From the IMG/VR virus record IMGVR_UViG_3300042564_004805, positions 1 to 64,000 of that record: a stretch of 64,000 nucleotides of DNA, one strand, 5' to 3'. The notes below the pieces were generated by a model. That model saw nothing but the letters and a program-made list of their open reading frames with translations, had not been told where the DNA came from and made no database searches. Source of the stretch: a virus (Duplodnaviria > Heunggongvirae > Uroviricota > Caudoviricetes). Of the stretch, positions 1 through 64,000 are shown one piece after another. The position numbers and the translations under genes are program-made. Position 1 is the stretch's first letter, and each line of letters begins with the position of its first letter.

Positions 1-55
1 GAGCTCGGAGTGCGTCATACTCTTCTTGGGTGAGCAGGTATTGCATGGATTTACC

Positions 56-268
56 TCATGTATTGTTTTGTAGGATAGCACAGAGGTTGGGTTGCGTCAA
101 CAGCCTTTCTGCCATGTGCTTATACCATGGCCATCCATCCACGTGATCATGATACCAGTCCGCATCAGCATCCAGGGGAGGTTCCGGAAAAGGCTCAAAG
201 CCACGGTATTCATCATCAGCTCGAGCCAAGGCCAGTGCTATATGCCGAGTTTTGAGATCCTGGTTCAT
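56..268 (-). CDS. hypothetical small protein (start at internal MNQDLK; ATGA start/stop overlap with upstream gene)
   Basis: ORF 56..352 trimmed to the ATG at 266-268, which overlaps the TGA of 265..648 (translational coupling). Confidence 0.4.
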   Translation of the reverse strand: MNQDLKTRHIALALARADDEYRGFEPFPEPPLDADADWYHDHVDGWPWYKHMAERLLTQPNLCAILQNNT

Positions 269-648
269 TCTTTTCCCTTCTTTGAGAACGTTTGAACAAT
301 CACCAACTTCTCCTCTTCCTTGACGTCTAGTTCGTAGGCCTCGCTCATCCAAGGAATGGATTCGGGTTCACCATGCTTGCCGCCACCATACCAGTAGGTC
401 CAGCCTACCCAGGAACCATCTGCCATCTGGGCAGCCACGCTCTGGCTTTCGTAGTGCCGGGAATATTCGCAGGGAATACCAGTTTCAACTTCGCCTTGGC
501 GAAAGTCACACTCAATGTCCCAGGCATCTTGCTCCTCGTAAAGCTCGTCCACATTGTCTGATGTGATAGCAGCAGGGTCAATGCTGAGTGAACCCTGGTT
601 AACAAGATCGAGAAGGATTCGCTGTTTGATTTTCTGTGCCGGGGTCAT
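265..648 (-). CDS. hypothetical protein
   Basis: 127-aa ORF with protein-like composition; no recognisable motif. Confidence 0.45.
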   Translation of the reverse strand: MTPAQKIKQRILLDLVNQGSLSIDPAAITSDNVDELYEEQDAWDIECDFRQGEVETGIPCEYSRHYESQSVAAQMADGSWVGWTYWYGGGKHGEPESIPWMSEAYELDVKEEEKLVIVQTFSKKGKE

Positions 649-660
649 CGTTTGTTGTCC

Positions 661-849
661 TTATTCACTTTGAGGATACCTTGTGTAATTCTGGGGCGGC
701 TCTACCAAATGTGCCCATGTCAACAGGAACATAGCATGATCTTCCCTGCGTGTCAACCACCAACTGCAACGCCACGCAGTGATGCCACCTGCTCTAAAAA
801 AAAGTTGTAGGTAGTGGCCATCCGCTGTCCCATACTGTCCCGCACTCAC
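661..849 (-). CDS. small W/C-rich protein, family 1 (C-terminal DxxMFLLTW motif)
   Basis: C-terminal ...REDHAMFLLTWAHLV matches the paralogs at 930..1726, 14184..16022 and 19102..20047. Confidence 0.45.
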   Translation of the reverse strand: MSAGQYGTADGHYLQLFFRAGGITAWRCSWWLTRREDHAMFLLTWAHLVEPPQNYTRYPQSE

Positions 850-929
850 CTGGCCACAACTGTTGGCACCATAGATTCACAGCTTCGAGTTCTCCCTTTG
901 TGTGGGCACTCAATGTTATCTTGAACTTG

Positions 930-1184
930 TCATTCACAACTTTCTGCCTCTTGGCTAGAGTCAACCAAATGACCCCAAGTCAGTAAAAACATGATGAGAT
1001 CATCCTTGTGTTGAAAAGCCCAATCGCAAACATATACTCCACGCAAAAGATCTGAATTAGCCCAACCCATACACCAAGTCTGATACAAGCTTGTATCGCC
1101 CCACATGCGGCAGCACCAGTTGTAAACTGGGATAAATTCTTCAAGTGAGTAAGCCATCACTGTCACAACATATGCATCACTCAT
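930..1184 (-). CDS. small W/C-rich protein, family 1
   Basis: C-terminus HKDDLIMFLLTWGHLVDS; tandem paralog. Confidence 0.55.
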   Translation of the reverse strand: MSDAYVVTVMAYSLEEFIPVYNWCCRMWGDTSLYQTWCMGWANSDLLRGVYVCDWAFQHKDDLIMFLLTWGHLVDSSQEAESCE

Positions 1185-1482
1185 GGCTGTCCACCAAATG
1201 ACTCCAGGTCAGCAGGAACATGGTGAGATCTTCTCGAAACTGAAAACTCCAGGTGCATTTGAATTCAAACCTTGCAAATACTTGCATTGTCATATTATCT
1301 TGATACCATGTGGCTCGATGAGTACAAGGCCACATTTGTAGGCACCATTCCTGAACTTGGTCAAGCTCCCGGAGTTTGGGTGCTACCAATGTGGCTGTGT
1401 AGGGCAGTATAGCCATCACTATCGCCTGTTTATCTAGATTCAACCAGGTGCGCCCATGTGAGCAGGAACATGGTGAGATCAT
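1177..1482 (-). CDS. small W/C-rich protein, family 1
   Basis: C-terminus FREDLTMFLLTWSHLVDS; tandem paralog. Confidence 0.55.
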   Translation of the reverse strand: MISPCSCSHGRTWLNLDKQAIVMAILPYTATLVAPKLRELDQVQEWCLQMWPCTHRATWYQDNMTMQVFARFEFKCTWSFQFREDLTMFLLTWSHLVDSHE

Positions 1483-1726
1483 CTTGGTGCCAGAAACTGC
1501 AAGTGATTTGCCACCCCTTGCCTCTAGTTGTTAATCCAGCCCAGTGTATATGCCAGCGCCGCTCCTTACACGGCCATTGTTGCATGCACCAATCACACAC
1601 TTGATCAAAATCATCGCACATAGGCGCTACCAAAGTTACAAGGTAAGAGTCACTCATCAGCCTTGACTTGCCGAACAAGGATCCTTGTGGTCTCAATCCT
1701 ATCCACTGCGGCCCAGGCCACACCAT
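1430..1726 (-). CDS. small W/C-rich protein, family 1 (true start probably internal)
   Basis: C-terminus HQDDLTMFLLTWAHLVES; overlaps its neighbour so the start is uncertain. Confidence 0.5.
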   Translation of the reverse strand: MVWPGPQWIGLRPQGSLFGKSRLMSDSYLVTLVAPMCDDFDQVCDWCMQQWPCKERRWHIHWAGLTTRGKGWQITCSFWHQDDLTMFLLTWAHLVESR

Positions 1727-1840
1727 AGGTGTCCACCAGAGTTTTGATCTCTTGCTCAGCCTCTTCCAGCGTGGAGACTGTGCGCCAAGTGCCGTTGGGA
1801 CTGCTCACTCGAAACTTCACCGTGTCACCTTTGTAGGCCA

Positions 1841-3058
1841 TCATTCGTCTCCCACACTTTGCTGGCTCCACCGCGGCGCACGGAACAGTGAGCGTGCCTC
1901 GTCCACCCGGGTCTGCGTGCCAGTGCATTTGCGGATCACATCGCACACCAGCTCACGCCAGTCCACGTGGCCCTCACGGGCCCAGACCTTGAACACAGCA
2001 CTACGCAGGTTGGGCTCAAGACCCGGTGCTGCCTCCAGTGCAAACCGCTTTCTATCGTCACCAAACTGCCGCCGGAGCTTGACATACTGGTCCTTCCATA
2101 TGTAGGCAGTTTGCCCCACACCCGTCCAGAAGGCGTTCTCGTAGGCGTCGATGCGAGCCAGGTCCTCCACAGGCAGAAAGCTCTTGACGTCGTCCAGCTT
2201 TTCCGCCAGCATGAGGTCGATGAGGTTCTTCTCCTGCGTGAGAGCATCCTTGGCACGGTGGATACGCACATACCAGGCCGATTTCAACTTGGCCATATGT
2301 CCATCATCCCACCGGATGATCCACCCCTCCTCGCCTTCCAGCTCATGCGTCTCCCGAACGAGCTGCTCCATGCTAGCCACAGTACCAGGATAGGCCTTGA
2401 CTAGATCCAGCTCATACTCGGCCGCCAGTTCCTGCATCTGAGAGTAGGTGAGATACTCACCCGAGTTGATGTGACGCACAGCAGTCAGCACCAGTCGATC
2501 AACTGGATAATCACACACAATCTTTTGTTGACGAGTACACCACTCGAAACAGGCAGTGTATCCCTGCTCCAGTGTGTCTCGGATAAATCGGTCATAGTTG
2601 TCTCGAGTTGCCACGAACGGCTCAACCTGTGCTGCTACAGCAGTGGGCCCCATCTTGGTTGCAAGACAGTAGCCCTTACCTAGAGGTAGAGCACGAATCA
2701 TACTTCCATCCAACTTCTCAAGGATGATGTGTGGCTGAGTGAGATCGATGTTTTCAATCAAAGTCTCGCGCCGTTCGCCCACGTTCCAAAACTTCTGAAA
2801 TGCGCGGCTCACCAACTTTCCATCAAGGCTGAACAGCAGCCCCCTACACTCCCGGCGGATAGCCTTGAGTCGAGTCTGCCGCTCGCGCATGCTGGCGCTG
2901 CCTCCAGCAGTATGGACCTCGGGGAACATGTCCGGGCCCATCTGAATGTAGTTGACCACAGTGCCCCAGGGCCGCTGGGCTACAATGAAGCCTTCCACAC
3001 CCTGGACAGCTTCCAGCACTTGATCCAGGTGCGTGATCTCGGGAAACGTGTAGTGCAT
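1841..3058 (-). CDS. rnlA: RNA ligase 1 (T4 RnlA / gene 63-like)
   Basis: ECRGLLFSLDGK, KFWNVGE and the lysine motif I IILEKLDGSM line up with T4 Rnl1 ECRGIMFEMDGE..KFFNLNE..ILTKEDGSL. Confidence 0.85.
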   Translation of the reverse strand: MHYTFPEITHLDQVLEAVQGVEGFIVAQRPWGTVVNYIQMGPDMFPEVHTAGGSASMRERQTRLKAIRRECRGLLFSLDGKLVSRAFQKFWNVGERRETLIENIDLTQPHIILEKLDGSMIRALPLGKGYCLATKMGPTAVAAQVEPFVATRDNYDRFIRDTLEQGYTACFEWCTRQQKIVCDYPVDRLVLTAVRHINSGEYLTYSQMQELAAEYELDLVKAYPGTVASMEQLVRETHELEGEEGWIIRWDDGHMAKLKSAWYVRIHRAKDALTQEKNLIDLMLAEKLDDVKSFLPVEDLARIDAYENAFWTGVGQTAYIWKDQYVKLRRQFGDDRKRFALEAAPGLEPNLRSAVFKVWAREGHVDWRELVCDVIRKCTGTQTRVDEARSLFRAPRWSQQSVGDE

Positions 3059-3126
3059 GTTCAGCGCCTTTCCAGCTACTGTGGGCAGTATAGCACGATT
3101 TTCAGGGCTGTCAACCCGTTTTTTGG

Positions 3127-4029
3127 CTAGATGTGGCAGTCAACAATGGTGATCAGTGTGTCCTCGGGCAGTCCGTTGATCATCTCATTCATCCGAGCAT
3201 ACCACTCACTCTTGGGCATGTCGTCTGTGCTCATGCCCCACCAGCCCATGCTGCCGCGCTCCATCCACGCACCGTCCTTGACAAATGCAAAGGTCATGCC
3301 AGCACTGTCTCGAGCAGTTTGCACATACTCTTCACGGCCGACCAGCACCGAGTCCTCACACCAAAACAAGTCTTTGGCTTGGTGCAGGGCCTGCCTGCCC
3401 GTTTGGTTATGATAGAAATTTCGAGCACCGTCAGTGTCCCTGGGGAAGCGTGAAATCACACTGTCCCAGCTTTCCCAAACATTTGGAGCAAGTGCCCGCA
3501 CCCGATCCCAATAGACTCCGGCCTTCTCGCCTGCCTCGTCACGCATGCCTGCCCAGTCGATGTCTCCCATCCTCGCCTGGTCAGCATACCCTTGTTTTGC
3601 TCCTTGGGTTCCCAGTCCAGGGCGGCCTTGCACACCCTTTGCACCAGGCTTGAGCTTGAGCGTGCCAGTCCATCGCCCACCAACCTCGTACCAGTCCCAC
3701 TGCTTGTTGGGGTTGGTGCGCTTCACAGCCCGGACGAGCTCACCGTCCCGGACCACCACAAATCCAAACTTGTGCTCACCCTCTCGATCAACTTCGCTCT
3801 CATCTTCAACTACCTGGTCTTCAAAACCGTAATATTCCAGCGCATAGTCAAGGGCAGATTGGTCTTCCTCTGCATGTTCCTCCGCATCTTTCATATCGGC
3901 AAGGAACTTGTCAGTGACGTCCACATCCACCACATACTGGTCTGCCACACCAGTGCATTCAAACTCGTGGTAGGGAGCAAGCTGGGCTTCATGGTCAGGC
4001 CCAATAACCATAACGGTGAAGTGACTCAT
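3127..4029 (-). CDS. conserved hypothetical protein (WDWYEVGGRW motif)
   Basis: 300-aa ORF; AGAGGA Shine-Dalgarno site and a sigma70 promoter upstream; function not recognised. Confidence 0.55.
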   Translation of the reverse strand: MSHFTVMVIGPDHEAQLAPYHEFECTGVADQYVVDVDVTDKFLADMKDAEEHAEEDQSALDYALEYYGFEDQVVEDESEVDREGEHKFGFVVVRDGELVRAVKRTNPNKQWDWYEVGGRWTGTLKLKPGAKGVQGRPGLGTQGAKQGYADQARMGDIDWAGMRDEAGEKAGVYWDRVRALAPNVWESWDSVISRFPRDTDGARNFYHNQTGRQALHQAKDLFWCEDSVLVGREEYVQTARDSAGMTFAFVKDGAWMERGSMGWWGMSTDDMPKSEWYARMNEMINGLPEDTLITIVDCHI

Positions 4030-4056
4030 TGCTGTATCCTCTGTTGCGTTGCGTGA

Positions 4057-4084
4057 GTTATAGCAGGTTTTGCAAGGTTGTCAA
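4057..4084 (-). promoter_or_regulatory. sigma70-like early promoter (TTGACA-16-TATAAC) for 3127..4029
   Basis: minus-strand -35 TTGACA at 4079-4084 and -10 TATAAC at 4057-4062, just upstream of the ATG at 4029. Confidence 0.5.
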
Positions 4085-4128
4085 CTGGTTTGTTTTCGGA
4101 TGATTGATGTGCTGGCTGCAGGCACACT

Positions 4129-4422
4129 TTACCTACAAAAACGTTCCACAACGGCACGACCATAAACATCATATCCCACTAGCCTATCAGTGCAAATGGG
4201 CTCTGGTGCAGGAGCATAGATGTTTGGTGCAATGATAGCGCCCAACACTGCACCGCCAACAATGCCCCCTACAAGAGGGGCTACCCAGTTTCCGCCACCG
4301 TGGTTATGGTGATGGTGGCGGTAGTGAGGCGCAGGAGTATAGCCATAGGGGCGGTAGTGGTATCCTTGCGCCCAACAGGGACTGGAGGACAGCAACATGA
4401 ATGCAACAAGGAACCTTTTCAT
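4129..4422 (-). CDS. secreted or membrane glycine-zipper protein
   Basis: N-terminal signal-peptide-like MKRFLVAFMLLSSSPCWA, a His-rich stretch, and a GGIVGGAVLGAII glycine zipper. Confidence 0.5.
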   Translation of the reverse strand: MKRFLVAFMLLSSSPCWAQGYHYRPYGYTPAPHYRHHHHNHGGGNWVAPLVGGIVGGAVLGAIIAPNIYAPAPEPICTDRLVGYDVYGRAVVERFCR

Positions 4423-4430
4423 AACCTTAT

Positions 4431-5213
4431 TTAAGCGGCTGCTTGCAGTGTGTCAACACTCTGCTTGTTACGCATACGCTCGTAGATGCGCCAGGGCCGA
4501 CTGTCCACTTCAAAAGGGTTGCTGACCTTTTGTGAGAGGGCTTGCAGTGCCAGTTGACGGTCAACTTCGCGACGCATCCTCTTGGCTCGTTGGAAACCAG
4601 CCAGCTGCAATCCTGGCAGCATGTCTGAGTATTGGGCTTCCAGTGACTTGCACTGTTCGCGTCGCGTTTGAGTAGCAGTGGCTTGCACCTCGTGGTTGCG
4701 CACCAAATGAGTCAACTGCTTGATGCGCTTGTTCTGCTCAGCAGCCTCTCGGCGCATCTTACGTTCAAAAGCCAGTGAGCGAAAGCTGCCAGTCTCAGGC
4801 GCGGGCCGACTCATTTCCATAGCCTGCAGGAAATCTTCCCAGGGCGTGTTGCCTCGACGGTTGTTGCATCGGCCACACGCCACAGCCAAGTTGGTGATGT
4901 GGTCAGTGCCACCACAACTGCGAGGAGTGATGTGCTCAATGGTGGCACTGTTCTTGAAGCCTTGTTCGCCACGCATCTCGCAGTGACACCAGCAGCAGCG
5001 CCAACGCTGCACCTCAGCTAGCCGTGTGCGATCATACGCCTTGCGAGCCAGTGCTCGAGCCCGGCGAGCTTGATCCTGATTGGGATATACCTCCAGCCAA
5101 TAGGGCAAGGTTCTCATCTGGGGATCATTTACGATGCTGGGCACATCAATTCGCATATCCGTCTCCTTTGCAACACCCACAACATACAGAGTCTGCACAT
5201 CCGTGTCAACCAC
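4431..5213 (-). CDS. HNH endonuclease
   Basis: CCWCHC...EHITPRSCGGTDHITNLAVACGRCNNRRGN is an HNH motif with Cys/His zinc ligands. Confidence 0.8.
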   Translation of the reverse strand: MVDTDVQTLYVVGVAKETDMRIDVPSIVNDPQMRTLPYWLEVYPNQDQARRARALARKAYDRTRLAEVQRWRCCWCHCEMRGEQGFKNSATIEHITPRSCGGTDHITNLAVACGRCNNRRGNTPWEDFLQAMEMSRPAPETGSFRSLAFERKMRREAAEQNKRIKQLTHLVRNHEVQATATQTRREQCKSLEAQYSDMLPGLQLAGFQRAKRMRREVDRQLALQALSQKVSNPFEVDSRPWRIYERMRNKQSVDTLQAAA

Positions 5214-5514
5214 TATGTCCTGTGTTGTTTTGCCAAACCAGCTGAAAATGCGTCACCAGTTCCCTAGTGGGGAAAGCGATATACTGGTATCCAAAAAGCT
5301 GTGTATATGCCCAAACGCACTCACCTTGTGGTGGATCACCAATTCCAGTGTCACCAGGTCCTTGTTGGCGTAGCCAATCCAAGATTTCGTATTGTTGGCG
5401 GTAGTATTCCTCGCCAAGTGTAACAGAGCAGCAGAAAAGATCTTTGGGAAACAAAAGCAGCGCATTGTGGAAGACTCTGTCTTCTGTCACTTGGCTATCA
5501 CAGTGAAATTCCAT
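5206..5514 (-). CDS. hypothetical protein
   Basis: ORF only. Confidence 0.3.
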   Translation of the reverse strand: MEFHCDSQVTEDRVFHNALLLFPKDLFCCSVTLGEEYYRQQYEILDWLRQQGPGDTGIGDPPQGECVWAYTQLFGYQYIAFPTRELVTHFQLVWQNNTGHSG

Positions 5515-5828
5515 CCATGGTATTGGATTTCCATGTGTTCACTTTCCAACCAAACTAGGAACTCTTGCCATAACTTGTGGTCTCGATGGCACACAAAACG
5601 TGGAGGGTGTTCAGGATTTTGAGGGTCAGTCCAGTTATTTCCAGGAGTAAACATGAGCATGGGCCGATTTTCCAAAACACAACTGATGATCTGGCTTTTA
5701 AAGCGTTCCAGATCATAGTGCTGGTCATGCACACGTTCTCGCTCACGTTGCACTGCCAACAACGTGGTTCTCAACAGCTCTTGATCCAACAGCATTTGGC
5801 GTTGGTGTAGGTGTTGTCCCAATTTCAC
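5487..5828 (-). CDS. hypothetical protein
   Basis: ORF only. Confidence 0.35.
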   Translation of the reverse strand: MKLGQHLHQRQMLLDQELLRTTLLAVQRERERVHDQHYDLERFKSQIISCVLENRPMLMFTPGNNWTDPQNPEHPPRFVCHRDHKLWQEFLVWLESEHMEIQYHGWNFTVIAK

Positions 5829-6010
5829 CGACGCGCCCTGCGATACTCGCGTTCAGCCCATGTACTCAGCTTGTCAGCTTCATCAGCATAGCGTGCCCGG
5901 CTGATCTCCCCTCGCATATAACGCTCGTCCAGGCGATCTGTTGCACGTTCCACGGTACGCTCAATCTGATCTTCGGTCATGTGTGGATAGCTCACTTGGT
6001 TTATCAACAT
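5825..6010 (-). CDS. hypothetical small protein
   Basis: ORF directly downstream of a sigma70-like promoter. Confidence 0.4.
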   Translation of the reverse strand: MLINQVSYPHMTEDQIERTVERATDRLDERYMRGEISRARYADEADKLSTWAEREYRRARR

Positions 6011-6014
6011 CTGT

Positions 6015-6042
6015 AATTTAGCGGGTTTGACACTTTTGTCAA
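6015..6042 (-). promoter_or_regulatory. sigma70-like promoter (TTGACA-16-TAAATT) facing an inverted plus-strand TTGACA
   Basis: plus-strand tgtcaa at 6037-6042 and aattta at 6015-6020; a plus-strand ttgaca at 6027-6032 forms an inverted pair with it. Confidence 0.45.
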
Positions 6043-6044
6043 GG

Positions 6045-6072
6045 AGAAAGGTGAGCTTTCACCCACCTTTCT
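6045..6072. terminator. hairpin (9-bp stem AGAAAGGTG / CACCTTTCT, 10-nt loop) downstream of the SPFH gene
   Basis: perfect inverted repeat just past the stop of 6079..6999; T-rich only on the plus side. Confidence 0.35.
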
Positions 6073-6078
6073 GTTTGA

Positions 6079-6999
6079 TTACTTCACATGCACAAAGGGC
6101 AGTGCTGCACCTGGGACCATAGTGGTAGGGAGCTTACCGTCCCATCGCTCTGCAGCCGTAAGTGTGACTAGCTCTGCGTTCGCGCGAAGTGCATCGCCTC
6201 GGGCCCGGATGGCCTTGGCTTCAGCTTCGCCGCGCAGTTGGATAGCTTCAGCTTCAGCTCCAGCTCGTGCCTTGACTGCATCAGCTTCGGCCTGCGCTTT
6301 GGTTACAACAATTTCAGCCTGCACCTTCTCTCGGATCGCATCCTGTCGATCTCTTTCAACAGCCACCTCCGCGAGCATTCGCTGTTCGATGGATTTTTCG
6401 TAAGCGTCACTGAAATCAATGTTTTCAATAGCCAGATTCTCGATCACAAACGGCCCTTTGATGTTGGCCACAATGGCCGCCTTGACATCTGTGCCCAGTC
6501 GGGTGCGATCCTGAATCGCTGTGACTGCGTTGTAGCGACCCATTACGTTCTTGAGCTCGTCACGCACACCCGGCAGGATCACACGGTCTTGAACTCCTCG
6601 GAGCCCGCCAAACTCCTTGTAGACATCGTCCACATTGTCTTCGCTCACACGCCAGCTCACCGAGAAGGTGATAGTTGCAGGTTGCTGGTCTCGGCTGTAG
6701 ACCGCTTCCTTGTCCAGTCGCAGCAGGACGGTCTCGGTGCTCATGAGCACCACATTGTCGATGAAGGGGATTTTGAATCCCAGCCCTGGCTGCACCACGC
6801 TCACCAGCTTGCCGTTGCGGAGCAGCACACCGCGCTGACGCTCATCAACTGTGTACCAGCTGCCGAGGATCACTGTGAGTGCCAGCAGAGCAGCCATTGC
6901 GCCACCTACCATGGTAGCGATGAATCGAGCGTTCACTCGGGGAGTCTCCTGTAGAGGGTTGATTCGAGGATTGGAGTCACGCGGAGGTTGATTCCACAT
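6079..6999 (-). CDS. SPFH/band-7 (prohibitin/HflK-like) membrane protein
   Basis: N-terminal TM helix, SPFH core (VVQPGLGFKIPFIDNV...), and a C-terminal Ala/Glu-rich coiled coil. Confidence 0.85.
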   Translation of the reverse strand: MWNQPPRDSNPRINPLQETPRVNARFIATMVGGAMAALLALTVILGSWYTVDERQRGVLLRNGKLVSVVQPGLGFKIPFIDNVVLMSTETVLLRLDKEAVYSRDQQPATITFSVSWRVSEDNVDDVYKEFGGLRGVQDRVILPGVRDELKNVMGRYNAVTAIQDRTRLGTDVKAAIVANIKGPFVIENLAIENIDFSDAYEKSIEQRMLAEVAVERDRQDAIREKVQAEIVVTKAQAEADAVKARAGAEAEAIQLRGEAEAKAIRARGDALRANAELVTLTAAERWDGKLPTTMVPGAALPFVHVK

Positions 7000-7002
7000 A
7001 TC

Positions 7003-7132
7003 AGTTGGGGTCCTTGCGGTCGGGAGGGGTTCGGTTGCGATCGTAGAAACTTTCGATCAGTTTGCTGGCACCATAGGCACATACGCCAATGAGCACCAGA
7101 GCACCGATGAGTTCAATCAGCAATAGCACAGG
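7003..7132 (-). CDS. possible small TM protein (GTG start) upstream of the SPFH gene, NfeD-like partner?
   Basis: unlisted ~43-codon frame LLLIELIGALVLIGVCAYGASKLIESFYDRNRTPPDRKDPN with an AAAGGA Shine-Dalgarno site; coordinates approximate. Confidence 0.25.
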
Positions 7133-7147
7133 CAGTGTCCTTTGTTG

Positions 7148-7630
7148 TTAGGGATAGAGTTTGAGATGGCCTAGAATGTCTGAAACTTCGGGCTTGTTGC
7201 GATCCACAAGGCACCAAATGCAAGTGGTCTCTTGGCGAGTCATCAGCACACGCCCATCATCCATGGTTTTGATGACAGCTGCCTTGCCATTAGCTGCAAC
7301 AAGATCAGCTACCTCTTGATTTTCCACAAAAAATGGGTAGCTGGGGTCGACGACTGACCCCTTGACAGTGAGGTGGTATTCCCAACCATAAGTGCATCTC
7401 AGACCATGAAGCTGGTCCATTGTGGCACCCAGCACAATTGTGGTGTTGAAGTAGTAGGCACCTTGTGAGACACCGTCGGCAACATACTGTTGAACTAGTG
7501 GATGATCTGCAAATAGGCTCATCATCTGGGTTCCAGCATGATGTACTTGTGCAGCCAGCTTTCCTGGGTTCATACTGGGCAGATCAGTTCGGGCCAGCAC
7601 GTAGACAGCTAGATCAGGCGTGGCTTCCAT
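7148..7630 (-). CDS. peptidyl-tRNA hydrolase, PTH2 family
   Basis: DLPSMNPGKLAAQVHHAG and C-terminal GHLKLYP match the PTH2 signature (DLKMGKGKIAAQCSHA...GHLKLY); start trimmed to MEATPD, which has an AAGGAG site and a promoter upstream. Confidence 0.8.
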   Translation of the reverse strand: MEATPDLAVYVLARTDLPSMNPGKLAAQVHHAGTQMMSLFADHPLVQQYVADGVSQGAYYFNTTIVLGATMDQLHGLRCTYGWEYHLTVKGSVVDPSYPFFVENQEVADLVAANGKAAVIKTMDDGRVLMTRQETTCIWCLVDRNKPEVSDILGHLKLYP

Positions 7631-7654
7631 TTGTTGTTCTCCTTGTGTAGCTTC

Positions 7655-7682
7655 AATATACAGCACAGACAGACTGTGTCAA
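7655..7682 (-). promoter_or_regulatory. sigma70-like promoter (TTGACA-16-TATATT) for the PTH2 gene
   Basis: plus-strand tgtcaa at 7677-7682 and aatata at 7655-7660; AAGGAG Shine-Dalgarno before the ATG at 7630. Confidence 0.55.
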
Positions 7683-7972
7683 CCTTTTTATCTCCGTCCA
7701 TAGAGAGGGTGTTGGTACATTGTATCACACGCAACAGACTCACAGATGCCGTCAACTCCATGTGAGCAAACATTGCAGATAAGTTTCTTGGTTGGGAAAC
7801 TCCATGCAGGACTTCCAGCGTCATGCGCCCAGGTTCTTGGCGACCGTGGTCGCGGCAGGCTGGCTCATGGCGTGGCGGTCCTCGCTGCGGCGGCTGGGCG
7901 GATGAGGACATAAGTAGGTGAAAAATGCACTTCTGAGAACACGCACAGGCCGATGCGCCGGGATGCGGTAAC

Positions 7973-8965
7973 TCATCCGCCGTAGCCGCGCGGATGGGCT
8001 TCGCGCCAGGCCAGGGCGGTGGCGACGATGTCATCCAGTGCTGCGAGGCGCGGCTGCCAGCCGGTTTCGCGCATGATCCGCGCCGGGCTGGCAACAAGGC
8101 GGGCGGGGTCGCCAGGGCGGCGTGGGGCGAAGCGGTGCGGCACCGGGCGGCGGCTGACGCGCTCCACGCTCTGGATCACCTCCAGCACCGAATGCCCGGC
8201 GGCGGTGCCGAGGTTGTAGGTGACGCTGGCGTGGTCCAGCCGCTCCAGCGCCGCGAGGTGGGCGGCGGCGAGGTCGGTGACATGGATGTAGTCGCGGATG
8301 CAGGTGCCGTCCGGCGTGTCGTAATCGGTGCCAAACACGGCGAGTTCGGCGCGACGGCCGAGCATGGCGTCGATGGCCAACGGGATCAGATGGGTTTCCG
8401 GCGTGTGGTCCTCGCCCAGGCGGCCCTGCGGGTCGGCGCCGGCGGCGTTGAAGTAGCGCAGGCAGGCGGAGCGCATGCCGTGGATGCGTTCGGCCCAGCC
8501 CAGCGCGCGCTCCATCATCCATTTGCTTTCGCCGTAGGGTGAGCCGGGGTCGATCGCGGTTTCCTCGTCGATCGGCATGCGGTCTGGCGTGCCGAACAGG
8601 GCGGCGGTGGAGGAGAACACGAAGCGGGGCACGCCGTGCTTCACGCAGGCCTCCAACAGGCGCAGGCCGTTGCCGACATTGGCCGAGAGATAGCCGATCG
8701 GGTCGCGCATGGAATCGCCCACCAGCGACAGCGCGGCGAAGTGGAACACCGCATGCCACGGCCCCTGCGCCAGCACGGACGCGATCGCATCGGGGTCCTC
8801 CAGCGCGCCGGTGACCAGCGTGGCGCCGGGGAGCACGGCTTCGCGATGGCCGGTGCGCAGGTTGTCGAACACCACCACCTCCGCGCCTTGGTCCAGCAGG
8901 GCGGCGACGAGATGGCTGCCGACGAAGCCGGCACCTCCGGTAACGAGAAAGCGGCGTGACATGGC
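7973..8965 (-). CDS. galE: UDP-glucose 4-epimerase (GalE) inside a ~70% GC island
   Basis: VTGGAGFVGSH Rossmann motif, catalytic YGESK, full-length SDR epimerase; the MSRRF ATG is at 8963-8965; GC far above the flanks. Confidence 0.9.
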   Translation of the reverse strand, partial: AMSRRFLVTGGAGFVGSHLVAALLDQGAEVVVFDNLRTGHREAVLPGATLVTGALEDPDAIASVLAQGPWHAVFHFAALSLVGDSMRDPIGYLSANVGNGLRLLEACVKHGVPRFVFSSTAALFGTPDRMPIDEETAIDPGSPYGESKWMMERALGWAERIHGMRSACLRYFNAAGADPQGRLGEDHTPETHLIPLAIDAMLGRRAELAVFGTDYDTPDGTCIRDYIHVTDLAAAHLAALERLDHASVTYNLGTAAGHSVLEVIQSVERVSRRPVPHRFAPRRPGDPARLVASPARIMRETGWQPRLAALDDIVATALAWREAHPRGYGG

Positions 8966-8988
8966 GGCATCCTGAAATGGCCAGCCGG

Positions 8989-9267
8989 CTAGCCAGCGGG
9001 GTCGCGTCCGAGAATGACCGGCTCCTGGGTTGCGATCCAGTGCAGCAGCCCTGTGGGGTCGTATGGGTTGGGGAAGGCACGGCGCGGGCACGCCAGAGCA
9101 GGCAGCAGTTCGCATATGATTTGTTTTTGTTCGGGAGTGTCCTGTTGGTGCATGGCGCTGGCACCCAACTCCATGTACTGTTTAATCAAACCTTGCGCCA
9201 CAGGGTTGTCAGCTACCCGATAGCCCTTGAGTGTGCCCCATTTCAAGAGAATATAGTTTTCGGTCAT
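8989..9267 (-). CDS. hypothetical ORF chimeric across the GC junction
   Basis: N-terminal two thirds encoded in ~45% GC DNA, C-terminal ~35 aa in ~70% GC DNA contiguous with the galE island. Confidence 0.35.
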   Translation of the reverse strand: MTENYILLKWGTLKGYRVADNPVAQGLIKQYMELGASAMHQQDTPEQKQIICELLPALACPRRAFPNPYDPTGLLHWIATQEPVILGRDPAG

Positions 9268-9280
9268 CGTGGCCCCGACT

Positions 9281-9362
9281 CAGTTGAACTCTGTTGTTTC
9301 ACCGTTCTTCACCCGTCGGAGAAGATATGACGGAGAGAGGAACTTGCAGATTTTCCTGCTAT
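9281..9362 (-). pseudogene. duplicated 3' fragment of the RNA ligase gene (RKICKFLSPSYLLRRVKNGETTEFN*)
   Basis: ~80-bp direct repeat of 9783-9860, which encodes the last 26 codons plus stop of 9784..10995, with synonymous and conservative changes. Confidence 0.5.
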
Positions 9363-9373
9363 GCAGTCGATAC

Positions 9374-9646
9374 TCACTTGGCCCGCGTGGTAGCTTTCGT
9401 GTGAGCCCGCACTTGCTTGGTGTACGCGCTCAGGTCACGGATGAAGCAATGCCAGGGGTCAACATCAGCCATCCACATCTGATACACATCCAGGTTTTGT
9501 TCCAGCCAACCAGGCATTTTGACCAGCGCGCGGAGCACAGTATCAGCACGATCACGACTGAGATTGCTAGTGTCTAGACCCAACGCGGCAGCAGCCACAT
9601 ACGCGCGGCCAACGTTAGCAAACATAGGCTTGGGGAGATCGCTCAT
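9374..9646 (-). CDS. hypothetical protein
   Basis: 90-aa ORF with a strong promoter upstream. Confidence 0.5.
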   Translation of the reverse strand: MSDLPKPMFANVGRAYVAAAALGLDTSNLSRDRADTVLRALVKMPGWLEQNLDVYQMWMADVDPWHCFIRDLSAYTKQVRAHTKATTRAK

Positions 9647-9673
9647 TTGTTAGTCCTTTATGTATTATACGTC

Positions 9674-9701
9674 ATATTAGCACAGTTCCGGACATTGTCA
9701 A
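9674..9701 (-). promoter_or_regulatory. sigma70-like promoter (TTGACA-16-TAATAT)
   Basis: plus-strand tgtcaa at 9696-9701 and atatta at 9674-9679, upstream of the ATG at 9646. Confidence 0.55.
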
Positions 9702-9783
9702 CCAGAAAGTTTCTGTTTCTGGGATCAATATGTCTAGGGACTTGGGCATAGGCAGCAGTAGACCTCCAGTAGATCGTAGCGCA

Positions 9784-10995
9784 TCAGTTGAACTCCGTTG
9801 CCTCGCCGTTCTTCACTCGGCGGAGCAGATACGCCGGAGAGATGAATTTGCAGATTTTCCTACCGTGCAGGGGATGCTCGGTGGGAACCAGGCTGCGCAC
9901 CACCACACCTTCCCGCACATTGGTGCCACCCACCGTTGTGACACCGTCTCTCACAGCCTCAATGGCAGTTTGGTCAAAGGGGCCAGTGTAGAGGGTAGGT
10001 ACACAGGGCAGGTCCTTTGCCCAGTAGGCCACGGCATCGGGACTTAGCCACTCCCGCCCGATCCGCATGTCGAACACCCGGAACGTGGGCTTAGTGGTGC
10101 CGTAGTCGAGGTCCTGCACGCCCTTGCCGAAAACTTCTCCCAGGATAGCCACCGGATGAGCACCGCCGTCCACCTTGCTCATCCTGTGGAGGAGCCCGGC
10201 GAGGTCATGGTCGGCTAGCAGTGTGCCAAGTGCCCGCACATAGAGGTTGTTGGCGTTGGCTTCGTTGTTCTTGAACACCAAACCCTGACCGCCTAGTCCC
10301 TTGCTGCTGACAGTGATGCTGCGGTAGCCTGCATGGTCGGGGAACATCTCGGGATGGTCCATGCCTGGGAAGTACTGGATGATGGTACAAGATCCATGAA
10401 TTTTTTCTTGGGCCACCACCACCTCACCAGGTTCGAAGATGTCAGGCACGCTCTCCCAACGCTGAAAATCGTAGGTAAGAGCAGCCTCAGCAACACTGGC
10501 AACTTCACCAGACATCGCAGCGGGAATGGGCGGCTCCCACCTGGTGATGCCCAAGATTGCAGCAGCATCCTCGCCTAGCTTGACTGGATATTCAAGACTG
10601 TCTTTGCCTACTACATGTACATCCGTCGCCGACCCAAAATCAGCAGAAAGGCAATCGTCATCACCATATGCAATGAGCCCATACAGCACACCTTCGCTGA
10701 AAATACCACGCAGCTTGAGTGGCTTCACACGGTTGCCATCACTGCCTGCCAGCACACCCTTACCAGCGTCTTCGTTCCAAAATCCCATGTCCTTGAGCAG
10801 CCATTCAGGCAGCACCGAGGCTGAGGGAATGTATACGACCCAGTCACCGGGCTTGTAGCGCGGGCTACCATCCTCTAGTTTGTTTGCGATGCAGAGATAA
10901 CCGAGGCCTTCAAGGCGCACAAGAGAAAGGCGATCCGCATTCGGATGTTCTTCGACTGCGGCCACACGCACCACAGGGCAACTGAACTTGCTCAT
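9784..10995 (-). CDS. RNA ligase (Rnl2/Rnl5-like nucleotidyltransferase) with N-terminal OB-fold tRNA-binding (Myf/EMAP-like) domain
   Basis: N-terminus VVRVAAVEEHPNADRLSLVRLEGLG...KLRGIFSEG is tRNA_bind-like; motif I EKIHGSC; EGVVVRS; C-terminal RKICKF lysine motif V. Confidence 0.75.
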   Translation of the reverse strand: MSKFSCPVVRVAAVEEHPNADRLSLVRLEGLGYLCIANKLEDGSPRYKPGDWVVYIPSASVLPEWLLKDMGFWNEDAGKGVLAGSDGNRVKPLKLRGIFSEGVLYGLIAYGDDDCLSADFGSATDVHVVGKDSLEYPVKLGEDAAAILGITRWEPPIPAAMSGEVASVAEAALTYDFQRWESVPDIFEPGEVVVAQEKIHGSCTIIQYFPGMDHPEMFPDHAGYRSITVSSKGLGGQGLVFKNNEANANNLYVRALGTLLADHDLAGLLHRMSKVDGGAHPVAILGEVFGKGVQDLDYGTTKPTFRVFDMRIGREWLSPDAVAYWAKDLPCVPTLYTGPFDQTAIEAVRDGVTTVGGTNVREGVVVRSLVPTEHPLHGRKICKFISPAYLLRRVKNGEATEFN

Positions 10996-11026
10996 CTCGT
11001 CCTCACAAAAACTGTCTTATCAACGC

Positions 11027-11055
11027 ACATTAGACTAGGTGTAGCTATGTGTCAA
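11027..11055 (-). promoter_or_regulatory. sigma70-like promoter (TTGACA-17-TAATGT) for the RNA ligase gene
   Basis: plus-strand tgtcaa at 11050-11055 and acatta at 11027-11032. Confidence 0.5.
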
Positions 11056-11064
11056 CCAAAAACT

Positions 11065-11361
11065 TTATGCCATTTCCTCAACCACCCACTCATCCACCAC
11101 CACAGCCCTCACACAGTAATGTGTTCCAGGAGCCATGTCTGTCACAGAATTGAACAAGTGAGTGTAGTATCTTTGGCCAATTTGCTTGATGGTAGGCAGT
11201 TTGAGATAGGTCTTACCAGTTTTGCTGAGATTGCTCTTTACTGCAATCGTGCCGCTGCCATAATAGCTGGGTAGGTCTGCGAGCTTGACTCGCACTTCCC
11301 TGCTGGGGCAAAAATACATGCTAGTAGGCACATGCAGGATCCGATAAACAGCAGCCATCAA
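11065..11361 (-). CDS. hypothetical protein
   Basis: ORF only. Confidence 0.4.
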   Translation of the reverse strand: MMAAVYRILHVPTSMYFCPSREVRVKLADLPSYYGSGTIAVKSNLSKTGKTYLKLPTIKQIGQRYYTHLFNSVTDMAPGTHYCVRAVVVDEWVVEEMA

Positions 11362-11945
11362 ACCAGGCCCATTTCCTGTCGGATGAAGCGGAGCAGGCCA
11401 GCCATGCTGTCCACATTGCCGTTAGCACCAATCACTGCCCGCAGTGCCCGGCTCCGAACGTCTCGAGAGATGTTCATCTGCAGGCTTGTGTTGATCCAGT
11501 CAATCTTCTCGTTCACCTTGGCCATTGTCATCCGGTTGGGGTTGAACTTGGCGTTCCAGTTGCTGCCCATGCCATCACTGCTGGGATCGCGCTTGCTGTT
11601 CACATTGCGCACACCAACGTTTGTAAGACCCTCCTGGATCAGCTGATCCGCCACCTGTTCCTTGTGTTCAGCAGCACGGATCATGTTGGGAAACTCGCCC
11701 TCCACGTCCTGTGTTTCCCAACCCTCATATTGGGTGTTGACAAAAGCCAGCATCAGCCCACCAGTGAGAACGCGATCGTTCTTGTAGTTGCCTACCAAGC
11801 CCTGTTCATATGCATAACGGCTCTTGCCTGCAATACCCTGCCAAGTGGTGTTAGCAGCCTTGCTGTCAACATTGTGAATGCTCACATGAAACAACCGCTT
11901 GGCGGCGTGCTTGTGAACAACGATCTTCTGAGGCTTGTTGGTCAT
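11358..11945 (-). CDS. hypothetical protein (faint amidase_2-like SIHNVD motif)
   Basis: 195-aa ORF with a promoter at 11970-11997; weak resemblance only. Confidence 0.5.
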   Translation of the reverse strand: MTNKPQKIVVHKHAAKRLFHVSIHNVDSKAANTTWQGIAGKSRYAYEQGLVGNYKNDRVLTGGLMLAFVNTQYEGWETQDVEGEFPNMIRAAEHKEQVADQLIQEGLTNVGVRNVNSKRDPSSDGMGSNWNAKFNPNRMTMAKVNEKIDWINTSLQMNISRDVRSRALRAVIGANGNVDSMAGLLRFIRQEMGLV

Positions 11946-11969
11946 GTCATGTACTCCATTTACCAGCGC

Positions 11970-11997
11970 AACATAGCAGGATATTGAGTGTTGTCAA
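11970..11997 (-). promoter_or_regulatory. sigma70-like promoter (TTGACA-16-TATGTT)
   Basis: plus-strand tgtcaa at 11992-11997 and aacata at 11970-11975. Confidence 0.45.
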
Positions 11998-12009
11998 CCA
12001 AAGATGTGC

Positions 12010-12381
12010 CTAAAAGGGCGTAATTGTGCTGGCAAAAGCCTCCACAACGTCCTTGGCCTCTTTCAGGCCCAGAGCCGTTTCAGTTCGCAGCTCTTTGATG
12101 GCATTGATCTTCATGCCAGCACGAACATAGTCTTCCACAGACTTGCTGATGGTGACCCCATACATGGTGGGACGTTCAGTATTTGTGAGGCGTCGCATAG
12201 CTTCCCGACTGGTTTCGTCCAGGATCAAGATGTCGCGTGCATCTCGTGACAGTGCGTAGATGTCGTGTGCCCGAGCTTGCCCTTCTCGAGCACCTTCGTG
12301 GCTTAGGTGGATGATCTCGTTCACCAGGTGCACTAGGCGCTTGAAGTCATTGTCAGAAAGGTTTCCGAGATCATCGGTCAT
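12010..12381 (-). CDS. protein with ribosomal L7/L12 C-terminal domain-like segment
   Basis: C-terminus [26 protein letters not shown] resembles the L7/L12 CTD ([24 protein letters not shown]). Confidence 0.6.
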   Translation of the reverse strand: [123 protein letters not shown]

Positions 12382-12392
12382 AACCGGTTTTC

Positions 12393-12629
12393 CTATTTCT
12401 CAAACACGTGAAGACGAGTGCTGCCAAACGAGGTCTTTACCTTGCGCACACGGTAGCCATGCCGCGCAAGGATCATGCTGGCCTCGCTGTAGAGGCGTTC
12501 ATCCCACCCCCATACCTTGATGCTGCGACCATTTTGAATGCGGTCGCTGAACAGGATTCGAGGTGTACCCAGCAGGGTGATGAGGCTGCGCACAAGACGG
12601 GCGGGAGTGGGTTTGGGTTTGTTGTTCAT
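12393..12629 (-). CDS. hypothetical small protein (start at MNNKPKP)
   Basis: a promoter sits immediately upstream of the internal ATG at 12627-12629. Confidence 0.4.
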   Translation of the reverse strand: MNNKPKPTPARLVRSLITLLGTPRILFSDRIQNGRSIKVWGWDERLYSEASMILARHGYRVRKVKTSFGSTRLHVFEK

Positions 12630-12635
12630 GTGCCT

Positions 12636-12664
12636 AAAGTAGCAGGGGGTTACGGGGTTGTCAA
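12636..12664 (-). promoter_or_regulatory. sigma70-like promoter (TTGACA-17-TACTTT)
   Basis: plus-strand tgtcaa at 12659-12664. Confidence 0.35.
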
Positions 12665-12672
12665 CAGTGGTT

Positions 12673-12978
12673 TTAGCGTTTCCAGCCCAGTTCTTCACCC
12701 TTGCGATATGCGCCCATGATCCAACCCAGTGCCTCAGGATATTCCTGCACATCGTCAAGGATAATGTCAGTAATGGCATCATCCAGTTCAGGATCCGGAT
12801 CCTGCTGGACCCCCATAAGTCGTTCAAGAGCCTCTTCGCGCTGAGCAGCAATGATGCTAGCCTCCAAGAGTGCTTGCATGATCCGAGCCATTTCTGGGTC
12901 ATCTTTCCATTCCGGTGGAAAATTCCCACCAATAATGGTCCACTTACCAAATGGGTTTGGTTGGTCTTTGGGTTCCAC
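12673..12978 (-). CDS. hypothetical acidic protein
   Basis: 101-aa ORF with protein-like composition. Confidence 0.45.
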   Translation of the reverse strand: MEPKDQPNPFGKWTIIGGNFPPEWKDDPEMARIMQALLEASIIAAQREEALERLMGVQQDPDPELDDAITDIILDDVQEYPEALGWIMGAYRKGEELGWKR

Positions 12979-13038
12979 AGCGTTGTTCCTCTATATGCCC
13001 AACAGTTGTAACAGGGCGTTTCACTAATGCAAGATTTT

Positions 13039-14097
13039 TTAGAGAGTTTTCAGGATAAGATGGTTGCTGTTTAGTTTGCCAGAGAGTGCCCACTTTTTGC
13101 CCTTGAGGCTGGTCATCAACACTTCTGCACGTCGAACTGTGGTAATGCTGGTAAATCGTGGCAGCCAACTGTCGGGCTCACGCAAAGCTCGCCCTTGACT
13201 CAAGGCAGGGTCAAAATTGGTGATGCGAGCCCCTTGCACACTGAGCTTTTGCTCTCCACTGGCTCGATACACTTCCACGTGATGAGTTTTGGTGTTGTAG
13301 ACTACGGCCAGTTCAGCACCAACCACATTAGTGGGATCCACTGACGTGATACCCAAATCAGTGTCTGTTGACTTCACTTTGATACGAGTGGCAGCAGCTT
13401 CTCCTTGGCGATCTCTAGTGTCAACAGTGCTGCTCATCAACCTAGCCCGTGCAGTTCGCTTGCCTTGTTTGATGCTGCCACGATTGCTGTTAAGTAGTGT
13501 GAGGGTTTCAACCACTGTTCGTAACACAGGCACCCAATTGCTGACAGTGGGGTCACTTTGGGCTTCATGCAAACAGTCTTTGTAATGAGTCAATAACTGA
13601 CGATGAACTCCGCTGTTGCTGGGTGCATACGCTGATACAATGTCTCGCACACCTGCTGCCACCTCACGTATTGTTCGAGTGCCTTGTAACGTTTGTGTTT
13701 TGAGGTTGTCAATTCGACTGTAACAGTTAACATACTGATCCCGCTGCCGTGTTTGGCTAGTAATGGGCAAATTTTGCCATGTGGGAGTAGCTCGCTCAGT
13801 TTGCTCTGCCAGGCGGTCCAGCAGCAACACCACTCGGGTGAGACTGCTTGCGTTCAACTCAGCACCATGGTTCAAACAAAATGCAATCTTGCCTTCGAGG
13901 CCAACAACACTGCTGCTCAAATCCAGCACACTGTTTTCTTTGCCTAAGGAAGCTGCATAAGTGGCCAGCTGCTTCTTCAACTCGCGTTGGTCCAGTTCAA
14001 CGTTGATTTGATTCAATAAATCAGCGTATTTTGCTTCAAAATCTGCATCAGTGCAACGCAAATTGGCCGCCAGTAGTTTGAGAGTTTCCATTGTCAT
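13039..14097 (-). CDS. hypothetical protein (start at MTMETLK; listed ORF begins at TTG)
   Basis: 352-aa ORF; the promoter at 14104-14133 is immediately upstream, so a leaderless or short-leader transcript is possible. Confidence 0.5.
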   Translation of the reverse strand: MTMETLKLLAANLRCTDADFEAKYADLLNQINVELDQRELKKQLATYAASLGKENSVLDLSSSVVGLEGKIAFCLNHGAELNASSLTRVVLLLDRLAEQTERATPTWQNLPITSQTRQRDQYVNCYSRIDNLKTQTLQGTRTIREVAAGVRDIVSAYAPSNSGVHRQLLTHYKDCLHEAQSDPTVSNWVPVLRTVVETLTLLNSNRGSIKQGKRTARARLMSSTVDTRDRQGEAAATRIKVKSTDTDLGITSVDPTNVVGAELAVVYNTKTHHVEVYRASGEQKLSVQGARITNFDPALSQGRALREPDSWLPRFTSITTVRRAEVLMTSLKGKKWALSGKLNSNHLILKTL

Positions 14098-14103
14098 ACT
14101 CCA

Positions 14104-14133
14104 ATTTATGCAGGCCAATTTGGTTTGTGTCAA
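14104..14133 (-). promoter_or_regulatory. sigma70-like promoter (TTGACA-18-ATAAAT)
   Basis: plus-strand tgtcaa at 14128-14133 and atttat at 14104-14109. Confidence 0.45.
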
Positions 14134-14183
14134 CTGACGGTCAGCAGCCAAAACAGGTAGCTATCGCTGCTGTCAAATTTTGT

Positions 14184-14381
14184 TCATGTCCAAATCAACG
14201 CAAACTCAGCAGCTTGCTCCTCTGAAGGAAACAACCAGCGACCTTGCCCAATATACATCCATTTGATGGGTTGGTCACCAAAGTTGTTGTTGCACCAGAT
14301 GCTGATCTTCAACAGATTGTGAACTGAGTTGATGGGCAAGGTAACTTCATAAGGCAAGTGGCTCCACGGTGTAGGGCCCAT
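14184..14381 (-). CDS. small protein, family 1 (divergent member, ...EEQAAEFALIWT)
   Basis: C-terminal motif W.F..E..A.EF.LIWT. Confidence 0.45.
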   Translation of the reverse strand: MGPTPWSHLPYEVTLPINSVHNLLKISIWCNNNFGDQPIKWMYIGQGRWLFPSEEQAAEFALIWT

Positions 14382-14569
14382 TTATAGCCAACTTAATGCG
14401 AACACAGCCTCATCTTCTTGGGAGATAAAAAACAAGTTCAACCTCAACACCCAAATAGACTTTATCAACGTTATAGGTTGTACATACCCACTGTTTGAAG
14501 CTCGCCCAATTATAATCATCTATGTGAGATTTTGTTTGGTAATAGGCTATAATTTTGTCCCACGTTGGT

Positions 14570-14857
14570 TCACTTATCTTCATTGGCAGCGACATCCCAA
14601 ACCAAGGTGAAAAGAACAACATCCGCTTGATACCAAAAACTCCATTTGAGATAGCATTCTTCCTCACATTGCCCAAACTGGGGGTGAACCATCCACCCAG
14701 TGTAGCCAAAACTTTGGTTGCACCAGCGTGACATTTCCTGACGTCTGGGCTCATCCAACGTGGTTGCTGCCCAATACTTCATGTCCAAATCAAACTGAAT
14801 CGCATAGCATCTTCTTTGTGCGAAAAATACACAACATTGGCTGCTGCAAAGAACCAA
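14570..14857 (-). CDS. small protein, family 1 (…WSFWYQADVVLFTLVWD)
   Basis: family motif near the C-terminus; overlaps 14410..14754, which is in another frame. Confidence 0.4.
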   Translation of the reverse strand: MVLCSSQCCVFFAQRRCYAIQFDLDMKYWAATTLDEPRRQEMSRWCNQSFGYTGWMVHPQFGQCEEECYLKWSFWYQADVVLFTLVWDVAANEDK

Positions 14858-14964
14858 GCAGTGCAGTCCACGTTCCGCTCAAGCCAACCACGCATGCCAG
14901 CTTGATCACTGCCCCCCAGAGTTTCAACTCTGTGGGGCCAAAGTTCTGCACCCAGGTTCTGCAT
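14779..14964 (-). CDS. small protein, family 1 (...HKEDAMRFSLIWT)
   Basis: C-terminal family motif. Confidence 0.45.
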   Translation of the reverse strand: MQNLGAELWPHRVETLGGSDQAGMRGWLERNVDCTAWFFAAANVVYFSHKEDAMRFSLIWT

Positions 14965-14969
14965 GCTTG

Positions 14970-15485
14970 TTACCCTGTGGTCCTTGCTAATTCTTCAAAA
15001 TTATTCACTTGATATTGAATAAGTTTGGGAATTACCATTGTGTTACGATTATACGTGAAAAAGATCCGTCCCATACCAGTTGTGGGATGCCGATTGATAT
15101 TTTGTGTCCAAAACTCTTTGGGTAAGTAAAAATACAAGATATTGTTTTCGCAAGGGTTATAAACTACACACCGTAATGCTCCCTGCTTGACAACACCAGC
15201 ACTGGTTTGTACACCTGAGATTTCACCTTTATGAGATGCTGTACCAGCTTTAACCGGTTCTGATCGAATACTTGCAGTTTTACAATCACTTCCATCACTG
15301 AAATCTTGATGATCCCCTCTGACCAAGTTGTAAGGACCCCATGCCGCCAGACATTCTTCAATCAGCATTTCCACCTTGAAAATCTCTGGCCGCAACATGC
15401 CGATCTCACGAAGTTGAGTGCTGTCAGCGAATTGCGGGTGATAATTTACAATTACCTCCTGCATTAACACAGTTTCTTTGTTCAT
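14970..15485 (-). CDS. hypothetical protein
   Basis: 171-aa ORF. Confidence 0.45.
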   Translation of the reverse strand: MNKETVLMQEVIVNYHPQFADSTQLREIGMLRPEIFKVEMLIEECLAAWGPYNLVRGDHQDFSDGSDCKTASIRSEPVKAGTASHKGEISGVQTSAGVVKQGALRCVVYNPCENNILYFYLPKEFWTQNINRHPTTGMGRIFFTYNRNTMVIPKLIQYQVNNFEELARTTG

Positions 15486-15778
15486 GCAGCTTGTTCCAGT
15501 GTTGTAGCTGCATAAGGATATGCTGTATTCACCAGATCAAAACGGATGTAATGCGTCCGTTCAAACATCATGTCGCAAGCCAGCTGCCTCATTGTACGCA
15601 GTTGCACTTTGATCACCGGATCATATGGCCGGCCGCGAGTTTGGCTTTTGAGTTCACGAATAGCCTTCACCACAACCACATATTGTTGACGCCATTTATC
15701 CCTACGAGCAATAGCTCGAGAATTTTCCCGACGCTGAGACTCAGAAACGCGAGTGTTCATTTTTCCTACTCCATACAC
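15482..15778 (-). CDS. hypothetical basic protein
   Basis: 98-aa ORF with ATGA-type overlap to its downstream gene. Confidence 0.45.
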   Translation of the reverse strand: MYGVGKMNTRVSESQRRENSRAIARRDKWRQQYVVVVKAIRELKSQTRGRPYDPVIKVQLRTMRQLACDMMFERTHYIRFDLVNTAYPYAATTLEQAA

Positions 15779-15821
15779 GAGTGTTTCAACAATCTGAAAC
15801 TTAACACACCCTGTTGTTCAG

Positions 15822-16022
15822 TCAACTTTCCCAAACAAGGCCAAACCAAATTAAATCATCCTTATTTGTAAACCACCATTCATAACGACTTCTGTCGTGG
15901 CATCGCACAGTCCACTTGATATCCCGGTCACCAAAATTATCAGCACACCAACAGATACGACTGTTGGCTTCTTGAATACTCATCCTGATTAGCCGTGTGT
16001 TGTAACAATGAGAAAGTGTCAT
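15822..16022 (-). CDS. small protein, family 1 (...NKDDLIWFGLVWES)
   Basis: C-terminal family motif. Confidence 0.5.
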   Translation of the reverse strand: MTLSHCYNTRLIRMSIQEANSRICWCADNFGDRDIKWTVRCHDRSRYEWWFTNKDDLIWFGLVWES

Positions 16023-16055
16023 GCCAGTGTAATCACACTACCAAATAGCTGCTTA

Positions 16056-16088
16056 CGATGTCAAGGAAAAAGCCCGGAATACACCGGG
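16056..16088. terminator. bidirectional rho-independent terminator
   Basis: aaaaAGCCCGGaatacacCCGGGCTtttt: 8-bp GC stem flanked by an A-run and a T-run; follows the stop of 16121..16327. Confidence 0.7.
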
Positions 16089-16120
16089 CTTTTTGCACTA
16101 TCTTAGATGTGGGCTAGCAC

Positions 16121-16327
16121 TCAGCCAGCAAAGTTGCCCTTGCCTGTGCACATGAAGTAGTCATATGCTTCTGGAGCATTTTCCTTGTACTCTGCGCGGA
16201 AATAATTGGCTAGTTCAGTGTTGCTGGACCAACGCAGGTTCATGTTGCTGTTGTGGGTTGAAACGTCGCCAAAAATAGCGCGGATAAGTGTAGTAAACAT
16301 TGCTTTCTCTCTTTCTCTATGTTGCAC
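16121..16327 (-). CDS. hypothetical small protein
   Basis: ORF followed by a terminator. Confidence 0.45.
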   Translation of the reverse strand: MQHREREKAMFTTLIRAIFGDVSTHNSNMNLRWSSNTELANYFRAEYKENAPEAYDYFMCTGKGNFAG

Positions 16328-16407
16328 TGCAATATTTACACTAGATTTATGCGATCAACAAGTTGCATAGCTACCAGACAGGCATGCTCAAAACACATAC
16401 CTCAATC

Positions 16408-16704
16408 TCAATTTGTGGAGCGTTCAGTATTTTTGATGAGTTGAGACATGTCTATTCCATTAACAGACAGCAGACTATCAAACCTCAGACTGCGCCAATT
16501 TCCCTTATCTAGATCCCAGAGGACCACTAGATTCAAGTTTTGCCCCTTTGACTTTCTATTGGTTGATACTTGCGTCGTGGATACTTGCGGCACAAGTTGT
16601 TCAGATAATGTGGCCTTCATTTTTCGGTGAGAGCCATCTCGTTTCTCAAACACTAGGTTGACTTCACCAGACAACAGTTTTTCAACAAATTGATCTCGTG
16701 TCAT
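16408..16704 (-). CDS. hypothetical protein
   Basis: ORF only. Confidence 0.4.
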   Translation of the reverse strand: MTRDQFVEKLLSGEVNLVFEKRDGSHRKMKATLSEQLVPQVSTTQVSTNRKSKGQNLNLVVLWDLDKGNWRSLRFDSLLSVNGIDMSQLIKNTERSTN

Positions 16705-17141
16705 TAAATTTCCTTCTCTACTTTTTTCAATACTTTTTGCATATCTGGATTGACTAAGTTTGCAGCTTCTTGCCAGGTGACTACTTTAAATTGATCCAAT
16801 TCTTTGACATCACGACCTTTGGAGTCTTTAAACGTGCTCTTGCAGACTAGGGAAGTGGGGTCTGGCATTTGTTCGACCTTCCAAAGATACAGCACTAGAT
16901 CCTTTTTTGGCTTATATAGGAACACGCCCAGAGGCGTAAGGGCTGAGGTGTCTTCCACTACCAAACCAGTTTCTTCATTTAGTTCCCTCAGTGCAGCTTC
17001 AAGAAAGCTTTCTCCAGGGTTCATGCCTCCTTTAGGTAGGTCCCACCATTTACCACGTGTTACATGCCCAACAACCAACTTGTTCCCGTCAGTTATCACC
17101 ACACCACAACTTGTTGATTTACCCATTGTAAGATTCTCCAT
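16704..17141 (-). CDS. Nudix hydrolase
   Basis: Nudix box GGMNPGESFLEAALRELNEETGL; start uncertain (listed ORF begins at TTG; tandem -35 elements at 17172-17207). Confidence 0.75.
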   Translation of the reverse strand: MENLTMGKSTSCGVVITDGNKLVVGHVTRGKWWDLPKGGMNPGESFLEAALRELNEETGLVVEDTSALTPLGVFLYKPKKDLVLYLWKVEQMPDPTSLVCKSTFKDSKGRDVKELDQFKVVTWQEAANLVNPDMQKVLKKVEKEI

Positions 17142-17219
17142 ATCCTTCCAGTGTAGGACAGACGACATCTTTGTCAACAAGTTATTTGTGATTTTCCACA
17201 ACGTCAACTACTATGGATT

Positions 17220-17948
17220 ATGATTCCCACGATCTATTGCCTAACTTTTCGCAATCTCAGCAAAGCAGAACGCATGCGACACCGGTTTGAGCAAGTGGGG
17301 CTAGACATCTCTCTTGTGGAGAGTGTTGCTGCATCGCACCCCACACTGGCACCAGATAACTGGCAAAAAGAAAGGATCAAAAAAGAAAACAAATGGAGCG
17401 AGCTGGCTTGGAGTTGCATGGCTGGTCACATGAAGATTCTCAAAAAGTTTATCTATTCAGGTGACGAAATTTGTATAGTAGTGGAGGATGATGTTATGAT
17501 CCGCCGAGACTTTGCTGAAGAATTGCCTTGTGTGGTAGCCAATTTCCAGAAGCTTGATTTGGATATATTGATGCTGGGATACCTAAGGCCTGAAACCATC
17601 TCTAGAGTAGAGGCCACTATGCCAATTATCAGTCAGCCCTACACGTATCACAGCTTTGAATTCAATGTTTATGGTACTCAAATGTATATGATACGCCGAC
17701 GTCATGCTCAATGGGCTGTAGACACATTTGAGGACCCAGTTCACCAATGGAAAACTTTGATTGATCCTCATTATAGCATTTCAAACAATGCTGACTGGAC
17801 TATCACCAAAAGCGGCCGCAGGGCCCTTATCTACCCAATGTTAGCTGTAGAAGAGAAGGGTGGTGGCAAAGCTTATAGAGATGACACTCAAACTCAGTGG
17901 CATGATCTCTGTCACAATGCCAACTACAACCCTGATGTTCACATCTGA
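17220..17948 (+). CDS. glycosyltransferase family 25-like (LPS/LOS-type)
   Basis: IYCLTFRNLSKAERMRH...HMKILKK...ICIVVEDDVMIRRDF...LMLGY resembles Glyco_transf_25. Confidence 0.65.
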   Translation: MIPTIYCLTFRNLSKAERMRHRFEQVGLDISLVESVAASHPTLAPDNWQKERIKKENKWSELAWSCMAGHMKILKKFIYSGDEICIVVEDDVMIRRDFAEELPCVVANFQKLDLDILMLGYLRPETISRVEATMPIISQPYTYHSFEFNVYGTQMYMIRRRHAQWAVDTFEDPVHQWKTLIDPHYSISNNADWTITKSGRRALIYPMLAVEEKGGGKAYRDDTQTQWHDLCHNANYNPDVHI

Positions 17949-18543
17949 AACAGCGGCTCCACCAAGAGACTGTCACATTTGATACCGCTTATAACGCTCG
18001 TGGAGAGATACTCAGCACAGGCGTTGGCTTCCTCTTTTGTGAGGAATCTCATGGCTTCCACCTGGTGATTACTCCAAAAACCCTGTGCTGTATCAGCAGG
18101 ATACAAACCTGATGGATGCTGCAAGATCCAATAGCCCATAGTATTCCGCTGATACAGCACTTTTCGTTCAGAACTCATCGTGAACCATTTCATCAGCTTC
18201 CAGTTGAGAAGCCTCAGCATCTGCGTCAGGCTCAGTTGAGCTTTTCAATGTAATGCGGCTGCCCTGGCTGGTAACAGCAAAGTAGCACCGAGTGGCAGGG
18301 TCCCAGTCTAGATACAAAACTCGCATGTGCAGTTTTCCTATTCTTTCATCAAAGCTTGATGAACAGCTTCGCTCTTGGCTAGTTCTTGGAGTGCCACCCA
18401 TTGGTCCTGAGAGATCAGTTCCAACCCCACAGCTCGCATTGCTGCATGACGGAAACTCACATCAAAATGCTTGCTCAGCTCACTCAGCACCATTGTGATA
18501 TGGTTGAGGGTGTTTTCATCGCAGCCCGCTTGCAGAGAGTGGC

Positions 18544-18924
18544 TCATGCAGCCACCACTTTACGGGGTCGACCACGCTTGCGAGGCGCCACACTGTCTTG
18601 GGACAGTGTTGGCTTGGCAGCCTTGGGCTCCTTCTTGCTCATAACCCGGGTCATGCGAGCACGACGCGTGCGTCGAGGAATACTCTCGCGAGGCACCAGC
18701 ATATCAGGCATTTCAAGCTTGCCCATCATCACAGCCGCAGCAGACTTCACCACCAGTTGGTCCTCTACAGGAAACTCGCGCAGTTGCGGCGCAAAAATTC
18801 TGTCCAGCTCAGTAAGTGCTTGTCCTACTCGTGCCCACTTGTTGAAGGTCACATCGCACTTAAAATTACTAGCACTCTGCATCATAAACTGACCCAGCTT
18901 AACTAGTGCTCGCTTGTTGCTCAT
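18544..18924 (-). CDS. hypothetical protein with C-terminal AT-hook (RKRGRPRK)
   Basis: AAGGAAAGAGGA Shine-Dalgarno site and a strong promoter upstream; AT-hook motif at the C-terminus. Confidence 0.5.
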   Translation of the reverse strand: MSNKRALVKLGQFMMQSASNFKCDVTFNKWARVGQALTELDRIFAPQLREFPVEDQLVVKSAAAVMMGKLEMPDMLVPRESIPRRTRRARMTRVMSKKEPKAAKPTLSQDSVAPRKRGRPRKVVAA

Positions 18925-18951
18925 CAACTTGTCCTCTTTCCTTGTGTGGTG

Positions 18952-18979
18952 AGTATAGCAGATTTAGGCAGGGTGTCAA
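18952..18979 (-). promoter_or_regulatory. sigma70-like promoter (TTGACA-16-TATACT)
   Basis: plus-strand tgtcaa at 18974-18979 and agtata at 18952-18957; an adjacent inverted plus-strand ttgaca (18988-18993) lies in a 9-bp stem hairpin, 18983-19004. Confidence 0.55.
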
Positions 18980-19101
18980 CCCTTGTTTGACAGCAAACAA
19001 GGCTTTATGCACGATGGAAACAGCTGATCACTATCACGTCTTTGAATGGCAACAGGGAGCAAAAGCGTGCCATGCTCTGACACTTTGCCGGCTTGCATCC
19101 C

Positions 19102-19332
19102 TCAACACCATGTGAGCTTGAACAAGAGCATGTCTTCTTCCCTCTCAAACCAAATGTTACCAGCTCGTGTCCAATAATACCGTTCCCCAGGTGCTGCGTC
19201 AAGCCAACTAAACATCTTGTCTCCGTTAACGGCGGAGAAATTCACTTGGCAGAGATGCCATTGGTCCAGCATGCTGTAGTCACGTCTCTGGTTGTGACCT
19301 TTGGCGAGATAGTCGTTGTCGATATCGTGCAC
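19102..19332 (-). CDS. small W/C-rich protein, family 1 (...WFEREEDMLLFKLTWC)
   Basis: first of four tandem paralogs with a conserved C-terminus. Confidence 0.6.
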   Translation of the reverse strand: MHDIDNDYLAKGHNQRRDYSMLDQWHLCQVNFSAVNGDKMFSWLDAAPGERYYWTRAGNIWFEREEDMLLFKLTWC

Positions 19333-19335
19333 GGG

Positions 19336-19557
19336 CTATGACCACGTGAGCGTGAACAAGATCATGTCTTCTTCTCTCTCAAACCATACTCGAGTTCCGC
19401 CCTCCCAAAAGCGGCCACCATCTGTTGTTTTGAGCCACTGGAGGATGGTATGTCGATCAGGCCCAACAAATTGGCGAATAGAACAGCTATGCCATTCCTG
19501 GATTTTAGTGTGGTTAGTGTGGTAGTCGCTGGGGTATTGTTGATCAATATCGATCAT
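19336..19557 (-). CDS. small W/C-rich protein, family 1 (...WFEREEDMILFTLTWS)
   Basis: tandem paralog. Confidence 0.6.
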   Translation of the reverse strand: MIDIDQQYPSDYHTNHTKIQEWHSCSIRQFVGPDRHTILQWLKTTDGGRFWEGGTRVWFEREEDMILFTLTWS

Positions 19558-19573
19558 TTATTCTTCCTACCAA

Positions 19574-19783
19574 TCAACACCATGTGAGCTGGAACAGGAT
19601 CATGTCTTCTTCTCGTTCAAAATAAATGGAGATGACACCAACCCAATAGCGTCCGCCATCTGTAGTGTTGAGCCAGTTGTAAACGGATTTTTGATCAGGC
19701 AACGGACTGCTCAGTCGACAACTGTGCCAGCCTTTGAGGATATCAAACCCAAGGTTGATTAGTTCTCTTTCAACGTCTGTCAT
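19574..19783 (-). CDS. small W/C-rich protein, family 1 (...YFEREEDMILFQLTWC)
   Basis: tandem paralog; shares W.NTTDGGRYW with its neighbour. Confidence 0.6.
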   Translation of the reverse strand: MTDVERELINLGFDILKGWHSCRLSSPLPDQKSVYNWLNTTDGGRYWVGVISIYFEREEDMILFQLTWC

Positions 19784-19789
19784 GTTGCC

Positions 19790-20047
19790 CTAGCACCAAG
19801 TGAGAGAGAACAGCACCATGTCATCTTCATGCCGGAACCAAATCCACATCTCCTGCTCTCCAGCAGTGCTTGTTTCAATCTGACATGCCCACAATGCGTC
19901 TTTGTGGAGTCTACTTGGTGAGCCCCAACGCTGTTTAGTCCAGCTGCAAATTTCCGTGTAGTGCGAAAAATTACTCACGTTGACGACTCGCACAAAGTAG
20001 GGAAATTGCCGGCGGTTCACCGCAGTATCTGGAGTGAGCTTCCTCAC
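19790..20047 (-). CDS. small W/C-rich protein, family 1 (...WFRHEDDMVLFSLTWC)
   Basis: tandem paralog. Confidence 0.6.
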   Translation of the reverse strand: MRKLTPDTAVNRRQFPYFVRVVNVSNFSHYTEICSWTKQRWGSPSRLHKDALWACQIETSTAGEQEMWIWFRHEDDMVLFSLTWC

Positions 20048-20050
20048 CGG

Positions 20051-20584
20051 TTATCCCCGAAGGACGTTCGCCAAACGCTGCCAAAATCCAGGCTTTTTGG
20101 GGATGGTTTCACCAGCTACATCTGGACCTGTAGGCCTCGTGTTGTTCTTGTTCTTGCTGTTCATCTCCGCTAAATAATCGTCCACTCGACCATTCCACCA
20201 TGCCAAACCACTTGCACTACCGTGCACCTTCACGCGCATGTCCAAGCCGCTGTTCAAGGTTTTGTCTCGGCATCGCAGGTGCAAGATCTCAATCTTCAAG
20301 CCACCACTCTGGGCGTCCTTCCAGATGGTTTCCATGAAGCTGTGCTGCCAACGAGCAGAGATCTTGAGACTGACTTCCATGCTGTGGCTGTAGTTGGGTT
20401 CCCGATACACCACACGTTCACGCACCACCTCCCGCACCTGTGGCTGCGAGGCAGCACCCAACAGCTTGTCCAAGCTGCTGGCCCCAACCATGCGACGTGC
20501 TGCACGGAAAGCCGAGTCCCACTCGCCCTCCATGGTGCTGGGATGCAGCGCTCGTTCCAGTATCTTGCGAAACTTGTCATCCAT
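20051..20584 (-). CDS. hypothetical protein
   Basis: 177-aa ORF. Confidence 0.45.
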   Translation of the reverse strand: MDDKFRKILERALHPSTMEGEWDSAFRAARRMVGASSLDKLLGAASQPQVREVVRERVVYREPNYSHSMEVSLKISARWQHSFMETIWKDAQSGGLKIEILHLRCRDKTLNSGLDMRVKVHGSASGLAWWNGRVDDYLAEMNSKNKNNTRPTGPDVAGETIPKKPGFWQRLANVLRG

Positions 20585-20587
20585 GGC

Positions 20588-20797
20588 TCAACTCAACATG
20601 ACTAGAGTGAATAGACAAAACAGGCCCGCTGCCAACGGCAACCACTCAACCACTGCCCAAAAGGCCAAGAAGCTGAAAAACCCACATAGCAGAGCCAAGC
20701 TTGCTGACGCTTTGAACCCCTGCCTCATGGTCCACAGAAGGTAGCCTGTGTACCAAAAGCCAGCTGCAATCACCAGCATGGCAACGTCAAGGATCAT
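20588..20797 (-). CDS. small membrane protein (2 TM)
   Basis: hydrophobic 69-aa ORF. Confidence 0.4.
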   Translation of the reverse strand: MILDVAMLVIAAGFWYTGYLLWTMRQGFKASASLALLCGFFSFLAFWAVVEWLPLAAGLFCLFTLVMLS

Positions 20798-21138
20798 GGC
20801 ACGTCGTAAGTGATGCTGAACTGACCGGTGAGGCTCGTCAGCATCACGTTGGCACGATTGACTCCAAAATCAATCTCCAGTTGGCGATACAGTCGGCTCG
20901 CTGCCACACATGTGCTGGTGATGATGGCTGTGATGAACTCCTCATCAAGTAGTGCAGCATCACTTACATTGATCTGCATGCTAGCGGAGATTTCGGCGGC
21001 TAGATCGCCTGGGAAATGGTGCTGGCTCACCAGCTGGTGATACACTCGTTTCATCACCTGGTAATTAGCTACTGTGCTGAAGTCCACAGTGCGCAAAAGT
21101 TCGGTTTGCTCCATCATACGCTTACGGAGGTAACTCAT
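20794..21138 (-). CDS. hypothetical protein
   Basis: AAAGGAG Shine-Dalgarno site and a promoter upstream. Confidence 0.5.
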   Translation of the reverse strand: MSYLRKRMMEQTELLRTVDFSTVANYQVMKRVYHQLVSQHHFPGDLAAEISASMQINVSDAALLDEEFITAIITSTCVAASRLYRQLEIDFGVNRANVMLTSLTGQFSITYDVP

Positions 21139-21162
21139 GTGTGGCTCCTTTTTTGTGTAGGG

Positions 21163-21190
21163 AATATAGCACGGTTGACGATCTTGTCAA
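21163..21190 (-). promoter_or_regulatory. sigma70-like promoter (TTGACA-16-TATATT) with inverted partner GTTGACG
   Basis: plus-strand tgtcaa at 21185-21190, aatata at 21163-21168, and ttgacg at 21175-21180. Confidence 0.5.
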
Positions 21191-21198
21191 CCTAGACC

Positions 21199-22086
21199 TT
21201 ATCGATATCTATCCAGCACAGTTTGCAGCTCATTTACCAGTTGATCAACACCAGTTTCTCGCTTGACACCGGTGGTGAGAGGGCCATAGTGCATTGACAA
21301 ACAGTCAAGAAGTAGATGTTTGATCCTCTTCTCATCTGGCTTATCTCGCAACGTGCTGTTGGCATGTAGTGTCTCTAGAGATTTTTCCTTGACATCAAAC
21401 CAACTGTCCAGCTGCTCTAGTGTCCACTCACCTCGCCGAATGCTCTTGAGCACCTCGCTGTTGCGCTCAATGTCAAGGTCATGCTCTACCAGGATCTGCT
21501 CGCATTGCAGCATGAGCCTCACTACATGCACTCCAAACTTCAGATCCCATCCGTGTTCAGCAATAGTGGCAGCTCTTTTGGGATTGCTGCTGTTGGTTTT
21601 GTTGCGAATTTTTGAAATTTGTGAAAATGCGTATCCCCGAAGTTTTCCCATAGCTCCTTTGTGGAGGAACTCTTTCCTATGCTCTCTCACATGCTCTGCG
21701 ATTTTGGTGCTGTGGAGAATGCAGCGGCGGGGAAGAAAGAGAACGTCCAAAACATTTGGATTATTTTCCATCGCCAGTTGCATAAAATCAACGATATTAT
21801 AAATAGAAAAGTCCAACTCTTTCCGTTGATCCGGCAGCTGAATGTGATGCTCGCTCCACACTCGAAACCGCTGTTCCTGTGTGCCAAAGCCATACACCCT
21901 GCCGCCGTCGGTGAAGGGGAACACAATCTCACGGGGCGGGATGCAGAAGCCAAAGCAGTCCATGTCACTCGTGTCGTTGCTGACACCATAGGCAGCACTA
22001 CCAGCATAGCCCAGAAATTGAGTGTTGTCGGGCAACCACTTGGGCGGGTGTATGAGTTTTCGGTCAACTAATGTGTGCAGCAGCAT
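21199..22086 (-). CDS. predicted nucleotidyltransferase (Pol-beta-like fold)
   Basis: GYAGSAAYGVSNDTSDMDCFGF matches the GS...D.D nucleotidyltransferase signature. Confidence 0.5.
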   Translation of the reverse strand: MLLHTLVDRKLIHPPKWLPDNTQFLGYAGSAAYGVSNDTSDMDCFGFCIPPREIVFPFTDGGRVYGFGTQEQRFRVWSEHHIQLPDQRKELDFSIYNIVDFMQLAMENNPNVLDVLFLPRRCILHSTKIAEHVREHRKEFLHKGAMGKLRGYAFSQISKIRNKTNSSNPKRAATIAEHGWDLKFGVHVVRLMLQCEQILVEHDLDIERNSEVLKSIRRGEWTLEQLDSWFDVKEKSLETLHANSTLRDKPDEKRIKHLLLDCLSMHYGPLTTGVKRETGVDQLVNELQTVLDRYR

Positions 22087-22098
22087 CCCAGTCTCCTG

Positions 22099-22284
22099 TC
22101 AAACAGTTTGCATGGTTTTGATGGCAGCTTCCAACTGAATCAACAGAGTTTGATGATCCTCATGGCAAGGGCATCGTCCTAGTGTCCTGTGAAGGCATAC
22201 ACATTCTCCATGCCAATCCTCTGAATCAATTCTCGCTCGTGCTGCCTCGAGTGCAGCTAAAACTTGTTGCTTATGGTCAAACAT
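22099..22284 (-). CDS. hypothetical small Cys/His-rich protein
   Basis: ORF only. Confidence 0.35.
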   Translation of the reverse strand: MFDHKQQVLAALEAARARIDSEDWHGECVCLHRTLGRCPCHEDHQTLLIQLEAAIKTMQTV

Positions 22285-22344
22285 GTGAAATGTTCCTGTT
22301 ACTGTTACTGTTACTACAGTAACAAAGTTTACACTAGAGTCAAC

Positions 22345-22944
22345 CTAAAATTTGATGTTTGGGTCTCGGGCTCGAAGGATGCTTTTGATTTTCTGAGCTG
22401 TTGATTTGGCCCACATTCCGCGCCTTACCTGTAAATCAATCACTCTCGGATCAGCTAAAAGTAGCTCGCGCGGAGCGTATGCATGAATGTCTATTATTTT
22501 GAAACATTTGGGGTTGAGTGCAATATAGCTTTTGCTGCGTGGACTTTCAATTCGGTTGTAGTACCAAAGATAGTCAATGCCTAGGCTTTTGAACATATCA
22601 GGAAGCTTTTCTGCCAGCTCATGATAAGGAGCATCTTTTGATATGTTGGTTTGTATTTCCGTTGGCATGCGATCCCAGTTGTAGGCAATGTGATCCCAGG
22701 GATCACCATAATCAGGATCGTCCTTGATTCTAATGCCTCGCTCACAGGCATCTATGTTGACTTGATACATGTAGGTTTTTGGGCCCAGATCGGCCATGAG
22801 CATGTCGGTATAAAAATCTTTTTGCAACGCACGTTCAACAGCAGCAGCCCAGGTTCCAAGATGTGTTAAAAACCTAAACTCTTGAATATCAGGAACATGG
22901 CTGCTGTGCCAAACTATGCGTTGTGTGATCTCATTTATCTTCAT
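22345..22944 (-). CDS. hypothetical protein
   Basis: 199-aa ORF. Confidence 0.45.
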   Translation of the reverse strand: MKINEITQRIVWHSSHVPDIQEFRFLTHLGTWAAAVERALQKDFYTDMLMADLGPKTYMYQVNIDACERGIRIKDDPDYGDPWDHIAYNWDRMPTEIQTNISKDAPYHELAEKLPDMFKSLGIDYLWYYNRIESPRSKSYIALNPKCFKIIDIHAYAPRELLLADPRVIDLQVRRGMWAKSTAQKIKSILRARDPNIKF

Positions 22945-22956
22945 GAGATATTTAAG

Positions 22957-23253
22957 CTATTCCTCAGTCAATGCTCGATAGGTTTTGGCACTCCTGCTAC
23001 CTTTGAGCACAACGCTGTTTTTGTTGATTTTGAACTTGCTTTTTGTGACGTCTACAATCACCATCCAGATTACGGCCGGCCATACGAACAAGCATACCAT
23101 CATTGCCCCAACGAGATCAAAGAGATCGCATAGCAGTACATCATCGCCTTGCCGCCATTTTTCCCAAATTGAAACAGCTCCACCTATCACTCCAACTAAG
23201 AAACCTGTTCCAAAATACATTACTATCCAAAAAATAACTGCGTCCATGTTCAA
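22957..23253 (-). CDS. small membrane protein
   Basis: hydrophobic ORF. Confidence 0.4.
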   Translation of the reverse strand: MNMDAVIFWIVMYFGTGFLVGVIGGAVSIWEKWRQGDDVLLCDLFDLVGAMMVCLFVWPAVIWMVIVDVTKSKFKINKNSVVLKGSRSAKTYRALTEE

Positions 23254-23609
23254 GAATCCTCACTTGAGCTAAGCAATGCTCGCATTGTTTTGGCACTCCG
23301 GCTGCCTGGCAGCATAAGGGTTTGAGAGCCAACTGGCTCGTAAATGCTGTTGGGTTGATATTGGCCCAACAATTCCACACTGTCTGGTGGAAATTTCCAC
23401 AAGATAAGCGCCAACAATACCAACCCAAGTCCGGTGGCGCCCATTGCAGAGAACAAAATCAACAGTTTGAAAAACTGTTCATATGTGAGATCGTTGCCCT
23501 TGCGCCACTCATACCAAATTATCAGGGGAAGCATGAGGCCCACACAAATGGCCATTATAGCCACTTGTGACCAAAAGAACACTGACAAAAATAAGGCCAC
23601 TATATTCAA
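23250..23609 (-). CDS. small membrane protein (TTG start)
   Basis: hydrophobic ORF; AAAGGA site 6 nt before the TTG; promoter-like TTGACT..TATATT at 23636-23662. Confidence 0.4.
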   Translation of the reverse strand: MNIVALFLSVFFWSQVAIMAICVGLMLPLIIWYEWRKGNDLTYEQFFKLLILFSAMGATGLGLVLLALILWKFPPDSVELLGQYQPNSIYEPVGSQTLMLPGSRSAKTMRALLSSSEDS

Positions 23610-23967
23610 TTGGAGTCCTTTCTCATTGACTCAACAATATAACACTCTCCTACCAAGTCAACAGAAAAGTTGGTGATTTTGATAGCATGAATGCGCCTTG
23701 GAGCTTAACATATGAGCAACAGCAGTATTGATATGGCGGTAAATGGCATCCGCTGGCGGAAGGGACAGGTGACCTGTCAGGAACGCAAACAAGTCGGTGG
23801 AACTCTGCCCACCGGACCGGGAAGCACCGCTGTCTGTTATGCAAAGAAACTCTCCAGCGCGAACCCGGAATAACAAGCCCAGTCACAGAATAGGCTCAAA
23901 TCATCTTCGCAGTGTGAGGCACTGTGTTCAAATGGATCGCTCTGTCTGTGCATTGACAACGATCAGG

Positions 23968-24004
23968 AAAACTGGAGGTTGATTGGGTCTCCTCCAGTTT
24001 TTTG
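23968..24004. terminator. rho-independent terminator (CTGGAGG stem, T7 run)
   Basis: ggaaaaCTGGAGGttgattgggtctCCTCCAGttttttg at the edge of an ORF-poor, GC-richer stretch. Confidence 0.6.
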
Positions 24005-24203
24005 CCGCTACTGAACAATTTTTGTTCGAGATAGGATGTGGATCCCCAAGGATCAAGAAGTACCGAGTAACCACTTCTGTAGACATACAGCATCAAAACC
24101 CAGTCTCTGCGTACTGCCGGGAAAGCTTTTATCTCCCTGACTTGCTCAGGGAGAGTATGTTCTCTGAGCCAACCAGGAAATACCCAATTGTATAATCAGG
24201 TGT

Positions 24204-24575
24204 TTATAGTATATCTACAAACTCTATTCGATTCCTGAATGCACTGTTGAAATAGAGTGCATCATCAAAATAGATTGCCAATATAAAACTCACATTGGGA
24301 TAGATCCCTCTGTAATACAAACTCAAGTGTTCCTCATTACTGTTCAACATCAGCCAGGTGTAGAGATCAGGCCAATGTGTCTGGAAAAACCGCATTCTCT
24401 CAGTTTCATCTTTAGTAACTTGTGTTGTTTCATTCTCATCAAGATCATCAGAGAGAGTATAGAAAAAACCATTGGCAAAACGCCGAGTGGCACGAATGGG
24501 ATCAAGCTGCCTCATCATCTTCTCCCCAAGCAGCTTGAAATCTCTCAAAGGCCCTTTCTCCCAACAGCAGCTCAA
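24204..24575 (-). CDS. small protein, family 2 (HWPDLYTW motif)
   Basis: one of three tandem paralogs sharing FP[DE]L[YW][TC]W..LN. Confidence 0.45.
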   Translation of the reverse strand: MSCCWEKGPLRDFKLLGEKMMRQLDPIRATRRFANGFFYTLSDDLDENETTQVTKDETERMRFFQTHWPDLYTWLMLNSNEEHLSLYYRGIYPNVSFILAIYFDDALYFNSAFRNRIEFVDIL

Positions 24576-24834
24576 ATTGCCAATTGGTGCTTGTGTCCCA
24601 GGCAGTCACTAAGTCCCACTCTTCACCATCTAAATTCAAGATACACCAGGTATAGAGATCAGGGAAATTTTCTTGAAACAACAGAAGTCTTGAGTGTGCG
24701 TTCCTTGTAGCCAGGACTTTTTCATGTTTGGTGAGATTGTTAGCCAATGGATACACAAACACACCATCTCCTCGACTATAAGGGGGGTTGTAGTCAAACG
24801 GTGTCAAGGATCTGATCCTCCCAGGCAGCTTCAA
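24502..24834 (-). CDS. small protein, family 2 (NFPDLYTWCILN)
   Basis: tandem paralog. Confidence 0.45.
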   Translation of the reverse strand: MKLPGRIRSLTPFDYNPPYSRGDGVFVYPLANNLTKHEKVLATRNAHSRLLLFQENFPDLYTWCILNLDGEEWDLVTAWDTSTNWQFELLLGERAFERFQAAWGEDDEAA

Positions 24835-25096
24835 ACAGAGGTCTCACATTATAGACCAGCAACAAATCAAGGGTTTCAAAAGGTATCTTGTAGCCTATAT
24901 CCCACTCATAATGCGGCACATTCAACTCTAGCCAACACCAAAGTTCAGGAAAATAGTGTTGTAGCCACCCTTTGCGACCACCATACTGGTGGAAAATGTT
25001 CTCCAAATGATGGTTGAGGAAATTGTCGGCTAATGGGTAGCGCCAGTGCCCACCAGCATCAATGCACTGCCATCGGTCAAGCTTTCTCATCATCAC
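24794..25096 (-). CDS. small protein, family 2 (YFPELWCWLELN)
   Basis: tandem paralog. Confidence 0.45.
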   Translation of the reverse strand: MMMRKLDRWQCIDAGGHWRYPLADNFLNHHLENIFHQYGGRKGWLQHYFPELWCWLELNVPHYEWDIGYKIPFETLDLLLVYNVRPLFEAAWEDQILDTV

Positions 25097-25655
25097 TTCC
25101 CATCAAATCCTTCAGCATGAGTTTGAAGGTCTCAGCCTGCTCGAGCGAATCTGCAAGAGCGTTGTGAGTGTGCGGCAACTTGCTAAACCAATGTCGTGGC
25201 CAATTCCTTTTCACACTCTCACGGTAAGGCAGCCGCAGCATGCACATGGCCATGGTCTTCATGTCTAACACACTGAAACTGAACACACTTTTCCCTGTGA
25301 AACGCATGAGATAGTAATACACCCAAGTGAAGTCAAATCCACTGGGCATGCACACTGCCACTGGACTACCAGGAAAACTTGCCACCCACTGACTGAAATG
25401 GGGCATAGCCTCCTCTGGGCTTTGACACCACACTCGCGTCTCATCATAATATTTTTGATGTTGTGCCCAGAAATCCATTGTTTTGGGGTCTGGTTTGGCC
25501 TCAGGCAACAGATTCAAGTTCACATAGTAGGTGTCAAGATTGTTGCCCTGTTCATCAAAAGCCACACAACCCAAGCTCAACATACTATTGAGTCCTGGAC
25601 AGGGTCCATCGGTTTCGATGTCTATGGAAAAATAAGCTGTTGTTTTCTTGCTCAT
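25077..25655 (-). CDS. DEDDh 3'-5' exonuclease (DnaQ-like)
   Basis: Exo I FSIDIETDG, Exo III H..NALADS. Confidence 0.75.
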   Translation of the reverse strand: MSKKTTAYFSIDIETDGPCPGLNSMLSLGCVAFDEQGNNLDTYYVNLNLLPEAKPDPKTMDFWAQHQKYYDETRVWCQSPEEAMPHFSQWVASFPGSPVAVCMPSGFDFTWVYYYLMRFTGKSVFSFSVLDMKTMAMCMLRLPYRESVKRNWPRHWFSKLPHTHNALADSLEQAETFKLMLKDLMGSDDEKA

Positions 25656-25907
25656 GGGGCCAAAATAACATGCCAGCCACTTGTGTCAAGGAGGAATTGG
25701 TAAATTCCCAATGTATTTGGTCACCAACTGAGTTAAACTCTATGGTGACGTCAATGTCATAAATTGTTTCCTGTTTGCGGAAACCTACATTTTCATATGT
25801 GTTTGTGATTTGAGTTTCCAGTACTGCTATTCTTAGCAGTGTCATGGAACAGTCTCGTGGAAATTTGAGACAAACAGTGAGGGGTTGGGTCACACCCCTA
25901 TTTAAGC

Positions 25908-26177
25908 TCAATCGTTCCTGATGAACATTTGTGTGAACTGCATTGAATAATCTTCGATATTCTCTCTGAGATGATCAATGCCTTTTGGTGTGTGAAGAGC
26001 CTCTGTTCGGAAGAGAGTGTTGACAACCACTGTAGGCAGTTGGTTTTCAATCATCTCTACGATCTTTTCCCGCTTGCTGGGCTCAAGATCTTTGCTGGCC
26101 ACATACAGCATTTCACTGACTCTGGTGACAATGCCCACAGCCAGTTCTTCAAGTTGGGTTGATATGTTGGTGCTCAT
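25908..26177 (-). CDS. hypothetical protein
   Basis: 89-aa ORF. Confidence 0.4.
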   Translation of the reverse strand: MSTNISTQLEELAVGIVTRVSEMLYVASKDLEPSKREKIVEMIENQLPTVVVNTLFRTEALHTPKGIDHLRENIEDYSMQFTQMFIRND

Positions 26178-26291
26178 AGCAGAGTTTGTACAATTATGTG
26201 TGTACGTGTCAAAATTGACACTAAATACAATTGCGGTCCGCGAGCCTCTAACCTCTCCGACCGCTCTAAACGCTATGAAGGAGCATTCAGC

Positions 26292-27227
26292 ATGAAATTA
26301 TTGCCTAGGGTATCTTTGCCTATCAACCATCCGTATTTAGACAACAAATACACTCAATGGTATTACAGTATAATTGAATCAGCAAGAATTCGTCAACTTG
26401 TTGGGTATACAGAACAACATCACATAGTCCCTGACTCTTTCTTTTTACATCGTAATCGGAAGGGTACAAGAGGATGGATTGAAGGAAATTCAAATGACCC
26501 TTCGAATTTAGTTCGCCTCACAGCAAGAGAACATTTGTTATGTCATCAACTATTGATTTATATAGTATCTACTGACTCAGCGAAAGCTAAAATGATTTAT
26601 GCACTGAATTATATGGTAGGTTATCGAACAAATTCACATTTTGTTACTGCATCTCTATATGAGAAGTGCAGAAAGATGGTATCACAAGTCAGGACAGGCA
26701 GAAAACATTCACCAGAAACCTGCAAGAAGATAGGAGAAAGTAGCAAAGGCAGAACTCCCTCAGAGGAGTCCAATAGAAAAAGATCAGAAGCTTTGAAAGG
26801 TAAAAAACAGCCACTAGAATTAGTGGCTAAACGCGCAGCTAAATTGAAGGGTCGTATTGTATCCGAGCAAACTAGAGCCTTATTATCCCAAATCAATATG
26901 GGCAAGGTCAGTAAACTCCGTGGCATTCCGCGCAGCGAAGAAGTAAAAGAAAAATCACGTCAAAAAAACAAGCAGAATTACACCAACGGAATGGTTAACC
27001 CGTTCAAAGGAAAGAAACACAGCGATTTGTCAAAACAGAAAATGAGCGAGATTAAAAAGGGTAAAACTCAATCTGAAGAAACAAAAAGGAAAATCAGCGA
27101 AAATAACAAAGGTCGCAAGCTTTCGGATGAGACAAAAAAGAAAATCAGTGAAAGCAGACAAGGTCTCAAACATTCTGACGAGTCAAAAAGAAAAATGTCT
27201 GCAAGTGCTAAAAATAGGCGGAAATAA
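26292..27227 (+). CDS. HNH homing endonuclease with NUMOD3 repeats
   Basis: HHIVPDS...N..NLVRLTAREH HNH motif followed by about eight SEETKKKIS-type NUMOD3 repeats; start set at MKLLPR after the AAGGAG site. Confidence 0.8.
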   Translation: MKLLPRVSLPINHPYLDNKYTQWYYSIIESARIRQLVGYTEQHHIVPDSFFLHRNRKGTRGWIEGNSNDPSNLVRLTAREHLLCHQLLIYIVSTDSAKAKMIYALNYMVGYRTNSHFVTASLYEKCRKMVSQVRTGRKHSPETCKKIGESSKGRTPSEESNRKRSEALKGKKQPLELVAKRAAKLKGRIVSEQTRALLSQINMGKVSKLRGIPRSEEVKEKSRQKNKQNYTNGMVNPFKGKKHSDLSKQKMSEIKKGKTQSEETKRKISENNKGRKLSDETKKKISESRQGLKHSDESKRKMSASAKNRRK

Positions 27228-27250
27228 CTTCCGCCTATTGAGGCAATTAT

Positions 27251-28513
27251 CTAGCCTGCATCTCCTGTTTCAGCCACCCCTTCTTCTTTTGTGAACCGCA
27301 CCCAGGTACCAAACGGCGGAACGATATTCTTGTTCCAAGGATTGTTGACAAGCCAAACAACGGGACAGAAATTGGGCTCGCCAAACTCACTTGATTCAAG
27401 ATCTGTGAAGATGATCAATACCTTGGGCTCAACATTCATTTCCTTGAGTGATCTAATAACCACAGAAATGTCGGTTCCGCCGCCACCCATGGGCTCATAC
27501 TCCAGCAGCTCTTCAATGTTTTCTGGAGTAAACTCCTGGCGATTATAGAGCCGGGTATCAAAGGTGCTGACTGCAAGCCGGAAATTATCATATTGTGAAG
27601 TTATCCCCAAAACTTCACTTAGAAAGTCGCGTGCCATGTCAGCAGAGATGCTGCCGCTTTGGTCAATGCTGACCTCCACATCCACAGTTTCCTCACGCTC
27701 CAGGCTGGCAAACACCACATCACCACCATGATGGCGACGATTGGGGCGCCGGTAGGTGTAGTCGCTTGTGAGTTGGCTTTGAATAGTCTCGCGAATGAAG
27801 TCACGCCAGTTGATCTTGGGCTCCACAAGATGGTCCACAAGACGTGCAATGCTGGCTGGAAGATTTCCAGCAGAGGCATTGGCAGCTTGCAGAACCTTGT
27901 CTTTGAGCTCAGCTCGAAGCTGTTTGAGGCTTTCCTCATCAATCTCAACAGGAATGCCTTGGTTGCTTTTTTGCCCATCTGAGTTTTGGGCATCTTTGCC
28001 CATCTCAATGTGCACGTCGAGAGTAAGCTGTTTCTTCACCTTGCGCTTTACAAGGTCGTCATAGACTTTTTCTGACGTCCAGCCCAGATACTTGCTGTCG
28101 TAGAGGCCAACACGCTGGGTGGATTTGCCATCAGCGTCTTTAACTTCTACCTTTTTTTCTGGCATTTTGCCAATCTTGTCTTGCACAAGTAGGCCGTTTA
28201 TAACGTAATCATTGGCCATGTTAAACCACTGCGGATCACGATGGCTGCGTCGACCAAAGTGATCAAAGATACAATGGTAGCACTCGTGCGCAAAAACAAA
28301 CAGCACTTCATCAACTGATAGGTCGTTGATGAAATTTCGGTTGTAGTAGATATATCGACCATCAACCGCAGCAGTCGGGCACCATCCAGCATCAGTTGCG
28401 TCCTTAACCGGAAGGTTCATGACCAATGTTCCGAAAAAAGGATGGGTGAACATCAACTTCAATCGAGCCTTGCGGATCTTGGTCATAGCTGAATCGTCAT
28501 TGGCGATAGACAT
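27251..28513 (-). CDS. VWA-domain protein with N-terminal HExxH putative metallopeptidase domain (DUF2201-like, MoxR partner type)
   Basis: HECYHCIFDH HExxH motif and a C-terminal VWA-like region; AAGGAGG Shine-Dalgarno site. Confidence 0.65.
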   Translation of the reverse strand: MSIANDDSAMTKIRKARLKLMFTHPFFGTLVMNLPVKDATDAGWCPTAAVDGRYIYYNRNFINDLSVDEVLFVFAHECYHCIFDHFGRRSHRDPQWFNMANDYVINGLLVQDKIGKMPEKKVEVKDADGKSTQRVGLYDSKYLGWTSEKVYDDLVKRKVKKQLTLDVHIEMGKDAQNSDGQKSNQGIPVEIDEESLKQLRAELKDKVLQAANASAGNLPASIARLVDHLVEPKINWRDFIRETIQSQLTSDYTYRRPNRRHHGGDVVFASLEREETVDVEVSIDQSGSISADMARDFLSEVLGITSQYDNFRLAVSTFDTRLYNRQEFTPENIEELLEYEPMGGGGTDISVVIRSLKEMNVEPKVLIIFTDLESSEFGEPNFCPVVWLVNNPWNKNIVPPFGTWVRFTKEEGVAETGDAG

Positions 28514-28588
28514 AATAAGTGGCCTCCTTGCGTAGTGGCATATTCAGCATAATATACAACCAAAAACTCTTAAGTCACGTGGAAATTT

Positions 28589-28622
28589 GGGAAAAAATTT
28601 TTCCCGACGGTGTCAGGACACC
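28589..28622. promoter_or_regulatory. paired palindromes in the divergent control region (GGGAAAAAATTTTTCCC and GGTGTC-AG-GACACC)
   Basis: two adjacent inverted repeats in the 273-bp gap between the divergently oriented VWA gene and the fibre gene. Confidence 0.4.
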
Positions 28623-28786
28623 TTAAAAAGGTAGAGGCAAAACGGTAATCAACTACCTAGCTCCAAGACCATTCCGTAAATAGGGGTAGCCGAGTTTGAT
28701 CCAGCAGGGGAGAGCGAAGATGGTTCAGCCATTTTTGTTGTAGTGCAGGAAAGAACTCTGAAAACGAAAACAAGGTGTAATCCACT

Positions 28787-31700
28787 ATGGCGATAAAAAT
28801 TTGTGGGAATATAGTGATTCCCAATAGTACAGGATGCAATACGACTGCACTTAACACAGCCGTGGGTATCAATGCACTTTGTAATCTCAACACAGGTGTT
28901 AGCAATACAGCTTTTGGTGGTGGGGCTCTTCTGGCTGTCTCAACCGGCTCTCTGAACATGGGTCTAGGTGTCTATGCTGGTGGTAGCATCACAACAGGCT
29001 GTGCCAACACAGTGATTGGGCAGTTGGCTGGTACCCCAGGCCTCGTTGACACTGTGCTGATTGGTGCTGGCACAACTGAGAGATTGCGTGTTGACGCCAA
29101 TTGTCTAGTTGTCAACAATGGCACTGGTGATGTGTGTGCCCGCTGCTTCTTTGGTTGTGGTGCTGGTTTAACTGGCATTTCTGGCGGGGCAGTTTCAGCA
29201 GCAACTCCAATTCAATTGGGAACTGTGTATGGCCTCACAAGCAACAACTCCAACACTGCAATAGGATACTGTGCAGGCAGCACAACCAGCACAGGCACAG
29301 AAAATATTGCTATTGGTTGTTTGGCGCTCAGCAATAACACAACTGGCGTTCAAAACACTGCCGTGGGGGTAGACGCGCTCAAATCCAATACGATTGGGCA
29401 AGAAAATACTGCCCTTGGCAGCGACGCGTTGTTCTCAAACACAACTGGCAATTGGAACGTGGCTGTAGGGCGGTGTGCACTATATGCCAACACTGTGGGC
29501 CAAATGAATGTGGCTGTTGGGCGGAACAGTCTGTGCACTAATACCACTGGCAGCTTCAATGCCGCATTTGGTGAAGCCACCCTGTTGTGCAACACAACAG
29601 GCAGCTACAATACTGCACTGGGCACAAGCGCCTTGCGTTGCAATACCCAAGGCAACTTGAACATTGCTGTTGGCAACAACAGTTTGTTTAACAACACCAG
29701 TGGCAGTCGGAACATTGCTGTTGGTGACTGTGCCCTGTTCAATAGTGTGAGTGGATCAGACAACGTAGCTGTTGGCAGCAGTGCCCTGGGAGGACTCACT
29801 AACGGCTTATGGAACATCGCTGTGGGCTCAAATGCTTTGCGCTGCAACACCACAGGCTGCAACAATATTGCTTTGGGATTCTCCAGCATGTGCAGCAGCT
29901 CAGTTGGTTCAGACAATGCTGCATTTGGATCGTTTGCCCTCTCTGCCAACACAACAGGAACCTTGAATACAGCTATCGGCCACTACGCATCATGTGCCAA
30001 CACCATTGGAGCATGCAATATTGCTCTTGGCGCATGCTCACTAGCTGCAAACACATCGGGTGGTAGCAACGTTGCTGTTGGGCCATTTGCTTTGGCCAGC
30101 AATACAGTAGGAGTTCGTAACATTGCAATGGGCAGATGTGCTTTGGCCGCTAATACTGGCAACTGCAACATTGGCATTGGTGTTCTTTCGCTACTCAACA
30201 CAACTACTGGTGCATGTAATATAGCAATTGGCAACAGCAGTGGGGGTAATATCACAACCGGAACCAGCAATACTATTATAGGTAATTTATCAGGTTGTGC
30301 TGGCCTCACCGCCACTGTATTGATTGGCGCAGGGGCTACTGAACGTATCCGTGTTGACGCCAATTGTCTAGTTGTAAACAATGGCACTGGTGATGTGTGT
30401 GCTCGCTGCTTCTTTGGCTGTGGTGCTGGTTTAACTGGCATTAGCGGCGGAAGTGTGTCTGCTGCTACTCCCACAAGTTTGGGGACAGTTTATGCCAACA
30501 CTCCTGTTGGGTCGAATGTGCAGTTGGGATATAATGCTGGCAATACTACTGCTACTGGAGCAGATAACATTGCAGTTGGTTGTCTAGCTTTGGTCAACAA
30601 CGGTTTTGGATGTCAAAACTTGGCATTTGGCAGCAGCAGCATGTGTGCAAGCACAACTGGGCGCAGTAATATCGCAATAGGCATTGACACCATGATGTTA
30701 GGAGGCGGGCCGTGTGGTAACATTGGTGTTGGTAACGGGGCTCTTTGTTGCGTAAGTGGCACACAGGGAACAGCCAATGTGGCTCTGGGACATTTTGCCT
30801 TGAGAAGGACTACAACTGGTGGCTACAACACTGCGGTTGGTGAGCAAGTACTTCAAAACAATACAATAGGATGCCAAAACATAGGTTTTGGTGCCTTTGC
30901 ATTGGGGGCTAATACCTCAGGCTTTAACAACATTGGAATTGGGGCTTATGCTGTAGACGCCAATACCACAGGAGTGGAAAATGTTGGTATAGGCACTTGC
31001 AGCCTTACAGCTAACACAATAGGTTTGTGCAATACTGCGGTTGGCGGGAATAGTCTTAAGTCAAATACTATAGGCTGTTTCAATACAGCACTTGGATTCA
31101 TGGCCCTGAACTGCAACACAACTGGTAACAGCAACATTGGTATAGGCGTTTGTGCAGGTTTTTCAATAACAACTGGGTGCAGTAATACAGTAATTGGTAA
31201 CTTGGCTGGCACAGCTGATTGTGTGAACACAGTGTTGATAGGCGCTGGAACAAACGAAAGACTAAGAGTTGACGCAAACTGTTTGGTTGTCAACAACGGC
31301 ACAGGGGACGTGTGTGCAAGATGTTATTTTGGTTGCGGCGCTGCTTTAACAGGTGTTGCGGCTACTACTGCCAATTTGGACATCTATGCCAGCTATAAGG
31401 TTGGTAACGGCCTTACAGTCAGTACAGGAACAAACAACTTTGCTTTTGGCCAAGGTGCGCTTTGTTGTAACCGAAATGGTTGTAGCAATACAGCTATCGG
31501 TGCGAGTGCTCTACGATGCAATACAACTGGTAGCAATAACATTGCAGTTGGTTGTTTGGCACTCCAATTTAATACAAGTGGTAACAATAACATAGGCATG
31601 GGCTTTGATGCCCTTGGCACTAATTTTAATGGCAGTGACAACATTGCATTGGGGGCATGTGCTCTAAGGAACAATATTACCAATTCAAACATAGCAATTG

Positions 31701-34700
31701 GCGGCGCTGCCCTACAGCAGAATACCAGTGGCACATTTAACATAGCACTGGGTATTGGTGCGCTGACTGCAAACACCGCTGGAATATGTAACATAGCAAT
31801 TGGCCAACTCGCTGGAAGTCTGATCACAACTGGGTTCAACAACACAATAATTGGCAATTTGTCACCAGCAGCCGGCAGTGTATGTTGTGTGCTGATTGCT
31901 GCTGGCAGTTGTCAGCGACTGGCTATAGATGTGAATGGATTTGCTATAAACGGCAGCGGTGTGGGCTGTTGCGGATATGCGTGTTTGGACTGCACTAGCA
32001 GTTATAAAATAGGCACATTCAATACCAGCAGCACTGGGACATTTAACATGGCATTTGGCCAAGGTGCGCTTTGTTGTAACCGAAATGGTTGTAGCAATAC
32101 AGCTATCGGTGCGTCTGCTCTACGATGCAATACTAGCGGGTGTCACAATATTGCAGTTGGTTGTTTAGCACTCCAACTTAACCTAACTGGTAACAATAAC
32201 ATAGGCATGGGCTTTGATGCCCTTGGCACCCTTGGCACTACCTCTGGTGGCAGTGACAACATTGCATTGGGGGCATGTGCTCTAAGGAACAATCAGACCA
32301 ATTCAAACATAGCAATTGGCGGCGCTGCCCTACAGCAGAATTGCAGTGGCACATTTAACATAGCACTGGGTATTGGTGCGCTAGGTGCAAACACCGTTGG
32401 AACATGTAACATAGCAATTGGCCAACTCGCTGGAAGTCTGATCACAACTGGGTGCAACAACACAATAATTGGCAATTTGTCTGGCACTACGGGTTTGAAT
32501 AACACTGTATTGATTGGTGCTGGCAGTTGTGAACGACTGAAAGTAGACTCAAGTGGGCTTTATGTTAATGGGGCATCTATTGGTAGCTGTGGATATGCGT
32601 GTTTGGACGTCTATAGCAGTTATAAAATAGGCACATTTATGTCCAGCAGCACTGGGTTATATAACATGGCATTTGGCCTAGCTGCGCTTTGTCTTAATCT
32701 AAATGGTAGTAATAATACAGCTATCGGTGCGTCTGCTCTACGATGCAATACAACTGGTAGCAATAACATTGCAGTTGGTTGTCTGGCACTCCAATTTAAT
32801 ACAAGTGGTAACAATAACATAGGCATGGGCTTTGATGCCCTTGGCACCCTTGGCACTACCTCTGGTGGCAGTGACAACATTGCATTGGGGGCATGTGCTC
32901 TAAGGAACAATCAGACCAATTCAAACATAGCAATTGGCGGCGCTGCCCTACAGCAGAATTGCAGTGGCACATTTAACATAGCACTGGGTATTGGTGCGCT
33001 AGGTGCAAACACCGTTGGAACATGTAACATAGCAATTGGCCAACTCGCTGGAAGTCTGATCACAACTGGGTGCAACAACACAATAATTGGCAATTTGTCT
33101 GGCACTACGGGTTTGAATAACACTGTATTGATTGGTGCTGGCAGTTGTGAACGACTGAAAGTAGACTCAAGTGGGCTTTATGTTAATGGGGCATCTATTG
33201 GTAGCTGTGGATATGCGTCTTTGGACTGCACTAGCAGTTATAAAATAGGCACATTTATGTCCAGCAGCACTGGGTTATATAACATGGCATTTGGCCTAGG
33301 TGCGCTTTGTTGCAACCGTAATGGTAGTAGCAATACAGCTATCGGTGCGTCTGCTCTACGATGCAATACTGCTGGTAGCAATAACATTGCAGTTGGTTGT
33401 TTGGCACTCCAATTAAACCTAACTGGTAACAATAACATAGGCATGGGCTTTGATGCCCTTGGCATTAACCCTGGTGGCTGTGACAACATTGCATTGGGGG
33501 CATGTGCTCTAAGGAACAATCTTACCAATTCAAACATAGCAATTGGCGGCGCTGCCCTACAGCAGAATACCAATGGCACATTTAACATAGCACTGGGTAT
33601 TGGTGCGCTGACTGCCAACACCACTGGAACATGTAACATAGCAATTGGCCAAAACGCTGGCTCCCTAATAACCACTGGGTTCAACAACACGGTAATTGGC
33701 AATTTGTCTGGCACCGGGGGTTTGGTTTGCACTGTATTGATTGGTGCTGGCGCATGTGAACGACTGCGAGTAGACGGAACTGGGCTTTATGTTAATGGAG
33801 CATCTATTGGTAGCTGTGGATATGCATGTTTGGACTGCACTTCCAGTTATAAAATAGGCACATTTATGTCCAGCAGTGCTGGGACATTTAACATGGCATT
33901 TGGCCAAGGGGCGCTTTGTTGTAATTTAACTGGTTGTAGCAATACAGCTATCGGTGCGTCTGCTCTACGATGCAACCAGAACGGGTCTCATAATATTGCA
34001 ATTGGTTGTTTGGCACTTCAATTCAACACACTAGGTTGCAATAACATAGGCATGGGAGTTAATGCCCTAGGCACTAACTTGAATGGAAGTGACAACATAG
34101 CATTGGGGGCATTGGCCCTTTGCTCAAACACCACCGGTTGCAACATAGCAATTGGTTACTTTGCCCTATCGCAGAATACTACTGGGACTGGTAACATAGC
34201 ACTGGGTATTGGTGCGCTGACTGCCAACACCACTGGAACATGTAACATAGCAATTGGCCAAAACGCTGGAAGTCTGATCACAACTGGGTTCAACAACACG
34301 GTAATTGGCAATGTAACACCAGCAGCAGGCAGTGTATCTTGTGTGCTGATTGCTGCTGGCAGTTGTCTGCGACTGGCTATAGATGGGAATGGATTTGCTA
34401 TAAACGGCAACCCTGTGGGCTGTTGTGGATATGCGTGTTTGGACTGCACTAGCAGTTATAAAATAGGCACATCCAATACCAGCAGCACTGGGCTATTTAA
34501 CATGGCATTTGGCCTAGCTGCGCTTTGTTGCAACCGTAATGGTTGTAGCAATACAGCTATCGGTGCGTCTGCTCTACGATGCAATACTAGCGGGTGTCAC
34601 AACATTGCAGTTGGTTGTTTAGCACTCCAATTTAATACAAGTGGTAACAATAACATAGGCATGGGCTTTGATGCCCTTGGAATTAACCCTGGTGGCTGTG

Positions 34701-35923
34701 ACAACATTGCATTGGGGGCATGTGCTCTAAGGAACAATACCACCAATTCAAACATAGCAATTGGCGGCGCTGCCCTACAGCAGAATACTACTGGGACTGG
34801 TAACATAGCACTGGGTATTGGTGCGCTGACTGCCAACACCACTGGAACATGTAACATAGCAATTGGCCAAAACGCTGGAAGTCTGATCACAACTGGGTTC
34901 AACAACACGGTAATTGGCAATGTAACACCAGCAGCAGGCAGTGTATCTTGTGTGCTGATTGCTGCTGGCAGTTGTCTGCGACTGGCTATAGATGGGAATG
35001 GATTTGCTATAAACGGCAACCCTGTGGGCTGTTGTGGATATGCGTGTTTGGACTGCACTAGCAGTTATAAAATAGGCACATCCAATACCAGCAGCACTGG
35101 GCTATTTAACATGGCATTTGGCCTAGCTGCGCTTTGTTGCAACCAAAATGGTAGTAATAATACAGCTATCGGTGCTTGTGCTCTACGATGCAATACAACT
35201 GGTAGCAATAACATTGCAGTTGGTTGTTGGGCACTCCAATTTAATACAAGTGGTATCAATAATATAGGCCTGGGCTTTGATGCCCTTGGCACTAACTTTT
35301 GTGGCAGTGACAACATTGCATTGGGGGCATGTGCTCTAAGGAACAATACCACCAATTCAAACATAGCAATTGGCGGCGCTGCCCTACAGCAGAATACCAA
35401 TGGCACAAACAACACTGCAATAGGACGATCAGCAGGTACGAGCAACACAAATGGCAGTAACAACGTGTTTTTGGGATGCGGTGCAAGTGGAGCAACAGCA
35501 ACCAGCAACAACACAATAACTTTTGGTGATTCCAGCATTACTACACTGCGAGCTCAGGTAACTACTATTACTGCTTTGTCTGATGCTAGAGACAAAACTG
35601 ACATCGAAGATATTCCTTTGGGATTGCAGCTGATACGTGATCTACGTCCAGTAAAATTCACATGGAATACTAGAGATGGCAGCCGAGTAGGGGTCAAGAG
35701 CGCTGGATTTATTGCTCAAGAAGTACTGGAAGTCAGCAATCGATATAATCTACAAGACTGGCTGCATTTGGTGCTTGAGGACAACCCAGAGAAGCTTGAA
35801 GCCACAGTAGCTAACGTGTTCCCTGTGTTGATTCGAGCTGTGCAAGAGTTGGCTGAAAGCAACGATCAGCTCAATCAGCGTGTGACAGCTCTTGAACTTG
35901 CACTCACTGCCAAAGGTGTGTAG
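28787..35923 (+). CDS. giant tail fibre/adhesin (2378 aa): Hep_Hag-like N/G-rich beta-roll repeats plus C-terminal peptidase S74 intramolecular chaperone domain
   Basis: pervasive NTAIG..AL..NTTG..N.A.G repeats; C-terminus SDARDKTDIEDIPLGLQLIRDLRPVKFTWN...GFIAQEV matches the S74 Ser-Lys dyad autoproteolytic chaperone. Confidence 0.9.
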   Translation: MAIKICGNIVIPNSTGCNTTALNTAVGINALCNLNTGVSNTAFGGGALLAVSTGSLNMGLGVYAGGSITTGCANTVIGQLAGTPGLVDTVLIGAGTTERLRVDANCLVVNNGTGDVCARCFFGCGAGLTGISGGAVSAATPIQLGTVYGLTSNNSNTAIGYCAGSTTSTGTENIAIGCLALSNNTTGVQNTAVGVDALKSNTIGQENTALGSDALFSNTTGNWNVAVGRCALYANTVGQMNVAVGRNSLCTNTTGSFNAAFGEATLLCNTTGSYNTALGTSALRCNTQGNLNIAVGNNSLFNNTSGSRNIAVGDCALFNSVSGSDNVAVGSSALGGLTNGLWNIAVGSNALRCNTTGCNNIALGFSSMCSSSVGSDNAAFGSFALSANTTGTLNTAIGHYASCANTIGACNIALGACSLAANTSGGSNVAVGPFALASNTVGVRNIAMGRCALAANTGNCNIGIGVLSLLNTTTGACNIAIGNSSGGNITTGTSNTIIGNLSGCAGLTATVLIGAGATERIRVDANCLVVNNGTGDVCARCFFGCGAGLTGISGGSVSAATPTSLGTVYANTPVGSNVQLGYNAGNTTATGADNIAVGCLALVNNGFGCQNLAFGSSSMCASTTGRSNIAIGIDTMMLGGGPCGNIGVGNGALCCVSGTQGTANVALGHFALRRTTTGGYNTAVGEQVLQNNTIGCQNIGFGAFALGANTSGFNNIGIGAYAVDANTTGVENVGIGTCSLTANTIGLCNTAVGGNSLKSNTIGCFNTALGFMALNCNTTGNSNIGIGVCAGFSITTGCSNTVIGNLAGTADCVNTVLIGAGTNERLRVDANCLVVNNGTGDVCARCYFGCGAALTGVAATTANLDIYASYKVGNGLTVSTGTNNFAFGQGALCCNRNGCSNTAIGASALRCNTTGSNNIAVGCLALQFNTSGNNNIGMGFDALGTNFNGSDNIALGACALRNNITNSNIAIGGAALQQNTSGTFNIALGIGALTANTAGICNIAIGQLAGSLITTGFNNTIIGNLSPAAGSVCCVLIAAGSCQRLAIDVNGFAINGSGVGCCGYACLDCTSSYKIGTFNTSSTGTFNMAFGQGALCCNRNGCSNTAIGASALRCNTSGCHNIAVGCLALQLNLTGNNNIGMGFDALGTLGTTSGGSDNIALGACALRNNQTNSNIAIGGAALQQNCSGTFNIALGIGALGANTVGTCNIAIGQLAGSLITTGCNNTIIGNLSGTTGLNNTVLIGAGSCERLKVDSSGLYVNGASIGSCGYACLDVYSSYKIGTFMSSSTGLYNMAFGLAALCLNLNGSNNTAIGASALRCNTTGSNNIAVGCLALQFNTSGNNNIGMGFDALGTLGTTSGGSDNIALGACALRNNQTNSNIAIGGAALQQNCSGTFNIALGIGALGANTVGTCNIAIGQLAGSLITTGCNNTIIGNLSGTTGLNNTVLIGAGSCERLKVDSSGLYVNGASIGSCGYASLDCTSSYKIGTFMSSSTGLYNMAFGLGALCCNRNGSSNTAIGASALRCNTAGSNNIAVGCLALQLNLTGNNNIGMGFDALGINPGGCDNIALGACALRNNLTNSNIAIGGAALQQNTNGTFNIALGIGALTANTTGTCNIAIGQNAGSLITTGFNNTVIGNLSGTGGLVCTVLIGAGACERLRVDGTGLYVNGASIGSCGYACLDCTSSYKIGTFMSSSAGTFNMAFGQGALCCNLTGCSNTAIGASALRCNQNGSHNIAIGCLALQFNTLGCNNIGMGVNALGTNLNGSDNIALGALALCSNTTGCNIAIGYFALSQNTTGTGNIALGIGALTANTTGTCNIAIGQNAGSLITTGFNNTVIGNVTPAAGSVSCVLIAAGSCLRLAIDGNGFAINGNPVGCCGYACLDCTSSYKIGTSNTSSTGLFNMAFGLAALCCNRNGCSNTAIGASALRCNTSGCHNIAVGCLALQFNTSGNNNIGMGFDALGINPGGCDNIALGACALRNNTTNSNIAIGGAALQQNTTGTGNIALGIGALTANTTGTCNIAIGQNAGSLITTGFNNTVIGNVTPAAGSVSCVLIAAGSCLRLAIDGNGFAINGNPVGCCGYACLDCTSSYKIGTSNTSSTGLFNMAFGLAALCCNQNGSNNTAIGACALRCNTTGSNNIAVGCWALQFNTSGINNIGLGFDALGTNFCGSDNIALGACALRNNTTNSNIAIGGAALQQNTNGTNNTAIGRSAGTSNTNGSNNVFLGCGASGATATSNNTITFGDSSITTLRAQVTTITALSDARDKTDIEDIPLGLQLIRDLRPVKFTWNTRDGSRVGVKSAGFIAQEVLEVSNRYNLQDWLHLVLEDNPEKLEATVANVFPVLIRAVQELAESNDQLNQRVTALELALTAKGV
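31385..35530 (+). repeat. about seven in-frame tandem ~604-618-bp (~206-aa) near-identical modules inside the fibre gene
   Basis: module landmark ...CGYACLDCTSSYKIGT recurs at ~31992, 32610, 33228, 33846, 34450 and 35058; identical 70-aa antisense ORFs at 32293 and 32911 confirm the 618-bp period. Confidence 0.85.
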
Positions 35924-35934
35924 ACTTTAGGCTT

Positions 35935-36843
35935 ATGATCCCACGCGGTGGCACTGAACTCATGATGGCCAATCTCTCTCAACAACTGGGAGGTTGGCCA
36001 ACATCGTTGAATCTCATAGTAAGCAATTGCAGCTTACATCAAATAGATCCCAACAAAAAGAACGTTGTTTGGCAGCATCTCGACACCGACCAAGAGGCCA
36101 GTCAAGGTGCGGCTAATCCACAGTTTCAACAGGCTGTTGCTTGCTGGATATTTGTAAGTGAATGGCAACGTATAAAATGGATAAACTATTTTGGCATAGA
36201 TCCAAACAAAACAGTTGTGATCCGCAATGCCATACACTCTTTCAATTGGCAACTCAAACCCGCCTCTCAGCAAATTGAAATGATCTACACCAGCACTCCT
36301 TGGAGAGGACTTGATGTGTTGCTGGATGCTGTAGACCAACTGCAATATCAAAACTGGCGTCTCACAGTTTACAGCAGCACCATTATCTATGGCAAAGGTT
36401 TCAGTGACAGCACCATGAGAGGCTATCAGTCTTTGTTTGATCGCTGTCGCCAGCACACTCAAATCCAGTATGTTGGTTACGGGCTCAATCAAGCTGTGAG
36501 AAAGAGATTGCAAGGCAGTCACTTATGGGTATATCCCAGCACTTTCCCAGAAACCAGCTGCATCTCAGCAATAGAGGCTGCTAGTGCTGGGTGCCAGGTG
36601 GTCACCACTCGACTTGGTGCTCTTGAAGAAACCCTTGGCGAAAGTGCTTGTTTTGTAGACTATACTACCAACAAACGGGTATTGTCAGCAGCCTTTGCTA
36701 AATCTCTTGATAACCAATTGAGCAAATATGATTCAAATAACCCTCAATGGCAAAATCAAGCATTATTATTTGACAAACTCTACAGTTGGAACACTAGAAT
36801 ACACGAATGGCAAATTTTAATCAATCAACTCGTCGCAGAGTAA
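35935..36843 (+). CDS. glycosyltransferase (GT-B, group 1/GT4-like C-domain)
   Basis: RGLDVLLDAV...EAASAGCQVVTTRLGALEE resembles the Glycos_transf_1 C-terminus; starts 11 nt after the fibre stop. Confidence 0.55.
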   Translation: MIPRGGTELMMANLSQQLGGWPTSLNLIVSNCSLHQIDPNKKNVVWQHLDTDQEASQGAANPQFQQAVACWIFVSEWQRIKWINYFGIDPNKTVVIRNAIHSFNWQLKPASQQIEMIYTSTPWRGLDVLLDAVDQLQYQNWRLTVYSSTIIYGKGFSDSTMRGYQSLFDRCRQHTQIQYVGYGLNQAVRKRLQGSHLWVYPSTFPETSCISAIEAASAGCQVVTTRLGALEETLGESACFVDYTTNKRVLSAAFAKSLDNQLSKYDSNNPQWQNQALLFDKLYSWNTRIHEWQILINQLVAE

Positions 36844-37505
36844 TGATAGGCACCCCTAGCTATGATGGCAAGGTAGAGGTCAGCTACACTAGCAGTTTAT
36901 TTTATACTACTAAAGCTGCTGAAAAAAGAAACATTGAACTTTTACCCTTATGGGTCAGCTTCGATGCATTGATTCAAAGAGCTAGAAATGACACCTTGCA
37001 ATTAGCATATGAGATCGGTGTTGATGATCTCGTATGGATTGATCAAGATATTGAATGGACCCCGCAACAGTTTTTTAAACTACTGGATCATCCTGTAGAT
37101 GTTGTGGGTGGCACATATCCCAAAAAAGGGGATCGTCCAGAATATGTTGTAAGACAAATGACTAAACGCCCTATTGACCCGCAAACTGGTTTGATGGAAG
37201 TTGATGGCTTGGGCACAGGATTTGCACGCATGAGTCGACAAGCTATAAACCATTTGTGGAACACCAGTCAAGCCTATATTGATCCCAAAGACATGAAGCA
37301 ACGCCGAATGATCTGTGATGTGATAGTTACCAACACCGGTCTTATGAGTGAGGACATACGTATGTTTGAAAAACTTCAGGAAGGCGGATTTCCCATATAT
37401 CTTGACACCACAATCACTTGCAAGCACGGCGGCTATAAGCAATATCAGGGTGACTTCCTACAATGGTACACAGGGCTGGGACAGACAAAAGGCCGGCAAT
37501 TGTGA
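36807..37505 (+). CDS. putative glycosyltransferase (GT-A-like)
   Basis: weak GT2-like features (RRVMIGTPSYDG...VWIDQDIEW); embedded in the glycosyltransferase cluster. Confidence 0.4.
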   Translation: MANFNQSTRRRVMIGTPSYDGKVEVSYTSSLFYTTKAAEKRNIELLPLWVSFDALIQRARNDTLQLAYEIGVDDLVWIDQDIEWTPQQFFKLLDHPVDVVGGTYPKKGDRPEYVVRQMTKRPIDPQTGLMEVDGLGTGFARMSRQAINHLWNTSQAYIDPKDMKQRRMICDVIVTNTGLMSEDIRMFEKLQEGGFPIYLDTTITCKHGGYKQYQGDFLQWYTGLGQTKGRQL

Positions 37506-37573
37506 CTACCTACAAGTGTTGGTCAAGTTCTCAACAGCTTTTTAGTCTATTATAGGCAGATGAATCTTAAATT

Positions 37574-37603
37574 TTGGCAAAAATAGTCAATTTGCCTTAT
37601 AAT
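37574..37603 (+). promoter_or_regulatory. sigma70-like promoter (TTGGCA-18-TATAAT) internal to the plus-strand cluster
   Basis: ttggca at 37574-37579 and tataat at 37598-37603; AGGAA Shine-Dalgarno site before the ATG at 37628. Confidence 0.5.
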
Positions 37604-37627
37604 ATCTTGAAGCTTCGAGGAACTAGA

Positions 37628-38560
37628 ATGACAAAAAAGATATTTTGGATAGACGGTGGTGCTGGTAGAGTAATCACCGCTATTCCTGCATTAATCAAAT
37701 ACGGTCGATTGCATCCCAACAGCGAATGGGCTGTGTTGGTTGGGGCATGGGATTTCTTATACTGGGGTATTCCCGAGCTGCAAGATCGCACCTACAATCT
37801 TGATACAAAAGGTGTTTTTGACAACGTAGTCAAGAATGCTGATCAAATAGTAACCCCGGAGCCTTATCGTATCCCAGCATATTTTAGGCAAGAGATAAGT
37901 TTGGCTGAAGCTTTTGACAGGGAAATCAACCAAACTACAGATCACAGTGATTTATTGCCACCACGCTTGGCATTCAATCAACAAGAAACTCTAGTAGCCA
38001 AGAATACCATAGCTGATCTCAAAAGTGTGAGCAAAAAGAACAAAACTATTGTATTTCAACCCTTTGGCCGTGGTGCCAAACTGGATCGTGCCACAGTGAT
38101 TGACGAAGAAAGCAGAAGCTTAAGCTCAAACGACTATTTGAGCCTGAGCCGGCGTCTTAATCAAAAATACAACATGATCTTTTTTGGCGAGCCTGACTTT
38201 CAATTGAAAGACGACAACTGGAGTGCCAAATACACTGCTGATTTAAGAGTTTGGTCAGCTCTAGTTGCCAACTCTGACTATTTTGTAGGATGTGACAGTG
38301 TAGGCCAGCATATTGCTAGAGCCTCTGGAGTACCAGGCACAGTAATTATTGGGAGTACGTTTCCCAAGAACACCAGCTATCCAGATTACTTTCAAATAAT
38401 TGAAAAGCCTGCTGCTAGGAAATATAGTCCTATTCGTATTGCTGGTCTGGACGTAAATCTCAGCAATAGGCTGAATGAAGGCACAATGAAATTCTCAACC
38501 AAAGAACTAGACGACATCTATCAAAAGATTGTTGCAGATATTGAAAGGAAAACACGCTGA
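37628..38560 (+). CDS. glycosyltransferase family 9-like (heptosyltransferase-like)
   Basis: KKIFWIDGGAGRVITAIPALIKY N-terminus typical of GT9; start set at MTKKIF. Confidence 0.5.
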   Translation: MTKKIFWIDGGAGRVITAIPALIKYGRLHPNSEWAVLVGAWDFLYWGIPELQDRTYNLDTKGVFDNVVKNADQIVTPEPYRIPAYFRQEISLAEAFDREINQTTDHSDLLPPRLAFNQQETLVAKNTIADLKSVSKKNKTIVFQPFGRGAKLDRATVIDEESRSLSSNDYLSLSRRLNQKYNMIFFGEPDFQLKDDNWSAKYTADLRVWSALVANSDYFVGCDSVGQHIARASGVPGTVIIGSTFPKNTSYPDYFQIIEKPAARKYSPIRIAGLDVNLSNRLNEGTMKFSTKELDDIYQKIVADIERKTR

Positions 38561-40257
38561 TGAAAATAATGGCCATCAATCCCGGTCACAACAGCAGTGT
38601 GGCGCTTGTTGAAGACGGTAAGTTGCTGTTTTATAGCGAGGAAGAACGATGGAGTCGCCTAAAGTATGACGGTAATCCATTTAGAGCCATGCTATGGGTA
38701 CTAACTAATCATTTGGTAGACCACTTGATCATTGGTGGGACCACCACTAATTGGGTTACTCTTCCTTGGACTAACGAGAATGCCTATGCTGCATTAGCTC
38801 GCAAATTCAGTCCTAATGTGCAAGTTACCCTAATGGGCCATCTACATCACTTGGGTCATGCAGCTAATGCCTTCTATGGCAGTGGTTTTGAAACAGCATG
38901 CGCCTTGGTCGTAGATGGGGCCGGAAGCTATGTGCAAGAAAGCATGGGAGAAGGACTACCACTTACTGGGGGTTTTGAAACTGAAAGCATCTATCATTGC
39001 AGCTATCCACATGAGTTCAACGCAGTTTACAAAAGATACAGTGACGGTGCGGAAACCAGCCTCTACTACGACAACGGTATCCAAGAATTTGATAATAATG
39101 TTACTATTGTTAAGGCATACGAGAGTGTAAGTGATTATTTAGGATTTGGGGCTATTGAAGCTGGGAAGACCATGGGACTAGCTCCTTATGGCCAAGAAGA
39201 CAGCAACATTCCTGCCTTTTTCATCAACAATAAAGGCAACAAGAACTTGTTGATTCCTCGATATCCCACCGGCGCACACATTGACGAGAATAGATTTCCT
39301 TACTTGCGTAGATACACACAACCAAGTGACTGGCATAATAACTTTGAATTAGTGCGAGATCAAGACAAGAATCTAGCCTACCATGTGCAGAAAGAAACTG
39401 AAGAGCAGATGGTGAAGTTGATTGAGCGTGCTATTGACATTACTGGAGAAAATCGCATTGTAATCAGTGGTGGTTATGCACTCAACTGTGTTGCCAACTA
39501 CAAATATCTAGAACGTTTCCCTAATATTGAGTTTTACATTGATCCCATTGCACATGATGGTGGAACAGCCATTGGTTTAGCTCGGCATGCTTATTATGTT
39601 CTGAGCCAAGATACTACACCTCAACCACTCTCTCATCTCTACTTGAGTGTGTTGCCAGACTATAATCAGATTGAAACCACTATTGCTTCTGTTGAAGGTA
39701 TCAGCATGAGAGACACATCACCTGCTGAAGTGGCACTACTGCTGGCAGAAGGCAATATTGTGGCTTTGTTTCAAGGCGCTAGTGAAGGTGGGCCTCGTGC
39801 ACTAGGCAACAGAAGCATTCTTTTTGATCCTCGAGTAACCAACGGCAAGGATATTGTTAACCAAGTTAAAAATCGTGAATGGTTCCGCCCTTTTGCTGCG
39901 AGTGTGATGGCAGAACATGCAAATGACTGGTTTGACATGCGCAATCTCAATGAAAGCCCTTACATGATGTATGCTGTAAATGTGAAGGAAAGCCAAAGAG
40001 AGTTGATTCCTGCAGTTACACATGTGGATGGCACCTGCAGAGTACAAACTGTCACCAGCGAGCAAAACTTGCATTTGTATCAGCTGCTAGATGCTTTTCG
40101 GCAACAAACCGAAACACCGTTGCTGTTTAACACTAGTTTCAATCTAGCTGGGCAGCCATTGGTGGAAACACTGGTAGACGCCTTGATAACAATCTTCAAC
40201 TGTGATATCCACTACCTGTATCTTCCCGATCTGGGAATGTTAGTATGCAAACAGTAA
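38560..40257 (+). CDS. carbamoyltransferase (NodU/CmcH family)
   Basis: N-terminus MKIMAINPGHNSSVALVEDGKLLFYSEEERWSRLKYD matches Carbam_trans_N; length 565 aa fits. Confidence 0.8.
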   Translation: MKIMAINPGHNSSVALVEDGKLLFYSEEERWSRLKYDGNPFRAMLWVLTNHLVDHLIIGGTTTNWVTLPWTNENAYAALARKFSPNVQVTLMGHLHHLGHAANAFYGSGFETACALVVDGAGSYVQESMGEGLPLTGGFETESIYHCSYPHEFNAVYKRYSDGAETSLYYDNGIQEFDNNVTIVKAYESVSDYLGFGAIEAGKTMGLAPYGQEDSNIPAFFINNKGNKNLLIPRYPTGAHIDENRFPYLRRYTQPSDWHNNFELVRDQDKNLAYHVQKETEEQMVKLIERAIDITGENRIVISGGYALNCVANYKYLERFPNIEFYIDPIAHDGGTAIGLARHAYYVLSQDTTPQPLSHLYLSVLPDYNQIETTIASVEGISMRDTSPAEVALLLAEGNIVALFQGASEGGPRALGNRSILFDPRVTNGKDIVNQVKNREWFRPFAASVMAEHANDWFDMRNLNESPYMMYAVNVKESQRELIPAVTHVDGTCRVQTVTSEQNLHLYQLLDAFRQQTETPLLFNTSFNLAGQPLVETLVDALITIFNCDIHYLYLPDLGMLVCKQ

Positions 40258-40687
40258 ATTTAAAAGAGTTTCACTTGAGCAGTGCGTTACCTGGAGCAGG
40301 TAGCCCACTGCTCAACAGCATAATTAAACAAAATCCAAAGTTCTCTGCCACTATAAGTGATCCTTTGCATAGTTTTGTGCACATCCTTATAAGAGACATC
40401 AACAGCCCTGTTGGTGTGGTTGCACAAATAACTTGAGATCGACGCCGGCAAATACTCACAATGAGTTTGATATTGGATAGCATACAGTCCAAAAAAAGTG
40501 GTCGCTACTACCAATTCTCCAAGAGACTTGACGACTGTGTTGTAGGATCTGTAATTACCTTATGATTTTTTGGTAATGAAACAGCTTAGAATTACAAAAT
40601 ATCCTCTAGATTCACGCATATAGCAGATCTTTTAACAAAAGTATGCAACACTGGAAGTTTCATACACCTACAAGAAAGCAATTATAA

Positions 40688-41563
40688 ATGGCAGGCACCT
40701 TATATGGGATGATAACTGTTGCAAGCAGCAACCAATATACACATGTAGCCCTTACAAGTTTTTTCAAACACACAAAATTATCTGCAGAAGATAGGTTTGT
40801 GTTGATTGACAACGACGGAGAATGGACTAAAAACTGGCATTTGGACTGTTTTGATCCCAACCTAGTATATGTGAATTCAAACCCTCAGAATTTTAGCACA
40901 AATATCAATCAATTGCTGAGATGGGCTGATGAACAATATGCAGATTTAGTTTTCCTCAGCAATGATGTTGTTTTTACCCCCAAGTGGGCTACCCGTCTAG
41001 TGATAAATGACAGGACAGTGAGCATTCCCAGTTGTAATCAAACTCATTTTTATGGCTTTGACCCTACCTTAAATCTACAGCAATTTGGTGGTAGATTTCT
41101 ACATTTGAATGTAGCTGCTCACACACATGCTGCACGGTCACCAGCACCTTTTGAGCGCCTTCTCATGCCCACCTATGTATGTAGAATTCCACGTCTAATT
41201 TACCAAGAAGTTGGAGGCTTTGATGAAGCGTTCAACATGGGAGGTGAAGATGTGGACTATAGATTGCGCCTACTTCAAAAAGGCTTTGAAATCAAATATT
41301 GCAGCAGTTATTTGCTACACTTCAACGGTTGCAGTAGTTGGAACGGGGCGGAAACCTTAGCTGAAACTCAACTGCGTAACCGGTTGTATATGCAAACTTT
41401 TATTGAGAAATGGGGAGAAGATTTACACGACTTGTGTATGAGTTCAGGACAACCAACATCTATTATTGAAAAATATCAATTACACGGGTTACTTAACGAA
41501 TGCCGTTTCAACGACATAATAAAATCCTTGCTAACTGCACTAGAGTTCAATAAAGTTATATAA
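40688..41563 (+). CDS. glycosyltransferase family 2-like
   Basis: MITVASSNQY...FVLIDNDGEW...FLSNDVVFTP suggests a GT-A fold. Confidence 0.45.
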   Translation: MAGTLYGMITVASSNQYTHVALTSFFKHTKLSAEDRFVLIDNDGEWTKNWHLDCFDPNLVYVNSNPQNFSTNINQLLRWADEQYADLVFLSNDVVFTPKWATRLVINDRTVSIPSCNQTHFYGFDPTLNLQQFGGRFLHLNVAAHTHAARSPAPFERLLMPTYVCRIPRLIYQEVGGFDEAFNMGGEDVDYRLRLLQKGFEIKYCSSYLLHFNGCSSWNGAETLAETQLRNRLYMQTFIEKWGEDLHDLCMSSGQPTSIIEKYQLHGLLNECRFNDIIKSLLTALEFNKVI

Positions 41564-41566
41564 ATA
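41559..41566 (+). promoter_or_regulatory. T4-late-type promoter TATAAATA
   Basis: TATAAATA overlaps the upstream stop; 10 nt later AAGGAG, then the ATG at 41591. Confidence 0.5.
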
Positions 41567-41590
41567 TGTTATATCCAAGGAGAAAAAAAC

Positions 41591-41899
41591 ATGAGTGAGA
41601 CAGTGGGATCAATTATTGATCCACAAACAATAACTACTGAAATTGTTTTAAGTGAAAGAGTAGTAACAAATGAGTTTGTTATTGCTGAAATTTATGAAAG
41701 CATTGTGAACCGTTCTGTGCGGGCTGAGATTGAGCTTGGGCCATTTGTTACTGACACAAGACCAGATGGCAGCACGCAAACAAGAGGAAGCAGTCGTCGA
41801 GGGATTACAGTGTGGGACAATGATGCGTATGATGCTATAAGGGACACTTGGCGCAACGAAGATCTCATTACACGTATCAAGACCATTTTGAACGGATAA
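41591..41899 (+). CDS. hypothetical protein (late-type expression signals)
   Basis: 102-aa ORF with TATAAATA plus AAGGAG upstream and a strong terminator downstream. Confidence 0.55.
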   Translation: MSETVGSIIDPQTITTEIVLSERVVTNEFVIAEIYESIVNRSVRAEIELGPFVTDTRPDGSTQTRGSSRRGITVWDNDAYDAIRDTWRNEDLITRIKTILNG

Positions 41900-41920
41900 T
41901 TTAAGTTATGCAAAAACATG

Positions 41921-41950
41921 AAAACGGAGGGCATATTGTCCTCCGTTTTC
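41921..41950. terminator. bidirectional rho-independent terminator
   Basis: AAAACGGAGGgcatattgtCCTCCGTTTT: perfect 10-bp stem between convergent genes. Confidence 0.75.
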
Positions 41951-42159
41951 ACCTATGGTGCTATAGACGTGCACGCGGGGAAGACTGATTCACAAACAAC
42001 CTTACACGTAGAAAGTTGATTTGGCTTGAGGTATCATAAATCCTTTTGAGGATCGCAACCTTGCTAGTGCATATGAAAGGAACGCAGTAGCTAAAAAGAA
42101 CAAAGGTGCAGTGCTCCACAACGCTGCACCCTTGTTCTTGGTAACTCTAGTAGCTGAGT

Positions 42160-43374
42160 TTAGTTTGCGTTCATGCTCGGAATAAGTGACGAATATTGTT
42201 TCACAAAAACTTTCCATGAACTCAGTTGATTTGGCTTGATGGGGTGGTCACGTGTAGTTGCCATAAACGACCGAGCACCCATTACAACCATCTCCGGTTC
42301 AAAGTTGTCCATCATGAACTGGAAGAAGCGATCGGCGCTCTTATACATGTCATCGTGCGAATTCTTCACACCATTCTGCTTATTACTCTCAGCTTTCTTG
42401 ACATCATCTGTGAGCTCATACACCAGTGCAGTGGTCAGTGCATAGCAAATGTCCATCTGCTTCACGTTCAGCTTGGTGACTGTGCCATCAAGGATGTCGC
42501 GTGCACGGGGTAGGTTAGCTGCTTGTCGACGATAGCTGAGGAACTTCAGGGCAGGACCCTCACCTACAGTGCCCTTGATGAGATCGCCAAGCACATCTGC
42601 TGGCAGATCCGTCTCGCGGTAGCTGCCATCCAGTTGGGGCTCATACAGCAGTTCGCTGACAAAGCTCCAGCTACGTGGGGTAGCAAACGCATAGCTTTCG
42701 CGACGGGGATCAAAGTCAAAGAGATCATTGGGCTGATAGCTGAGGTAACCCACCACATGCTCGTGGATGCGATTCATCATAGCCCATTCCTGCCAGTCAT
42801 CAAAGTCCACAGCCAGCGTTGCATGGATGAAGCGATTTGCCAGCGGAGTTGGCATGTTGTAGGCCACACCCTTGTCACGCACTCGGTTACCAGCAGCAAC
42901 CATCACTGCATCATCAGGCAGCTGGTAACTGCCAATGCGCCGGTTCAGGATCAGCTGATATGTGGCAGCCTGCACAGAGGGTGGTGCTGCGCTCATCTCA
43001 TCAAAAAACACCATTGCGCGGCTGTTGGGATCAGTGGGCAGATCGGTAGGGTTGCTCCACTTGAAAATCTTCTCTGTCAGTGGAACGTTGTGCTCATTCT
43101 TTACCACGTTGCCTTCTGCATCGCGGATAGTCACTTCTGCGAGGTGCGGAATGCCTCGAATGTCAGTGGCCTCAAGTAGGGGAAGTCGAATGTCAATCAG
43201 TGGGCGCTTCTGAGCACGAGCAACCTCTGCAACAATGTCACTCTTGCCAATGCCAGGAGGGCCGGCGATGAAGAGAGGTCGCTTCCTACGCGTCACGTGA
43301 TCGATCATCACCTTCAGCTTGCTGGGACTGACAGTAGTGATTGTCTGGATTTTCTCTTGAGCTGCCTTAGCCAT
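42160..43374 (-). CDS. MoxR-like AAA+ ATPase
   Basis: Walker A FIAGPPGIGKSDI; AAA_5-type core. Confidence 0.8.
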   Translation of the reverse strand: MAKAAQEKIQTITTVSPSKLKVMIDHVTRRKRPLFIAGPPGIGKSDIVAEVARAQKRPLIDIRLPLLEATDIRGIPHLAEVTIRDAEGNVVKNEHNVPLTEKIFKWSNPTDLPTDPNSRAMVFFDEMSAAPPSVQAATYQLILNRRIGSYQLPDDAVMVAAGNRVRDKGVAYNMPTPLANRFIHATLAVDFDDWQEWAMMNRIHEHVVGYLSYQPNDLFDFDPRRESYAFATPRSWSFVSELLYEPQLDGSYRETDLPADVLGDLIKGTVGEGPALKFLSYRRQAANLPRARDILDGTVTKLNVKQMDICYALTTALVYELTDDVKKAESNKQNGVKNSHDDMYKSADRFFQFMMDNFEPEMVVMGARSFMATTRDHPIKPNQLSSWKVFVKQYSSLIPSMNAN

Positions 43375-43447
43375 GTCTGCGTGTGTCCTTGCTGTTGTGT
43401 ATTACCAGCTGAATATATGGCAGGTATTTTTTACGTCAACACAAAAA

Positions 43448-43843
43448 TCATCCGAACATTTCAGCCCACGTCAGTATATTGCCACCCGCCATCTCCAGTT
43501 CCATAGCACGCTCAGAATGAAAAACTACAAACCGTTTTTGATCATAGTGATAAGGGCTTTTCACACTCCTATACAGATGGATGTGAACCTTTGGAATATT
43601 AAATGTGTTGAAAGGCTGTTTGCTGATATCAAATTCCCAAAATTGGTACATCCTACAAAGGATCAGAAGCCCTGTTGATGTTAACCGAAAACTAGGGCGT
43701 GTGCTGCTCCAATTTACAAACAGAATTTTACAAAAACCTTCAAAACCACCTTCCACAAGGTTTTCTGGAAAAGCTTGCTCAGTTGCATCTGGGTTGATCT
43801 GCTCGCAAAAATCTTCCCAGATTGCCCGCTGTAATTGGGTCAC
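43448..43843 (-). CDS. hypothetical protein
   Basis: ORF only. Confidence 0.4.
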   Translation of the reverse strand: MTQLQRAIWEDFCEQINPDATEQAFPENLVEGGFEGFCKILFVNWSSTRPSFRLTSTGLLILCRMYQFWEFDISKQPFNTFNIPKVHIHLYRSVKSPYHYDQKRFVVFHSERAMELEMAGGNILTWAEMFG

Positions 43844-44173
43844 TTACACCTTGGGAGGTCTAGATATCTTAACACCTTGGGAAAACTCAAACACTTCAAA
43901 TTTAGTTGTTTTGAACATTTTGTTAAGTTTATCAGCAAGATTGAAGGCATGCCCAGGACTTTCTGGAAAAGTGACCCTACGATATTTTGGATTTGAATCG
44001 TCATGCAGTGTATTGACACTCTTGAGGTTGATGGGGGTTCCATCATAAAATACAGCATAAATTGCCTTGGCCGCAATAATCTGTTCGCTCTGAAATGTCT
44101 TGGGATCAGTGTAGCTCAACAACACTTTGGGCTTGGGACGACTCATGACTATTGCCTTGTTTCTGGTGTGCAA
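43844..44173 (-). CDS. hypothetical protein
   Basis: ORF only. Confidence 0.4.
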   Translation of the reverse strand: MHTRNKAIVMSRPKPKVLLSYTDPKTFQSEQIIAAKAIYAVFYDGTPINLKSVNTLHDDSNPKYRRVTFPESPGHAFNLADKLNKMFKTTKFEVFEFSQGVKISRPPKV

Positions 44174-44199
44174 TATTTATGAGTCGTGAGTTTTCTCAG

Positions 44200-44613
44200 T
44201 CAGTCCACCTCGTAAACCACTCGCTTGAAAGTGGCAAAACGCTCCTCATGGGTCATGTTCTTGAGTTTTTTGCTGAGAATACTGAAGAGAAAGCTGAGAA
44301 AACGCTCAGGCACAAACTGAGTGTCTTTGCACACATGAGCATAGACATTGGGATTTAACAGTCGCATATCACGGATCAGCTCATGTTCACCATCTTTGCA
44401 GATGTTTGCTTGATACCATTTGCCACCCATGCATAGCCACATCCAAAATGTGGTGAAACTGCGAGATGTGAACAAAAGGCTGCCAGCAGCAATTACGCAA
44501 GTGGTGCCCTCTGAGGTTGGCAACCGGTCTACCAGGACACTTTCACCCAAATCGCTGGCGATTCGGAGGCATTCCAAATCTGAATGCTGGAAGTCTAGTA
44601 ATCGTTGTCCCAT
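44200..44613 (-). CDS. hypothetical protein
   Basis: ORF only. Confidence 0.4.
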   Translation of the reverse strand: MGQRLLDFQHSDLECLRIASDLGESVLVDRLPTSEGTTCVIAAGSLLFTSRSFTTFWMWLCMGGKWYQANICKDGEHELIRDMRLLNPNVYAHVCKDTQFVPERFLSFLFSILSKKLKNMTHEERFATFKRVVYEVD

Positions 44614-45287
44614 GTTACTCCTCCCTTTGTAAGTTGCTCTACCGCAGTCAATAGCAATTCTTTGCTGGCTTCAAAACCATGCAAATGATATTTCAAGGTT
44701 CTCAAGGGCAAGTTGCGGGTGTTGTCAGAGTCTTTCAAGAGCAGCTCTCCAGAAAGGCTGCCCCAAGCAGCAGATTCTGAAGCCAGCAGTGTTTTCCCAT
44801 CTGTGGCAAACTCACAATTGTGGAAGTCAAAGCTGTCCCAAACCTTCTCTACACTTTCTCCAAAGCGGCGTTTGATCATTTGCACTGTTATTCCTGTGAG
44901 CGGGGAATCACCTGGCATCCGATAAGTGATGGCATTATCACTTTGGTGTGCAACGTAAAACTTGTTTTTGGGTTTGGTCTGTAGGCATTTGAAGTTGTTG
45001 AAAAGCTCTACTGTGAAGGTGTTGTCTTCTTGTTCCATGCATTCAGTTTCTTTTTCAAACTCCTCCTGCACATTCACCATAAGAGAGGTTTCAAAGATTT
45101 TTTTCCAAGTGGCCAGCTGTTCCCCGCTGGTGAAAAACACATCTAAGTCACCAGTAGTCCAGGGATTGTTTTCCCAAAGTTTGCGTGCCGCGCCGCCAGC
45201 AATCCAAGGCCCTTCAGTAATACTCAAAGGAGGCATTCGAGCAATCAAAGTTTGGAATAAGGGATCAACCACAGGCTTCATCAACAT
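44595..45287 (-). CDS. hypothetical protein (possible nucleotidyltransferase-like GGAAR..GDLDVFF)
   Basis: weak G[GS]...D.D pattern. Confidence 0.4.
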   Translation of the reverse strand: MLMKPVVDPLFQTLIARMPPLSITEGPWIAGGAARKLWENNPWTTGDLDVFFTSGEQLATWKKIFETSLMVNVQEEFEKETECMEQEDNTFTVELFNNFKCLQTKPKNKFYVAHQSDNAITYRMPGDSPLTGITVQMIKRRFGESVEKVWDSFDFHNCEFATDGKTLLASESAAWGSLSGELLLKDSDNTRNLPLRTLKYHLHGFEASKELLLTAVEQLTKGGVTWDNDY

Positions 45288-45643
45288 CAGAACGTGCCTC
45301 CATTGAGATCTAGATTGCGTGGGGTTGATTGCAGTTGCCCCACAAGTTTTTCTTGTAGTTCCATCACTTTTTGTGCAAGATTTACATCGCGAGCCAACAA
45401 TGCAGTTAAGCTCAAGGCCAAACTTTCCGCGTCTTCTCTTGACATGCGAATCTCTTTTGAGTTGTAGTCGCGAGCAGTGTTCACCAGTTTCACAAACTGA
45501 TTGATGGGATCACTGGAAAAGTTGCTGCTCATGGCTGTTTTTGTCCCTCTTTTTGTTTTTTGTTGAGCACTGTATTGAGTTCCAACTTGCTGGAAAATGG
45601 CCCCACAGTAGGGGCGTTTTCTACAGTTTCCATCTTGGGACAA
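45287..45643 (-). CDS. hypothetical protein
   Basis: ORF only. Confidence 0.4.
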   Translation of the reverse strand: MSQDGNCRKRPYCGAIFQQVGTQYSAQQKTKRGTKTAMSSNFSSDPINQFVKLVNTARDYNSKEIRMSREDAESLALSLTALLARDVNLAQKVMELQEKLVGQLQSTPRNLDLNGGTF

Positions 45644-46011
45644 AAACTGGGACTCCAGCCATGACTATAGTGAATGCCCCAATATCCAGCTGCAAATCTA
45701 CTTTTGCTGTGTGCTGTTTTTGAATAGGTAACAAAAGGAGAGTCTTGGACATTTTGTGGATTCGTATGCTTGATTGGCCAAACGCCAATTTTGTCCAAAG
45801 GTTCTTCCTTTGCTTCCAGTTGCTCAAAAGTGATGTGCCACCCCAGCGACTTTTCCAACGCCTCTTGACTAGAGAATGTTTCAGTTGTTTGGCTGCTTAG
45901 GAGCGTGTAAGATCCATCCTGGGCACTGAGCACTCCAACTCTATTCCCCCATTCAGTCAACATCCAACTTTGTGCACTGATGGGTTTGGCTGAGATTTTC
46001 TTCATTGTCAA
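45529..46011 (-). CDS. hypothetical protein
   Basis: ORF only. Confidence 0.4.
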   Translation of the reverse strand: MTMKKISAKPISAQSWMLTEWGNRVGVLSAQDGSYTLLSSQTTETFSSQEALEKSLGWHITFEQLEAKEEPLDKIGVWPIKHTNPQNVQDSPFVTYSKTAHSKSRFAAGYWGIHYSHGWSPSFCPKMETVENAPTVGPFSSKLELNTVLNKKQKEGQKQP

Positions 46012-46507
46012 CTACCTTGAACTTTGCCCTACGGGCCTTCGCTTGTGTTTCTGTCTGCCAGTTACACATCAAGTCTGCAACAGCAACCAGCTTTGTCAAC
46101 TCATCAGGTGCTAGTGCCCCTGGATAAGATTCGTTGAATTTAAGCAATTGTTTTCTTAAGGAGTTTCCATGTTGGTTAAATGAATTTTCAAAAGGCAATA
46201 TGTTGTAGTCAAAAACACCATCTGCTATTTTTAGGGTTATATCTATACCATCGCGGCACCAAATGCTAGCAGTATTTGGAATTGGGGCCTGTTGCCAATC
46301 AAAACTTTCACTAGTAATACAAACCAAACGATTGTTGTTTTTGATGATGCGACTCCAAATTTTGTATAGGTCTGGTTCACCAATAAGTGGTACACACGTC
46401 TTTAACCACCATCCGCGGCCAGGATGGCTCTTTTGTTGAAAGTGTGTGATCTCAGGAGGTTGACATGAGACTAGGATGTTCCAGATGTTTTGAAAATCCA
46501 AATCCAT
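45953..46507 (-). CDS. hypothetical protein
   Basis: ORF only. Confidence 0.4.
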   Translation of the reverse strand: MDLDFQNIWNILVSCQPPEITHFQQKSHPGRGWWLKTCVPLIGEPDLYKIWSRIIKNNNRLVCITSESFDWQQAPIPNTASIWCRDGIDITLKIADGVFDYNILPFENSFNQHGNSLRKQLLKFNESYPGALAPDELTKLVAVADLMCNWQTETQAKARRAKFKVVDNEENLSQTHQCTKLDVD

Positions 46508-46515
46508 AGCCTTAT

Positions 46516-47496
46516 TTACTCGGTCAAGTGTCCTTGATATTCACTACTGAAACACACACTGTAATCTGAGGCTGTTTTTTCAATCCGCATCAAACCCCAC
46601 TGTGCTGCAAATTTCAGCAATGCAATGCCCACTTGTGCCTTACGGGGTTGGTTTACTGCATTTTTGATGCAAGTATCCCAAGTTTCCACAAACTCTTGAG
46701 GCTGAGCGGTGAGATCAACAAGAGTACAGTTTCTTTCATATGCGTCACGAACTCGAATCTCTTCTCCGTTGTGGTCTGTCCACGTGCTGAGCATGAGATT
46801 GTTCCAGGAATAGCCTTGGGACACTTTGTTTTCAAATGCTTCCAACATCTTTTTCTTCCGCACACCTGGGAATGCACTCATGACATTATCACTGGCATCA
46901 CCCCTAATGCATTTTTCAAACAAAATCCATTCAGGATGAGGCACTGGTAGTGCCTCGCCCTTCTTGTTGTGCGCAAGATTGCCATCTTTGTCGTAAATTC
47001 CGTTTATGGTATAGAGCAACGCACTGATACCATCGTAAATTTTAACATTCGTGGCTAGCAGTTGTTGAAAGTCACTGTCAGTGCTGACAATCACATGATC
47101 ATCACCCGGATGCAATTGGATCCAACGTGCAATGAGATCATCTGCTTCAGCTTGTGGCGCCTTCAACACTGTTGCATTGGTACGCGAGCTTACGAACTTA
47201 ATGAAGTCATCAAGAGCTTCATAAAACACTCGATCTTCTTCCTGTTCATCCGCTGTGCGCTGTCCAGCAGCTACTCGGCGATGAGCTTTGTAAGGCTGGT
47301 AAAAATCCCGTCGCCAACTCCTGCTTTCGAGGCAGCACACTAAATGTGACCCATTGAAATCGTTCCACACCTTTTTGATGCTGGTGAAAATAATGTGCAT
47401 GGCCAAGCCCACTTGTGCATTGAAATCTGGAGCTCTTACACCATATCGAACACGCATCGCCAAATTTTGCAGATCTACAATTACATAAGTGCTCAA
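46516..47496 (-). CDS. rnh: 5'-3' exonuclease / RNase H (T4 rnh, FEN family); TTG start with GGAG Shine-Dalgarno site
   Basis: YVIVDLQNLAMR..LVCCLESRSWRRDFYQPYKAHR..EADDLIA..STDSDF aligns with T4 RNase H; the promoter at 47522-47549 sits inside the listed upstream extension, so the ORF was trimmed. Confidence 0.75.
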   Translation of the reverse strand: MSTYVIVDLQNLAMRVRYGVRAPDFNAQVGLAMHIIFTSIKKVWNDFNGSHLVCCLESRSWRRDFYQPYKAHRRVAAGQRTADEQEEDRVFYEALDDFIKFVSSRTNATVLKAPQAEADDLIARWIQLHPGDDHVIVSTDSDFQQLLATNVKIYDGISALLYTINGIYDKDGNLAHNKKGEALPVPHPEWILFEKCIRGDASDNVMSAFPGVRKKKMLEAFENKVSQGYSWNNLMLSTWTDHNGEEIRVRDAYERNCTLVDLTAQPQEFVETWDTCIKNAVNQPRKAQVGIALLKFAAQWGLMRIEKTASDYSVCFSSEYQGHLTE

Positions 47497-47521
47497 AGTT
47501 CTATCTCCACTATATGACACA

Positions 47522-47549
47522 ACTCTAGCAAGGCTAGGCAGTGTGTCAA
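47522..47549 (-). promoter_or_regulatory. sigma70-like promoter (TTGACA-16-TAGAGT) for rnh
   Basis: plus-strand tgtcaa at 47544-47549 and actcta at 47522-47527. Confidence 0.45.
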
Positions 47550-48166
47550 CTGTATTCAGTCTTCTGTTTGTTAGGTCGCCTTGCTCTCCGGTTAGTTGGT
47601 ATAGCAGTGGCAACAAATGCATCATCTTGTTCGCCCAAATCTGAGGCTACGGCTCGACAAACATCTGTTAACCACTTTTCCACTACTTCTTGCTCACTGG
47701 CACCTTCATAACCGTGGTTGCGGAGAAATTCCACAAAATAACTGTTGTAATCCAATTCAAAAAAGCTTCGTGACGGATCAGTGGGGTCCCAACTGATGTT
47801 GGGCATAGCTACCCAAGGCTCTTTTTTGGCCTCAGCTGTTTGCTTCTCATGCTCATTGCGATCAATTTTGTTGTGTTTGAGTTCAACATCCAACAGGGCT
47901 ATTGCACGATCAACACTGGTTTCTTCAGTAGTCAGCATGCATATTTGCTGGTCAAACTCATACTCAGTAAGTTGCCCATATTTCTTTTTGGATTTGAGAG
48001 TTTTGATCTCTTTCTGAAGAGGATCTTCCTCATTTATTTCAATCAAGCGTAACTCAAGGTCAAGACCCTGCATAGTGTATTCGGCTTCTGCAATTTGTCT
48101 TGTGCGACCTCGTAGACCCCAACTTCCTGGCCAAAGGCCAAAGGGGATTTTTAGATTCTTGCTCAT
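47546..48166 (-). CDS. hypothetical protein
   Basis: 206-aa ORF. Confidence 0.45.
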   Translation of the reverse strand: MSKNLKIPFGLWPGSWGLRGRTRQIAEAEYTMQGLDLELRLIEINEEDPLQKEIKTLKSKKKYGQLTEYEFDQQICMLTTEETSVDRAIALLDVELKHNKIDRNEHEKQTAEAKKEPWVAMPNISWDPTDPSRSFFELDYNSYFVEFLRNHGYEGASEQEVVEKWLTDVCRAVASDLGEQDDAFVATAIPTNRRARRPNKQKTEYS

Positions 48167-48429
48167 GTTTTTTCCTTGAAGTTGTTTGGTAGCACATAAC
48201 TGAGATCTTGTAGATCAAACATGTAGTCGGGTGCTGAAAGTGGCACTGCATACCTCACTTGGGGATGGATGTATTTTTGGTGCTCTGAAATAGGACACTC
48301 AGCCACCCTACTAGCTAGCGTGGAGAGATTGTGGGGATCCTGACCATACGAGATGGTGAAGAATCCCCGGTTGGCCACCAACAGCTCGCCACTATCTGAA
48401 TACCAATCAAATCTGACAGGTATGCTCAT
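48163..48429 (-). CDS. hypothetical protein
   Basis: ORF only. Confidence 0.4.
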   Translation of the reverse strand: MSIPVRFDWYSDSGELLVANRGFFTISYGQDPHNLSTLASRVAECPISEHQKYIHPQVRYAVPLSAPDYMFDLQDLSYVLPNNFKEKT

Positions 48430-48431
48430 GC

Positions 48432-49313
48432 TTAGGCGTAACTTCCAAATAAATGCAATTGCATATTAAAGACGAATCCGTTCTGGACACAATAACGAGC
48501 AGCGTGTTCGTGATTGGCTTGAGCAGTTTGCATATTGATAAGCCCTGGCGTCCAAAAACTCACAACTTCATCCACAATACTGCGTTCTTCAAGACTAATT
48601 TGATTTTTCTCAGCTCGAATTTGCTTGCTTTTCTGCGGTTCATGGTTGTAAATGTTCATGGGACTTACAAACACCTTCTTACCAGTTTGGTCCCGCCAGT
48701 TGTGTGCCCAGTCAGGGACATTATTGTAAGGAGTATCAGAATCTGCACTCATTACAAATTTCAAACAGTCTGCTCTTCCTAGCATTTCTGCTCGTGGTTC
48801 AAGATATTTCACCGGACGGCCATTTTTTTCACTGCACTTGGGACTTACTACTAAGGTAGTTTCCTGAGGAATGTTCTGGACGATAGTGCCGTTGCTTTCA
48901 ATTTGCGTTCGGGCAAACTGGGTATTCATATGCTCTAAAAATGGAACAATGTTTTTTTGTAGCATGGGCTCACCGCCAGTAAGCACGAGAACCATGTTGC
49001 GTTTCTTTACAGGATCACTTCCTGGACCCCCATACACAACATCAGCCCAAAGAGGGGTATTACCATTGAAGCTGTCAGAGATGCTCTTTGCGATTTTGGA
49101 GTCAATCTCTTGGATTGTCATCCAATCACCATCATCAAAGAAAGTATCACAAAATGAACATTGGAGATTGCACTTGGCTAGCCTAACAAACACAGCAGGC
49201 TCGCCTCGATATGGGCCTTCTCCCTGAAATGTGGTGAAAATACTAGTTACAAAAAGTTCATCTTCTGCATTTTTGAAGTAACGTTCACCAACCAGCTCAT
49301 TGCGTCCAAACAT
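48432..49313 (-). CDS. queE: 7-carboxy-7-deazaguanine synthase (QueE, radical SAM)
   Basis: FTTFQGEGPYRGEPAVFVRLAKCNLQCSFCDT and TGGEP match QueE IQGEG..FVR..C..CSWCD..SGGNP. Confidence 0.8.
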   Translation of the reverse strand: MFGRNELVGERYFKNAEDELFVTSIFTTFQGEGPYRGEPAVFVRLAKCNLQCSFCDTFFDDGDWMTIQEIDSKIAKSISDSFNGNTPLWADVVYGGPGSDPVKKRNMVLVLTGGEPMLQKNIVPFLEHMNTQFARTQIESNGTIVQNIPQETTLVVSPKCSEKNGRPVKYLEPRAEMLGRADCLKFVMSADSDTPYNNVPDWAHNWRDQTGKKVFVSPMNIYNHEPQKSKQIRAEKNQISLEERSIVDEVVSFWTPGLINMQTAQANHEHAARYCVQNGFVFNMQLHLFGSYA

Positions 49314-49375
49314 CCTAGATTCTCCTATTTGTTATAATTTTGTTGTAACCATGCAGACAAGTCAAGGAGCTTGTG

Positions 49376-50032
49376 TTAAAGCTGCCAAACTAGTTGATAG
49401 CCGTCATATACAAGCGGCACACAAATGTTTTGAAAGAATTCTTCCACATACTTGCCTTTGCCTATCCGAGAAGAAGAGTCACCAAAATTATCGTCCACAG
49501 CAATCATTGTGCCTGGACCCAAACAACTCCAAATTGCAGTCAATTCTTTCATATGATGAAAACTACTGGGATGAGGATTGTCTGGGTAAAAATCAAAACT
49601 GTCGAGATAGAGTAAGTTTATCTGACGGTTTTCTGCCTGCAACTTTTGACTTAAATTTCGTAACCAAACAACACTGTCTTGACAAAAAATTTGTGTGTTT
49701 GAGCACACTTGTGAGCGAGAAAAATTCACATGAGACTCATCCAAATCAACTGTCAATAGTTGCCCAGAAAAAGTTTCCACATACTTGTCAAAAATTATTG
49801 TACTGAAACCATCACCGTGGAATCCATGTTGTAGGCTGCGACTGCATCCAGTTTCAACAATCAACGGATTGGCAGTTTGTTTTAGATGATTTATCATTAT
49901 TTCAAAGCTGGCTTGGCGCTTACCTGTTTGGGCCAGCATTTGTTCAAGGCTCATGTCCATTTTTATTTCTCCCTTGTTATGTTCTGTAAGTGTGTTGGGT
50001 ATCAAAAGGATAGATATCACTTGTTTTGACAC
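49376..50032 (-). CDS. SAM-dependent methyltransferase (class I, O-MT/Methyltransf_24-like)
   Basis: IVETGCSRS...LLYLDSFD pattern. Confidence 0.5.
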   Translation of the reverse strand: MSKQVISILLIPNTLTEHNKGEIKMDMSLEQMLAQTGKRQASFEIMINHLKQTANPLIVETGCSRSLQHGFHGDGFSTIIFDKYVETFSGQLLTVDLDESHVNFSRSQVCSNTQIFCQDSVVWLRNLSQKLQAENRQINLLYLDSFDFYPDNPHPSSFHHMKELTAIWSCLGPGTMIAVDDNFGDSSSRIGKGKYVEEFFQNICVPLVYDGYQLVWQL

Positions 50033-50849
50033 CTAACCCAGGTGCAACATGTTGCGAGAATTTTTGTGCATTGGATAAGACAAAATTGGGAAAATAGTTG
50101 TTCAATTCCACTGTTTCAAAAAACTGTCCTGGGGTGTGATGGCTACCTTTTGTGGCTATAAATCTGTCAATGTCAAAGTTTTCGACTATTTCAGGTATAT
50201 TCTCATTTGTATGAACAAAACTGTTGATCTTTTGAATACAATGCTGATTGTTTCCCAATGAGCTCCAATGCCAACCTCCATGCGCAACAAAGGCTGTGCC
50301 ATCAGGCAACCCAACCCATGGAAACGTAAATGTTCGTTCTGTTTGAGGGTCAGTAAAGTCTTGAGACTTTGAGACAATAATACTTGGACCAGCTTGCCAA
50401 TCTACCCCATTTGTGGTTTTGATTCTCATGTAATTTAATTTATACAAATACTGTGGAGCAAACAAAATCCAACGAGTGTGCTGACTATCATGTTTTATGC
50501 TAGAAACTACTGATGCTCGAGGAATTTCATCGGCATCAGTTACAATGATCAAATCATCAGGGCTTTTGTCTCCTAGTCCTCGAGCAAGACATCTGCGTTG
50601 ATGATTTTCTCTGAACCAAAGGTTGTCTTCACCGCCAGGCATGTCATCAACAACAATGTGACGAATTTTCTGGGCATATTTTTCAAAGCGTTGTTTGTTT
50701 AGATCAAAATACAAGGGCTTGAACATGCCAGTATGTGTAACATTTGATTCAGCTAACACAAAATAGTCAACAACGTCCCATAGCTCTTCAAGGCGTATTT
50801 CAAGTAGATCTAACTCATTGAAAAAAGTAAAACAATCATATACTTTCAA
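49977..50849 (-). CDS. glycosyltransferase family 17-like (beta-1,4-GlcNAc transferase-like)
   Basis: N-terminus VYDCFTFFNELDLLEIRLEELWDVVDYFVLAESNVTHTGMFKPLYF is the GT17 signature. Confidence 0.75.
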   Translation of the reverse strand: MKVYDCFTFFNELDLLEIRLEELWDVVDYFVLAESNVTHTGMFKPLYFDLNKQRFEKYAQKIRHIVVDDMPGGEDNLWFRENHQRRCLARGLGDKSPDDLIIVTDADEIPRASVVSSIKHDSQHTRWILFAPQYLYKLNYMRIKTTNGVDWQAGPSIIVSKSQDFTDPQTERTFTFPWVGLPDGTAFVAHGGWHWSSLGNNQHCIQKINSFVHTNENIPEIVENFDIDRFIATKGSHHTPGQFFETVELNNYFPNFVLSNAQKFSQHVAPGLGVKTSDIYPFDTQHTYRT

Positions 50850-50867
50850 TTTTTTGTCCTTTGGCAG

Positions 50868-51575
50868 TTACAACAGTATTTTGTTTTGCCAACTGTTGCA
50901 CAAATTTATTTTTTCTGATTCACTTACACCAGGAAAATGCACAGCCCAATCGCCTGGCTGCCATGAGCCATCTGTCAACAGTTTGTCCAAGGCAGGTTTT
51001 GGTATATAAGGATATAGGTTGTAATCATAGCTGTTTAACATTCGTTGAGGCACAACTTGAATCGTTTTGTCCCAAGGATGTGGAATTTTCAAAGACTCGC
51101 CTTGCGGGTAACTTGGGTGGTGTGTGCCGGGGAACCCAAATAACTGATTCAATGCCCACTGTTCTGAGTCCCAATGTTGCAAAGCTTCTTTTTCCACTTT
51201 CAATAACTCGTGCAGTAATGACCGACACTGACTTGAGTTACGAAATAAAATGCTGCCTGTATTGAGGCCATTTACATCAGTTGAGATGAGTAAATCATGT
51301 GTGTCACTAGTTTTTTCTTGTATGGTTGTTTTGAAGTTGGTGATCAAAACATCAGTATCAGTATACCAAAGCCAACTGAGATGTGGGTGTGTGTCAAAAA
51401 GTTCCAACACCGCATGGATTCTGTCAAAGTGACTGGTCCAAGTGGTTTTTTCAAACAGATGATAATTGTGTCTCTGAGCATACAGCTTTTTGTTTTTGTC
51501 CAAGGTTATTTTTGAAAGTTCTGAGAAATTGTTGTTGTAAACAACCAGCAGTCCATACATGTGTTGCCCGATCAA
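50868..51575 (-). CDS. glycosyltransferase (GT34/GMA12-like)
   Basis: YAQRHNYHL...SWLWYTDTDVLITN. Confidence 0.5.
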   Translation of the reverse strand: MIGQHMYGLLVVYNNNFSELSKITLDKNKKLYAQRHNYHLFEKTTWTSHFDRIHAVLELFDTHPHLSWLWYTDTDVLITNFKTTIQEKTSDTHDLLISTDVNGLNTGSILFRNSSQCRSLLHELLKVEKEALQHWDSEQWALNQLFGFPGTHHPSYPQGESLKIPHPWDKTIQVVPQRMLNSYDYNLYPYIPKPALDKLLTDGSWQPGDWAVHFPGVSESEKINLCNSWQNKILL

Positions 51576-52369
51576 AAATAATTTCCATTTATGCGGTCAA
51601 ACCAACAATCGCCCCCGCCTCCTAGAGGAGTTTGTGTTTTTGTATCCCGATTGCCTTCGCACCAATAGCTTTTGCCCAAACCTATCGCTATAGCCAATGG
51701 CGCACTTTGATTGCCAATGAACATTTCACAACCTTGAATTACCTGTGCCAAATGCAACAGATCTAGGGTAGGAAAATAGTCAATAGTCTCCTTGAACTCT
51801 GTTTGCCACTCTTGATGTTCTCTAGGTGTGCCCACAAACACAGCCTGCTTGCACAGACCTTGTTTGATAAAATCCATCCATTTTTGTGTAGCACTGTTGT
51901 CTCTATGTCTAGGTGTTCGATTGATTACTATGGGTCGATTGGGGATAAGGATTGGGCTAACCTGTGTGAGCCAAGGCTCTCTCAACAACTGGTGCTGCAA
52001 TTGAACGTCAGTCATATCCCATCCCAGTCCCAAGGCATAGGCTTGAGTTTGATTACCTTGCCAACCAGAAGGTAATATGAATTTCCAATTTTCAGCTGCT
52101 AAATCATAATCAATGTGCTGGTTGGTATAGATTTGCACTTCATGCAAATAACTTTGGTGTAACAACAGGCTTTCAATGTTTTGAAAATCTTTTTCACTTA
52201 TTCTGCCTGTGAAGGGCTGATTGTACCAACCCAACACATTTCGGCAAAACTCATCAAGGTATCCCAATTTGAGGTAAATGTTGCCACCCCCAAGGATTTT
52301 TACTGCACAAAGACTGTATATTATATCACCAGCAGTGGCATAGGTTATGAAGTTTTTCAGCACAATCAA
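51572..52369 (-). CDS. glycosyltransferase family 9-like
   Basis: N-terminal ATAGDIIYSLCAVKIL GT9-like signature. Confidence 0.45.
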   Translation of the reverse strand: MIVLKNFITYATAGDIIYSLCAVKILGGGNIYLKLGYLDEFCRNVLGWYNQPFTGRISEKDFQNIESLLLHQSYLHEVQIYTNQHIDYDLAAENWKFILPSGWQGNQTQAYALGLGWDMTDVQLQHQLLREPWLTQVSPILIPNRPIVINRTPRHRDNSATQKWMDFIKQGLCKQAVFVGTPREHQEWQTEFKETIDYFPTLDLLHLAQVIQGCEMFIGNQSAPLAIAIGLGKSYWCEGNRDTKTQTPLGGGGDCWFDRINGNYF

Positions 52370-52414
52370 CCCAAGAAAACTATTTCAAAACTATACCAGA
52401 GTCGTGCAAGATTG

Positions 52415-52996
52415 TCACTTTTTCCTAAGAATGATTTCGATAGCTGATTCACCAATGGGTGTCAGTGTTTGATCTTGATTTTGAATATGGTATCGATAAC
52501 TGGCATCCAAAAGCTCAAGCTTCAAGATAGTGAGTTCGGGAAAGTTGGCTAGGAAACTTGTGCAGCTTACAGAAACAGGACTCCAGCTGAGATTTTTTTG
52601 AATTGTCCAAGTAGTTTTGTGATCCCAGTTGAAACGACTGGGAAAAACCCCTTGTTCATAAAGGTCTTCATCTGGAACCAATAGGACCATATGCCCACCT
52701 GGTTGCAAAATTCTGCTCCAGTTTCTCATAGCTTCTGTAGGGTCTCTCATGTGCTCAAGACAATGGCTGCTGAGTAACCAATCAAAACTGTTGTCAGCTA
52801 CACCTGCCATCAACTGCGCATCACCATCAGGTAGGTCCCAATTTCTCACCTGCTGCATTCCTGGAAAAAAATCTTTGTAATTGCTGACTGGGTCATCCCC
52901 AGCACCAATGTCAATGCCATTGCCTACGAAATATCGAGTAATAAATCTGCTGTCAGAGAGCCTTCTCATAACAGCTTTACTGGTTTCATGTGTCAT
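52415..52996 (-). CDS. SAM-dependent methyltransferase (Methyltransf_11/23-like)
   Basis: GIDIGAGDD motif I; LQPGGHMVLLVPD. Confidence 0.7.
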   Translation of the reverse strand: MTHETSKAVMRRLSDSRFITRYFVGNGIDIGAGDDPVSNYKDFFPGMQQVRNWDLPDGDAQLMAGVADNSFDWLLSSHCLEHMRDPTEAMRNWSRILQPGGHMVLLVPDEDLYEQGVFPSRFNWDHKTTWTIQKNLSWSPVSVSCTSFLANFPELTILKLELLDASYRYHIQNQDQTLTPIGESAIEIILRKK

Positions 52997-53501
52997 TTTG
53001 ATTCTCCAAACTGTTGTTTAACGCCTGCCAAGTGAGTTTCCCTTCTCTATGCTCAACTTCTGTTTCCAATGGCCTAATCAGGTCCTCATGGGAAACTTGT
53101 TTAGCTATCCTCAAACACTTTTTAACCCCTTGTAGATAACTTCTTGCTATAGCTACTTCCCCAGCGGCTTTTATGTCAATGCAGTTCTGCAAACTGTCTA
53201 CCAACTTAGATGCTGCCTTAGTGGGATGGTTTTGATGCCAAGTGACCTCACCTTGTATGCTGATGCTTAAGATGGTTTCGCCATAGTCATTGTCAACTCG
53301 CAATGCTTGAGTAGGCCTGGCATTACTGCTACCAAATGTCAGTAACGTACCAACCGTGTAACCTGATCCAAGGTTATTCACTGTGATACCGGTTACACTG
53401 CCTTGACAGACACTGGTTACCTTAAAAATATTAGAGGCCATCAGGAACCTCTGGGCGATTGCAAAAACTCTATAAAACGAGCTTGATCTTCCACAGCCCA
53501 A
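52986..53501 (-). CDS. hypothetical protein
   Basis: ORF only. Confidence 0.4.
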   Translation of the reverse strand: MGCGRSSSFYRVFAIAQRFLMASNIFKVTSVCQGSVTGITVNNLGSGYTVGTLLTFGSSNARPTQALRVDNDYGETILSISIQGEVTWHQNHPTKAASKLVDSLQNCIDIKAAGEVAIARSYLQGVKKCLRIAKQVSHEDLIRPLETEVEHREGKLTWQALNNSLENQNDT

Positions 53502-53725
53502 AAACTGAACCGAAAACTCTCATAGCTGATTTTTTCTGTGGACCAAATATTGGTGCAATTTTCCACACACCAATTGAACAACAGTTCATAACTGGGTTCA
53601 TAACGTTGGTTGGATGGCTTGTAAAGCTCTTCGAAGCTAAGGAGTAATTGATTGTGAATGAGTATTGCCCGAACACTCTCGGGCAACACATTCCACTCTC
53701 TATATCTACTGTTGATGATTTTCAT
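53441..53725 (-). CDS. hypothetical protein
   Basis: ORF only. Confidence 0.4.
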   Translation of the reverse strand: MKIINSRYREWNVLPESVRAILIHNQLLLSFEELYKPSNQRYEPSYELLFNWCVENCTNIWSTEKISYESFRFSFWAVEDQARFIEFLQSPRGS

Positions 53726-53764
53726 ATTTTGACCTAAAAATTCTCTGTTACAATAACTGTTGTA

Positions 53765-54481
53765 TTAGAGAGAGGTCAAGTCAACCATCTTCATAAATTC
53801 AGCACGAGCACTGGGATCCTGTTTGAACGCACCACCCAGCTTGCTGGTAACTGTGCTGCTGCAATCATCTTCAACGCCACGATGACTTACGCAATAGTGC
53901 TTGCCGTGAATGACGACAGCAATGCTATCGGTTTCCAGGATATATTCCATTGCATGAAAGATCTGCTCAGTCAAACGCTCTTGAATTTGTGGTCGGCGGC
54001 TAAAGTATTCGACAATTCGATTGATCTTGCTTAGGCCCAATACCTTTTCTTTGGGAATATAAGCCACAGTTGCTACACCATCAATCACAATGAAGTGATG
54101 TTCGCAGGCACTTTTGACAGTGACATTTCGTTCACACACCATTTCATCATAGCCCATTTTGTTGGCAACAGTGGTGCACTTGGGGAAAGCTTCCCAATCA
54201 AGACCCCAAAAAAGTTCCTGGATAAACATGCGAGCCACTCGTGTCGGCGTTTCAGCCAAACTATCATCTGATAGATTCAAGCCCATTGTTTCCATGATGT
54301 CCTTGAACTTGCGTTCAATAATATCAATTTTGTCTGTGCGGCTTAGGGAATTTTCCACTGTTGGGGTTTCAACCCCTTTGGAAACTAGGTATTCATGTAC
54401 TTTGCGACCCAGTTCAGGATCACATTTTGTGCGATTATAGCTCATATCTTTCCTTTCAAAGCATCTGTCGTTTATGCACAA
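53765..54481 (-). CDS. folE: GTP cyclohydrolase I (FolE)
   Basis: CEHHFIVIDGVATVAYIP..VLGLSKINRIVEYFSRRPQIQERLT..HCVSHRGV..STVTSKLGGAF are canonical FolE motifs. Confidence 0.9.
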   Translation of the reverse strand: MCINDRCFERKDMSYNRTKCDPELGRKVHEYLVSKGVETPTVENSLSRTDKIDIIERKFKDIMETMGLNLSDDSLAETPTRVARMFIQELFWGLDWEAFPKCTTVANKMGYDEMVCERNVTVKSACEHHFIVIDGVATVAYIPKEKVLGLSKINRIVEYFSRRPQIQERLTEQIFHAMEYILETDSIAVVIHGKHYCVSHRGVEDDCSSTVTSKLGGAFKQDPSARAEFMKMVDLTSL

Positions 54482-54548
54482 CGGGTGTTTCCACCAATTT
54501 GCTACCGTAATGTAGCAGACTATTTATAACACAAAAATTGTGTTATTG

Positions 54549-56207
54549 CTATTCAAATTCATCAAAATCCATGACAATGTTGTTATCAGCGTTCATTCCT
54601 GTGATTTTGGCTAACATAGCAGAATGTTTTTCAATCAGTTGCATGGGTTTTTCACTAGTGAAGATCTCTTCACAAAGTCCCCCAGCAAATTCAATCAAGT
54701 CTTCGCTGATGTGATGTTTCCTCTCCTCCATTGGCAGGTCTTGCATTGCACATGCATGTTGAATAGCTTCAATATGAAGCTCAACATTGTGGCTCATGCC
54801 CAGCACATAGCTGAGACCATCCATGCTGCTGGGCCATTTGACCTGATACTTTTCATGGTCCTTAAACTCTTTCTTGCCCCAATCAAACATGCCGCTGCCG
54901 TGGTCAGTGTGCTCATGCATAAGATAATGTTTGTATTCATCACTGTAGCGAAACTTCTCGCCATGAACGCCTTCCAAGCTTTGTTGATACAACAAGCTTT
55001 CAAACTCTTTTTGTGAAAAAGCTTGTTTTTTGAAATTGAGATCTTCATAACCTTTGACACAGATATCACCAATGGTGATCCGCTTGCCAATGCTGCTTTC
55101 GCGAACAGCATGTTTTTGATTGTGGCGATTGATCCAGTCTTGAAACAGTTCTTGACTGCCCTTAAGCTCTTTTTTGTCTGGCAACGAGTTGTTTTTATAT
55201 GCAATGCTTTGCGGACTTACTTCCCAACTGTAGTAGATGTTGCCTTTTGCTACGTTCACAAAAGGACTTGCTGCATCGTAACTGAGAGTTGTACGCTCGT
55301 TGATGTGCTTTCTCCACACTCGTTGAAGTGTAGTAAGAGCGCAGCCTGCCTTGATTTTGCCATTGCCTAGATAATGGATCCAATCTCTGTTATCCAAATA
55401 CTTGCCATCTCGCATGATAATGATCCGACGGAGATTTATAGCAAAGTTGCTGGCTTGCACATTACTGAATGCCCAGGTTTCAAAAGGAAGATCTTTCACA
55501 ACGTCCCACCAAATGTCACCTTCTTCTTGATTGCGCCCCTGCAACACATTCAAAAATTGTGTACTACCTTCCCGACGATTTTTGATGAAAAAGTTGTGAT
55601 TCTCCATACTGCTTTCAAGACAGTCTCTAAAGTTCTTAACCCCAGGATGTAGGTTCTCACCTGTGATGGGATCGTTACCAAACTTCAACAAGCTGCCTGT
55701 GGGGACATCTAATACCATACTGTAGTCACAAGTGTGTTCAAGCCAGCGTAGGATTTTCATCCTAATGGCGTCTTTGTCCTTCATCCAGTCTTGATCAGTT
55801 TGCTTTTCTTTTTTCTGCCAAGGCCATTTGAGAACGCCAGTAGCAATCTGATAACCACCACTGTCGCCCACAATTACTGAGGCGTTTTTGTCTCGCTTTT
55901 GCACCATAGCTTCTTGGATATCACTTTGAGCAGGATCCCAATAACTGTGACCGCTGCTGTAGAGTGCAGTGGGATAATAAAATAAGTTGGTATTGGTTTG
56001 CAGAAAGTCCAAATCCTGCAATCCACCCGGCAGCCCCTTGACTGTGCGAGCGTTGGGCTGACTTACTAGTCGCACATAGATCGCTGAGATTGAAGGAAGA
56101 AAAATAGCATAGTCCTTGTTGGTGGTCCACATGTCTCTACCCACCACAGGTTGCATGTTTTGATCAATTTTTTTCAAATGTGGGTTGGGGCTGGAAAGTT
56201 TTGTCAT
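54549..56207 (-). CDS. tRNA-guanine transglycosylase-like protein (candidate DpdA-type DNA 7-deazaguanine transglycosylase)
   Basis: VIVGDSGGYQIATG resembles the TGT catalytic ILTDSGGFQVFSL; sits next to FolE; 552 aa is longer than known TGT/DpdA. Confidence 0.5.
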   Translation of the reverse strand: MTKLSSPNPHLKKIDQNMQPVVGRDMWTTNKDYAIFLPSISAIYVRLVSQPNARTVKGLPGGLQDLDFLQTNTNLFYYPTALYSSGHSYWDPAQSDIQEAMVQKRDKNASVIVGDSGGYQIATGVLKWPWQKKEKQTDQDWMKDKDAIRMKILRWLEHTCDYSMVLDVPTGSLLKFGNDPITGENLHPGVKNFRDCLESSMENHNFFIKNRREGSTQFLNVLQGRNQEEGDIWWDVVKDLPFETWAFSNVQASNFAINLRRIIIMRDGKYLDNRDWIHYLGNGKIKAGCALTTLQRVWRKHINERTTLSYDAASPFVNVAKGNIYYSWEVSPQSIAYKNNSLPDKKELKGSQELFQDWINRHNQKHAVRESSIGKRITIGDICVKGYEDLNFKKQAFSQKEFESLLYQQSLEGVHGEKFRYSDEYKHYLMHEHTDHGSGMFDWGKKEFKDHEKYQVKWPSSMDGLSYVLGMSHNVELHIEAIQHACAMQDLPMEERKHHISEDLIEFAGGLCEEIFTSEKPMQLIEKHSAMLAKITGMNADNNIVMDFDEFE

Positions 56208-56216
56208 AGATATATC

Positions 56217-57305
56217 TTACTTTACTGTGGTTGATCTAGCAACTGTGTTGCTGATGTTTTCAAACATTACGCTAGCTGAAAGATATTTTTGTAAGAGCAC
56301 TTTCTTTTGCTTTTCCAACTGCCTACTGAACTTTTTGGGGTGATTCAATCTGTACTGAATAAATTCAGTCAATTGTTGTTTGTGTGTTTGATAACTTTCC
56401 CAATCTTGAGTCCAGTTGCTGGGATAGAGAAAATCAGGATGATACATTTCGCTGTAGCTGCACCGATTGGGCAGCACTGGGATCACATCTGCCAGCACAG
56501 CTTCCATTACACTGATGCCCAAGTTTTCATGCAAGCTACAGGAAAAAATTACTTGGCAGTCAGCCAGCTTTTCGTAATAACTGCTTTTGTTGAGATTCAT
56601 TTTTTGTGTAATACACCAAGGCTGTTTCATGCTGTTGGAGAGATCTTCAGCAATTTCAGGCTGCTTATCTGGATTGTAACGGTGTGGCCAAATAACGCCC
56701 TGTTTCCTCTCTCGGCTGTCCTGCATAATATCTTGCATTTGTTTGACAATAGCAGAGTGTGGTTGCCCACTAGTTTTGGCTTTGTGATGATATTCATTGC
56801 TGATGCCCAGATTGCTCAAAAACATTTTTTTATGAAAATCTGTTGCATACCAATTCTCATCGCAGGCATGAAACAGTGCCTGCTCAGCTAGCCAGGGCCA
56901 CGGTTTGCTCATTTTATATCCAAGGATATCAGTGGGATCGTATGCTCCAGCATGCCAGTAACCTTGTATGTTCCAATTATATCCCATGAGATCATTCATA
57001 TACTTGACTTGCAGAATCACTGGATTCCAAGCGTCAGTGAACAAATGCACATCATTTGGAGTTGTTTCTCCAGCATCATGTTTGTTGAGAAACTCAACCA
57101 GTTGAGTGCTTTTCCATCTGTTGGTGTCGCTGAAATTCAAAAATGCACCAGATGTGGTGCTTGTAGTGTTTTGGACCCCATCAAGTTGGATTACTTTTGC
57201 TGCATTTCCAACTATTTCTTGGAGCCGCAACGGAATCTCGTGATACCATTGTTGGGTGTAGCGATTATCCAATGGCTCGATAGGCCATACAAATACATTG
57301 GGCAT
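56217..57305 (-). CDS. glycosyltransferase (GT4-like)
   Basis: C-terminus HENLGISVMEAVLADVIPVL is Glycos_transf_1-like. Confidence 0.55.
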   Translation of the reverse strand: MPNVFVWPIEPLDNRYTQQWYHEIPLRLQEIVGNAAKVIQLDGVQNTTSTTSGAFLNFSDTNRWKSTQLVEFLNKHDAGETTPNDVHLFTDAWNPVILQVKYMNDLMGYNWNIQGYWHAGAYDPTDILGYKMSKPWPWLAEQALFHACDENWYATDFHKKMFLSNLGISNEYHHKAKTSGQPHSAIVKQMQDIMQDSRERKQGVIWPHRYNPDKQPEIAEDLSNSMKQPWCITQKMNLNKSSYYEKLADCQVIFSCSLHENLGISVMEAVLADVIPVLPNRCSYSEMYHPDFLYPSNWTQDWESYQTHKQQLTEFIQYRLNHPKKFSRQLEKQKKVLLQKYLSASVMFENISNTVARSTTVK

Positions 57306-57358
57306 TTTTGATCCTTCAAATATTCTCTAATAGAGATAGTATATAAACCACAGGAGTT

Positions 57359-57388
57359 TTTGACAATTATAGCATTGAAAATTATAAG
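57359..57388 (+). promoter_or_regulatory. orphan plus-strand sigma70-like promoter (TTGACA-18-TATAAG) abutting a long hairpin
   Basis: ttgaca at 57359-57364 and tataag at 57383-57388; no plus-strand ORF downstream. Confidence 0.35.
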
Positions 57389-57398
57389 GTTATCGCCA

Positions 57399-57460
57399 AT
57401 ACAAAGTATTTGAGCCAGCACAATCCTATCTCGATCTCCTGGCGCTCAAATACTTTGTAT
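57399..57460. terminator. long hairpin (17-bp perfect stem ATACAAAGTATTTGAGC, 28-nt loop) downstream of the QueD-like gene
   Basis: perfect inverted repeat at 57399-57415 and 57444-57460. Confidence 0.4.
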
Positions 57461-57475
57461 AGCAATCCTTGGTGG

Positions 57476-57847
57476 TTATGCAGCGTCCCAGGCTAGCACA
57501 GCCCCATTCTCACCATCTTCACTAACGTCAATGCTCACTGCACGACCTGGATAGCGAGCAGAGATTTGGGCGTAGAGGTCTTCGGCGATCATCTCGCAGC
57601 TTTTGAAATCCAGTTGGATCACACCATCACCATAGAGACTTTCCAGCCAACGCTTGAAAATGATAAATTCAATGTCTCGGTCTAGGTGATTGACGCCAAT
57701 TCCAACCTTGAAATGAAACATGTGCCTATGCGGATATTGAAGAAAATTTACATCTGCAAGGGAGGGGTCAGTTCCAGCTGCTGGATACTTGTGAATCCCT
57801 TCACGTTGAAAAGTCACGTAGATTTTTCTTGTAGTTGGTTCTGTCAT
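57476..57847 (-). CDS. possible QueD/PTPS-like T-fold protein (weak)
   Basis: VTFQREGIHKYP and PHRHMFHFKV loosely parallel QueD FTFEAAHRLP and HGHSFMVRL; the catalytic Cys is not evident. Confidence 0.3.
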   Translation of the reverse strand: MTEPTTRKIYVTFQREGIHKYPAAGTDPSLADVNFLQYPHRHMFHFKVGIGVNHLDRDIEFIIFKRWLESLYGDGVIQLDFKSCEMIAEDLYAQISARYPGRAVSIDVSEDGENGAVLAWDAA

Positions 57848-57903
57848 TATTTCTCTCTTTGTTATGTGTTCAGATTATATGCTGTAGTCAGCTAAATCAA
57901 CCG

Positions 57904-58131
57904 CTACACCAATTGATTTACTGTGCAATATTTGAGGCCACATTGTGCACTACAAAACTCAATACGGGTGGTCCCCATGTCACGGAAATATTCTGGCCAA
58001 ATGTCACTTTGAGTATGGACTACTGCCCCATCATTGTCACAAACGTATTTCCTGTAAGGCTCACAGCTTGTGCCGCATGCAACACATTTGAGAGTGGGAA
58101 AATTTGATGGAATGGTTTTTTTATGTTTCAT
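57904..58131 (-). CDS. small zinc-ribbon-like Cys-rich protein
   Basis: CVACGTSC...C...CSAQCGLKYC. Confidence 0.35.
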   Translation of the reverse strand: MKHKKTIPSNFPTLKCVACGTSCEPYRKYVCDNDGAVVHTQSDIWPEYFRDMGTTRIEFCSAQCGLKYCTVNQLV

Positions 58132-59120
58132 TTGGGTACCAGCGTATCAACAAAGATATCAGTTGTTTTTTCCCAACTCCATCGCTTGCTGCCTTCAAAA
58201 ACAGTTTTTCGACTCAATGTCAAACATTGCGAGATAGCTGTCTGAATATCCTCATTTAGCACACCAGTCACCCCATCATCTACAACATCTATTGGACCCT
58301 GCACAGGAAATGCTGCAACAGGAGTACCAACACTCATGCTTTCAATCATAACCAACCCAAACGTGTCACTTTTGCTGGTGAAAACAAAGCAGTCAGCATT
58401 TTGGAACTGCTGTACCAGTTGCTTACCGCTCAATTGCCCAGTAAATGTCACCCAGGGGTATTTGTTCTGTAACCGCTTGAGATCAGGGCCATCACCAACA
58501 CACACTAGATTGTATTTTTCTGCTGATAGGCTACAAAACACCTCTAAATTTTTCTCAGCACTGATTCGACCAACACTCAACAATGTGGGCTTGGTGTCAC
58601 ACTTGCGGTCATTAAATTGAAACAGTTGGGTGTTGACTCCCCGTGACCATGTGATGGCTTGAGACAGGCCAAGCGACACCATCTCTCTTTGCATAGTAGG
58701 AGTGTTGACCAAAGTTGCTGCACTATTTTGATGAAACCATTTGAGATACCTCATGGTTTTGAGGGCCGGCACACCAAATTTTTCCTTGAGATAGTGATCC
58801 CATCTTGTGTGAAAGCTAGTTGTGTAGCGCCAATTTTTGTTTTGAAAAAATTGCCTAGCAGTTAAGCCCAGCACACCTTCTGTACAAATGTGCAAGTGTG
58901 TGGGTTCATACGCCTCTATTCTTTTTTTCAAATTCCAAAAATTCAATGGTATGCGAGCACCTGGATATACCAATGCAGGCATAGACATCATTTGATCAGG
59001 AGTGATGTGAATGAGATTCTGTATGCCTCGAGAAAACATTTGTTTTTTCACTGCATTCATTGTAGTTACAACACCATTCACTTGGTCTTGGCAGTTGTCA
59101 TCAACAATCACAAGTCTCAT
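58128..59120 (-). CDS. glycosyltransferase (GT4)
   Basis: C-terminus DTFGLVMIESMSVGTPVAAFPVQGPIDVVDDGVTGVL is a Glycos_transf_1 signature. Confidence 0.65.
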   Translation of the reverse strand: MRLVIVDDNCQDQVNGVVTTMNAVKKQMFSRGIQNLIHITPDQMMSMPALVYPGARIPLNFWNLKKRIEAYEPTHLHICTEGVLGLTARQFFQNKNWRYTTSFHTRWDHYLKEKFGVPALKTMRYLKWFHQNSAATLVNTPTMQREMVSLGLSQAITWSRGVNTQLFQFNDRKCDTKPTLLSVGRISAEKNLEVFCSLSAEKYNLVCVGDGPDLKRLQNKYPWVTFTGQLSGKQLVQQFQNADCFVFTSKSDTFGLVMIESMSVGTPVAAFPVQGPIDVVDDGVTGVLNEDIQTAISQCLTLSRKTVFEGSKRWSWEKTTDIFVDTLVPK

Positions 59121-59905
59121 TCAAGGCTCCATGTGTTTTTCGTCATCATACTTTTTGTTTCAGTGTCGTAAACCAGTAGCTCTATTGAGCCATCAAAGTT
59201 TTCAACCAAAGCTGACACAGTTTCACAAAAATCACCACAATTCATATACACAAACCCATCCTCAAACGTTTTCAACGATGGAGAATGAATATGGCCACAA
59301 ATTACTCCATGAAATGCTTCGTCCCGAGCATATTGTACTACATGTTGCTCGTATTTGGTGATAAATGCAACAGCTTGTTTCGTGTTTGTTTTAAGGTATG
59401 AACTTAGACTCCAATAATCTTTTCCAAAAAACCGGCGCATATGATTCAAATGTGTGTTCAACCACAGTAAAAAACTGTGTGCTTTGTCGCCCATCAAGCT
59501 AAGCCATTTGTGATATCGAATTACACCGTCAAACAAATCACCGTGTGTTACCAAAAATCTCTGCCCATGAACAGAGTGATGTTCAAAGGCATTGCCCAGC
59601 TCAATGTTGCCAAAAGTGTGTATGTCTGGAATCCATGCTCGAAGGTACTCATCATGATTACCTAAAACATATCTCACCTGTGTGCCTCTCTTGGCCGCAG
59701 TGAGAATTCTTCGAACCACATTGCTATGTGTTTGTGGCCAGAATTTGCTGCTTTTCAATTTCCACAAATCAAATATGTCACCAACGAGGTATAGATTTTG
59801 GCAGGAGTTGTGTTTCAAAAACTCCACAAGTAGCTCAGCTTGGCATGCACGACTACCAAGATGCGTATCGCTTATGAAGATGCTACGATATTTGCTGTTT
59901 GGCAT
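59117..59905 (-). CDS. calcineurin-like metallophosphoesterase (LpxH-like)
   Basis: ISDTHLG, LYLVGDIFD, GNHDE motifs. Confidence 0.7.
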   Translation of the reverse strand: MPNSKYRSIFISDTHLGSRACQAELLVEFLKHNSCQNLYLVGDIFDLWKLKSSKFWPQTHSNVVRRILTAAKRGTQVRYVLGNHDEYLRAWIPDIHTFGNIELGNAFEHHSVHGQRFLVTHGDLFDGVIRYHKWLSLMGDKAHSFLLWLNTHLNHMRRFFGKDYWSLSSYLKTNTKQAVAFITKYEQHVVQYARDEAFHGVICGHIHSPSLKTFEDGFVYMNCGDFCETVSALVENFDGSIELLVYDTETKSMMTKNTWSLE

Positions 59906-60459
59906 TATAGACCTTTCAGGTTCATCAAAACTTTTTTATAGTTACTAAGATTCTTGTTCTGAAACCTCTTGTCGTTTGCGTCAATCCAGCGCCAAAAATT
60001 CTCCTGTAAGAGAGGATGAACCTCAGGAAGGTCTAACTCAAATTCTGGCATTTCCACTTCTGCCATGCTCAAATAAATGTCGCCGCTTTTGGGATTTTTG
60101 AAAAAATCCACGTCCCAACAGTTCAACCCTTCTTGAAACTTGCAGCGAGTTTTGTGGATTACGGGTTTAGCTATCAAGAAAAGTTTGTGATAGTCGTGGA
60201 TTGAAATTTCTGTTTCGATCTCCACTGTATTTCCAGTAACCTTGGTTTTGAAAGTGAACCAATGCGTTTCTGCATCACCATTGTGTGGTACCACATGTCG
60301 AATTCTTGCACTTTTGTTGATATAACCCTGTGTTATTTCAAAGGTTTGCACAAGGGGTTGGCGTTTCAAATGTCGTAGTAGCTCCTGCGGGCTTTCAGGT
60401 CGCAGGAGCATTTTGCGTTCGTGTTCAACTGGCACAAGCAGTCTCCAAAAAATGGGCAC
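59905..60459 (-). CDS. CYTH-domain (triphosphate tunnel metalloenzyme) protein
   Basis: N-terminal VEHERKMLL is EiErKfLv-like; later acidic EVEMPEFELDL. Confidence 0.55.
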   Translation of the reverse strand: MPIFWRLLVPVEHERKMLLRPESPQELLRHLKRQPLVQTFEITQGYINKSARIRHVVPHNGDAETHWFTFKTKVTGNTVEIETEISIHDYHKLFLIAKPVIHKTRCKFQEGLNCWDVDFFKNPKSGDIYLSMAEVEMPEFELDLPEVHPLLQENFWRWIDANDKRFQNKNLSNYKKVLMNLKGL

Positions 60460-60482
60460 TGTGGGGTGCCCACTGTGTCCTA

Positions 60483-61241
60483 TTAGCGCAGCTTTGCTGG
60501 CAGCACATACTTGTATGTGGTAATGCCAGTATTGAGCTTGAGCTGAATAGCACCCTTGACGGAGAAGCTCATTTCAGCATCAGCACCATCAACCAGCTTC
60601 AAAAGTGCAGATACAAGAGCAATAGGCCATTTGTGTGAGCTTTCAAACTCGCCCGTAACCCCTGTAGCAAACACTACACCGCCGCGTTGAGTAGCTGCAC
60701 CTTCATCTCCAATGAAAAACTTGAGGTTACCATCAACTGTCTTGGGAATGAAGTATTGCTCGTAGCTGCTGAGACTGCCAGCAGCCCAATTGAACTGTTG
60801 AATGTTGCTTTTGCTGGGTTTGATTTTCACGTCCCACTGTGGTTCCATGTACTTGGGTTGATCTGGGACCATGTTTTTTGCTAGGAAGCGATAATTGATG
60901 AAACTATTGCTCTTGTTTGTGTAGTGCATCTCAGTGGGAACGTCTACACCTTCACGCTCAGTAAGCACTAGTTCAAGCTTGCTGTCTTTGTGGGCAAACT
61001 CGGAATCATTCACAATGCTGTTGAGCAAGCCTAGATTGGCAAGGCCAAATTCTCCAGCCCAGCCGTCCACAGGATGCAAAGTTTCAGCCTTGAGAATCAC
61101 TTGTTTGTCTTTGTCAATAGCCTCAATGGTGCTGGTTTTGGCGCCACCAGACACCTTGATTTTTTCGTAAAAGCCAGTACTGATCACGTTCTTTGCAAGA
61201 TCAGAAATTGCATCCTTAATAGCTGTTGCTGTCATTTTCAA
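60483..61241 (-). CDS. sliding clamp (T4 gp45-like)
   Basis: FGLANLGLLNSIVNDSEFA parallels gp45 LNGFLGILSLVNDDAEI; ~250 aa; position near the polymerase. Confidence 0.5.
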   Translation of the reverse strand: MKMTATAIKDAISDLAKNVISTGFYEKIKVSGGAKTSTIEAIDKDKQVILKAETLHPVDGWAGEFGLANLGLLNSIVNDSEFAHKDSKLELVLTEREGVDVPTEMHYTNKSNSFINYRFLAKNMVPDQPKYMEPQWDVKIKPSKSNIQQFNWAAGSLSSYEQYFIPKTVDGNLKFFIGDEGAATQRGGVVFATGVTGEFESSHKWPIALVSALLKLVDGADAEMSFSVKGAIQLKLNTGITTYKYVLPAKLR

Positions 61242-61441
61242 TAACTCCCTTTGTTACCCATTTTGCGTTGTGTTGTCTCTTCGTCAACCAGGATGGCATT
61301 TTGTTTCAAATCATCATCAGTCCAACCCATCATGTTCTTGAGTATGAACCTTCGACTTAGCCAAGGTGGTGCACTGTTCAATGCTTCAAATAAAGTTTTG
61401 AGTTCAGTAGGCTCATATATTCGAGTTTTTTGGGATTTCAT
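61238..61441 (-). CDS. hypothetical small protein
   Basis: ORF only. Confidence 0.35.
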   Translation of the reverse strand: MKSQKTRIYEPTELKTLFEALNSAPPWLSRRFILKNMMGWTDDDLKQNAILVDEETTQRKMGNKGSY

Positions 61442-61459
61442 AATTTTTCCACAATTGAG

Positions 61460-62092
61460 TCAGTTGTCAAACACAACCTTTGTAATATAGTGAGCGATGC
61501 TCACGGGTATGTCAACTCTTAAGGGACACCACAGTCGCATTTGATCTTCTTTTTTGAACAGGAGTGCAACGCTGTCTAAATCACTTGAACCTTTGTATGC
61601 CACATAGGCAGTGTGCTCGGGTACCCGATCACTAACAAATATTTGACTGCCTTGTTTGTCAAATTTGCGCAACACGCCTGCTGAGTACCAACAGCCCACT
61701 TGTTTACAGGAATTGCTGTCATCAATATACAGTTGATTGTCTGGTATTTGGGCACGTATCTCCGGAGTTGTGAAAATGAGATTACCACAGCCTCGACGAT
61801 TTTGATGCCCTAATAAGGTTGACTGTCTACGGAGTGCAAATGGCAATCCATCGTATTTTTCCACCACAGTGTTTGCTTGTGAAAACAGCAAATCTTCAGC
61901 TTCAATTATGCTGTCGACTTCATGAAAGTCGTCCACTACTGAATCTAGACACACATGGCCAGTAACGAACACTAAGGTGCTAGTGGGGGTGCTTGTTGGT
62001 GAGTTCCAAGAAGCCGGTGAAGTTGGAGGGTAGGACTTATACCGTAAGAGTTGAGCCCTCTCTTCAAGAGAGGTTCCAAAGAGAGGGCTCAC
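61460..62092 (-). CDS. hypothetical protein
   Basis: 210-aa ORF. Confidence 0.45.
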   Translation of the reverse strand: MSPLFGTSLEERAQLLRYKSYPPTSPASWNSPTSTPTSTLVFVTGHVCLDSVVDDFHEVDSIIEAEDLLFSQANTVVEKYDGLPFALRRQSTLLGHQNRRGCGNLIFTTPEIRAQIPDNQLYIDDSNSCKQVGCWYSAGVLRKFDKQGSQIFVSDRVPEHTAYVAYKGSSDLDSVALLFKKEDQMRLWCPLRVDIPVSIAHYITKVVFDN

Positions 62093-62101
62093 TAGAATTG
62101 G

Positions 62102-62476
62102 CTAATTAGTTTTCTTTTTGGCTGGTGCCTTGCGTTGACTAGGCGCCTTGGGTTCCTTAAGGGCTGTTGTAGCTTTTGGCTTTTTCCCTGTTTTAGCTGG
62201 GGGAGGTTCCTGTGATGGCTCTTGTTTGGCAGTAATTACAGGGGCAGGTTGCTGCAACACTGGTGGATCTGTTGGACTAGACGTGATTGGTTGGTATGCA
62301 CCTTTTTCAATTACAAGGGCTGCCTTCTCTGAGCTGGGTGGCACAGGATTTCCAGCGGGTGTCACAACTATTGGCTGGATTGGTTCTGTCCTGGGTGCAA
62401 GAGTAGTTGAAACTGGTGTTTGATCAGGCCCAAACATCCGTCGTATGCGTTCGTATAAGGCAGAAAAAATATTCAT
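62102..62476 (-). CDS. Pro/Lys-rich hypothetical protein
   Basis: AAGGAA Shine-Dalgarno site; promoter at 62506-62535. Confidence 0.5.
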   Translation of the reverse strand: MNIFSALYERIRRMFGPDQTPVSTTLAPRTEPIQPIVVTPAGNPVPPSSEKAALVIEKGAYQPITSSPTDPPVLQQPAPVITAKQEPSQEPPPAKTGKKPKATTALKEPKAPSQRKAPAKKKTN

Positions 62477-62505
62477 GAATTATTCCTTAAGGTTGACTTT
62501 TGTCA

Positions 62506-62535
62506 AATCTACTTGACATATAGCTCCGTTGTCAA
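62506..62535 (-). promoter_or_regulatory. sigma70-like promoter (TTGACA-18-TAGATT) in a cluster of three TTGAC elements
   Basis: plus-strand tgtcaa at 62530-62535 and aatcta at 62506-62511; additional ttgact at 62492-62497 and ttgaca at 62512-62517. Confidence 0.45.
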
Positions 62536-62539
62536 CCTT

Positions 62540-64000
62540 TCAAAAACTAAACATGCTGTCAAAAGTTTCGTTGTTTTTGGCATCTTCAAGATTCCAGTGC
62601 AATACACCCAACAAGTTTTCCAGTTTCTTGTCCAAAATTGTGGCCTCCATAAGAGCGTTGTCAAAAGGCATAGACTTGAACCAATCAGGAAGATACAGTT
62701 GATCTACAGGGTATGCAACAGATGTCATACCCAAAGGGTTTGATCTCAGCTTACAGACAATCACCTTTTGCCCGTCTTGAATTCGCATTGATCCATAATC
62801 GTTGTAGATCTCACACAATAGGTTCCAGTTTAGGCTCGCAAGGACATGGCCCGGAATAGTTTTTCTTTTCCCAGTGTCTTTGTTGAGGTCAACGCTTTCC
62901 TGAGCTTTCTTAATCATGCCATATTGAGTAAGGTTATTCACCCTTTTGGGGCTGCCTTTTGCCCAGCTGGGCCATTGGCTGAACTCTGTGCGGAACTCCT
63001 TGATGCGCGTGAAAATGCTGTCTTTGTCAACCTCAGTCAAAACCAAAGTTAAAATCTCACTCAAGAAGTCCTGGACTGGTTTTGGTGTATCACTTCTCTT
63101 GAGATCAAGCCCCATAACTTTGATCTCACCTGGCTTGCCATCTACATCCTTTCGCTTGCCTTCTTTGTCGTAGATCATCACAGCATACCGTTTTTTGGTA
63201 ATGAACAATCCATGGCTTGCTACTAGTTCACGGCCAGCTTTGATCACACTCCTGGATTCAGGTACATTGAATGCCTGTTTCATAAATCCAGGAAAGCTTT
63301 GGTTAGTGATGTCTGCAACTTGATCATACAGTTGCACCACTGCTTCACGACTCCAATCAAAGCTTTTGAAGTCTTCAAGCTGGCTCATTACTGGATATGC
63401 GCTAAAATAAATGCTGTCGGTGTCGCCATATATGACAGCATCACCTTTGTAGTGATATTTCCCTGATATTACCTCATTGATCTTACTACCCATGTGTTTG
63501 ACGATACATCTACCTGTTAAAGTAGTACTTTGTGCAATACGGTTGTCAAACCACGATGAGCTAGAATTTCCGATAGCTCCATAAAGTGAATTTAGCAAAA
63601 TTTTCTTAATCAACTGCCTTCTGTCATAAAAATCAGCTTTTTCTTGATACTCACTCTTCTTAGAGGGATTAGGTTCTTCATCAGCTTTTTTGAAACATGC
63701 TTTGGCTTCTGCCTGCAACTCCTTTCTCTCACCATACCAGCGGGCCAGCAAGCCTGGTACCACACCTTCCTTGTTGAGATCAAAAATAGTGCCATTGGCA
63801 CTGAGCGTCATTTGCTTTTTGGGATTTTCAAAAATCCATTGATACAGTTCGTCAGCACTGAGTTCCACAGTGGTGCCGTCTTCAAAGTCCACAGTCAGCA
63901 TAACCATTTCCCTATTCATCACTTGGTTATACTCAATAATGCCAAACATCTCGTTCCAACTGTCAGCAAAAGTGCGTTTTTCCTTTTGCATCCTGTGTTG
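62540..64000 (-). CDS. family B DNA polymerase (T4 gp43-like), C-terminal part; gene continues beyond the window end
   Basis: motif B KKILLNSLYGAIGN and motif C YGDTDSIYFS; motif A and the exonuclease domain lie upstream, outside the window. Confidence 0.9.
   Translation of the reverse strand, partial: QHRMQKEKRTFADSWNEMFGIIEYNQVMNREMVMLTVDFEDGTTVELSADELYQWIFENPKKQMTLSANGTIFDLNKEGVVPGLLARWYGERKELQAEAKACFKKADEEPNPSKKSEYQEKADFYDRRQLIKKILLNSLYGAIGNSSSSWFDNRIAQSTTLTGRCIVKHMGSKINEVISGKYHYKGDAVIYGDTDSIYFSAYPVMSQLEDFKSFDWSREAVVQLYDQVADITNQSFPGFMKQAFNVPESRSVIKAGRELVASHGLFITKKRYAVMIYDKEGKRKDVDGKPGEIKVMGLDLKRSDTPKPVQDFLSEILTLVLTEVDKDSIFTRIKEFRTEFSQWPSWAKGSPKRVNNLTQYGMIKKAQESVDLNKDTGKRKTIPGHVLASLNWNLLCEIYNDYGSMRIQDGQKVIVCKLRSNPLGMTSVAYPVDQLYLPDWFKSMPFDNALMEATILDKKLENLLGVLHWNLEDAKNNETFDSMFSF

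Follow-up and report, generated by a model that had tools for sequence, protein, structure and literature searches.

The approximately ten glycosyltransferase (GT) genes found in the window (the whole 64,000-nucleotide stretch of viral DNA analyzed) do not constitute a single pathway, but at least four independent units with differing evolutionary behavior, only one of which, unit A, is tied to the tail-fibre gene. The sequence-only reading had suggested one dedicated pathway of at least 11 GTs; instead, the genes are split among these units, and one "GT4" belongs to a DNA-modification and replication module. We tentatively propose, with a probability of about 0.4, that unit A adds a heptose-containing, carbamoylated glycan to the fibre in the cytoplasm.

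Enzyme repertoire of the window

The phage is a T4-like jumbo myovirus, with a DNA polymerase 44% identical to those of Atu_ph07 and Rak2-like jumbo phages, and is also present on other contigs of up to 326 kb. Profile searches showed that the enzymes are real: five of the 10 GT candidates meet Pfam thresholds, two are backed by structure or close homologs and three by weak, consistent matches. As no further GT was found across the remainder of the window, the earlier count of at least 11 is reduced to 10. The family guesses made without database searches proved sound, among them the two GT9-like assignments, that of the carbamoyltransferase and the capture of galE, and the outer limits were correctly placed: the first GT gene begins at 35935 and the metallophosphoesterase gene ends at 59905. 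Support is solid for galE, for the carbamoyltransferase and for one methyltransferase. The enzymes are all soluble and the GTs are of the Leloir type. What we observed directly comprises the enzyme families, the architecture of the genes, their conservation and their co-mobility.

Two of the genes lie elsewhere in the window. The GT25-family gene recognized earlier at 17220 (17274-17948, plus strand; 5.3e-7) is isolated amid early-type genes. In turn, galE (7973-8962, minus strand) encodes a true UDP-glucose 4-epimerase equivalog according to NCBIfam (387 bits vs. a cut-off of 262). Its local GC content is 62.5% and it shares 84% amino acid and 82% nucleotide identity with an Acetobacterales MAG, the match being confined to galE; the gene is a recent capture from a high-GC alphaproteobacterium.

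Fibre and enzymes of unit A are inserted as one module

Unit A, located at 28.6-42.1 kb on the plus strand, forms a single inserted module of fibre and enzymes. Its flanks are backbone genes identified with Pfam, encoding a DUF2201 (VWA-like) protein on the left (27251-28513, minus strand) and an AAA_5 (MoxR-like) protein on the right (42160-43374, minus strand; 1e-5). The two directly adjoin each other in 13 of 13 relatives; in the window, a stretch of 13.6 kb separates them, which carries the fibre gene and five enzyme genes on the other strand.

The giant fibre gene (28787-35923, plus strand; 2378 aa) contains seven tandem units of 609-618 nt, as determined by direct-repeat analysis, while repeat and composition analysis revealed a protein built of YadA-head-like repeats of 14-15 aa each, with a C-terminal Peptidase_S74 chaperone domain (3e-11). 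Its description as sequon-saturated is partly correct: there are 86 N-x-S/T motifs, whereas shuffled sequences contain 55 +/- 6, but these motifs are a component of the structural repeat NTAIG..NTTG, and D/E-x-N-x-S/T occurs only once. The argument built on these sequons finds no partner in the gene content: a search among the window proteins for an N-glycosylation enzyme (STT3/PglB-type or GT41 NGT) found none, and no transmembrane segment is predicted in any enzyme or neighbor, which implies that no flippase, polymerase or lipid-carrier transferase is encoded there. Flippase, polymerase and oligosaccharyltransferase are likewise absent among the enzymes and their neighbors.

The first enzyme gene, encoding a GT4/GT-B glycosyltransferase (35935-36843, plus strand; Glycos_transf_1 6e-10 and Glyco_trans_1_4 2e-10, above cut-off), starts 11 nt past the fibre stop codon. 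It is followed on the same strand, with no intervening space, by a gene for a probable GT-A-fold glycosyltransferase with a DxD motif (36807-37505; phrog_34859 "glycosyltransferase," 7e-8); the window protein itself gave no match in the Pfam search, and five of eight homologs show weak Anp1/GT2 (Glycos_transf_2) matches. The subsequent GT9-like (heptosyltransferase-family) protein (37628-38560, plus strand; phrog_8954, 1.4e-83) matches Glyco_transf_9 only at E 0.16, PF01075 being carried by most of its listed homologs (70-83% identical), and shares 36.5% identity with SXBG_00222 of S-CAM1. Its stop codon overlaps the start codon of the NodU/CmcH-family O-carbamoyltransferase gene (38560-40257, plus strand; Carbam_trans_C 6.5e-60, Carbam_trans_N 4.7e-24), whose product is 46-51% identical to cyanophage "Nol-like" enzymes; the pair is translationally coupled. 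The last gene (40688-41563, plus strand) encodes a probable GT2-like GT-A glycosyltransferase with DND and GGEDVDYRLR motifs, whose matches to four GT-A/GT2 Pfam families (1.5e-3 to 1e-2) all stay under cut-off, as do those of its homologs; its weak PDB profile matches are exclusively GT-A enzymes.

The link of this block with the fibre turned out to be stronger than a reader of the sequence could know. In 12 relatives, GT4 starts 15-36 nt past the end of the S74 alignment, at GT4 identities down to ~40%. A related jumbo phage displays the organization fibre(S74)-GT4-241aa-sulfotransferase-296aa-GT9-carbamoyltransferase-sulfotransferase-APS-kinase-like, adjoining T4 gp15, gp13 and sheath genes. 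The GT9-like and carbamoyltransferase genes are adjacent in 72 of 80 viral loci (identities down to 37%), and an ORF of at least 1000 aa lies within 10 kb of this cassette in 24 of 33 loci, vs. 5 of 35 control loci. Still, the co-location could be incidental, as T4-like tail-fibre regions are known to be hypervariable and to gather accessory genes (PMC7029224).

A sigma70-like promoter (TTGGCA-18-TATAAT, 11 of 12 matches; 37574-37603, plus strand) is located directly upstream of the GT9-like gene. Such a motif (at least 11/12) precedes the cassette in 18 of 56 unique loci and a T4-late motif in 17 of 56, each vs. ~1% of random windows. The pair's own sigma70-like promoter, here and in those 18 loci, resembles that of an early, moron-type gene, which weighs against fibre glycosylation. 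Late expression of at least part of the block had been argued from TATAAATA at 41559-41566, an argument that the sigma70-like promoter of the pair does not support. Although present, this motif shares sequence with the stop codon of the final plus-strand GT gene and is able to serve only the downstream 102-aa ORF (41591-41899, plus strand; function unassigned), homologs of which occur near the cassette in 15 loci. The strongest plus-strand hairpin, terminator-like with a 9-bp stem and 6 GC pairs (42105-42130), is located after unit A and closes the plus-strand unit; inside the plus-strand ORFs, terminator-like hairpins are weak only (3 GC pairs).

The second block combines glycan islands with a deazaguanine module

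The minus-strand block had been taken for a contiguous glycan block. We determined that it encloses genes for GTP cyclohydrolase I (FolE; 53765-54481; 2.1e-60) and a DpdA/TGT-family DNA-guanine transglycosylase-like protein (54549-56207), neither of which is a glycan gene, and that it adjoins a gene for a QueE-like radical SAM enzyme (7-carboxy-7-deazaguanine synthase; 48432-49313); this 7-deazaguanine DNA-modification module had been missed. The QueE-like protein matches five QueE NCBIfam models (2e-21 to 6.5e-14) and is 62% identical to the Phosso "queE-like" protein. The DpdA-like protein retains the invariant DSGGFQ motif, and the top 11 Foldseek matches of its AlphaFold2 model (pLDDT 87.8) are all TGT/QTRT/ArcTGT/DpdA.

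Unit D, a GT4-like gene (GT-B, EX7E; 56217-57305, minus strand; Glycos_transf_1 5.8e-3), is not to be counted as fibre-glycan machinery and represents a conserved core gene of the DpdA/FolE/QueE DNA-modification and replication module. The EX7E motif is invariant in its family, nine of whose 13 members match Glycos_transf_1 (best 4e-5). The gene is found on at least 583 viral contigs, with synteny kept in 41 loci, in all of which it lies directly downstream of a gene for a conserved 123-aa partner (57476-57847, minus strand); the alignment of the latter shows invariant His, His, His and Ser-Cys-Glu residues, and a PDB sequence search with it gave no match.

Units B and C, present only in the two closest relatives among 80 loci, are lineage-specific insertions into the replication module. 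Unit B (49.4-53.0 kb, minus strand) is a mobile glycan island. Both methyltransferases proposed for the block fall here: the one at 52415-52996 is well supported as SAM-dependent (Methyltransf_11 1.4e-10), whereas the gene at ~49376-50032 encodes only a possible class I enzyme (Methyltransf_24 3e-3; phrog_24975, unknown function, 1.7e-39). Between them lie genes for a GT17-family enzyme (49977-50849; 2.3e-27; in two close relatives only among 80 loci), a GT34-family enzyme (~50868-51575; 5.6e-21) and a second GT9-fold glycosyltransferase (51572-52369; AlphaFold2 pLDDT 92.4; Foldseek matches WaaC at 7.7e-7, WaaF and TibC). The GT34 and GT9-fold pair recurs in other large phages, beside amino-sugar biosynthesis genes. 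Unit C (58.1-60.5 kb, minus strand) consists of a GT4 gene restricted to two close relatives (58128-59120; 4.9e-23, with a Glyco_transf_4 N-terminal domain), a calcineurin-like metallophosphoesterase gene (59117-59905; Pfam 4.7e-10) and a CYTH-like gene (59905-60459). LpxH is indeed the best NCBIfam match of the metallophosphoesterase, yet at 47 bits vs. a cut-off of 134, and the CYTH match (3.4e-4) is also under cut-off.

Possible role of unit A

In the reading that we prefer, unit A enzymes would use nucleotide sugars of the host and, in the cytoplasm, assemble a short O-linked oligosaccharide on the fibre once it is synthesized but ahead of virion assembly. A heptose-type sugar would form part of this glycan and would subsequently be O-carbamoylated by the carbamoyltransferase; the acceptor, the kinds of sugar and the sequence of events are inferences on our part. 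In the cultured cyanophage S-CAM1, the GT9-like/carbamoyltransferase pair is located between tail-fibre genes, followed by the heptose genes HldE and GmhA. The GT9 fold family also includes the protein O-heptosyltransferase TibC, found among the matches of the 51572-52369 protein. Yet, TibC possesses an iron-binding cysteine cluster, and alignments of the GT9-like families revealed no invariant cysteines. The proposed chemistry has a parallel in the Pseudomonas lipopolysaccharide (LPS) core, where WaaC/WaaF together with WapO make carbamoyl-heptose (for WapO, see PMC8005017).

Remodeling of host LPS seems to us only slightly less probable than fibre glycosylation, and DNA is a further candidate acceptor. 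GT9, GT4, GT25, GT2, GalE and an LpxH-like enzyme form the classic LPS-core toolkit. As the enzymes of LPS core assembly are likewise cytoplasmic and either soluble or peripheral, the two readings cannot be told apart by the lack of membrane proteins. Moreover, only in close relatives does the cassette occur together with the N-rich YadA-like repeat fibre, distant loci carrying other kinds of giant ORFs; hence, no conserved acceptor sequence is evident.

Glycosylation of a tail fibre is not known from any phage of a Gram-negative host. The earlier view that the scale of the gene set looks unusual is not supported: cyanophage S-SCSM2R encodes 13 GTs and 22 cell-wall genes (PMC12801897), and GT-rich tail-fibre regions are already known from pelagimyophages and cyanomyophages (PMC7029224) and jumbo phages (PMC7824862). 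Relatives swap in sulfotransferases, which suggests that the decoration is the part that varies.

Fibre gene and inserted enzyme unit

We found that the AAA_5 (MoxR-like, 42160-43374) and DUF2201 (VWA-like, 27251-28513) genes, directly adjacent in 13 out of 13 relatives, lie 13.6 kb apart in the window, and that the space between them is occupied, on the opposite strand, by the fibre gene, five enzyme genes and a 102-aa ORF (unit A, 28.6-42.1 kb, plus strand). The enzymes are a GT4 (35935), a GT-A candidate (36807), a GT9-like protein (37628-38560), a NodU/CmcH-type carbamoyltransferase (38560-40257) and a GT2-like protein (40688). No direct or inverted repeats of at least 11 nt flank the 13.6-kb insertion. 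A weak NUMOD3 homing-endonuclease-like gene (26196-27227) adjoins its boundary; elsewhere the window encodes an HNH endonuclease (4431-5213) and two RNA ligases (T4 Rnl1-like, 1841-3058; RNA_ligase-family, 9784-10995). The GT4 gene starts 11 nt past the fibre stop codon, and in 12 relatives it starts 15-36 nt past the end of the S74 alignment, while the GT9-like gene is found 1.7 kb downstream of the fibre gene within the same inserted unit. As in virion glycosylation of the mycobacteriophage type, the phage GT genes are contiguous with a structural gene, here that of the fibre. Because the fibre and enzyme genes share one arrangement and are transferred jointly, we favour, with a probability of roughly 40%, a tentative reading in which the fibre would be O-glycosylated before assembly by the unit A enzymes. 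Their action would be cytoplasmic, on a pre-existing acceptor.

The 2378-aa fibre carries a Peptidase_S74 chaperone domain at its C-terminus and is built of 14-15-aa repeats of the NTAIG/NTTG type, organized as a tandem array of seven units, each 609-618 nt (203-206 aa) long, at 31375-35600. Tandem Repeats Finder returned nothing for this gene because the period is longer than 500 nt, and the units were resolved by a direct-repeat search. The cysteine content of the fibre is unusually high (5.6%). In metagenome variants with an identical carbamoyltransferase (loci L001-L004), the fibre ORF measures 420, 739, 1968 or 2378 aa, which suggests repeat copy-number variation or assembly collapse. A specific repeat type was ruled out as the conserved acceptor, as N-rich YadA-like repeats accompany the GT9-like/carbamoyltransferase pair only in close relatives.

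The abundance of sequons in the fibre does not hold as a sign of N-glycosylation: the motif is structural, only one extended sequon (D/E-x-N-x-S/T) occurs in the whole protein, and Pfam searches of the window proteins gave no match to an STT3/PglB or GT41 transferase. Likewise, no Pfam match was obtained for membrane components such as an initiating phosphoglycosyltransferase, flippase, polymerase or GtrA/B/C. Transmembrane segments were predicted neither in the enzymes nor in their neighbours, and in the proteins encoded from 26 to 64 kb no 19-residue window reaches a hydrophobicity of 1.6, fibre repeats excepted. This lack of transmembrane segments argues against a self-contained lipid-carrier polysaccharide pathway and against N-glycosylation, and for cytoplasmic action on an existing acceptor.

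The same soluble enzymes could instead serve to remodel the host envelope, a reading that we regard as somewhat unlikely. The GTs, the carbamoyltransferase, GalE and the LpxH-like protein would then act at the cytoplasmic face of the inner membrane on lipid A-core or lipid-linked glycans, and the altered surface would block either superinfection or the adsorption of progeny to infected cells and debris; the proximity of the fibre would be incidental, since the region is a hypervariable hotspot. The family content does resemble that of LPS core synthesis (GT9, GT4, GT25, GT2 and GalE, with LpxH as a best match). Yet, the transfer of fibre and enzymes as one unit to a non-structural backbone position, the tight coupling of GT4 to the fibre stop codon in the 12 relatives and the lack of any Gtr-type or Wzx/Wzy-type membrane component all speak against this reading.

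The GT9-like/carbamoyltransferase cassette

Within unit A, the stop codon of the GT9-like gene (37628-38560) overlaps the start codon of the carbamoyltransferase gene (38560-40257), and 72 of 80 viral loci have the two side by side, with identities as low as 37%. An ORF of at least 1000 aa is found within 10 kb in 24/33 cassette loci, compared with 5/35 control loci. The cassette and the fibre-to-GT4 arrangement are shared by this uncultured jumbo phage with cyanophages in culture, S-CAM1 and S-CAM3, and the cultured Prochlorococcus phage P-SSM2 is a further carrier of the cassette; in S-CAM1 the pair is located among tail-fibre genes, followed by HldE and GmhA.

The assignment of the carbamoyltransferase made from the sequence is unambiguous, with both Pfam domains above their cut-offs (Carbam_trans_N 85.9 bits, cut-off 24; Carbam_trans_C 202 bits, cut-off 27). 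Its best NCBIfam match is the NodU equivalog (6.5e-40), at 137 bits against a cut-off of 1000, and the protein is thus a NodU/CmcH family member and not a NodU ortholog. For the GT9-like partner, Pfam PF01075 is carried by most of the listed homologs at 70-83% identity as precomputed matches marked weak, while the window proteins 37628 and 51572, the latter being a second GT9-fold GT, score below the gathering cut-off of 22 bits (11.7 and 12.5 bits; E 0.16 and 0.094, respectively).

By analogy with WaaC/WaaF and WapO of the Pseudomonas LPS inner core (PMC8005017), the pair might make a carbamoylated heptose. That system likewise combines a GT9 with a NodU-family carbamoyltransferase, implying an O-carbamoylated heptose, and the parallel with HepII carbamoylation also favours the envelope as the target. 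In contrast to the Pseudomonas enzymes, the phage proteins are distant members of their families (GT9 Pfam sub-threshold, NodU score far under its cut-off), and neither heptose kinases nor a Kdo transferase are present in the window. S-CAM1, in turn, brings its own heptose-activation genes, needed if the host is devoid of ADP-heptose, which weighs against envelope remodelling. To our knowledge, the LPS of marine Synechococcus contains no heptose. ADP-heptose is a candidate donor for the GT9 proteins, to which the HldE and GmhA genes behind the S-CAM1 cassette and HldE-like genes near the second GT9-fold gene in L256 point indirectly.

The autotransporter heptosyltransferases TibC/AAH form dodecameric assemblies with an iron-binding cysteine cluster. 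They share the GT9-type GT-B fold with 51572, TibC (PDB 4rap/4rb4) being among its Foldseek matches, and the GT9-like gene 37628 lies near the gene of a giant repeat-built adhesin-like protein, the kind of protein that is the acceptor in the bacterial system. They differ in that WaaC matches better, in that neither GT9-like family alignment contains invariant or nearly invariant cysteines that could form the iron site, and in that the putative acceptor is here a phage fibre with an S74 chaperone domain and not an autotransporter.

Sulfotransferase genes neighbour the pair in related phages (31/80 loci), two of them together with an APS-kinase-like gene in loci L011/L012; this gene content implies that products in the sulfotransferase-bearing relatives may be sulfated as well as carbamoylated. 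It also recalls Nod-factor decoration, and Iyer et al. proposed a sugar/amino-acid-derived metabolite for a cyanophage cluster with carbamoyl transferases (PMC7824862). Members of the NodU/CmcH/TobZ family typically decorate small molecules, and NodU is the best NCBIfam match here, so that the carbamoyltransferase, methyltransferases and GTs could be thought to make a decorated sugar-derived secondary metabolite on the aminoglycoside or Nod-factor model. We consider this very improbable: the window encodes no scaffold enzymes (NodC-type chitin synthase, NRPS/PKS, aminocyclitol synthesis) and no exporter, and the tight link with the fibre gene would be left unexplained.

The promoter signals bear on the timing of expression. 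A sigma70-like promoter (11/12) is positioned directly upstream of the GT9-like gene 37628. Among 56 unique cassette loci (L095-L174), a sigma70-like site (at least 11/12) lies upstream in 18 and TATAAATA in 17, each expected in about 1% of random windows; seven loci combine a late-type motif (TATAAATA or CTAAATA) with a sigma70-like site scoring 10/12 or more, and in 10/56 the T4-late-type motif occurs alone. Given this enrichment over random windows, the pair can be regarded as an autonomous, self-promoted expression unit, early-type or late-type depending on the lineage. The early-type promoters in the window and in the 18 loci are in line with envelope remodelling, while the ten loci with the late-type motif alone fit it poorly, as such timing is ill-suited to changing the host surface. 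A late-type promoter at 41559 had been put forward as a timing marker for at least part of the block, a use that was rejected. This TATAAATA site is found at the 3' end of the block, overlapping the stop codon of the last GT gene (40688), and could serve the 102-aa ORF only; moreover, the window holds three such sites (0.87 expected), and three are reached in 6/100 shuffles.

Glycosyltransferase inventory

We graded ten GT candidates in three tiers. Five exceed the Pfam cut-offs, namely the GT4 at 35935, GT17 at 49977, GT34 at 50868, a further GT4 at 58128 and GT25 at 17220. The second tier, based on structure or close homologs, comprises the GT9-like protein 37628 and the second GT9-fold protein 51572. 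The AlphaFold2 model of 51572 (pLDDT 92.4), made for this protein only, has a GT-B fold nearest the WaaC/WaaF type, and its top 10 Foldseek PDB matches are WaaC, a Veillonella GT9, WaaF and TibC (7.7e-7 to 1.8e-4). The remaining three show weak yet consistent signals: 36807 matches the PHROG 'glycosyltransferase' at 7e-8 and five of its eight homologs weakly match Anp1/GT2; 40688 matches four GT-A families near 1e-3, and its PDB profile matches are all GT-A; 56217 belongs to a family in which Glycos_transf_1 is matched by 9/13 members and the EX7E motif is invariant. The precomputed Pfam matches add no GT elsewhere in the window, which brings the count to ten instead of the at least 11 of the sequence-only reading, the coordinates of which proved accurate.

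Direct comparisons added little to these assignments. Phmmer against PDB gave chance-level matches only for 37574, 51572, 54549 and 40688, profile searches against PDB gave nothing useful for the GT9-like (A1), 123-aa (A6), GT4-like (A7) and GT-A (A9) families, and tblastn of 40688 against phages gave no match. The GT9-like families of 37628 and 51572 are not close paralogs, because hhalign aligned them over 33 columns only, at 32% probability.

Among the accessory enzymes of the minus-strand units B (49.4-53.0 kb) and C (58.1-60.5 kb), one of the two proposed methyltransferases is unambiguous and the other falls below threshold, as does the CYTH protein. The protein encoded at 59117-59905 does have LpxH as its best match, at 47.3 and 37.3 bits to the NCBIfam equivalogs with cut-offs of 134 and 190; the protein belongs to the calcineurin-like phosphoesterases, and 'LpxH-like' denotes resemblance only. 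GT family names alone mislead as to the target, as illustrated by the supposed second glycan block, which hid an unannotated DpdA-family enzyme and in which one of the 'GT4' genes belongs to a DNA-modification/replication module. A gene at 44595-45287 (minus strand) encodes a 230-aa protein with a precomputed Pfam match to Gad2 (PF26128), an anti-Gabija counter-defence family.

Deazaguanine module and the GT4-like gene 56217

The 552-aa product of 54549-56207 has no Pfam match. Its D-S-G-G-F-Q motif is fully or almost fully conserved across 37 sequences, and the top 11 Foldseek PDB matches of its model (pLDDT 87.8) are the tRNA-guanine transglycosylases TGT, QTRT1/2 and ArcTGT and the DNA preQ0 insertase DpdA (7ui4). 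It is adjoined by FolE (2e-60), and QueE is encoded at 48432-49313; QueC was not seen within the window. The supposed glycan block thus probably harbours a module for 7-deazaguanine DNA modification, made up of the DpdA-like protein, FolE and QueE. The FolE start codon is preceded, at a distance of about 40 nt, by an exact TATAAATA motif (54521-54528, minus strand), one of just three in the window. By tblastn, the DpdA-like protein was detected in PA5oct-like phages, in Phosso and in a single Vibrio phage and nowhere else, and on account of this narrow range it may represent a new DpdA subfamily. Published DpdA systems (PMC6884629, PMC10516641) resemble the module in their DpdA-family enzyme, FolE and QueE, and differ from it in view of the length (552 aa) and BLAST-detectable range of the window protein.

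We used the GT4-like gene 56217-57305 as a query and took 80 viral loci from at least 583, with synteny scored on the 41 that retain at least 5 kb on both sides. The gene for the 123-aa protein (57476-57847) is directly upstream in 41/41 loci, and same-strand neighbours include the DpdA-like gene (37), FolE (37), a clamp-like gene (38) and the polymerase (33). This synteny places 56217 among the conserved core genes of the replication/deazaguanine module. The 123-aa protein has invariant His/His/His and Ser-Cys-Glu residues; QueD-like motifs can be recognized in it by eye, but neither Pfam nor PDB gave a match that would support its identification as QueD. By contrast to the core genes, GT17, GT34, the second GT9-fold gene, the methyltransferase, the GT4 at 58128 and the phosphoesterase occur only in the two closest relatives among the 80 loci, and by this distribution appear to be lineage-specific islands inserted in the module. 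The sugar-enzyme genes of the window are thus divided among separate units. The GT9-fold/GT34 pair recurs in other large phages (L255 and L256, one of them cyanophage-like) near DegT aminotransferase, RmlC-like, epimerase/dehydratase, methyltransferase, TPP-enzyme, aldolase and HldE-like genes, the latter being found near the second GT9-fold gene in L256. Such recurrence beside sugar genes is the behaviour of a mobile sugar island, and the gene content suggests that the L255/L256 islands may direct synthesis of an unusual amino or branched sugar.

These data bring in a third possible target, phage DNA, with some or all of the replication-module GTs adding sugars to modified bases, 56217 above all and possibly those of units B and C. 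As a general explanation we hold this to be decidedly unlikely. PA5oct of Pseudomonas and Phosso share the replication/deazaguanine backbone, including the neighbourhood in which 56217 and its partner (homologs of gp167 and gp166 of PA5oct) are flanked by the DpdA-like, FolE and QueE genes; a deazaguanine system has been reported for PA5oct (PMC7824862), along with an unidentified modified G in its DNA (PMC12191111). Such synteny may reflect shared ancestry of the replication module and not function; the DpdA-like gene of Phosso is about 170 kb away. LPS-related phage GTs are known to place hexose, HexNAc, heptose and Kdo on 5hmC, often from genes beside polymerase and clamp genes (bioRxiv 10.1101/2023.12.21.572611), an arrangement shared with the window; yet, the Pfam matches of the window include no 5hmC/5hmU precursor enzyme (C5-methyltransferase, TET/5mYOX, ThyS-like). 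The features of T4-type DNA glucosylation (alpha- or beta-glucosyltransferase, hydroxymethylase) are also absent from these matches, which cover 64 kb of a roughly 326-kb genome. Furthermore, unit B homologs in other phages reside in sugar-biosynthesis islands away from replication genes, and the plus-strand unit is linked to the fibre and not to replication.

For 56217 itself, DNA glycosylation would nonetheless be a serious option by analogy, because LPS-like phage GTs do glycosylate 5hmC. That a base derived from 7-deazaguanine receives a sugar from 56217 and the 123-aa protein, which occur with the DpdA-like, FolE and QueE genes in hundreds of jumbo-phage contigs, giving a glycosylated purine, is in our view quite unlikely; the literature searched describes neither a glycosylated purine nor a glycosylated 7-deazaguanine in DNA and mentions no GT in deazaguanine DNA-modification systems. 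If true, it could identify the modified G of PA5oct.

Phage identity and probable host

The DNA polymerase fragment encoded at 62540-63991 shares 42-45% identity with its counterparts in Agrobacterium phage Atu_ph07, Sinorhizobium phage Phosso and Rak2-like jumbo phages, megablast of the 36-60 kb region against GenBank phages gave no match, and identical proteins recur on numerous metagenome contigs, the largest of 326 kb. We therefore assign the window to an uncultured T4-related jumbo myovirus whose DNA is apparently new. Between the polymerase and clamp-like genes, a 210-aa ORF (61460-62092) weakly matches Gp23 (major capsid).

The galE gene (7973-8962) forms a local GC peak of 62.5% in a phage otherwise of about 40-55% GC, and it shares 84% protein and 82% DNA identity with galE on an Acetobacterales MAG contig, the match being confined to this gene; together these features point to an alphaproteobacterial host lineage. 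Phage contamination as the origin of the MAG contig was ruled out by its GC content (65-75%) and by the limited match. The pattern indicates that galE was probably captured recently, hinting at the host lineage; a freshwater alphaproteobacterium is the probable host, as opposed to a cyanobacterium or SAR11. A recent capture from the likely host lineage is a further point in favour of envelope remodelling.

Relation to other glycan gene clusters and significance

Cyano- and pelagimyophage fibre regions and the jumbo-phage 'capsular polysaccharide modification systems' likewise combine many GT families, epimerases and carbamoyltransferases beside the tail fibres of large aquatic myoviruses (PMC7029224, PMC12801897, PMC7824862), and the GT9-like/carbamoyltransferase pair is literally common to the window and S-CAM1. 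The published reading of those clusters is host-surface remodelling, which lends that explanation support here as well, whereas we favour fibre glycosylation; the window also differs in that its fibre and enzymes are inserted as one unit in a replication/early backbone. GT-rich tail-fibre regions are thus already known, and the claim that the scale of the set is unusual needs tempering: it is at the high end, but cyanophage S-SCSM2R reaches 13 GTs (PMC12801897), and clusters of this type in jumbo phages draw on at least eight GT families (PMC7824862). The literature searched does not describe the conserved GT9-like/carbamoyltransferase pair, the fibre-to-GT4 arrangement, the insertion as a single unit, or a divergent DpdA accompanied by the GT4-like and 123-aa genes.

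Mycobacteriophage virion glycosylation (Freeman et al. 2023, cited in PMC12619734) resembles the window in having soluble phage GTs beside structural genes, with proposed cytoplasmic glycosylation of virion proteins. The targets there, as mass spectrometry reportedly showed, are the C-termini of capsid and tail-tube subunits, with one to a few GTs; in the window the proposed target is a fibre, and the enzyme families are different. In the chlorovirus capsid and mimivirus fibril, virus-encoded, host-independent cytoplasmic GTs of several families, including typically eukaryotic ones, decorate the virion surface. These are eukaryotic giant viruses with experimentally solved glycans, and the window resembles them at the family level (GT17/GT34 types).

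LPS-like sugar enzymes encoded beside the tail fibres are a recurrent feature of large aquatic and jumbo myoviruses, and the target of these enzymes may be the virion, the host surface or DNA. The conservation of the cassette into cultured cyanophages offers a concrete handle on this question. If the fibres are glycosylated, this would bear on host range, on recognition by antibodies and grazers, and on phage engineering.

Follow-up and report, generated by a model that had tools for sequence, protein, structure and literature searches.

Phage systems that make 7-deazaguanine without QueC

The closest described systems are those of phages that carry FolE, QueD, QueE, DpdL and DpdA without QueC and leave the pathway at CDG (Cui et al., 2023, NAR 51:9214; PMC10516641). 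DpdL is recognized by the signature LxxxHRHxF, which stands in place of the CxxxHGH of QueD, and in the DNA of one such phage, phiST, dG is fully replaced by 2'-deoxy-7-deazaguanine (dDG) (PMC10516641). When DpdL and DpdA of phiST, or likewise those of ACP17, were placed together in E. coli, no dDG was formed, and for ACP17 the authors propose that further enzymes may be required (PMC10516641). Vibrio phage nt-1, whose DpdA2 is long (464 aa) and extended at its C terminus, has genes for QueC and ArcS and carries preQ0-derived bases at <0.2% of G (Hutinet et al., 2019). The DNA of PA5oct, a Pseudomonas jumbo phage (Wroclawvirus), is restriction-resistant at G-containing sites; the 2025 preprint on it names QueE and a PTPS-like gene alone and establishes neither a transglycosylase nor the modified base.

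The DNA analysed here is a 64-kb stretch (the window) from an uncultured jumbo phage with contigs of up to 241 and 326 kb; with a further 10 kb beyond the window start, the DNA inspected amounts to ~74 kb, from a genome that measures 326 kb or more. All genes between 44.2 and 64 kb are encoded on the minus strand, numbered here as in an earlier sequence-only reading, and the cluster of interest lies in the replication-gene region, with DNA polymerase B and a 5'-3' exonuclease as neighbours. It shares with phiST and ACP17 the combination of FolE, QueE, DpdL and a DpdA-family enzyme beside the DNA polymerase, no QueC, and the DpdL signature, and with ACP17 also a GT4-like gene (~350 aa in ACP17) between DpdA and DpdL; the core order on the window is DpdL-GT-DpdA. 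It differs from both in having no QueD in the cluster and in carrying a 4.3-kb glycosyltransferase and methyltransferase block. We estimate a probability of about 0.8 that this region is a QueC-independent ('DpdL-type') 7-deazaguanine DNA-modification module operating by the pathway proposed below, and that reading agrees with the earlier proposal of a deazaguanine cluster centred on a DpdA-type transglycosylase.

The core (DpdL, GT-B partner, DpdA-like, FolE and QueE) recurs in five metagenomic relatives, again near DNA polymerase B and the 5'-3' exonuclease. Synteny with PA5oct extends over DNA polymerase, a structural protein, QueE, a 203-aa protein, RNase H, a 540-aa DpdA-like protein (30% identity), a 353-aa GT-B partner (35%) and DpdL (55%). 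In PA5oct, however, the module genes are annotated as hypothetical, the glycosyltransferase and methyltransferase block is missing, and the core is kept except for FolE, which was not detected in the 25-kb locus.

Genes for the deazaguanine precursor

GTP cyclohydrolase I (FolE; 53,765-54,481), which converts GTP to dihydroneopterin triphosphate, scores above the equivalog cutoffs of both NCBIfam NF006824 (307.7 bits, cutoff 202) and TIGR00063 (226, cutoff 182) and matches Pfam GTP_cyclohydroI (PF01227) at E 2e-60, as the sequence-only reading had it. It is 59% identical to the FolE of ACP17 but only 31-37% to those of the closest relatives, and therefore looks like a replaced copy on sequence grounds.

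The radical-SAM enzyme at 48,432-49,313, predicted to convert CPH4 to 7-carboxy-7-deazaguanine (CDG), carries the CxxxCxxC cluster as CNLQCSFC; its top five NCBIfam matches are all QueE models (E 2e-21 to 6e-14), and it matches PHROG 2076 'QueE-like' at 1e-49 and the copies in relatives at 46-69% identity. Its earlier identification as QueE thus holds, though its 77 bits fall below the NCBIfam equivalog cutoffs of 200-300; judged by its sequence, it is a divergent phage-type QueE.

The 123-aa T-fold protein at 57,476-57,847, which had been put forward as a weak QueD, is instead DpdL, the predicted decarboxylase that would turn CDG into 7-deazaguanine. It has a QueD-like T-fold, and all positions of the DpdL signature are present (L36, H40, R41, H42 and F44) and invariant in 29 of 29 homologues; in tblastn it is 54% identical to the DpdL of ACP17 (gp125; 5e-36) and 37% to that of phiST (CGPG_00067; 8e-11). 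The genome context is also that of DpdL, with DpdA, FolE and QueE present and QueC absent from the window and about 10 kb past its start. An assignment to QueD was rejected, as Leu occupies the position of the catalytic Cys and the protein does not match PF01242. A true QueD was sought in the 64 kb of the window and the adjoining 10 kb past its start and not found; the QueD proteins of relatives, in some of which the gene lies between FolE and QueE, likewise have no tblastn match to the window at E up to 1.

A divergent DpdA-family transglycosylase

Next to FolE, the 552-aa protein encoded at 54,549-56,207 is a predicted, divergent DNA-guanine transglycosylase of the DpdA family. Its structural model (pLDDT 88, pTM 0.85), a prediction that the sequence-only reading had suggested, shows a TGT-type (beta/alpha)8 barrel in approximately the first 340 residues and delimits a mostly helical C-terminal region of ~200 residues. 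A Foldseek search of BFVD placed nt-1 DpdA2 as the nearest viral neighbour (8.5e-11), followed by a mycobacteriophage protein annotated as queuine tRNA-ribosyltransferase (2e-5) and phiST DpdA3 (2e-3); the best structural match is the DNA enzyme DpdA.

D115 (GDSGGxQ), D167 (LDxP), H278, L280 and G281 (HxLGxG) and D311 (SYDxxSP) are invariant in all 35 family members, the window protein itself reading GDSGGYQ, VLDVP and SYDAASP around the three aspartates. In DpdA2 the motifs DSGGLQ, FDEIP and SYDS occur in the same order, with an hhalign E of about 1e-3 (probability 21-25%), and a comparison with nt-1 DpdA2 gives DSGGxQ, D.(I/V)P, QG, H.LG.G and SYD in common. The structure paper on DpdA describes Asp95, Asp130 and Asp256 as invariant in TGT and DpdA, with roles as general acid/base (in DSGGF), base-binding residue and nucleophile (PMC10164549); D115, D167 and D311 are their counterparts as equated by motif knowledge rather than by superposition. 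The candidate DpdA of the earlier reading is thus supported by a barrel with three invariant aspartates. Because the protein gave no hit in Pfam (including the TGT model PF01702), NCBIfam or PHROG, the family profile found no TGT among PDB sequences, and the hhalign E is only about 1e-3, the predicted DpdA-family assignment goes by fold plus motifs.

The protein also differs from each described relative. There is no BLAST-detectable pairwise similarity to nt-1 DpdA2, and the two C-terminal regions cannot be aligned. The enzyme of ACP17 is a 424-aa DpdA2-like protein and that of phiST a 259-aa DpdA3, whereas the 552-aa family is missed by TGT sequence profiles. Bacterial DpdA (Salmonella Montevideo, PDB 7ui4) and tRNA TGT are 11-14% identical to it and have a different C-terminal region; the DpdB partner is absent here, and the predicted substrate is DG or CDG as opposed to preQ0, preQ1 or queuine. 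Its length, earlier called unusual, does exceed that of DpdA2 but is less unusual than claimed, as DpdA2 proteins have 403-464 aa.

In canonical tRNA TGT the nucleophile strand is followed by a Zn-binding CxCxxC...H motif. The 552-aa protein shows none after D311, and the only conserved cysteines in its family are C196 and C383.

The proposed pathway

From these gene identities, folds, conserved residues and linkage, we infer the following chemistry. FolE would form dihydroneopterin triphosphate from GTP, and a QueD, absent from the window and thus supplied by another part of the genome or by the host, would convert it to CPH4. The QueE-like radical-SAM enzyme would then yield CDG, from which DpdL, a T-fold protein without the catalytic Cys, would remove the carboxyl group to leave 7-deazaguanine. 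After replication, the 552-aa enzyme would exchange guanine in DNA for this base; D311 would be the nucleophile and D115 the general acid/base, by analogy with TGT and DpdA. Most likely, then, a 7-deazaguanine base takes the place of guanine in the phage DNA by the known QueC-free route, and the DNA is likely to resist restriction enzymes with G in their sites.

A conserved glycosyltransferase-like partner

Between DpdL and the transglycosylase gene lies a gene for a 362-aa GT4-like (GT-B) protein (56,217-57,305), which is 35% identical to PA5oct EST35_0317 (3e-65) and 30% to ACP17 gp124 (3e-53). The window protein alone matches Glycos_transf_1 weakly (E 0.006), and the GT4 assignment holds at the family level: the C-terminal domain matches in 24 of 41 diverse members (best E 1.3e-8), the family profile matches the GT4 glucosyltransferase 8xsg (5.8e-5), and E260 and E268 of the EX7E motif are invariant. 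In this phage, PA5oct, ACP17, Xanthomonas phage X1 and a cyanophage, the partner of ~360 aa keeps its place next to DpdL and a DpdA-type gene; in X1 and BUCT-ZZ01 the homologues lie beside DpdL. The order varies from DpdA-GT-DpdL (PA5oct and ACP17) to GT-DpdA-DpdL (X1) and DpdA-DpdL-GT (BUCT-ZZ01), and in Phosso, where DpdL and GT adjoin, the DpdA-like gene is 170 kb away. Earlier grouped with the interleaved sugar transferases, this is the only sugar-transferase-like gene conserved with the module, and it is an evolutionarily conserved member without a known step.

The dDG scheme leaves no role for this partner, and the base finally made may therefore not be dDG. It is conceivable, if rather doubtful, that the protein acts on the deazaguanine base, its precursor or the base in DNA, and that the clade comprising this phage, PA5oct, ACP17, X1 and BUCT-ZZ01 carries a 7-deazaguanine with a sugar or some other further modification, not plain dDG. 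Adjacency to DpdL and/or the DpdA-type gene kept through differing gene orders, the invariant EX7E residues and the need for extra enzymes that the authors suggest for ACP17 after its negative result in E. coli all favour this, as does phiST, in which plain dDG was measured: no partner homologue was found in its 14-kb locus, and it is absent among the phage records that match the partner. However, 7-deazaguanine lacks an obvious group to which a glycosyltransferase could add a sugar, the first Glu of EX7E is replaced in BUCT-ZZ01, and GT-B folds also have roles other than glycosyl transfer.

The block between FolE and QueE

A lineage-specific insertion of 4.3 kb (49,376-53,725), annotated with Pfam, separates QueE from FolE. 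It contains a weak Methyltransf_24-like match (49,376-50,032; E 0.003), a GT17 (49,977-50,849; 2e-27), a GT34 (50,868-51,575; 6e-21), a 265-aa protein without a supported family (51,572-52,369), a class I methyltransferase (52,415-52,996; 1e-10) and small ORFs at 52,986-53,501 and 53,441-53,725. The interleaved glycosyltransferases and two methyltransferases described earlier are therefore present in part: GT17, GT34 and the class I methyltransferase stand, the second methyltransferase is weak, and GT9, proposed for the 265-aa protein, is not supported (Pfam E 0.09). The interleaved GT4 corresponds, at family level, to the 362-aa partner, while a clear GT4 lies beyond the interval then described, at 58,128-59,120 (Glycos_transf_1 5e-23, Glyco_transf_4 2e-11).

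It had been suggested that these enzymes hypermodify the base. That GT17, GT34, the 265-aa protein and the two methyltransferases decorate the deazaguanine to give a phage-specific glycosylated and/or methylated base we consider improbable. The genes do share a strand, are tightly packed between FolE and QueE, and adjoin a FolE that appears replaced, and the segment may therefore have been acquired as one piece. Against this, none of them was found in L007, L009, L010, L012, L013, PA5oct, ACP17 or X1, all of which bear the core; in relatives with a DpdA-like protein of 57-72% identity, the core of DpdL, GT-B partner, DpdA-like gene, FolE and QueE is intact and the block is missing. In relatives FolE and QueE abut or are separated by QueD, small ORFs or homing-endonuclease-like genes (in L010 with a weak SegE GIY-YIG match); such variable contents, or none, suggest that the slot is an insertion hot spot. 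More sugar genes lie far from the cluster, across the window, and GT17 and GT34 are glycan-building families for which DNA is not a known target. The block, which occurs in this phage only, is probably a recent insertion outside the core module, and its most likely task is glycan synthesis that does not involve DNA.

The absence of QueC

The sequence-only reading noted no QueC in view, and we find the same: the SGGxDS motif does not occur in the six frames of the window, the QueC proteins of nt-1 and Ps15 have no tblastn match there, and a homologue was likewise lacking from the window and from 17 related loci, totalling 398 kb. Read earlier as an anomaly or an effect of the window's edge, the missing QueC is explained by the presence of DpdL, a known pathway design; a CDG-derived rather than preQ0-derived product, a possibility raised earlier, is supported. 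An arrangement with QueC and other preQ0-pathway genes outside the window, giving dPreQ0, dADG, dG+ or dPreQ1, seems to us quite unlikely; it would fit with only about 74 kb of the genome having been inspected and with the missing QueD, which may mean that pathway genes are dispersed, but six relatives have no QueC within 10 kb of the cluster and neither an amidotransferase nor QueF was seen nearby. Least probable, and very unlikely, is a role in tRNA modification or pterin/folate metabolism, for although FolE has a part in folate synthesis too and the TGT fold belongs primarily to tRNA enzymes, the best structural match and the nearest viral neighbour are DNA enzymes (DpdA and DpdA2), the neighbours include DNA polymerase B, the 5'-3' exonuclease and other replication genes, the window has no tRNA genes, and the DNA of the relative PA5oct resists restriction at G-containing sites.

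Other sugar genes

The GT4 gene at 58,128-59,120 is followed in position by an LpxH-like metallophosphoesterase (59,117-59,905; Metallophos 2e-8), and this accessory pair (58,128-59,905) occurs also in L010 and L013, with no counterpart in L007, L009, L012 or PA5oct. Elsewhere in the window are scattered a GT25, a carbamoyltransferase, an epimerase/dehydratase and a GT1-family gene, the last of which adjoins a giant tail fibre of 2378 aa.

A DpdL-type 7-deazaguanine module

The region holds up as a 7-deazaguanine DNA-modification module, of the QueC-independent DpdL type that is already known. In it a divergent, predicted DpdA-family enzyme is accompanied by a conserved GT4-like partner, and its product is most likely 2'-deoxy-7-deazaguanine (dDG) or a close derivative. 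From 44.2 kb to the end of the window, every gene lies on the minus strand in tight packing. FolE (53765-54481) is confirmed and unambiguous (NCBIfam NF006824, 308 bits versus a cutoff of 202; Pfam, 2e-60), and the call of QueE (48432-49313) is borne out by the radical-SAM motif CNLQCSFC and by a match to the PHROG 'QueE-like' at 1e-49. The five best NCBIfam matches of the latter ORF are all QueE models with scores well under the QueE equivalog cutoffs, and it is therefore a divergent, phage-type QueE.

The ORF at 57476-57847, previously taken for a weak QueD candidate, proved instead to encode DpdL, an identity settled by its fold, a published signature and tblastn. By definition, DpdL is a paralogue of QueD with LxxxHRHxF in place of CxxxHGH (Cui et al., 2023; PMC10516641); the 123-aa ORF reads L36-QYP-H40-R41-H42-M-F44, and 29 homologues show no change at any of the five signature positions. 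By tblastn it is 54% identical to ACP17 gp125 (5e-36) and 37% identical to phiST CGPG_00067, the founding DpdL (8e-11). A profile of the family found no QueD match among PDB sequences, and none of the at least 8000 close homologues has a Pfam domain.

The sequence-only reading was correct that QueC is absent from the 64-kb window: the PP-loop motif SGGxDS occurs in no frame, and tblastn with two phage QueC proteins was empty. It listed this gap as a missing step. The 123-aa ORF is of the DpdL type, with the chemistry which that predicts, so the lack of QueC is what one would expect of this variant of the pathway, which is known to do without it. In phage phiST, dG is wholly replaced by dDG (PMC10516641).

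QueD (PF01242) lies between FolE and QueE in relatives whose DpdA-like protein is 63-69% identical, and also in the contig of P0098. Four QueD proteins of this kind matched nothing by tblastn, either in the window or in other loci of the same phage; there is also none in the 10 kb past the window start, and a search of IMG/VR with a relative's QueD did not place this phage's contig among the at least 80 loci listed. QueD is likewise absent near the cluster in the closest relatives, L012 and L013. It may be encoded elsewhere in the phage genome (at least 326 kb) or be supplied by the host. Two longer contigs come from the same phage, one in JGI (3300043470 Ga0453122_0000009, 241,173 bp) and one in ENA (ERZ27272062 k141_697863, 326,193 bp); a DNA-level search of the window against a phage collection gave no near-identical match, and we therefore regard the phage as uncultured.

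Two other DpdL clusters contain additional enzymes. In Xanthomonas phage X1 (L011, 7335-7868) a PP-loop 'PAPS reductase family' protein adjoins FolE, and in cyanophage BUCT-ZZ01 (L098, 2748-3209) a xanthine-guanine phosphoribosyltransferase adjoins QueE, which hints at variation in the pathway.

A divergent, predicted DpdA-family transglycosylase

The 552-aa protein next to FolE (54549-56207) could be placed by fold comparison alone and not by sequence-level searches. It has zero matches in Pfam, NCBIfam and PHROGs; a profile of 35 homologues retrieved no TGT from PDB sequences, and a DpdA2-like alignment searched against the same type of library matched nothing. The family is large: clustered at 90% identity it has 605 representatives, almost all of them 520-560 aa long and many from contigs of 100-520 kb, and none of these representatives has a Pfam domain. 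Structure prediction with AlphaFold from the family alignment nevertheless gave a confident model (pLDDT 88, pTM 0.85) that upholds the proposed relationship, with DpdA2 as the nearest type: in a comparison with models of viral proteins, Vibrio phage nt-1 DpdA2 (8.5e-11) ranked ahead of both a mycobacteriophage protein annotated as a queuine tRNA-ribosyltransferase (2e-5) and phiST DpdA3 (2e-3).

The conserved residues are consistent with this placement. Three active-site aspartates have been described as invariant across TGT and DpdA, and mutation of Asp95 or of the nucleophile Asp abolishes exchange (PMC10164549). Invariant in the 552-aa family are D115 (GDSGGxQ), D167 (LDxP) and D311 (SYDxxSP), as well as HxLGxG, and the family's blocks align in the same order to DSGGLQ, FDEIP, QGN, HLLGVGS and SYDS of DpdA2-type proteins, in an hhalign match that is itself weak (E about 1e-3, probability 21-25%). 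A comparison with phiST DpdA3 by hhalign gave no match, and we therefore do not name the protein DpdA3. We conclude that it is a predicted transglycosylase of the DpdA family, in a divergent clade to which DpdA2 stands closest. Its length had been described as unusual; it is indeed longer, but less odd than claimed, because the DpdA2-type proteins that we collected reach 403-464 aa. The C-terminal ~200 residues are mostly helical.

Locus L008 (10001-11446) shows a subfamily of the DpdA-like protein that is shorter, at 481 aa, and sits in a different gene context, surrounded by MPTase-PolyVal, dCMP deaminase and ThyX genes. FolE, QueE and the GT4-like partner are all missing within 10 kb of it, and a DpdL homologue lies ~10 kb downstream, at about 21008.

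7-deazaguanine DNA modifications protect phages from restriction and from some CRISPR nucleases; they also make sequencing, and the design of phage therapy, more complicated. A DNA-inserting enzyme of the DpdA family, missed by sequence libraries, and DpdL can now be assigned in very abundant uncultured jumbo phages, and the assignment extends to the therapy-relevant PA5oct group, for which the 'modified G' transglycosylase was unidentified in the literature that we searched. PA5oct shares a syntenic module with the window, in which every PA5oct gene bears the label hypothetical; the PA5oct paper mentions QueE and a PTPS-like gene, and identifies neither a transglycosylase nor the base (PMC12191111).

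A conserved GT4-like partner

Between the genes for DpdL and the DpdA-like protein is that of a 362-aa protein (56217-57305), whose identity is 35% with PA5oct EST35_0317 and 30% with ACP17 gp124. Its homologues adjoin DpdL and/or a DpdA-type gene in Xanthomonas phages X1 and BUDD, Burkholderia phage BCSR5, Sinorhizobium phage Phosso and cyanophage BUCT-ZZ01 (for the last, hhalign probability 99.8%). Across phages with this triad the gene order varies and the adjacency of the GT4-like gene is kept; in Phosso it is next to DpdL, with the DpdA-like gene 170 kb off. No homologue was found in the 14-kb phiST locus, and the phage records with a match to the 362-aa protein do not include phiST.

Clustering at 50% identity divides this large family into 1108 clusters. 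Glycos_transf_1 is matched by 24 of 41 diverse members (best 1.3e-8), the family profile matches the GT4 glucosyltransferase AmGGT (8xsg) at 5.8e-5, and both glutamates of the EX7E motif, E260 and E268, are invariant. Five diverged members scanned to E 10 showed no N-terminal domain of the type found in the tRNA queuosine mannosyltransferase QTMAN, matching Glycos_transf_1-type and chance families only; this is weak evidence against such kinship, given that most matches with E above about 0.1 do not pass the filters of HMMER.

We consider this partner the most interesting point of the module, because DpdL and DpdA of phiST or ACP17 yielded no dDG when expressed in E. coli, and the authors of that reconstitution suspected a missing enzyme (PMC10516641). 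The GT4-like gene is a concrete candidate, and may explain why the two proteins alone were insufficient. It is unlikely, in our estimate, that it is the missing enzyme and that the triad carriers (ACP17, Xanthomonas X1/BUDD, BUCT-ZZ01, the PA5oct-like jumbo phages and uncultured jumbo phages in their hundreds) have a sugar-linked or otherwise further-elaborated 7-deazaguanine, a modification that the extra GT17, GT34 and methyltransferase genes might extend in this phage. If true, this would be a purine hypermodification so far undescribed in DNA; our literature search found no paper on a glycosylated deazaguanine.

An inserted glycosyltransferase and methyltransferase block

It had also been proposed that the sugar and methyl transferases between QueE and FolE (49376-53725) hypermodify the base. 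Three of the gene calls stand, namely GT17 (49977-50849), GT34 (50868-51575) and, at 52415-52996, a class I methyltransferase. The match of the second methyltransferase (49376-50032), to Methyltransf_24, is weak (E 0.003), and the GT9 identity of the 265-aa ORF (51572-52369) was dropped (E 0.09); two small ORFs complete the block. The proposed function is unsupported, as relatives keep the core of the module without the block.

To define that core, window proteins were compared by local tblastn with ten other related loci, the eleventh, L003, being from the same phage. It lies downstream of DNA polymerase B, is made up of DpdL, the ~360-aa protein, the DpdA-like protein, FolE, QueE, a 5'-3' exonuclease and a ~200-aa protein, and is present in L007, L009, L010, L012 and L013; PA5oct has it minus FolE, with QueE, too diverged for tblastn, taken from annotation. 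The block at 49.4-53.7 kb is unique to this phage among the loci compared, apart from a weak 27% match of a 171-aa ORF in L010. QueE directly follows FolE in L012 and L013 (the L012 QueE gene contains an intein), and in other relatives this position is taken by QueD, by small ORFs or by genes of homing-endonuclease type. By tblastn against phages, GT17 had two matches and GT34 none, a result that carries little information. FolE of the window is 31-37% identical to that of the closest relatives versus 59% to that of Acidovorax phage ACP17, and the FolE-to-QueE segment has therefore been remodelled; judged by these identities, FolE (53765-54481, minus strand) looks like a foreign-copy replacement beside the inserted block.

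Sugar genes also occur elsewhere in the window: an epimerase/dehydratase (NAD-dependent epimerase/GDP-mannose-dehydratase-like; 7973-9115, minus strand), a GT25 (17220-17948), a GT1 family glycosyltransferase (35935-36843, plus strand), a NodU/CmcH-type carbamoyltransferase (38560-40257, plus strand) and a GT4 + LpxH-like pair (58128-59905). Given these and the lack of the block in relatives, the interleaving is best read as glycan genes inserted into a variable slot, not as evidence for action on the base. In phage genomes, gene interleaving is a weak sign of common function unless relatives conserve it.

The 8-10 kb stretch that holds the epimerase/dehydratase has 62.5% G+C versus 40-55% elsewhere, a composition that suggests recent gain from a high-GC donor. 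On the plus strand, 28787-40257 includes a 2378-aa ORF that we take for a tail fibre because it ends in a Peptidase_S74 intramolecular-chaperone domain; it has at least four repeats containing CGYACLDCTSSYKIGT. Directly after it come the GT1 gene, two unknown ORFs and the carbamoyltransferase, and these genes may form a virion or fibre glycosylation cassette.

Other genes around the module

Selfish elements abound in the region: HNH and NUMOD3-type homing-endonuclease genes lie at 4431-5213 (minus strand) and 26196-27227 (plus strand), and relatives have inteins in DNA polymerase B (L010 and L013) and QueE (L012). In L012 (69% identity), IS605 TnpA/TnpB and an HhH-GPD DNA-glycosylase-family gene (5723-9063) sit immediately upstream of the GT4-like partner.

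A 230-aa Gad2-domain protein (44595-45287, minus strand; PF26128, precomputed match) is possibly an anti-defence gene, and is found downstream of the module in several relatives too, at about 25-31% identity. Also recurring downstream of the module, in L007, L009 and L013, is a pair that the window encodes on the minus strand at 27251-28513 and 42160-43374, a DUF2201 metallopeptidase/VWA-like protein and an AAA_5 (MoxR-like) ATPase. Between the DNA polymerase and the module, a 184-aa ORF (59905-60459, minus strand) with an EHERK motif and a weak match to CYTH (triphosphate tunnel metalloenzyme; E 3e-4) is kept only in the two closest relatives. Finally, the minus strand carries an RNA-repair-like gene set (1841-3058, 9784-10995, 16704-17207, 21199-22086 and 25077-25655) made up of a T4 Rnl1-type RNA ligase, a second RNA ligase, a NUDIX protein, an RlaP nucleotidyltransferase and an Rv2179c-like 3'-5' exoribonuclease.
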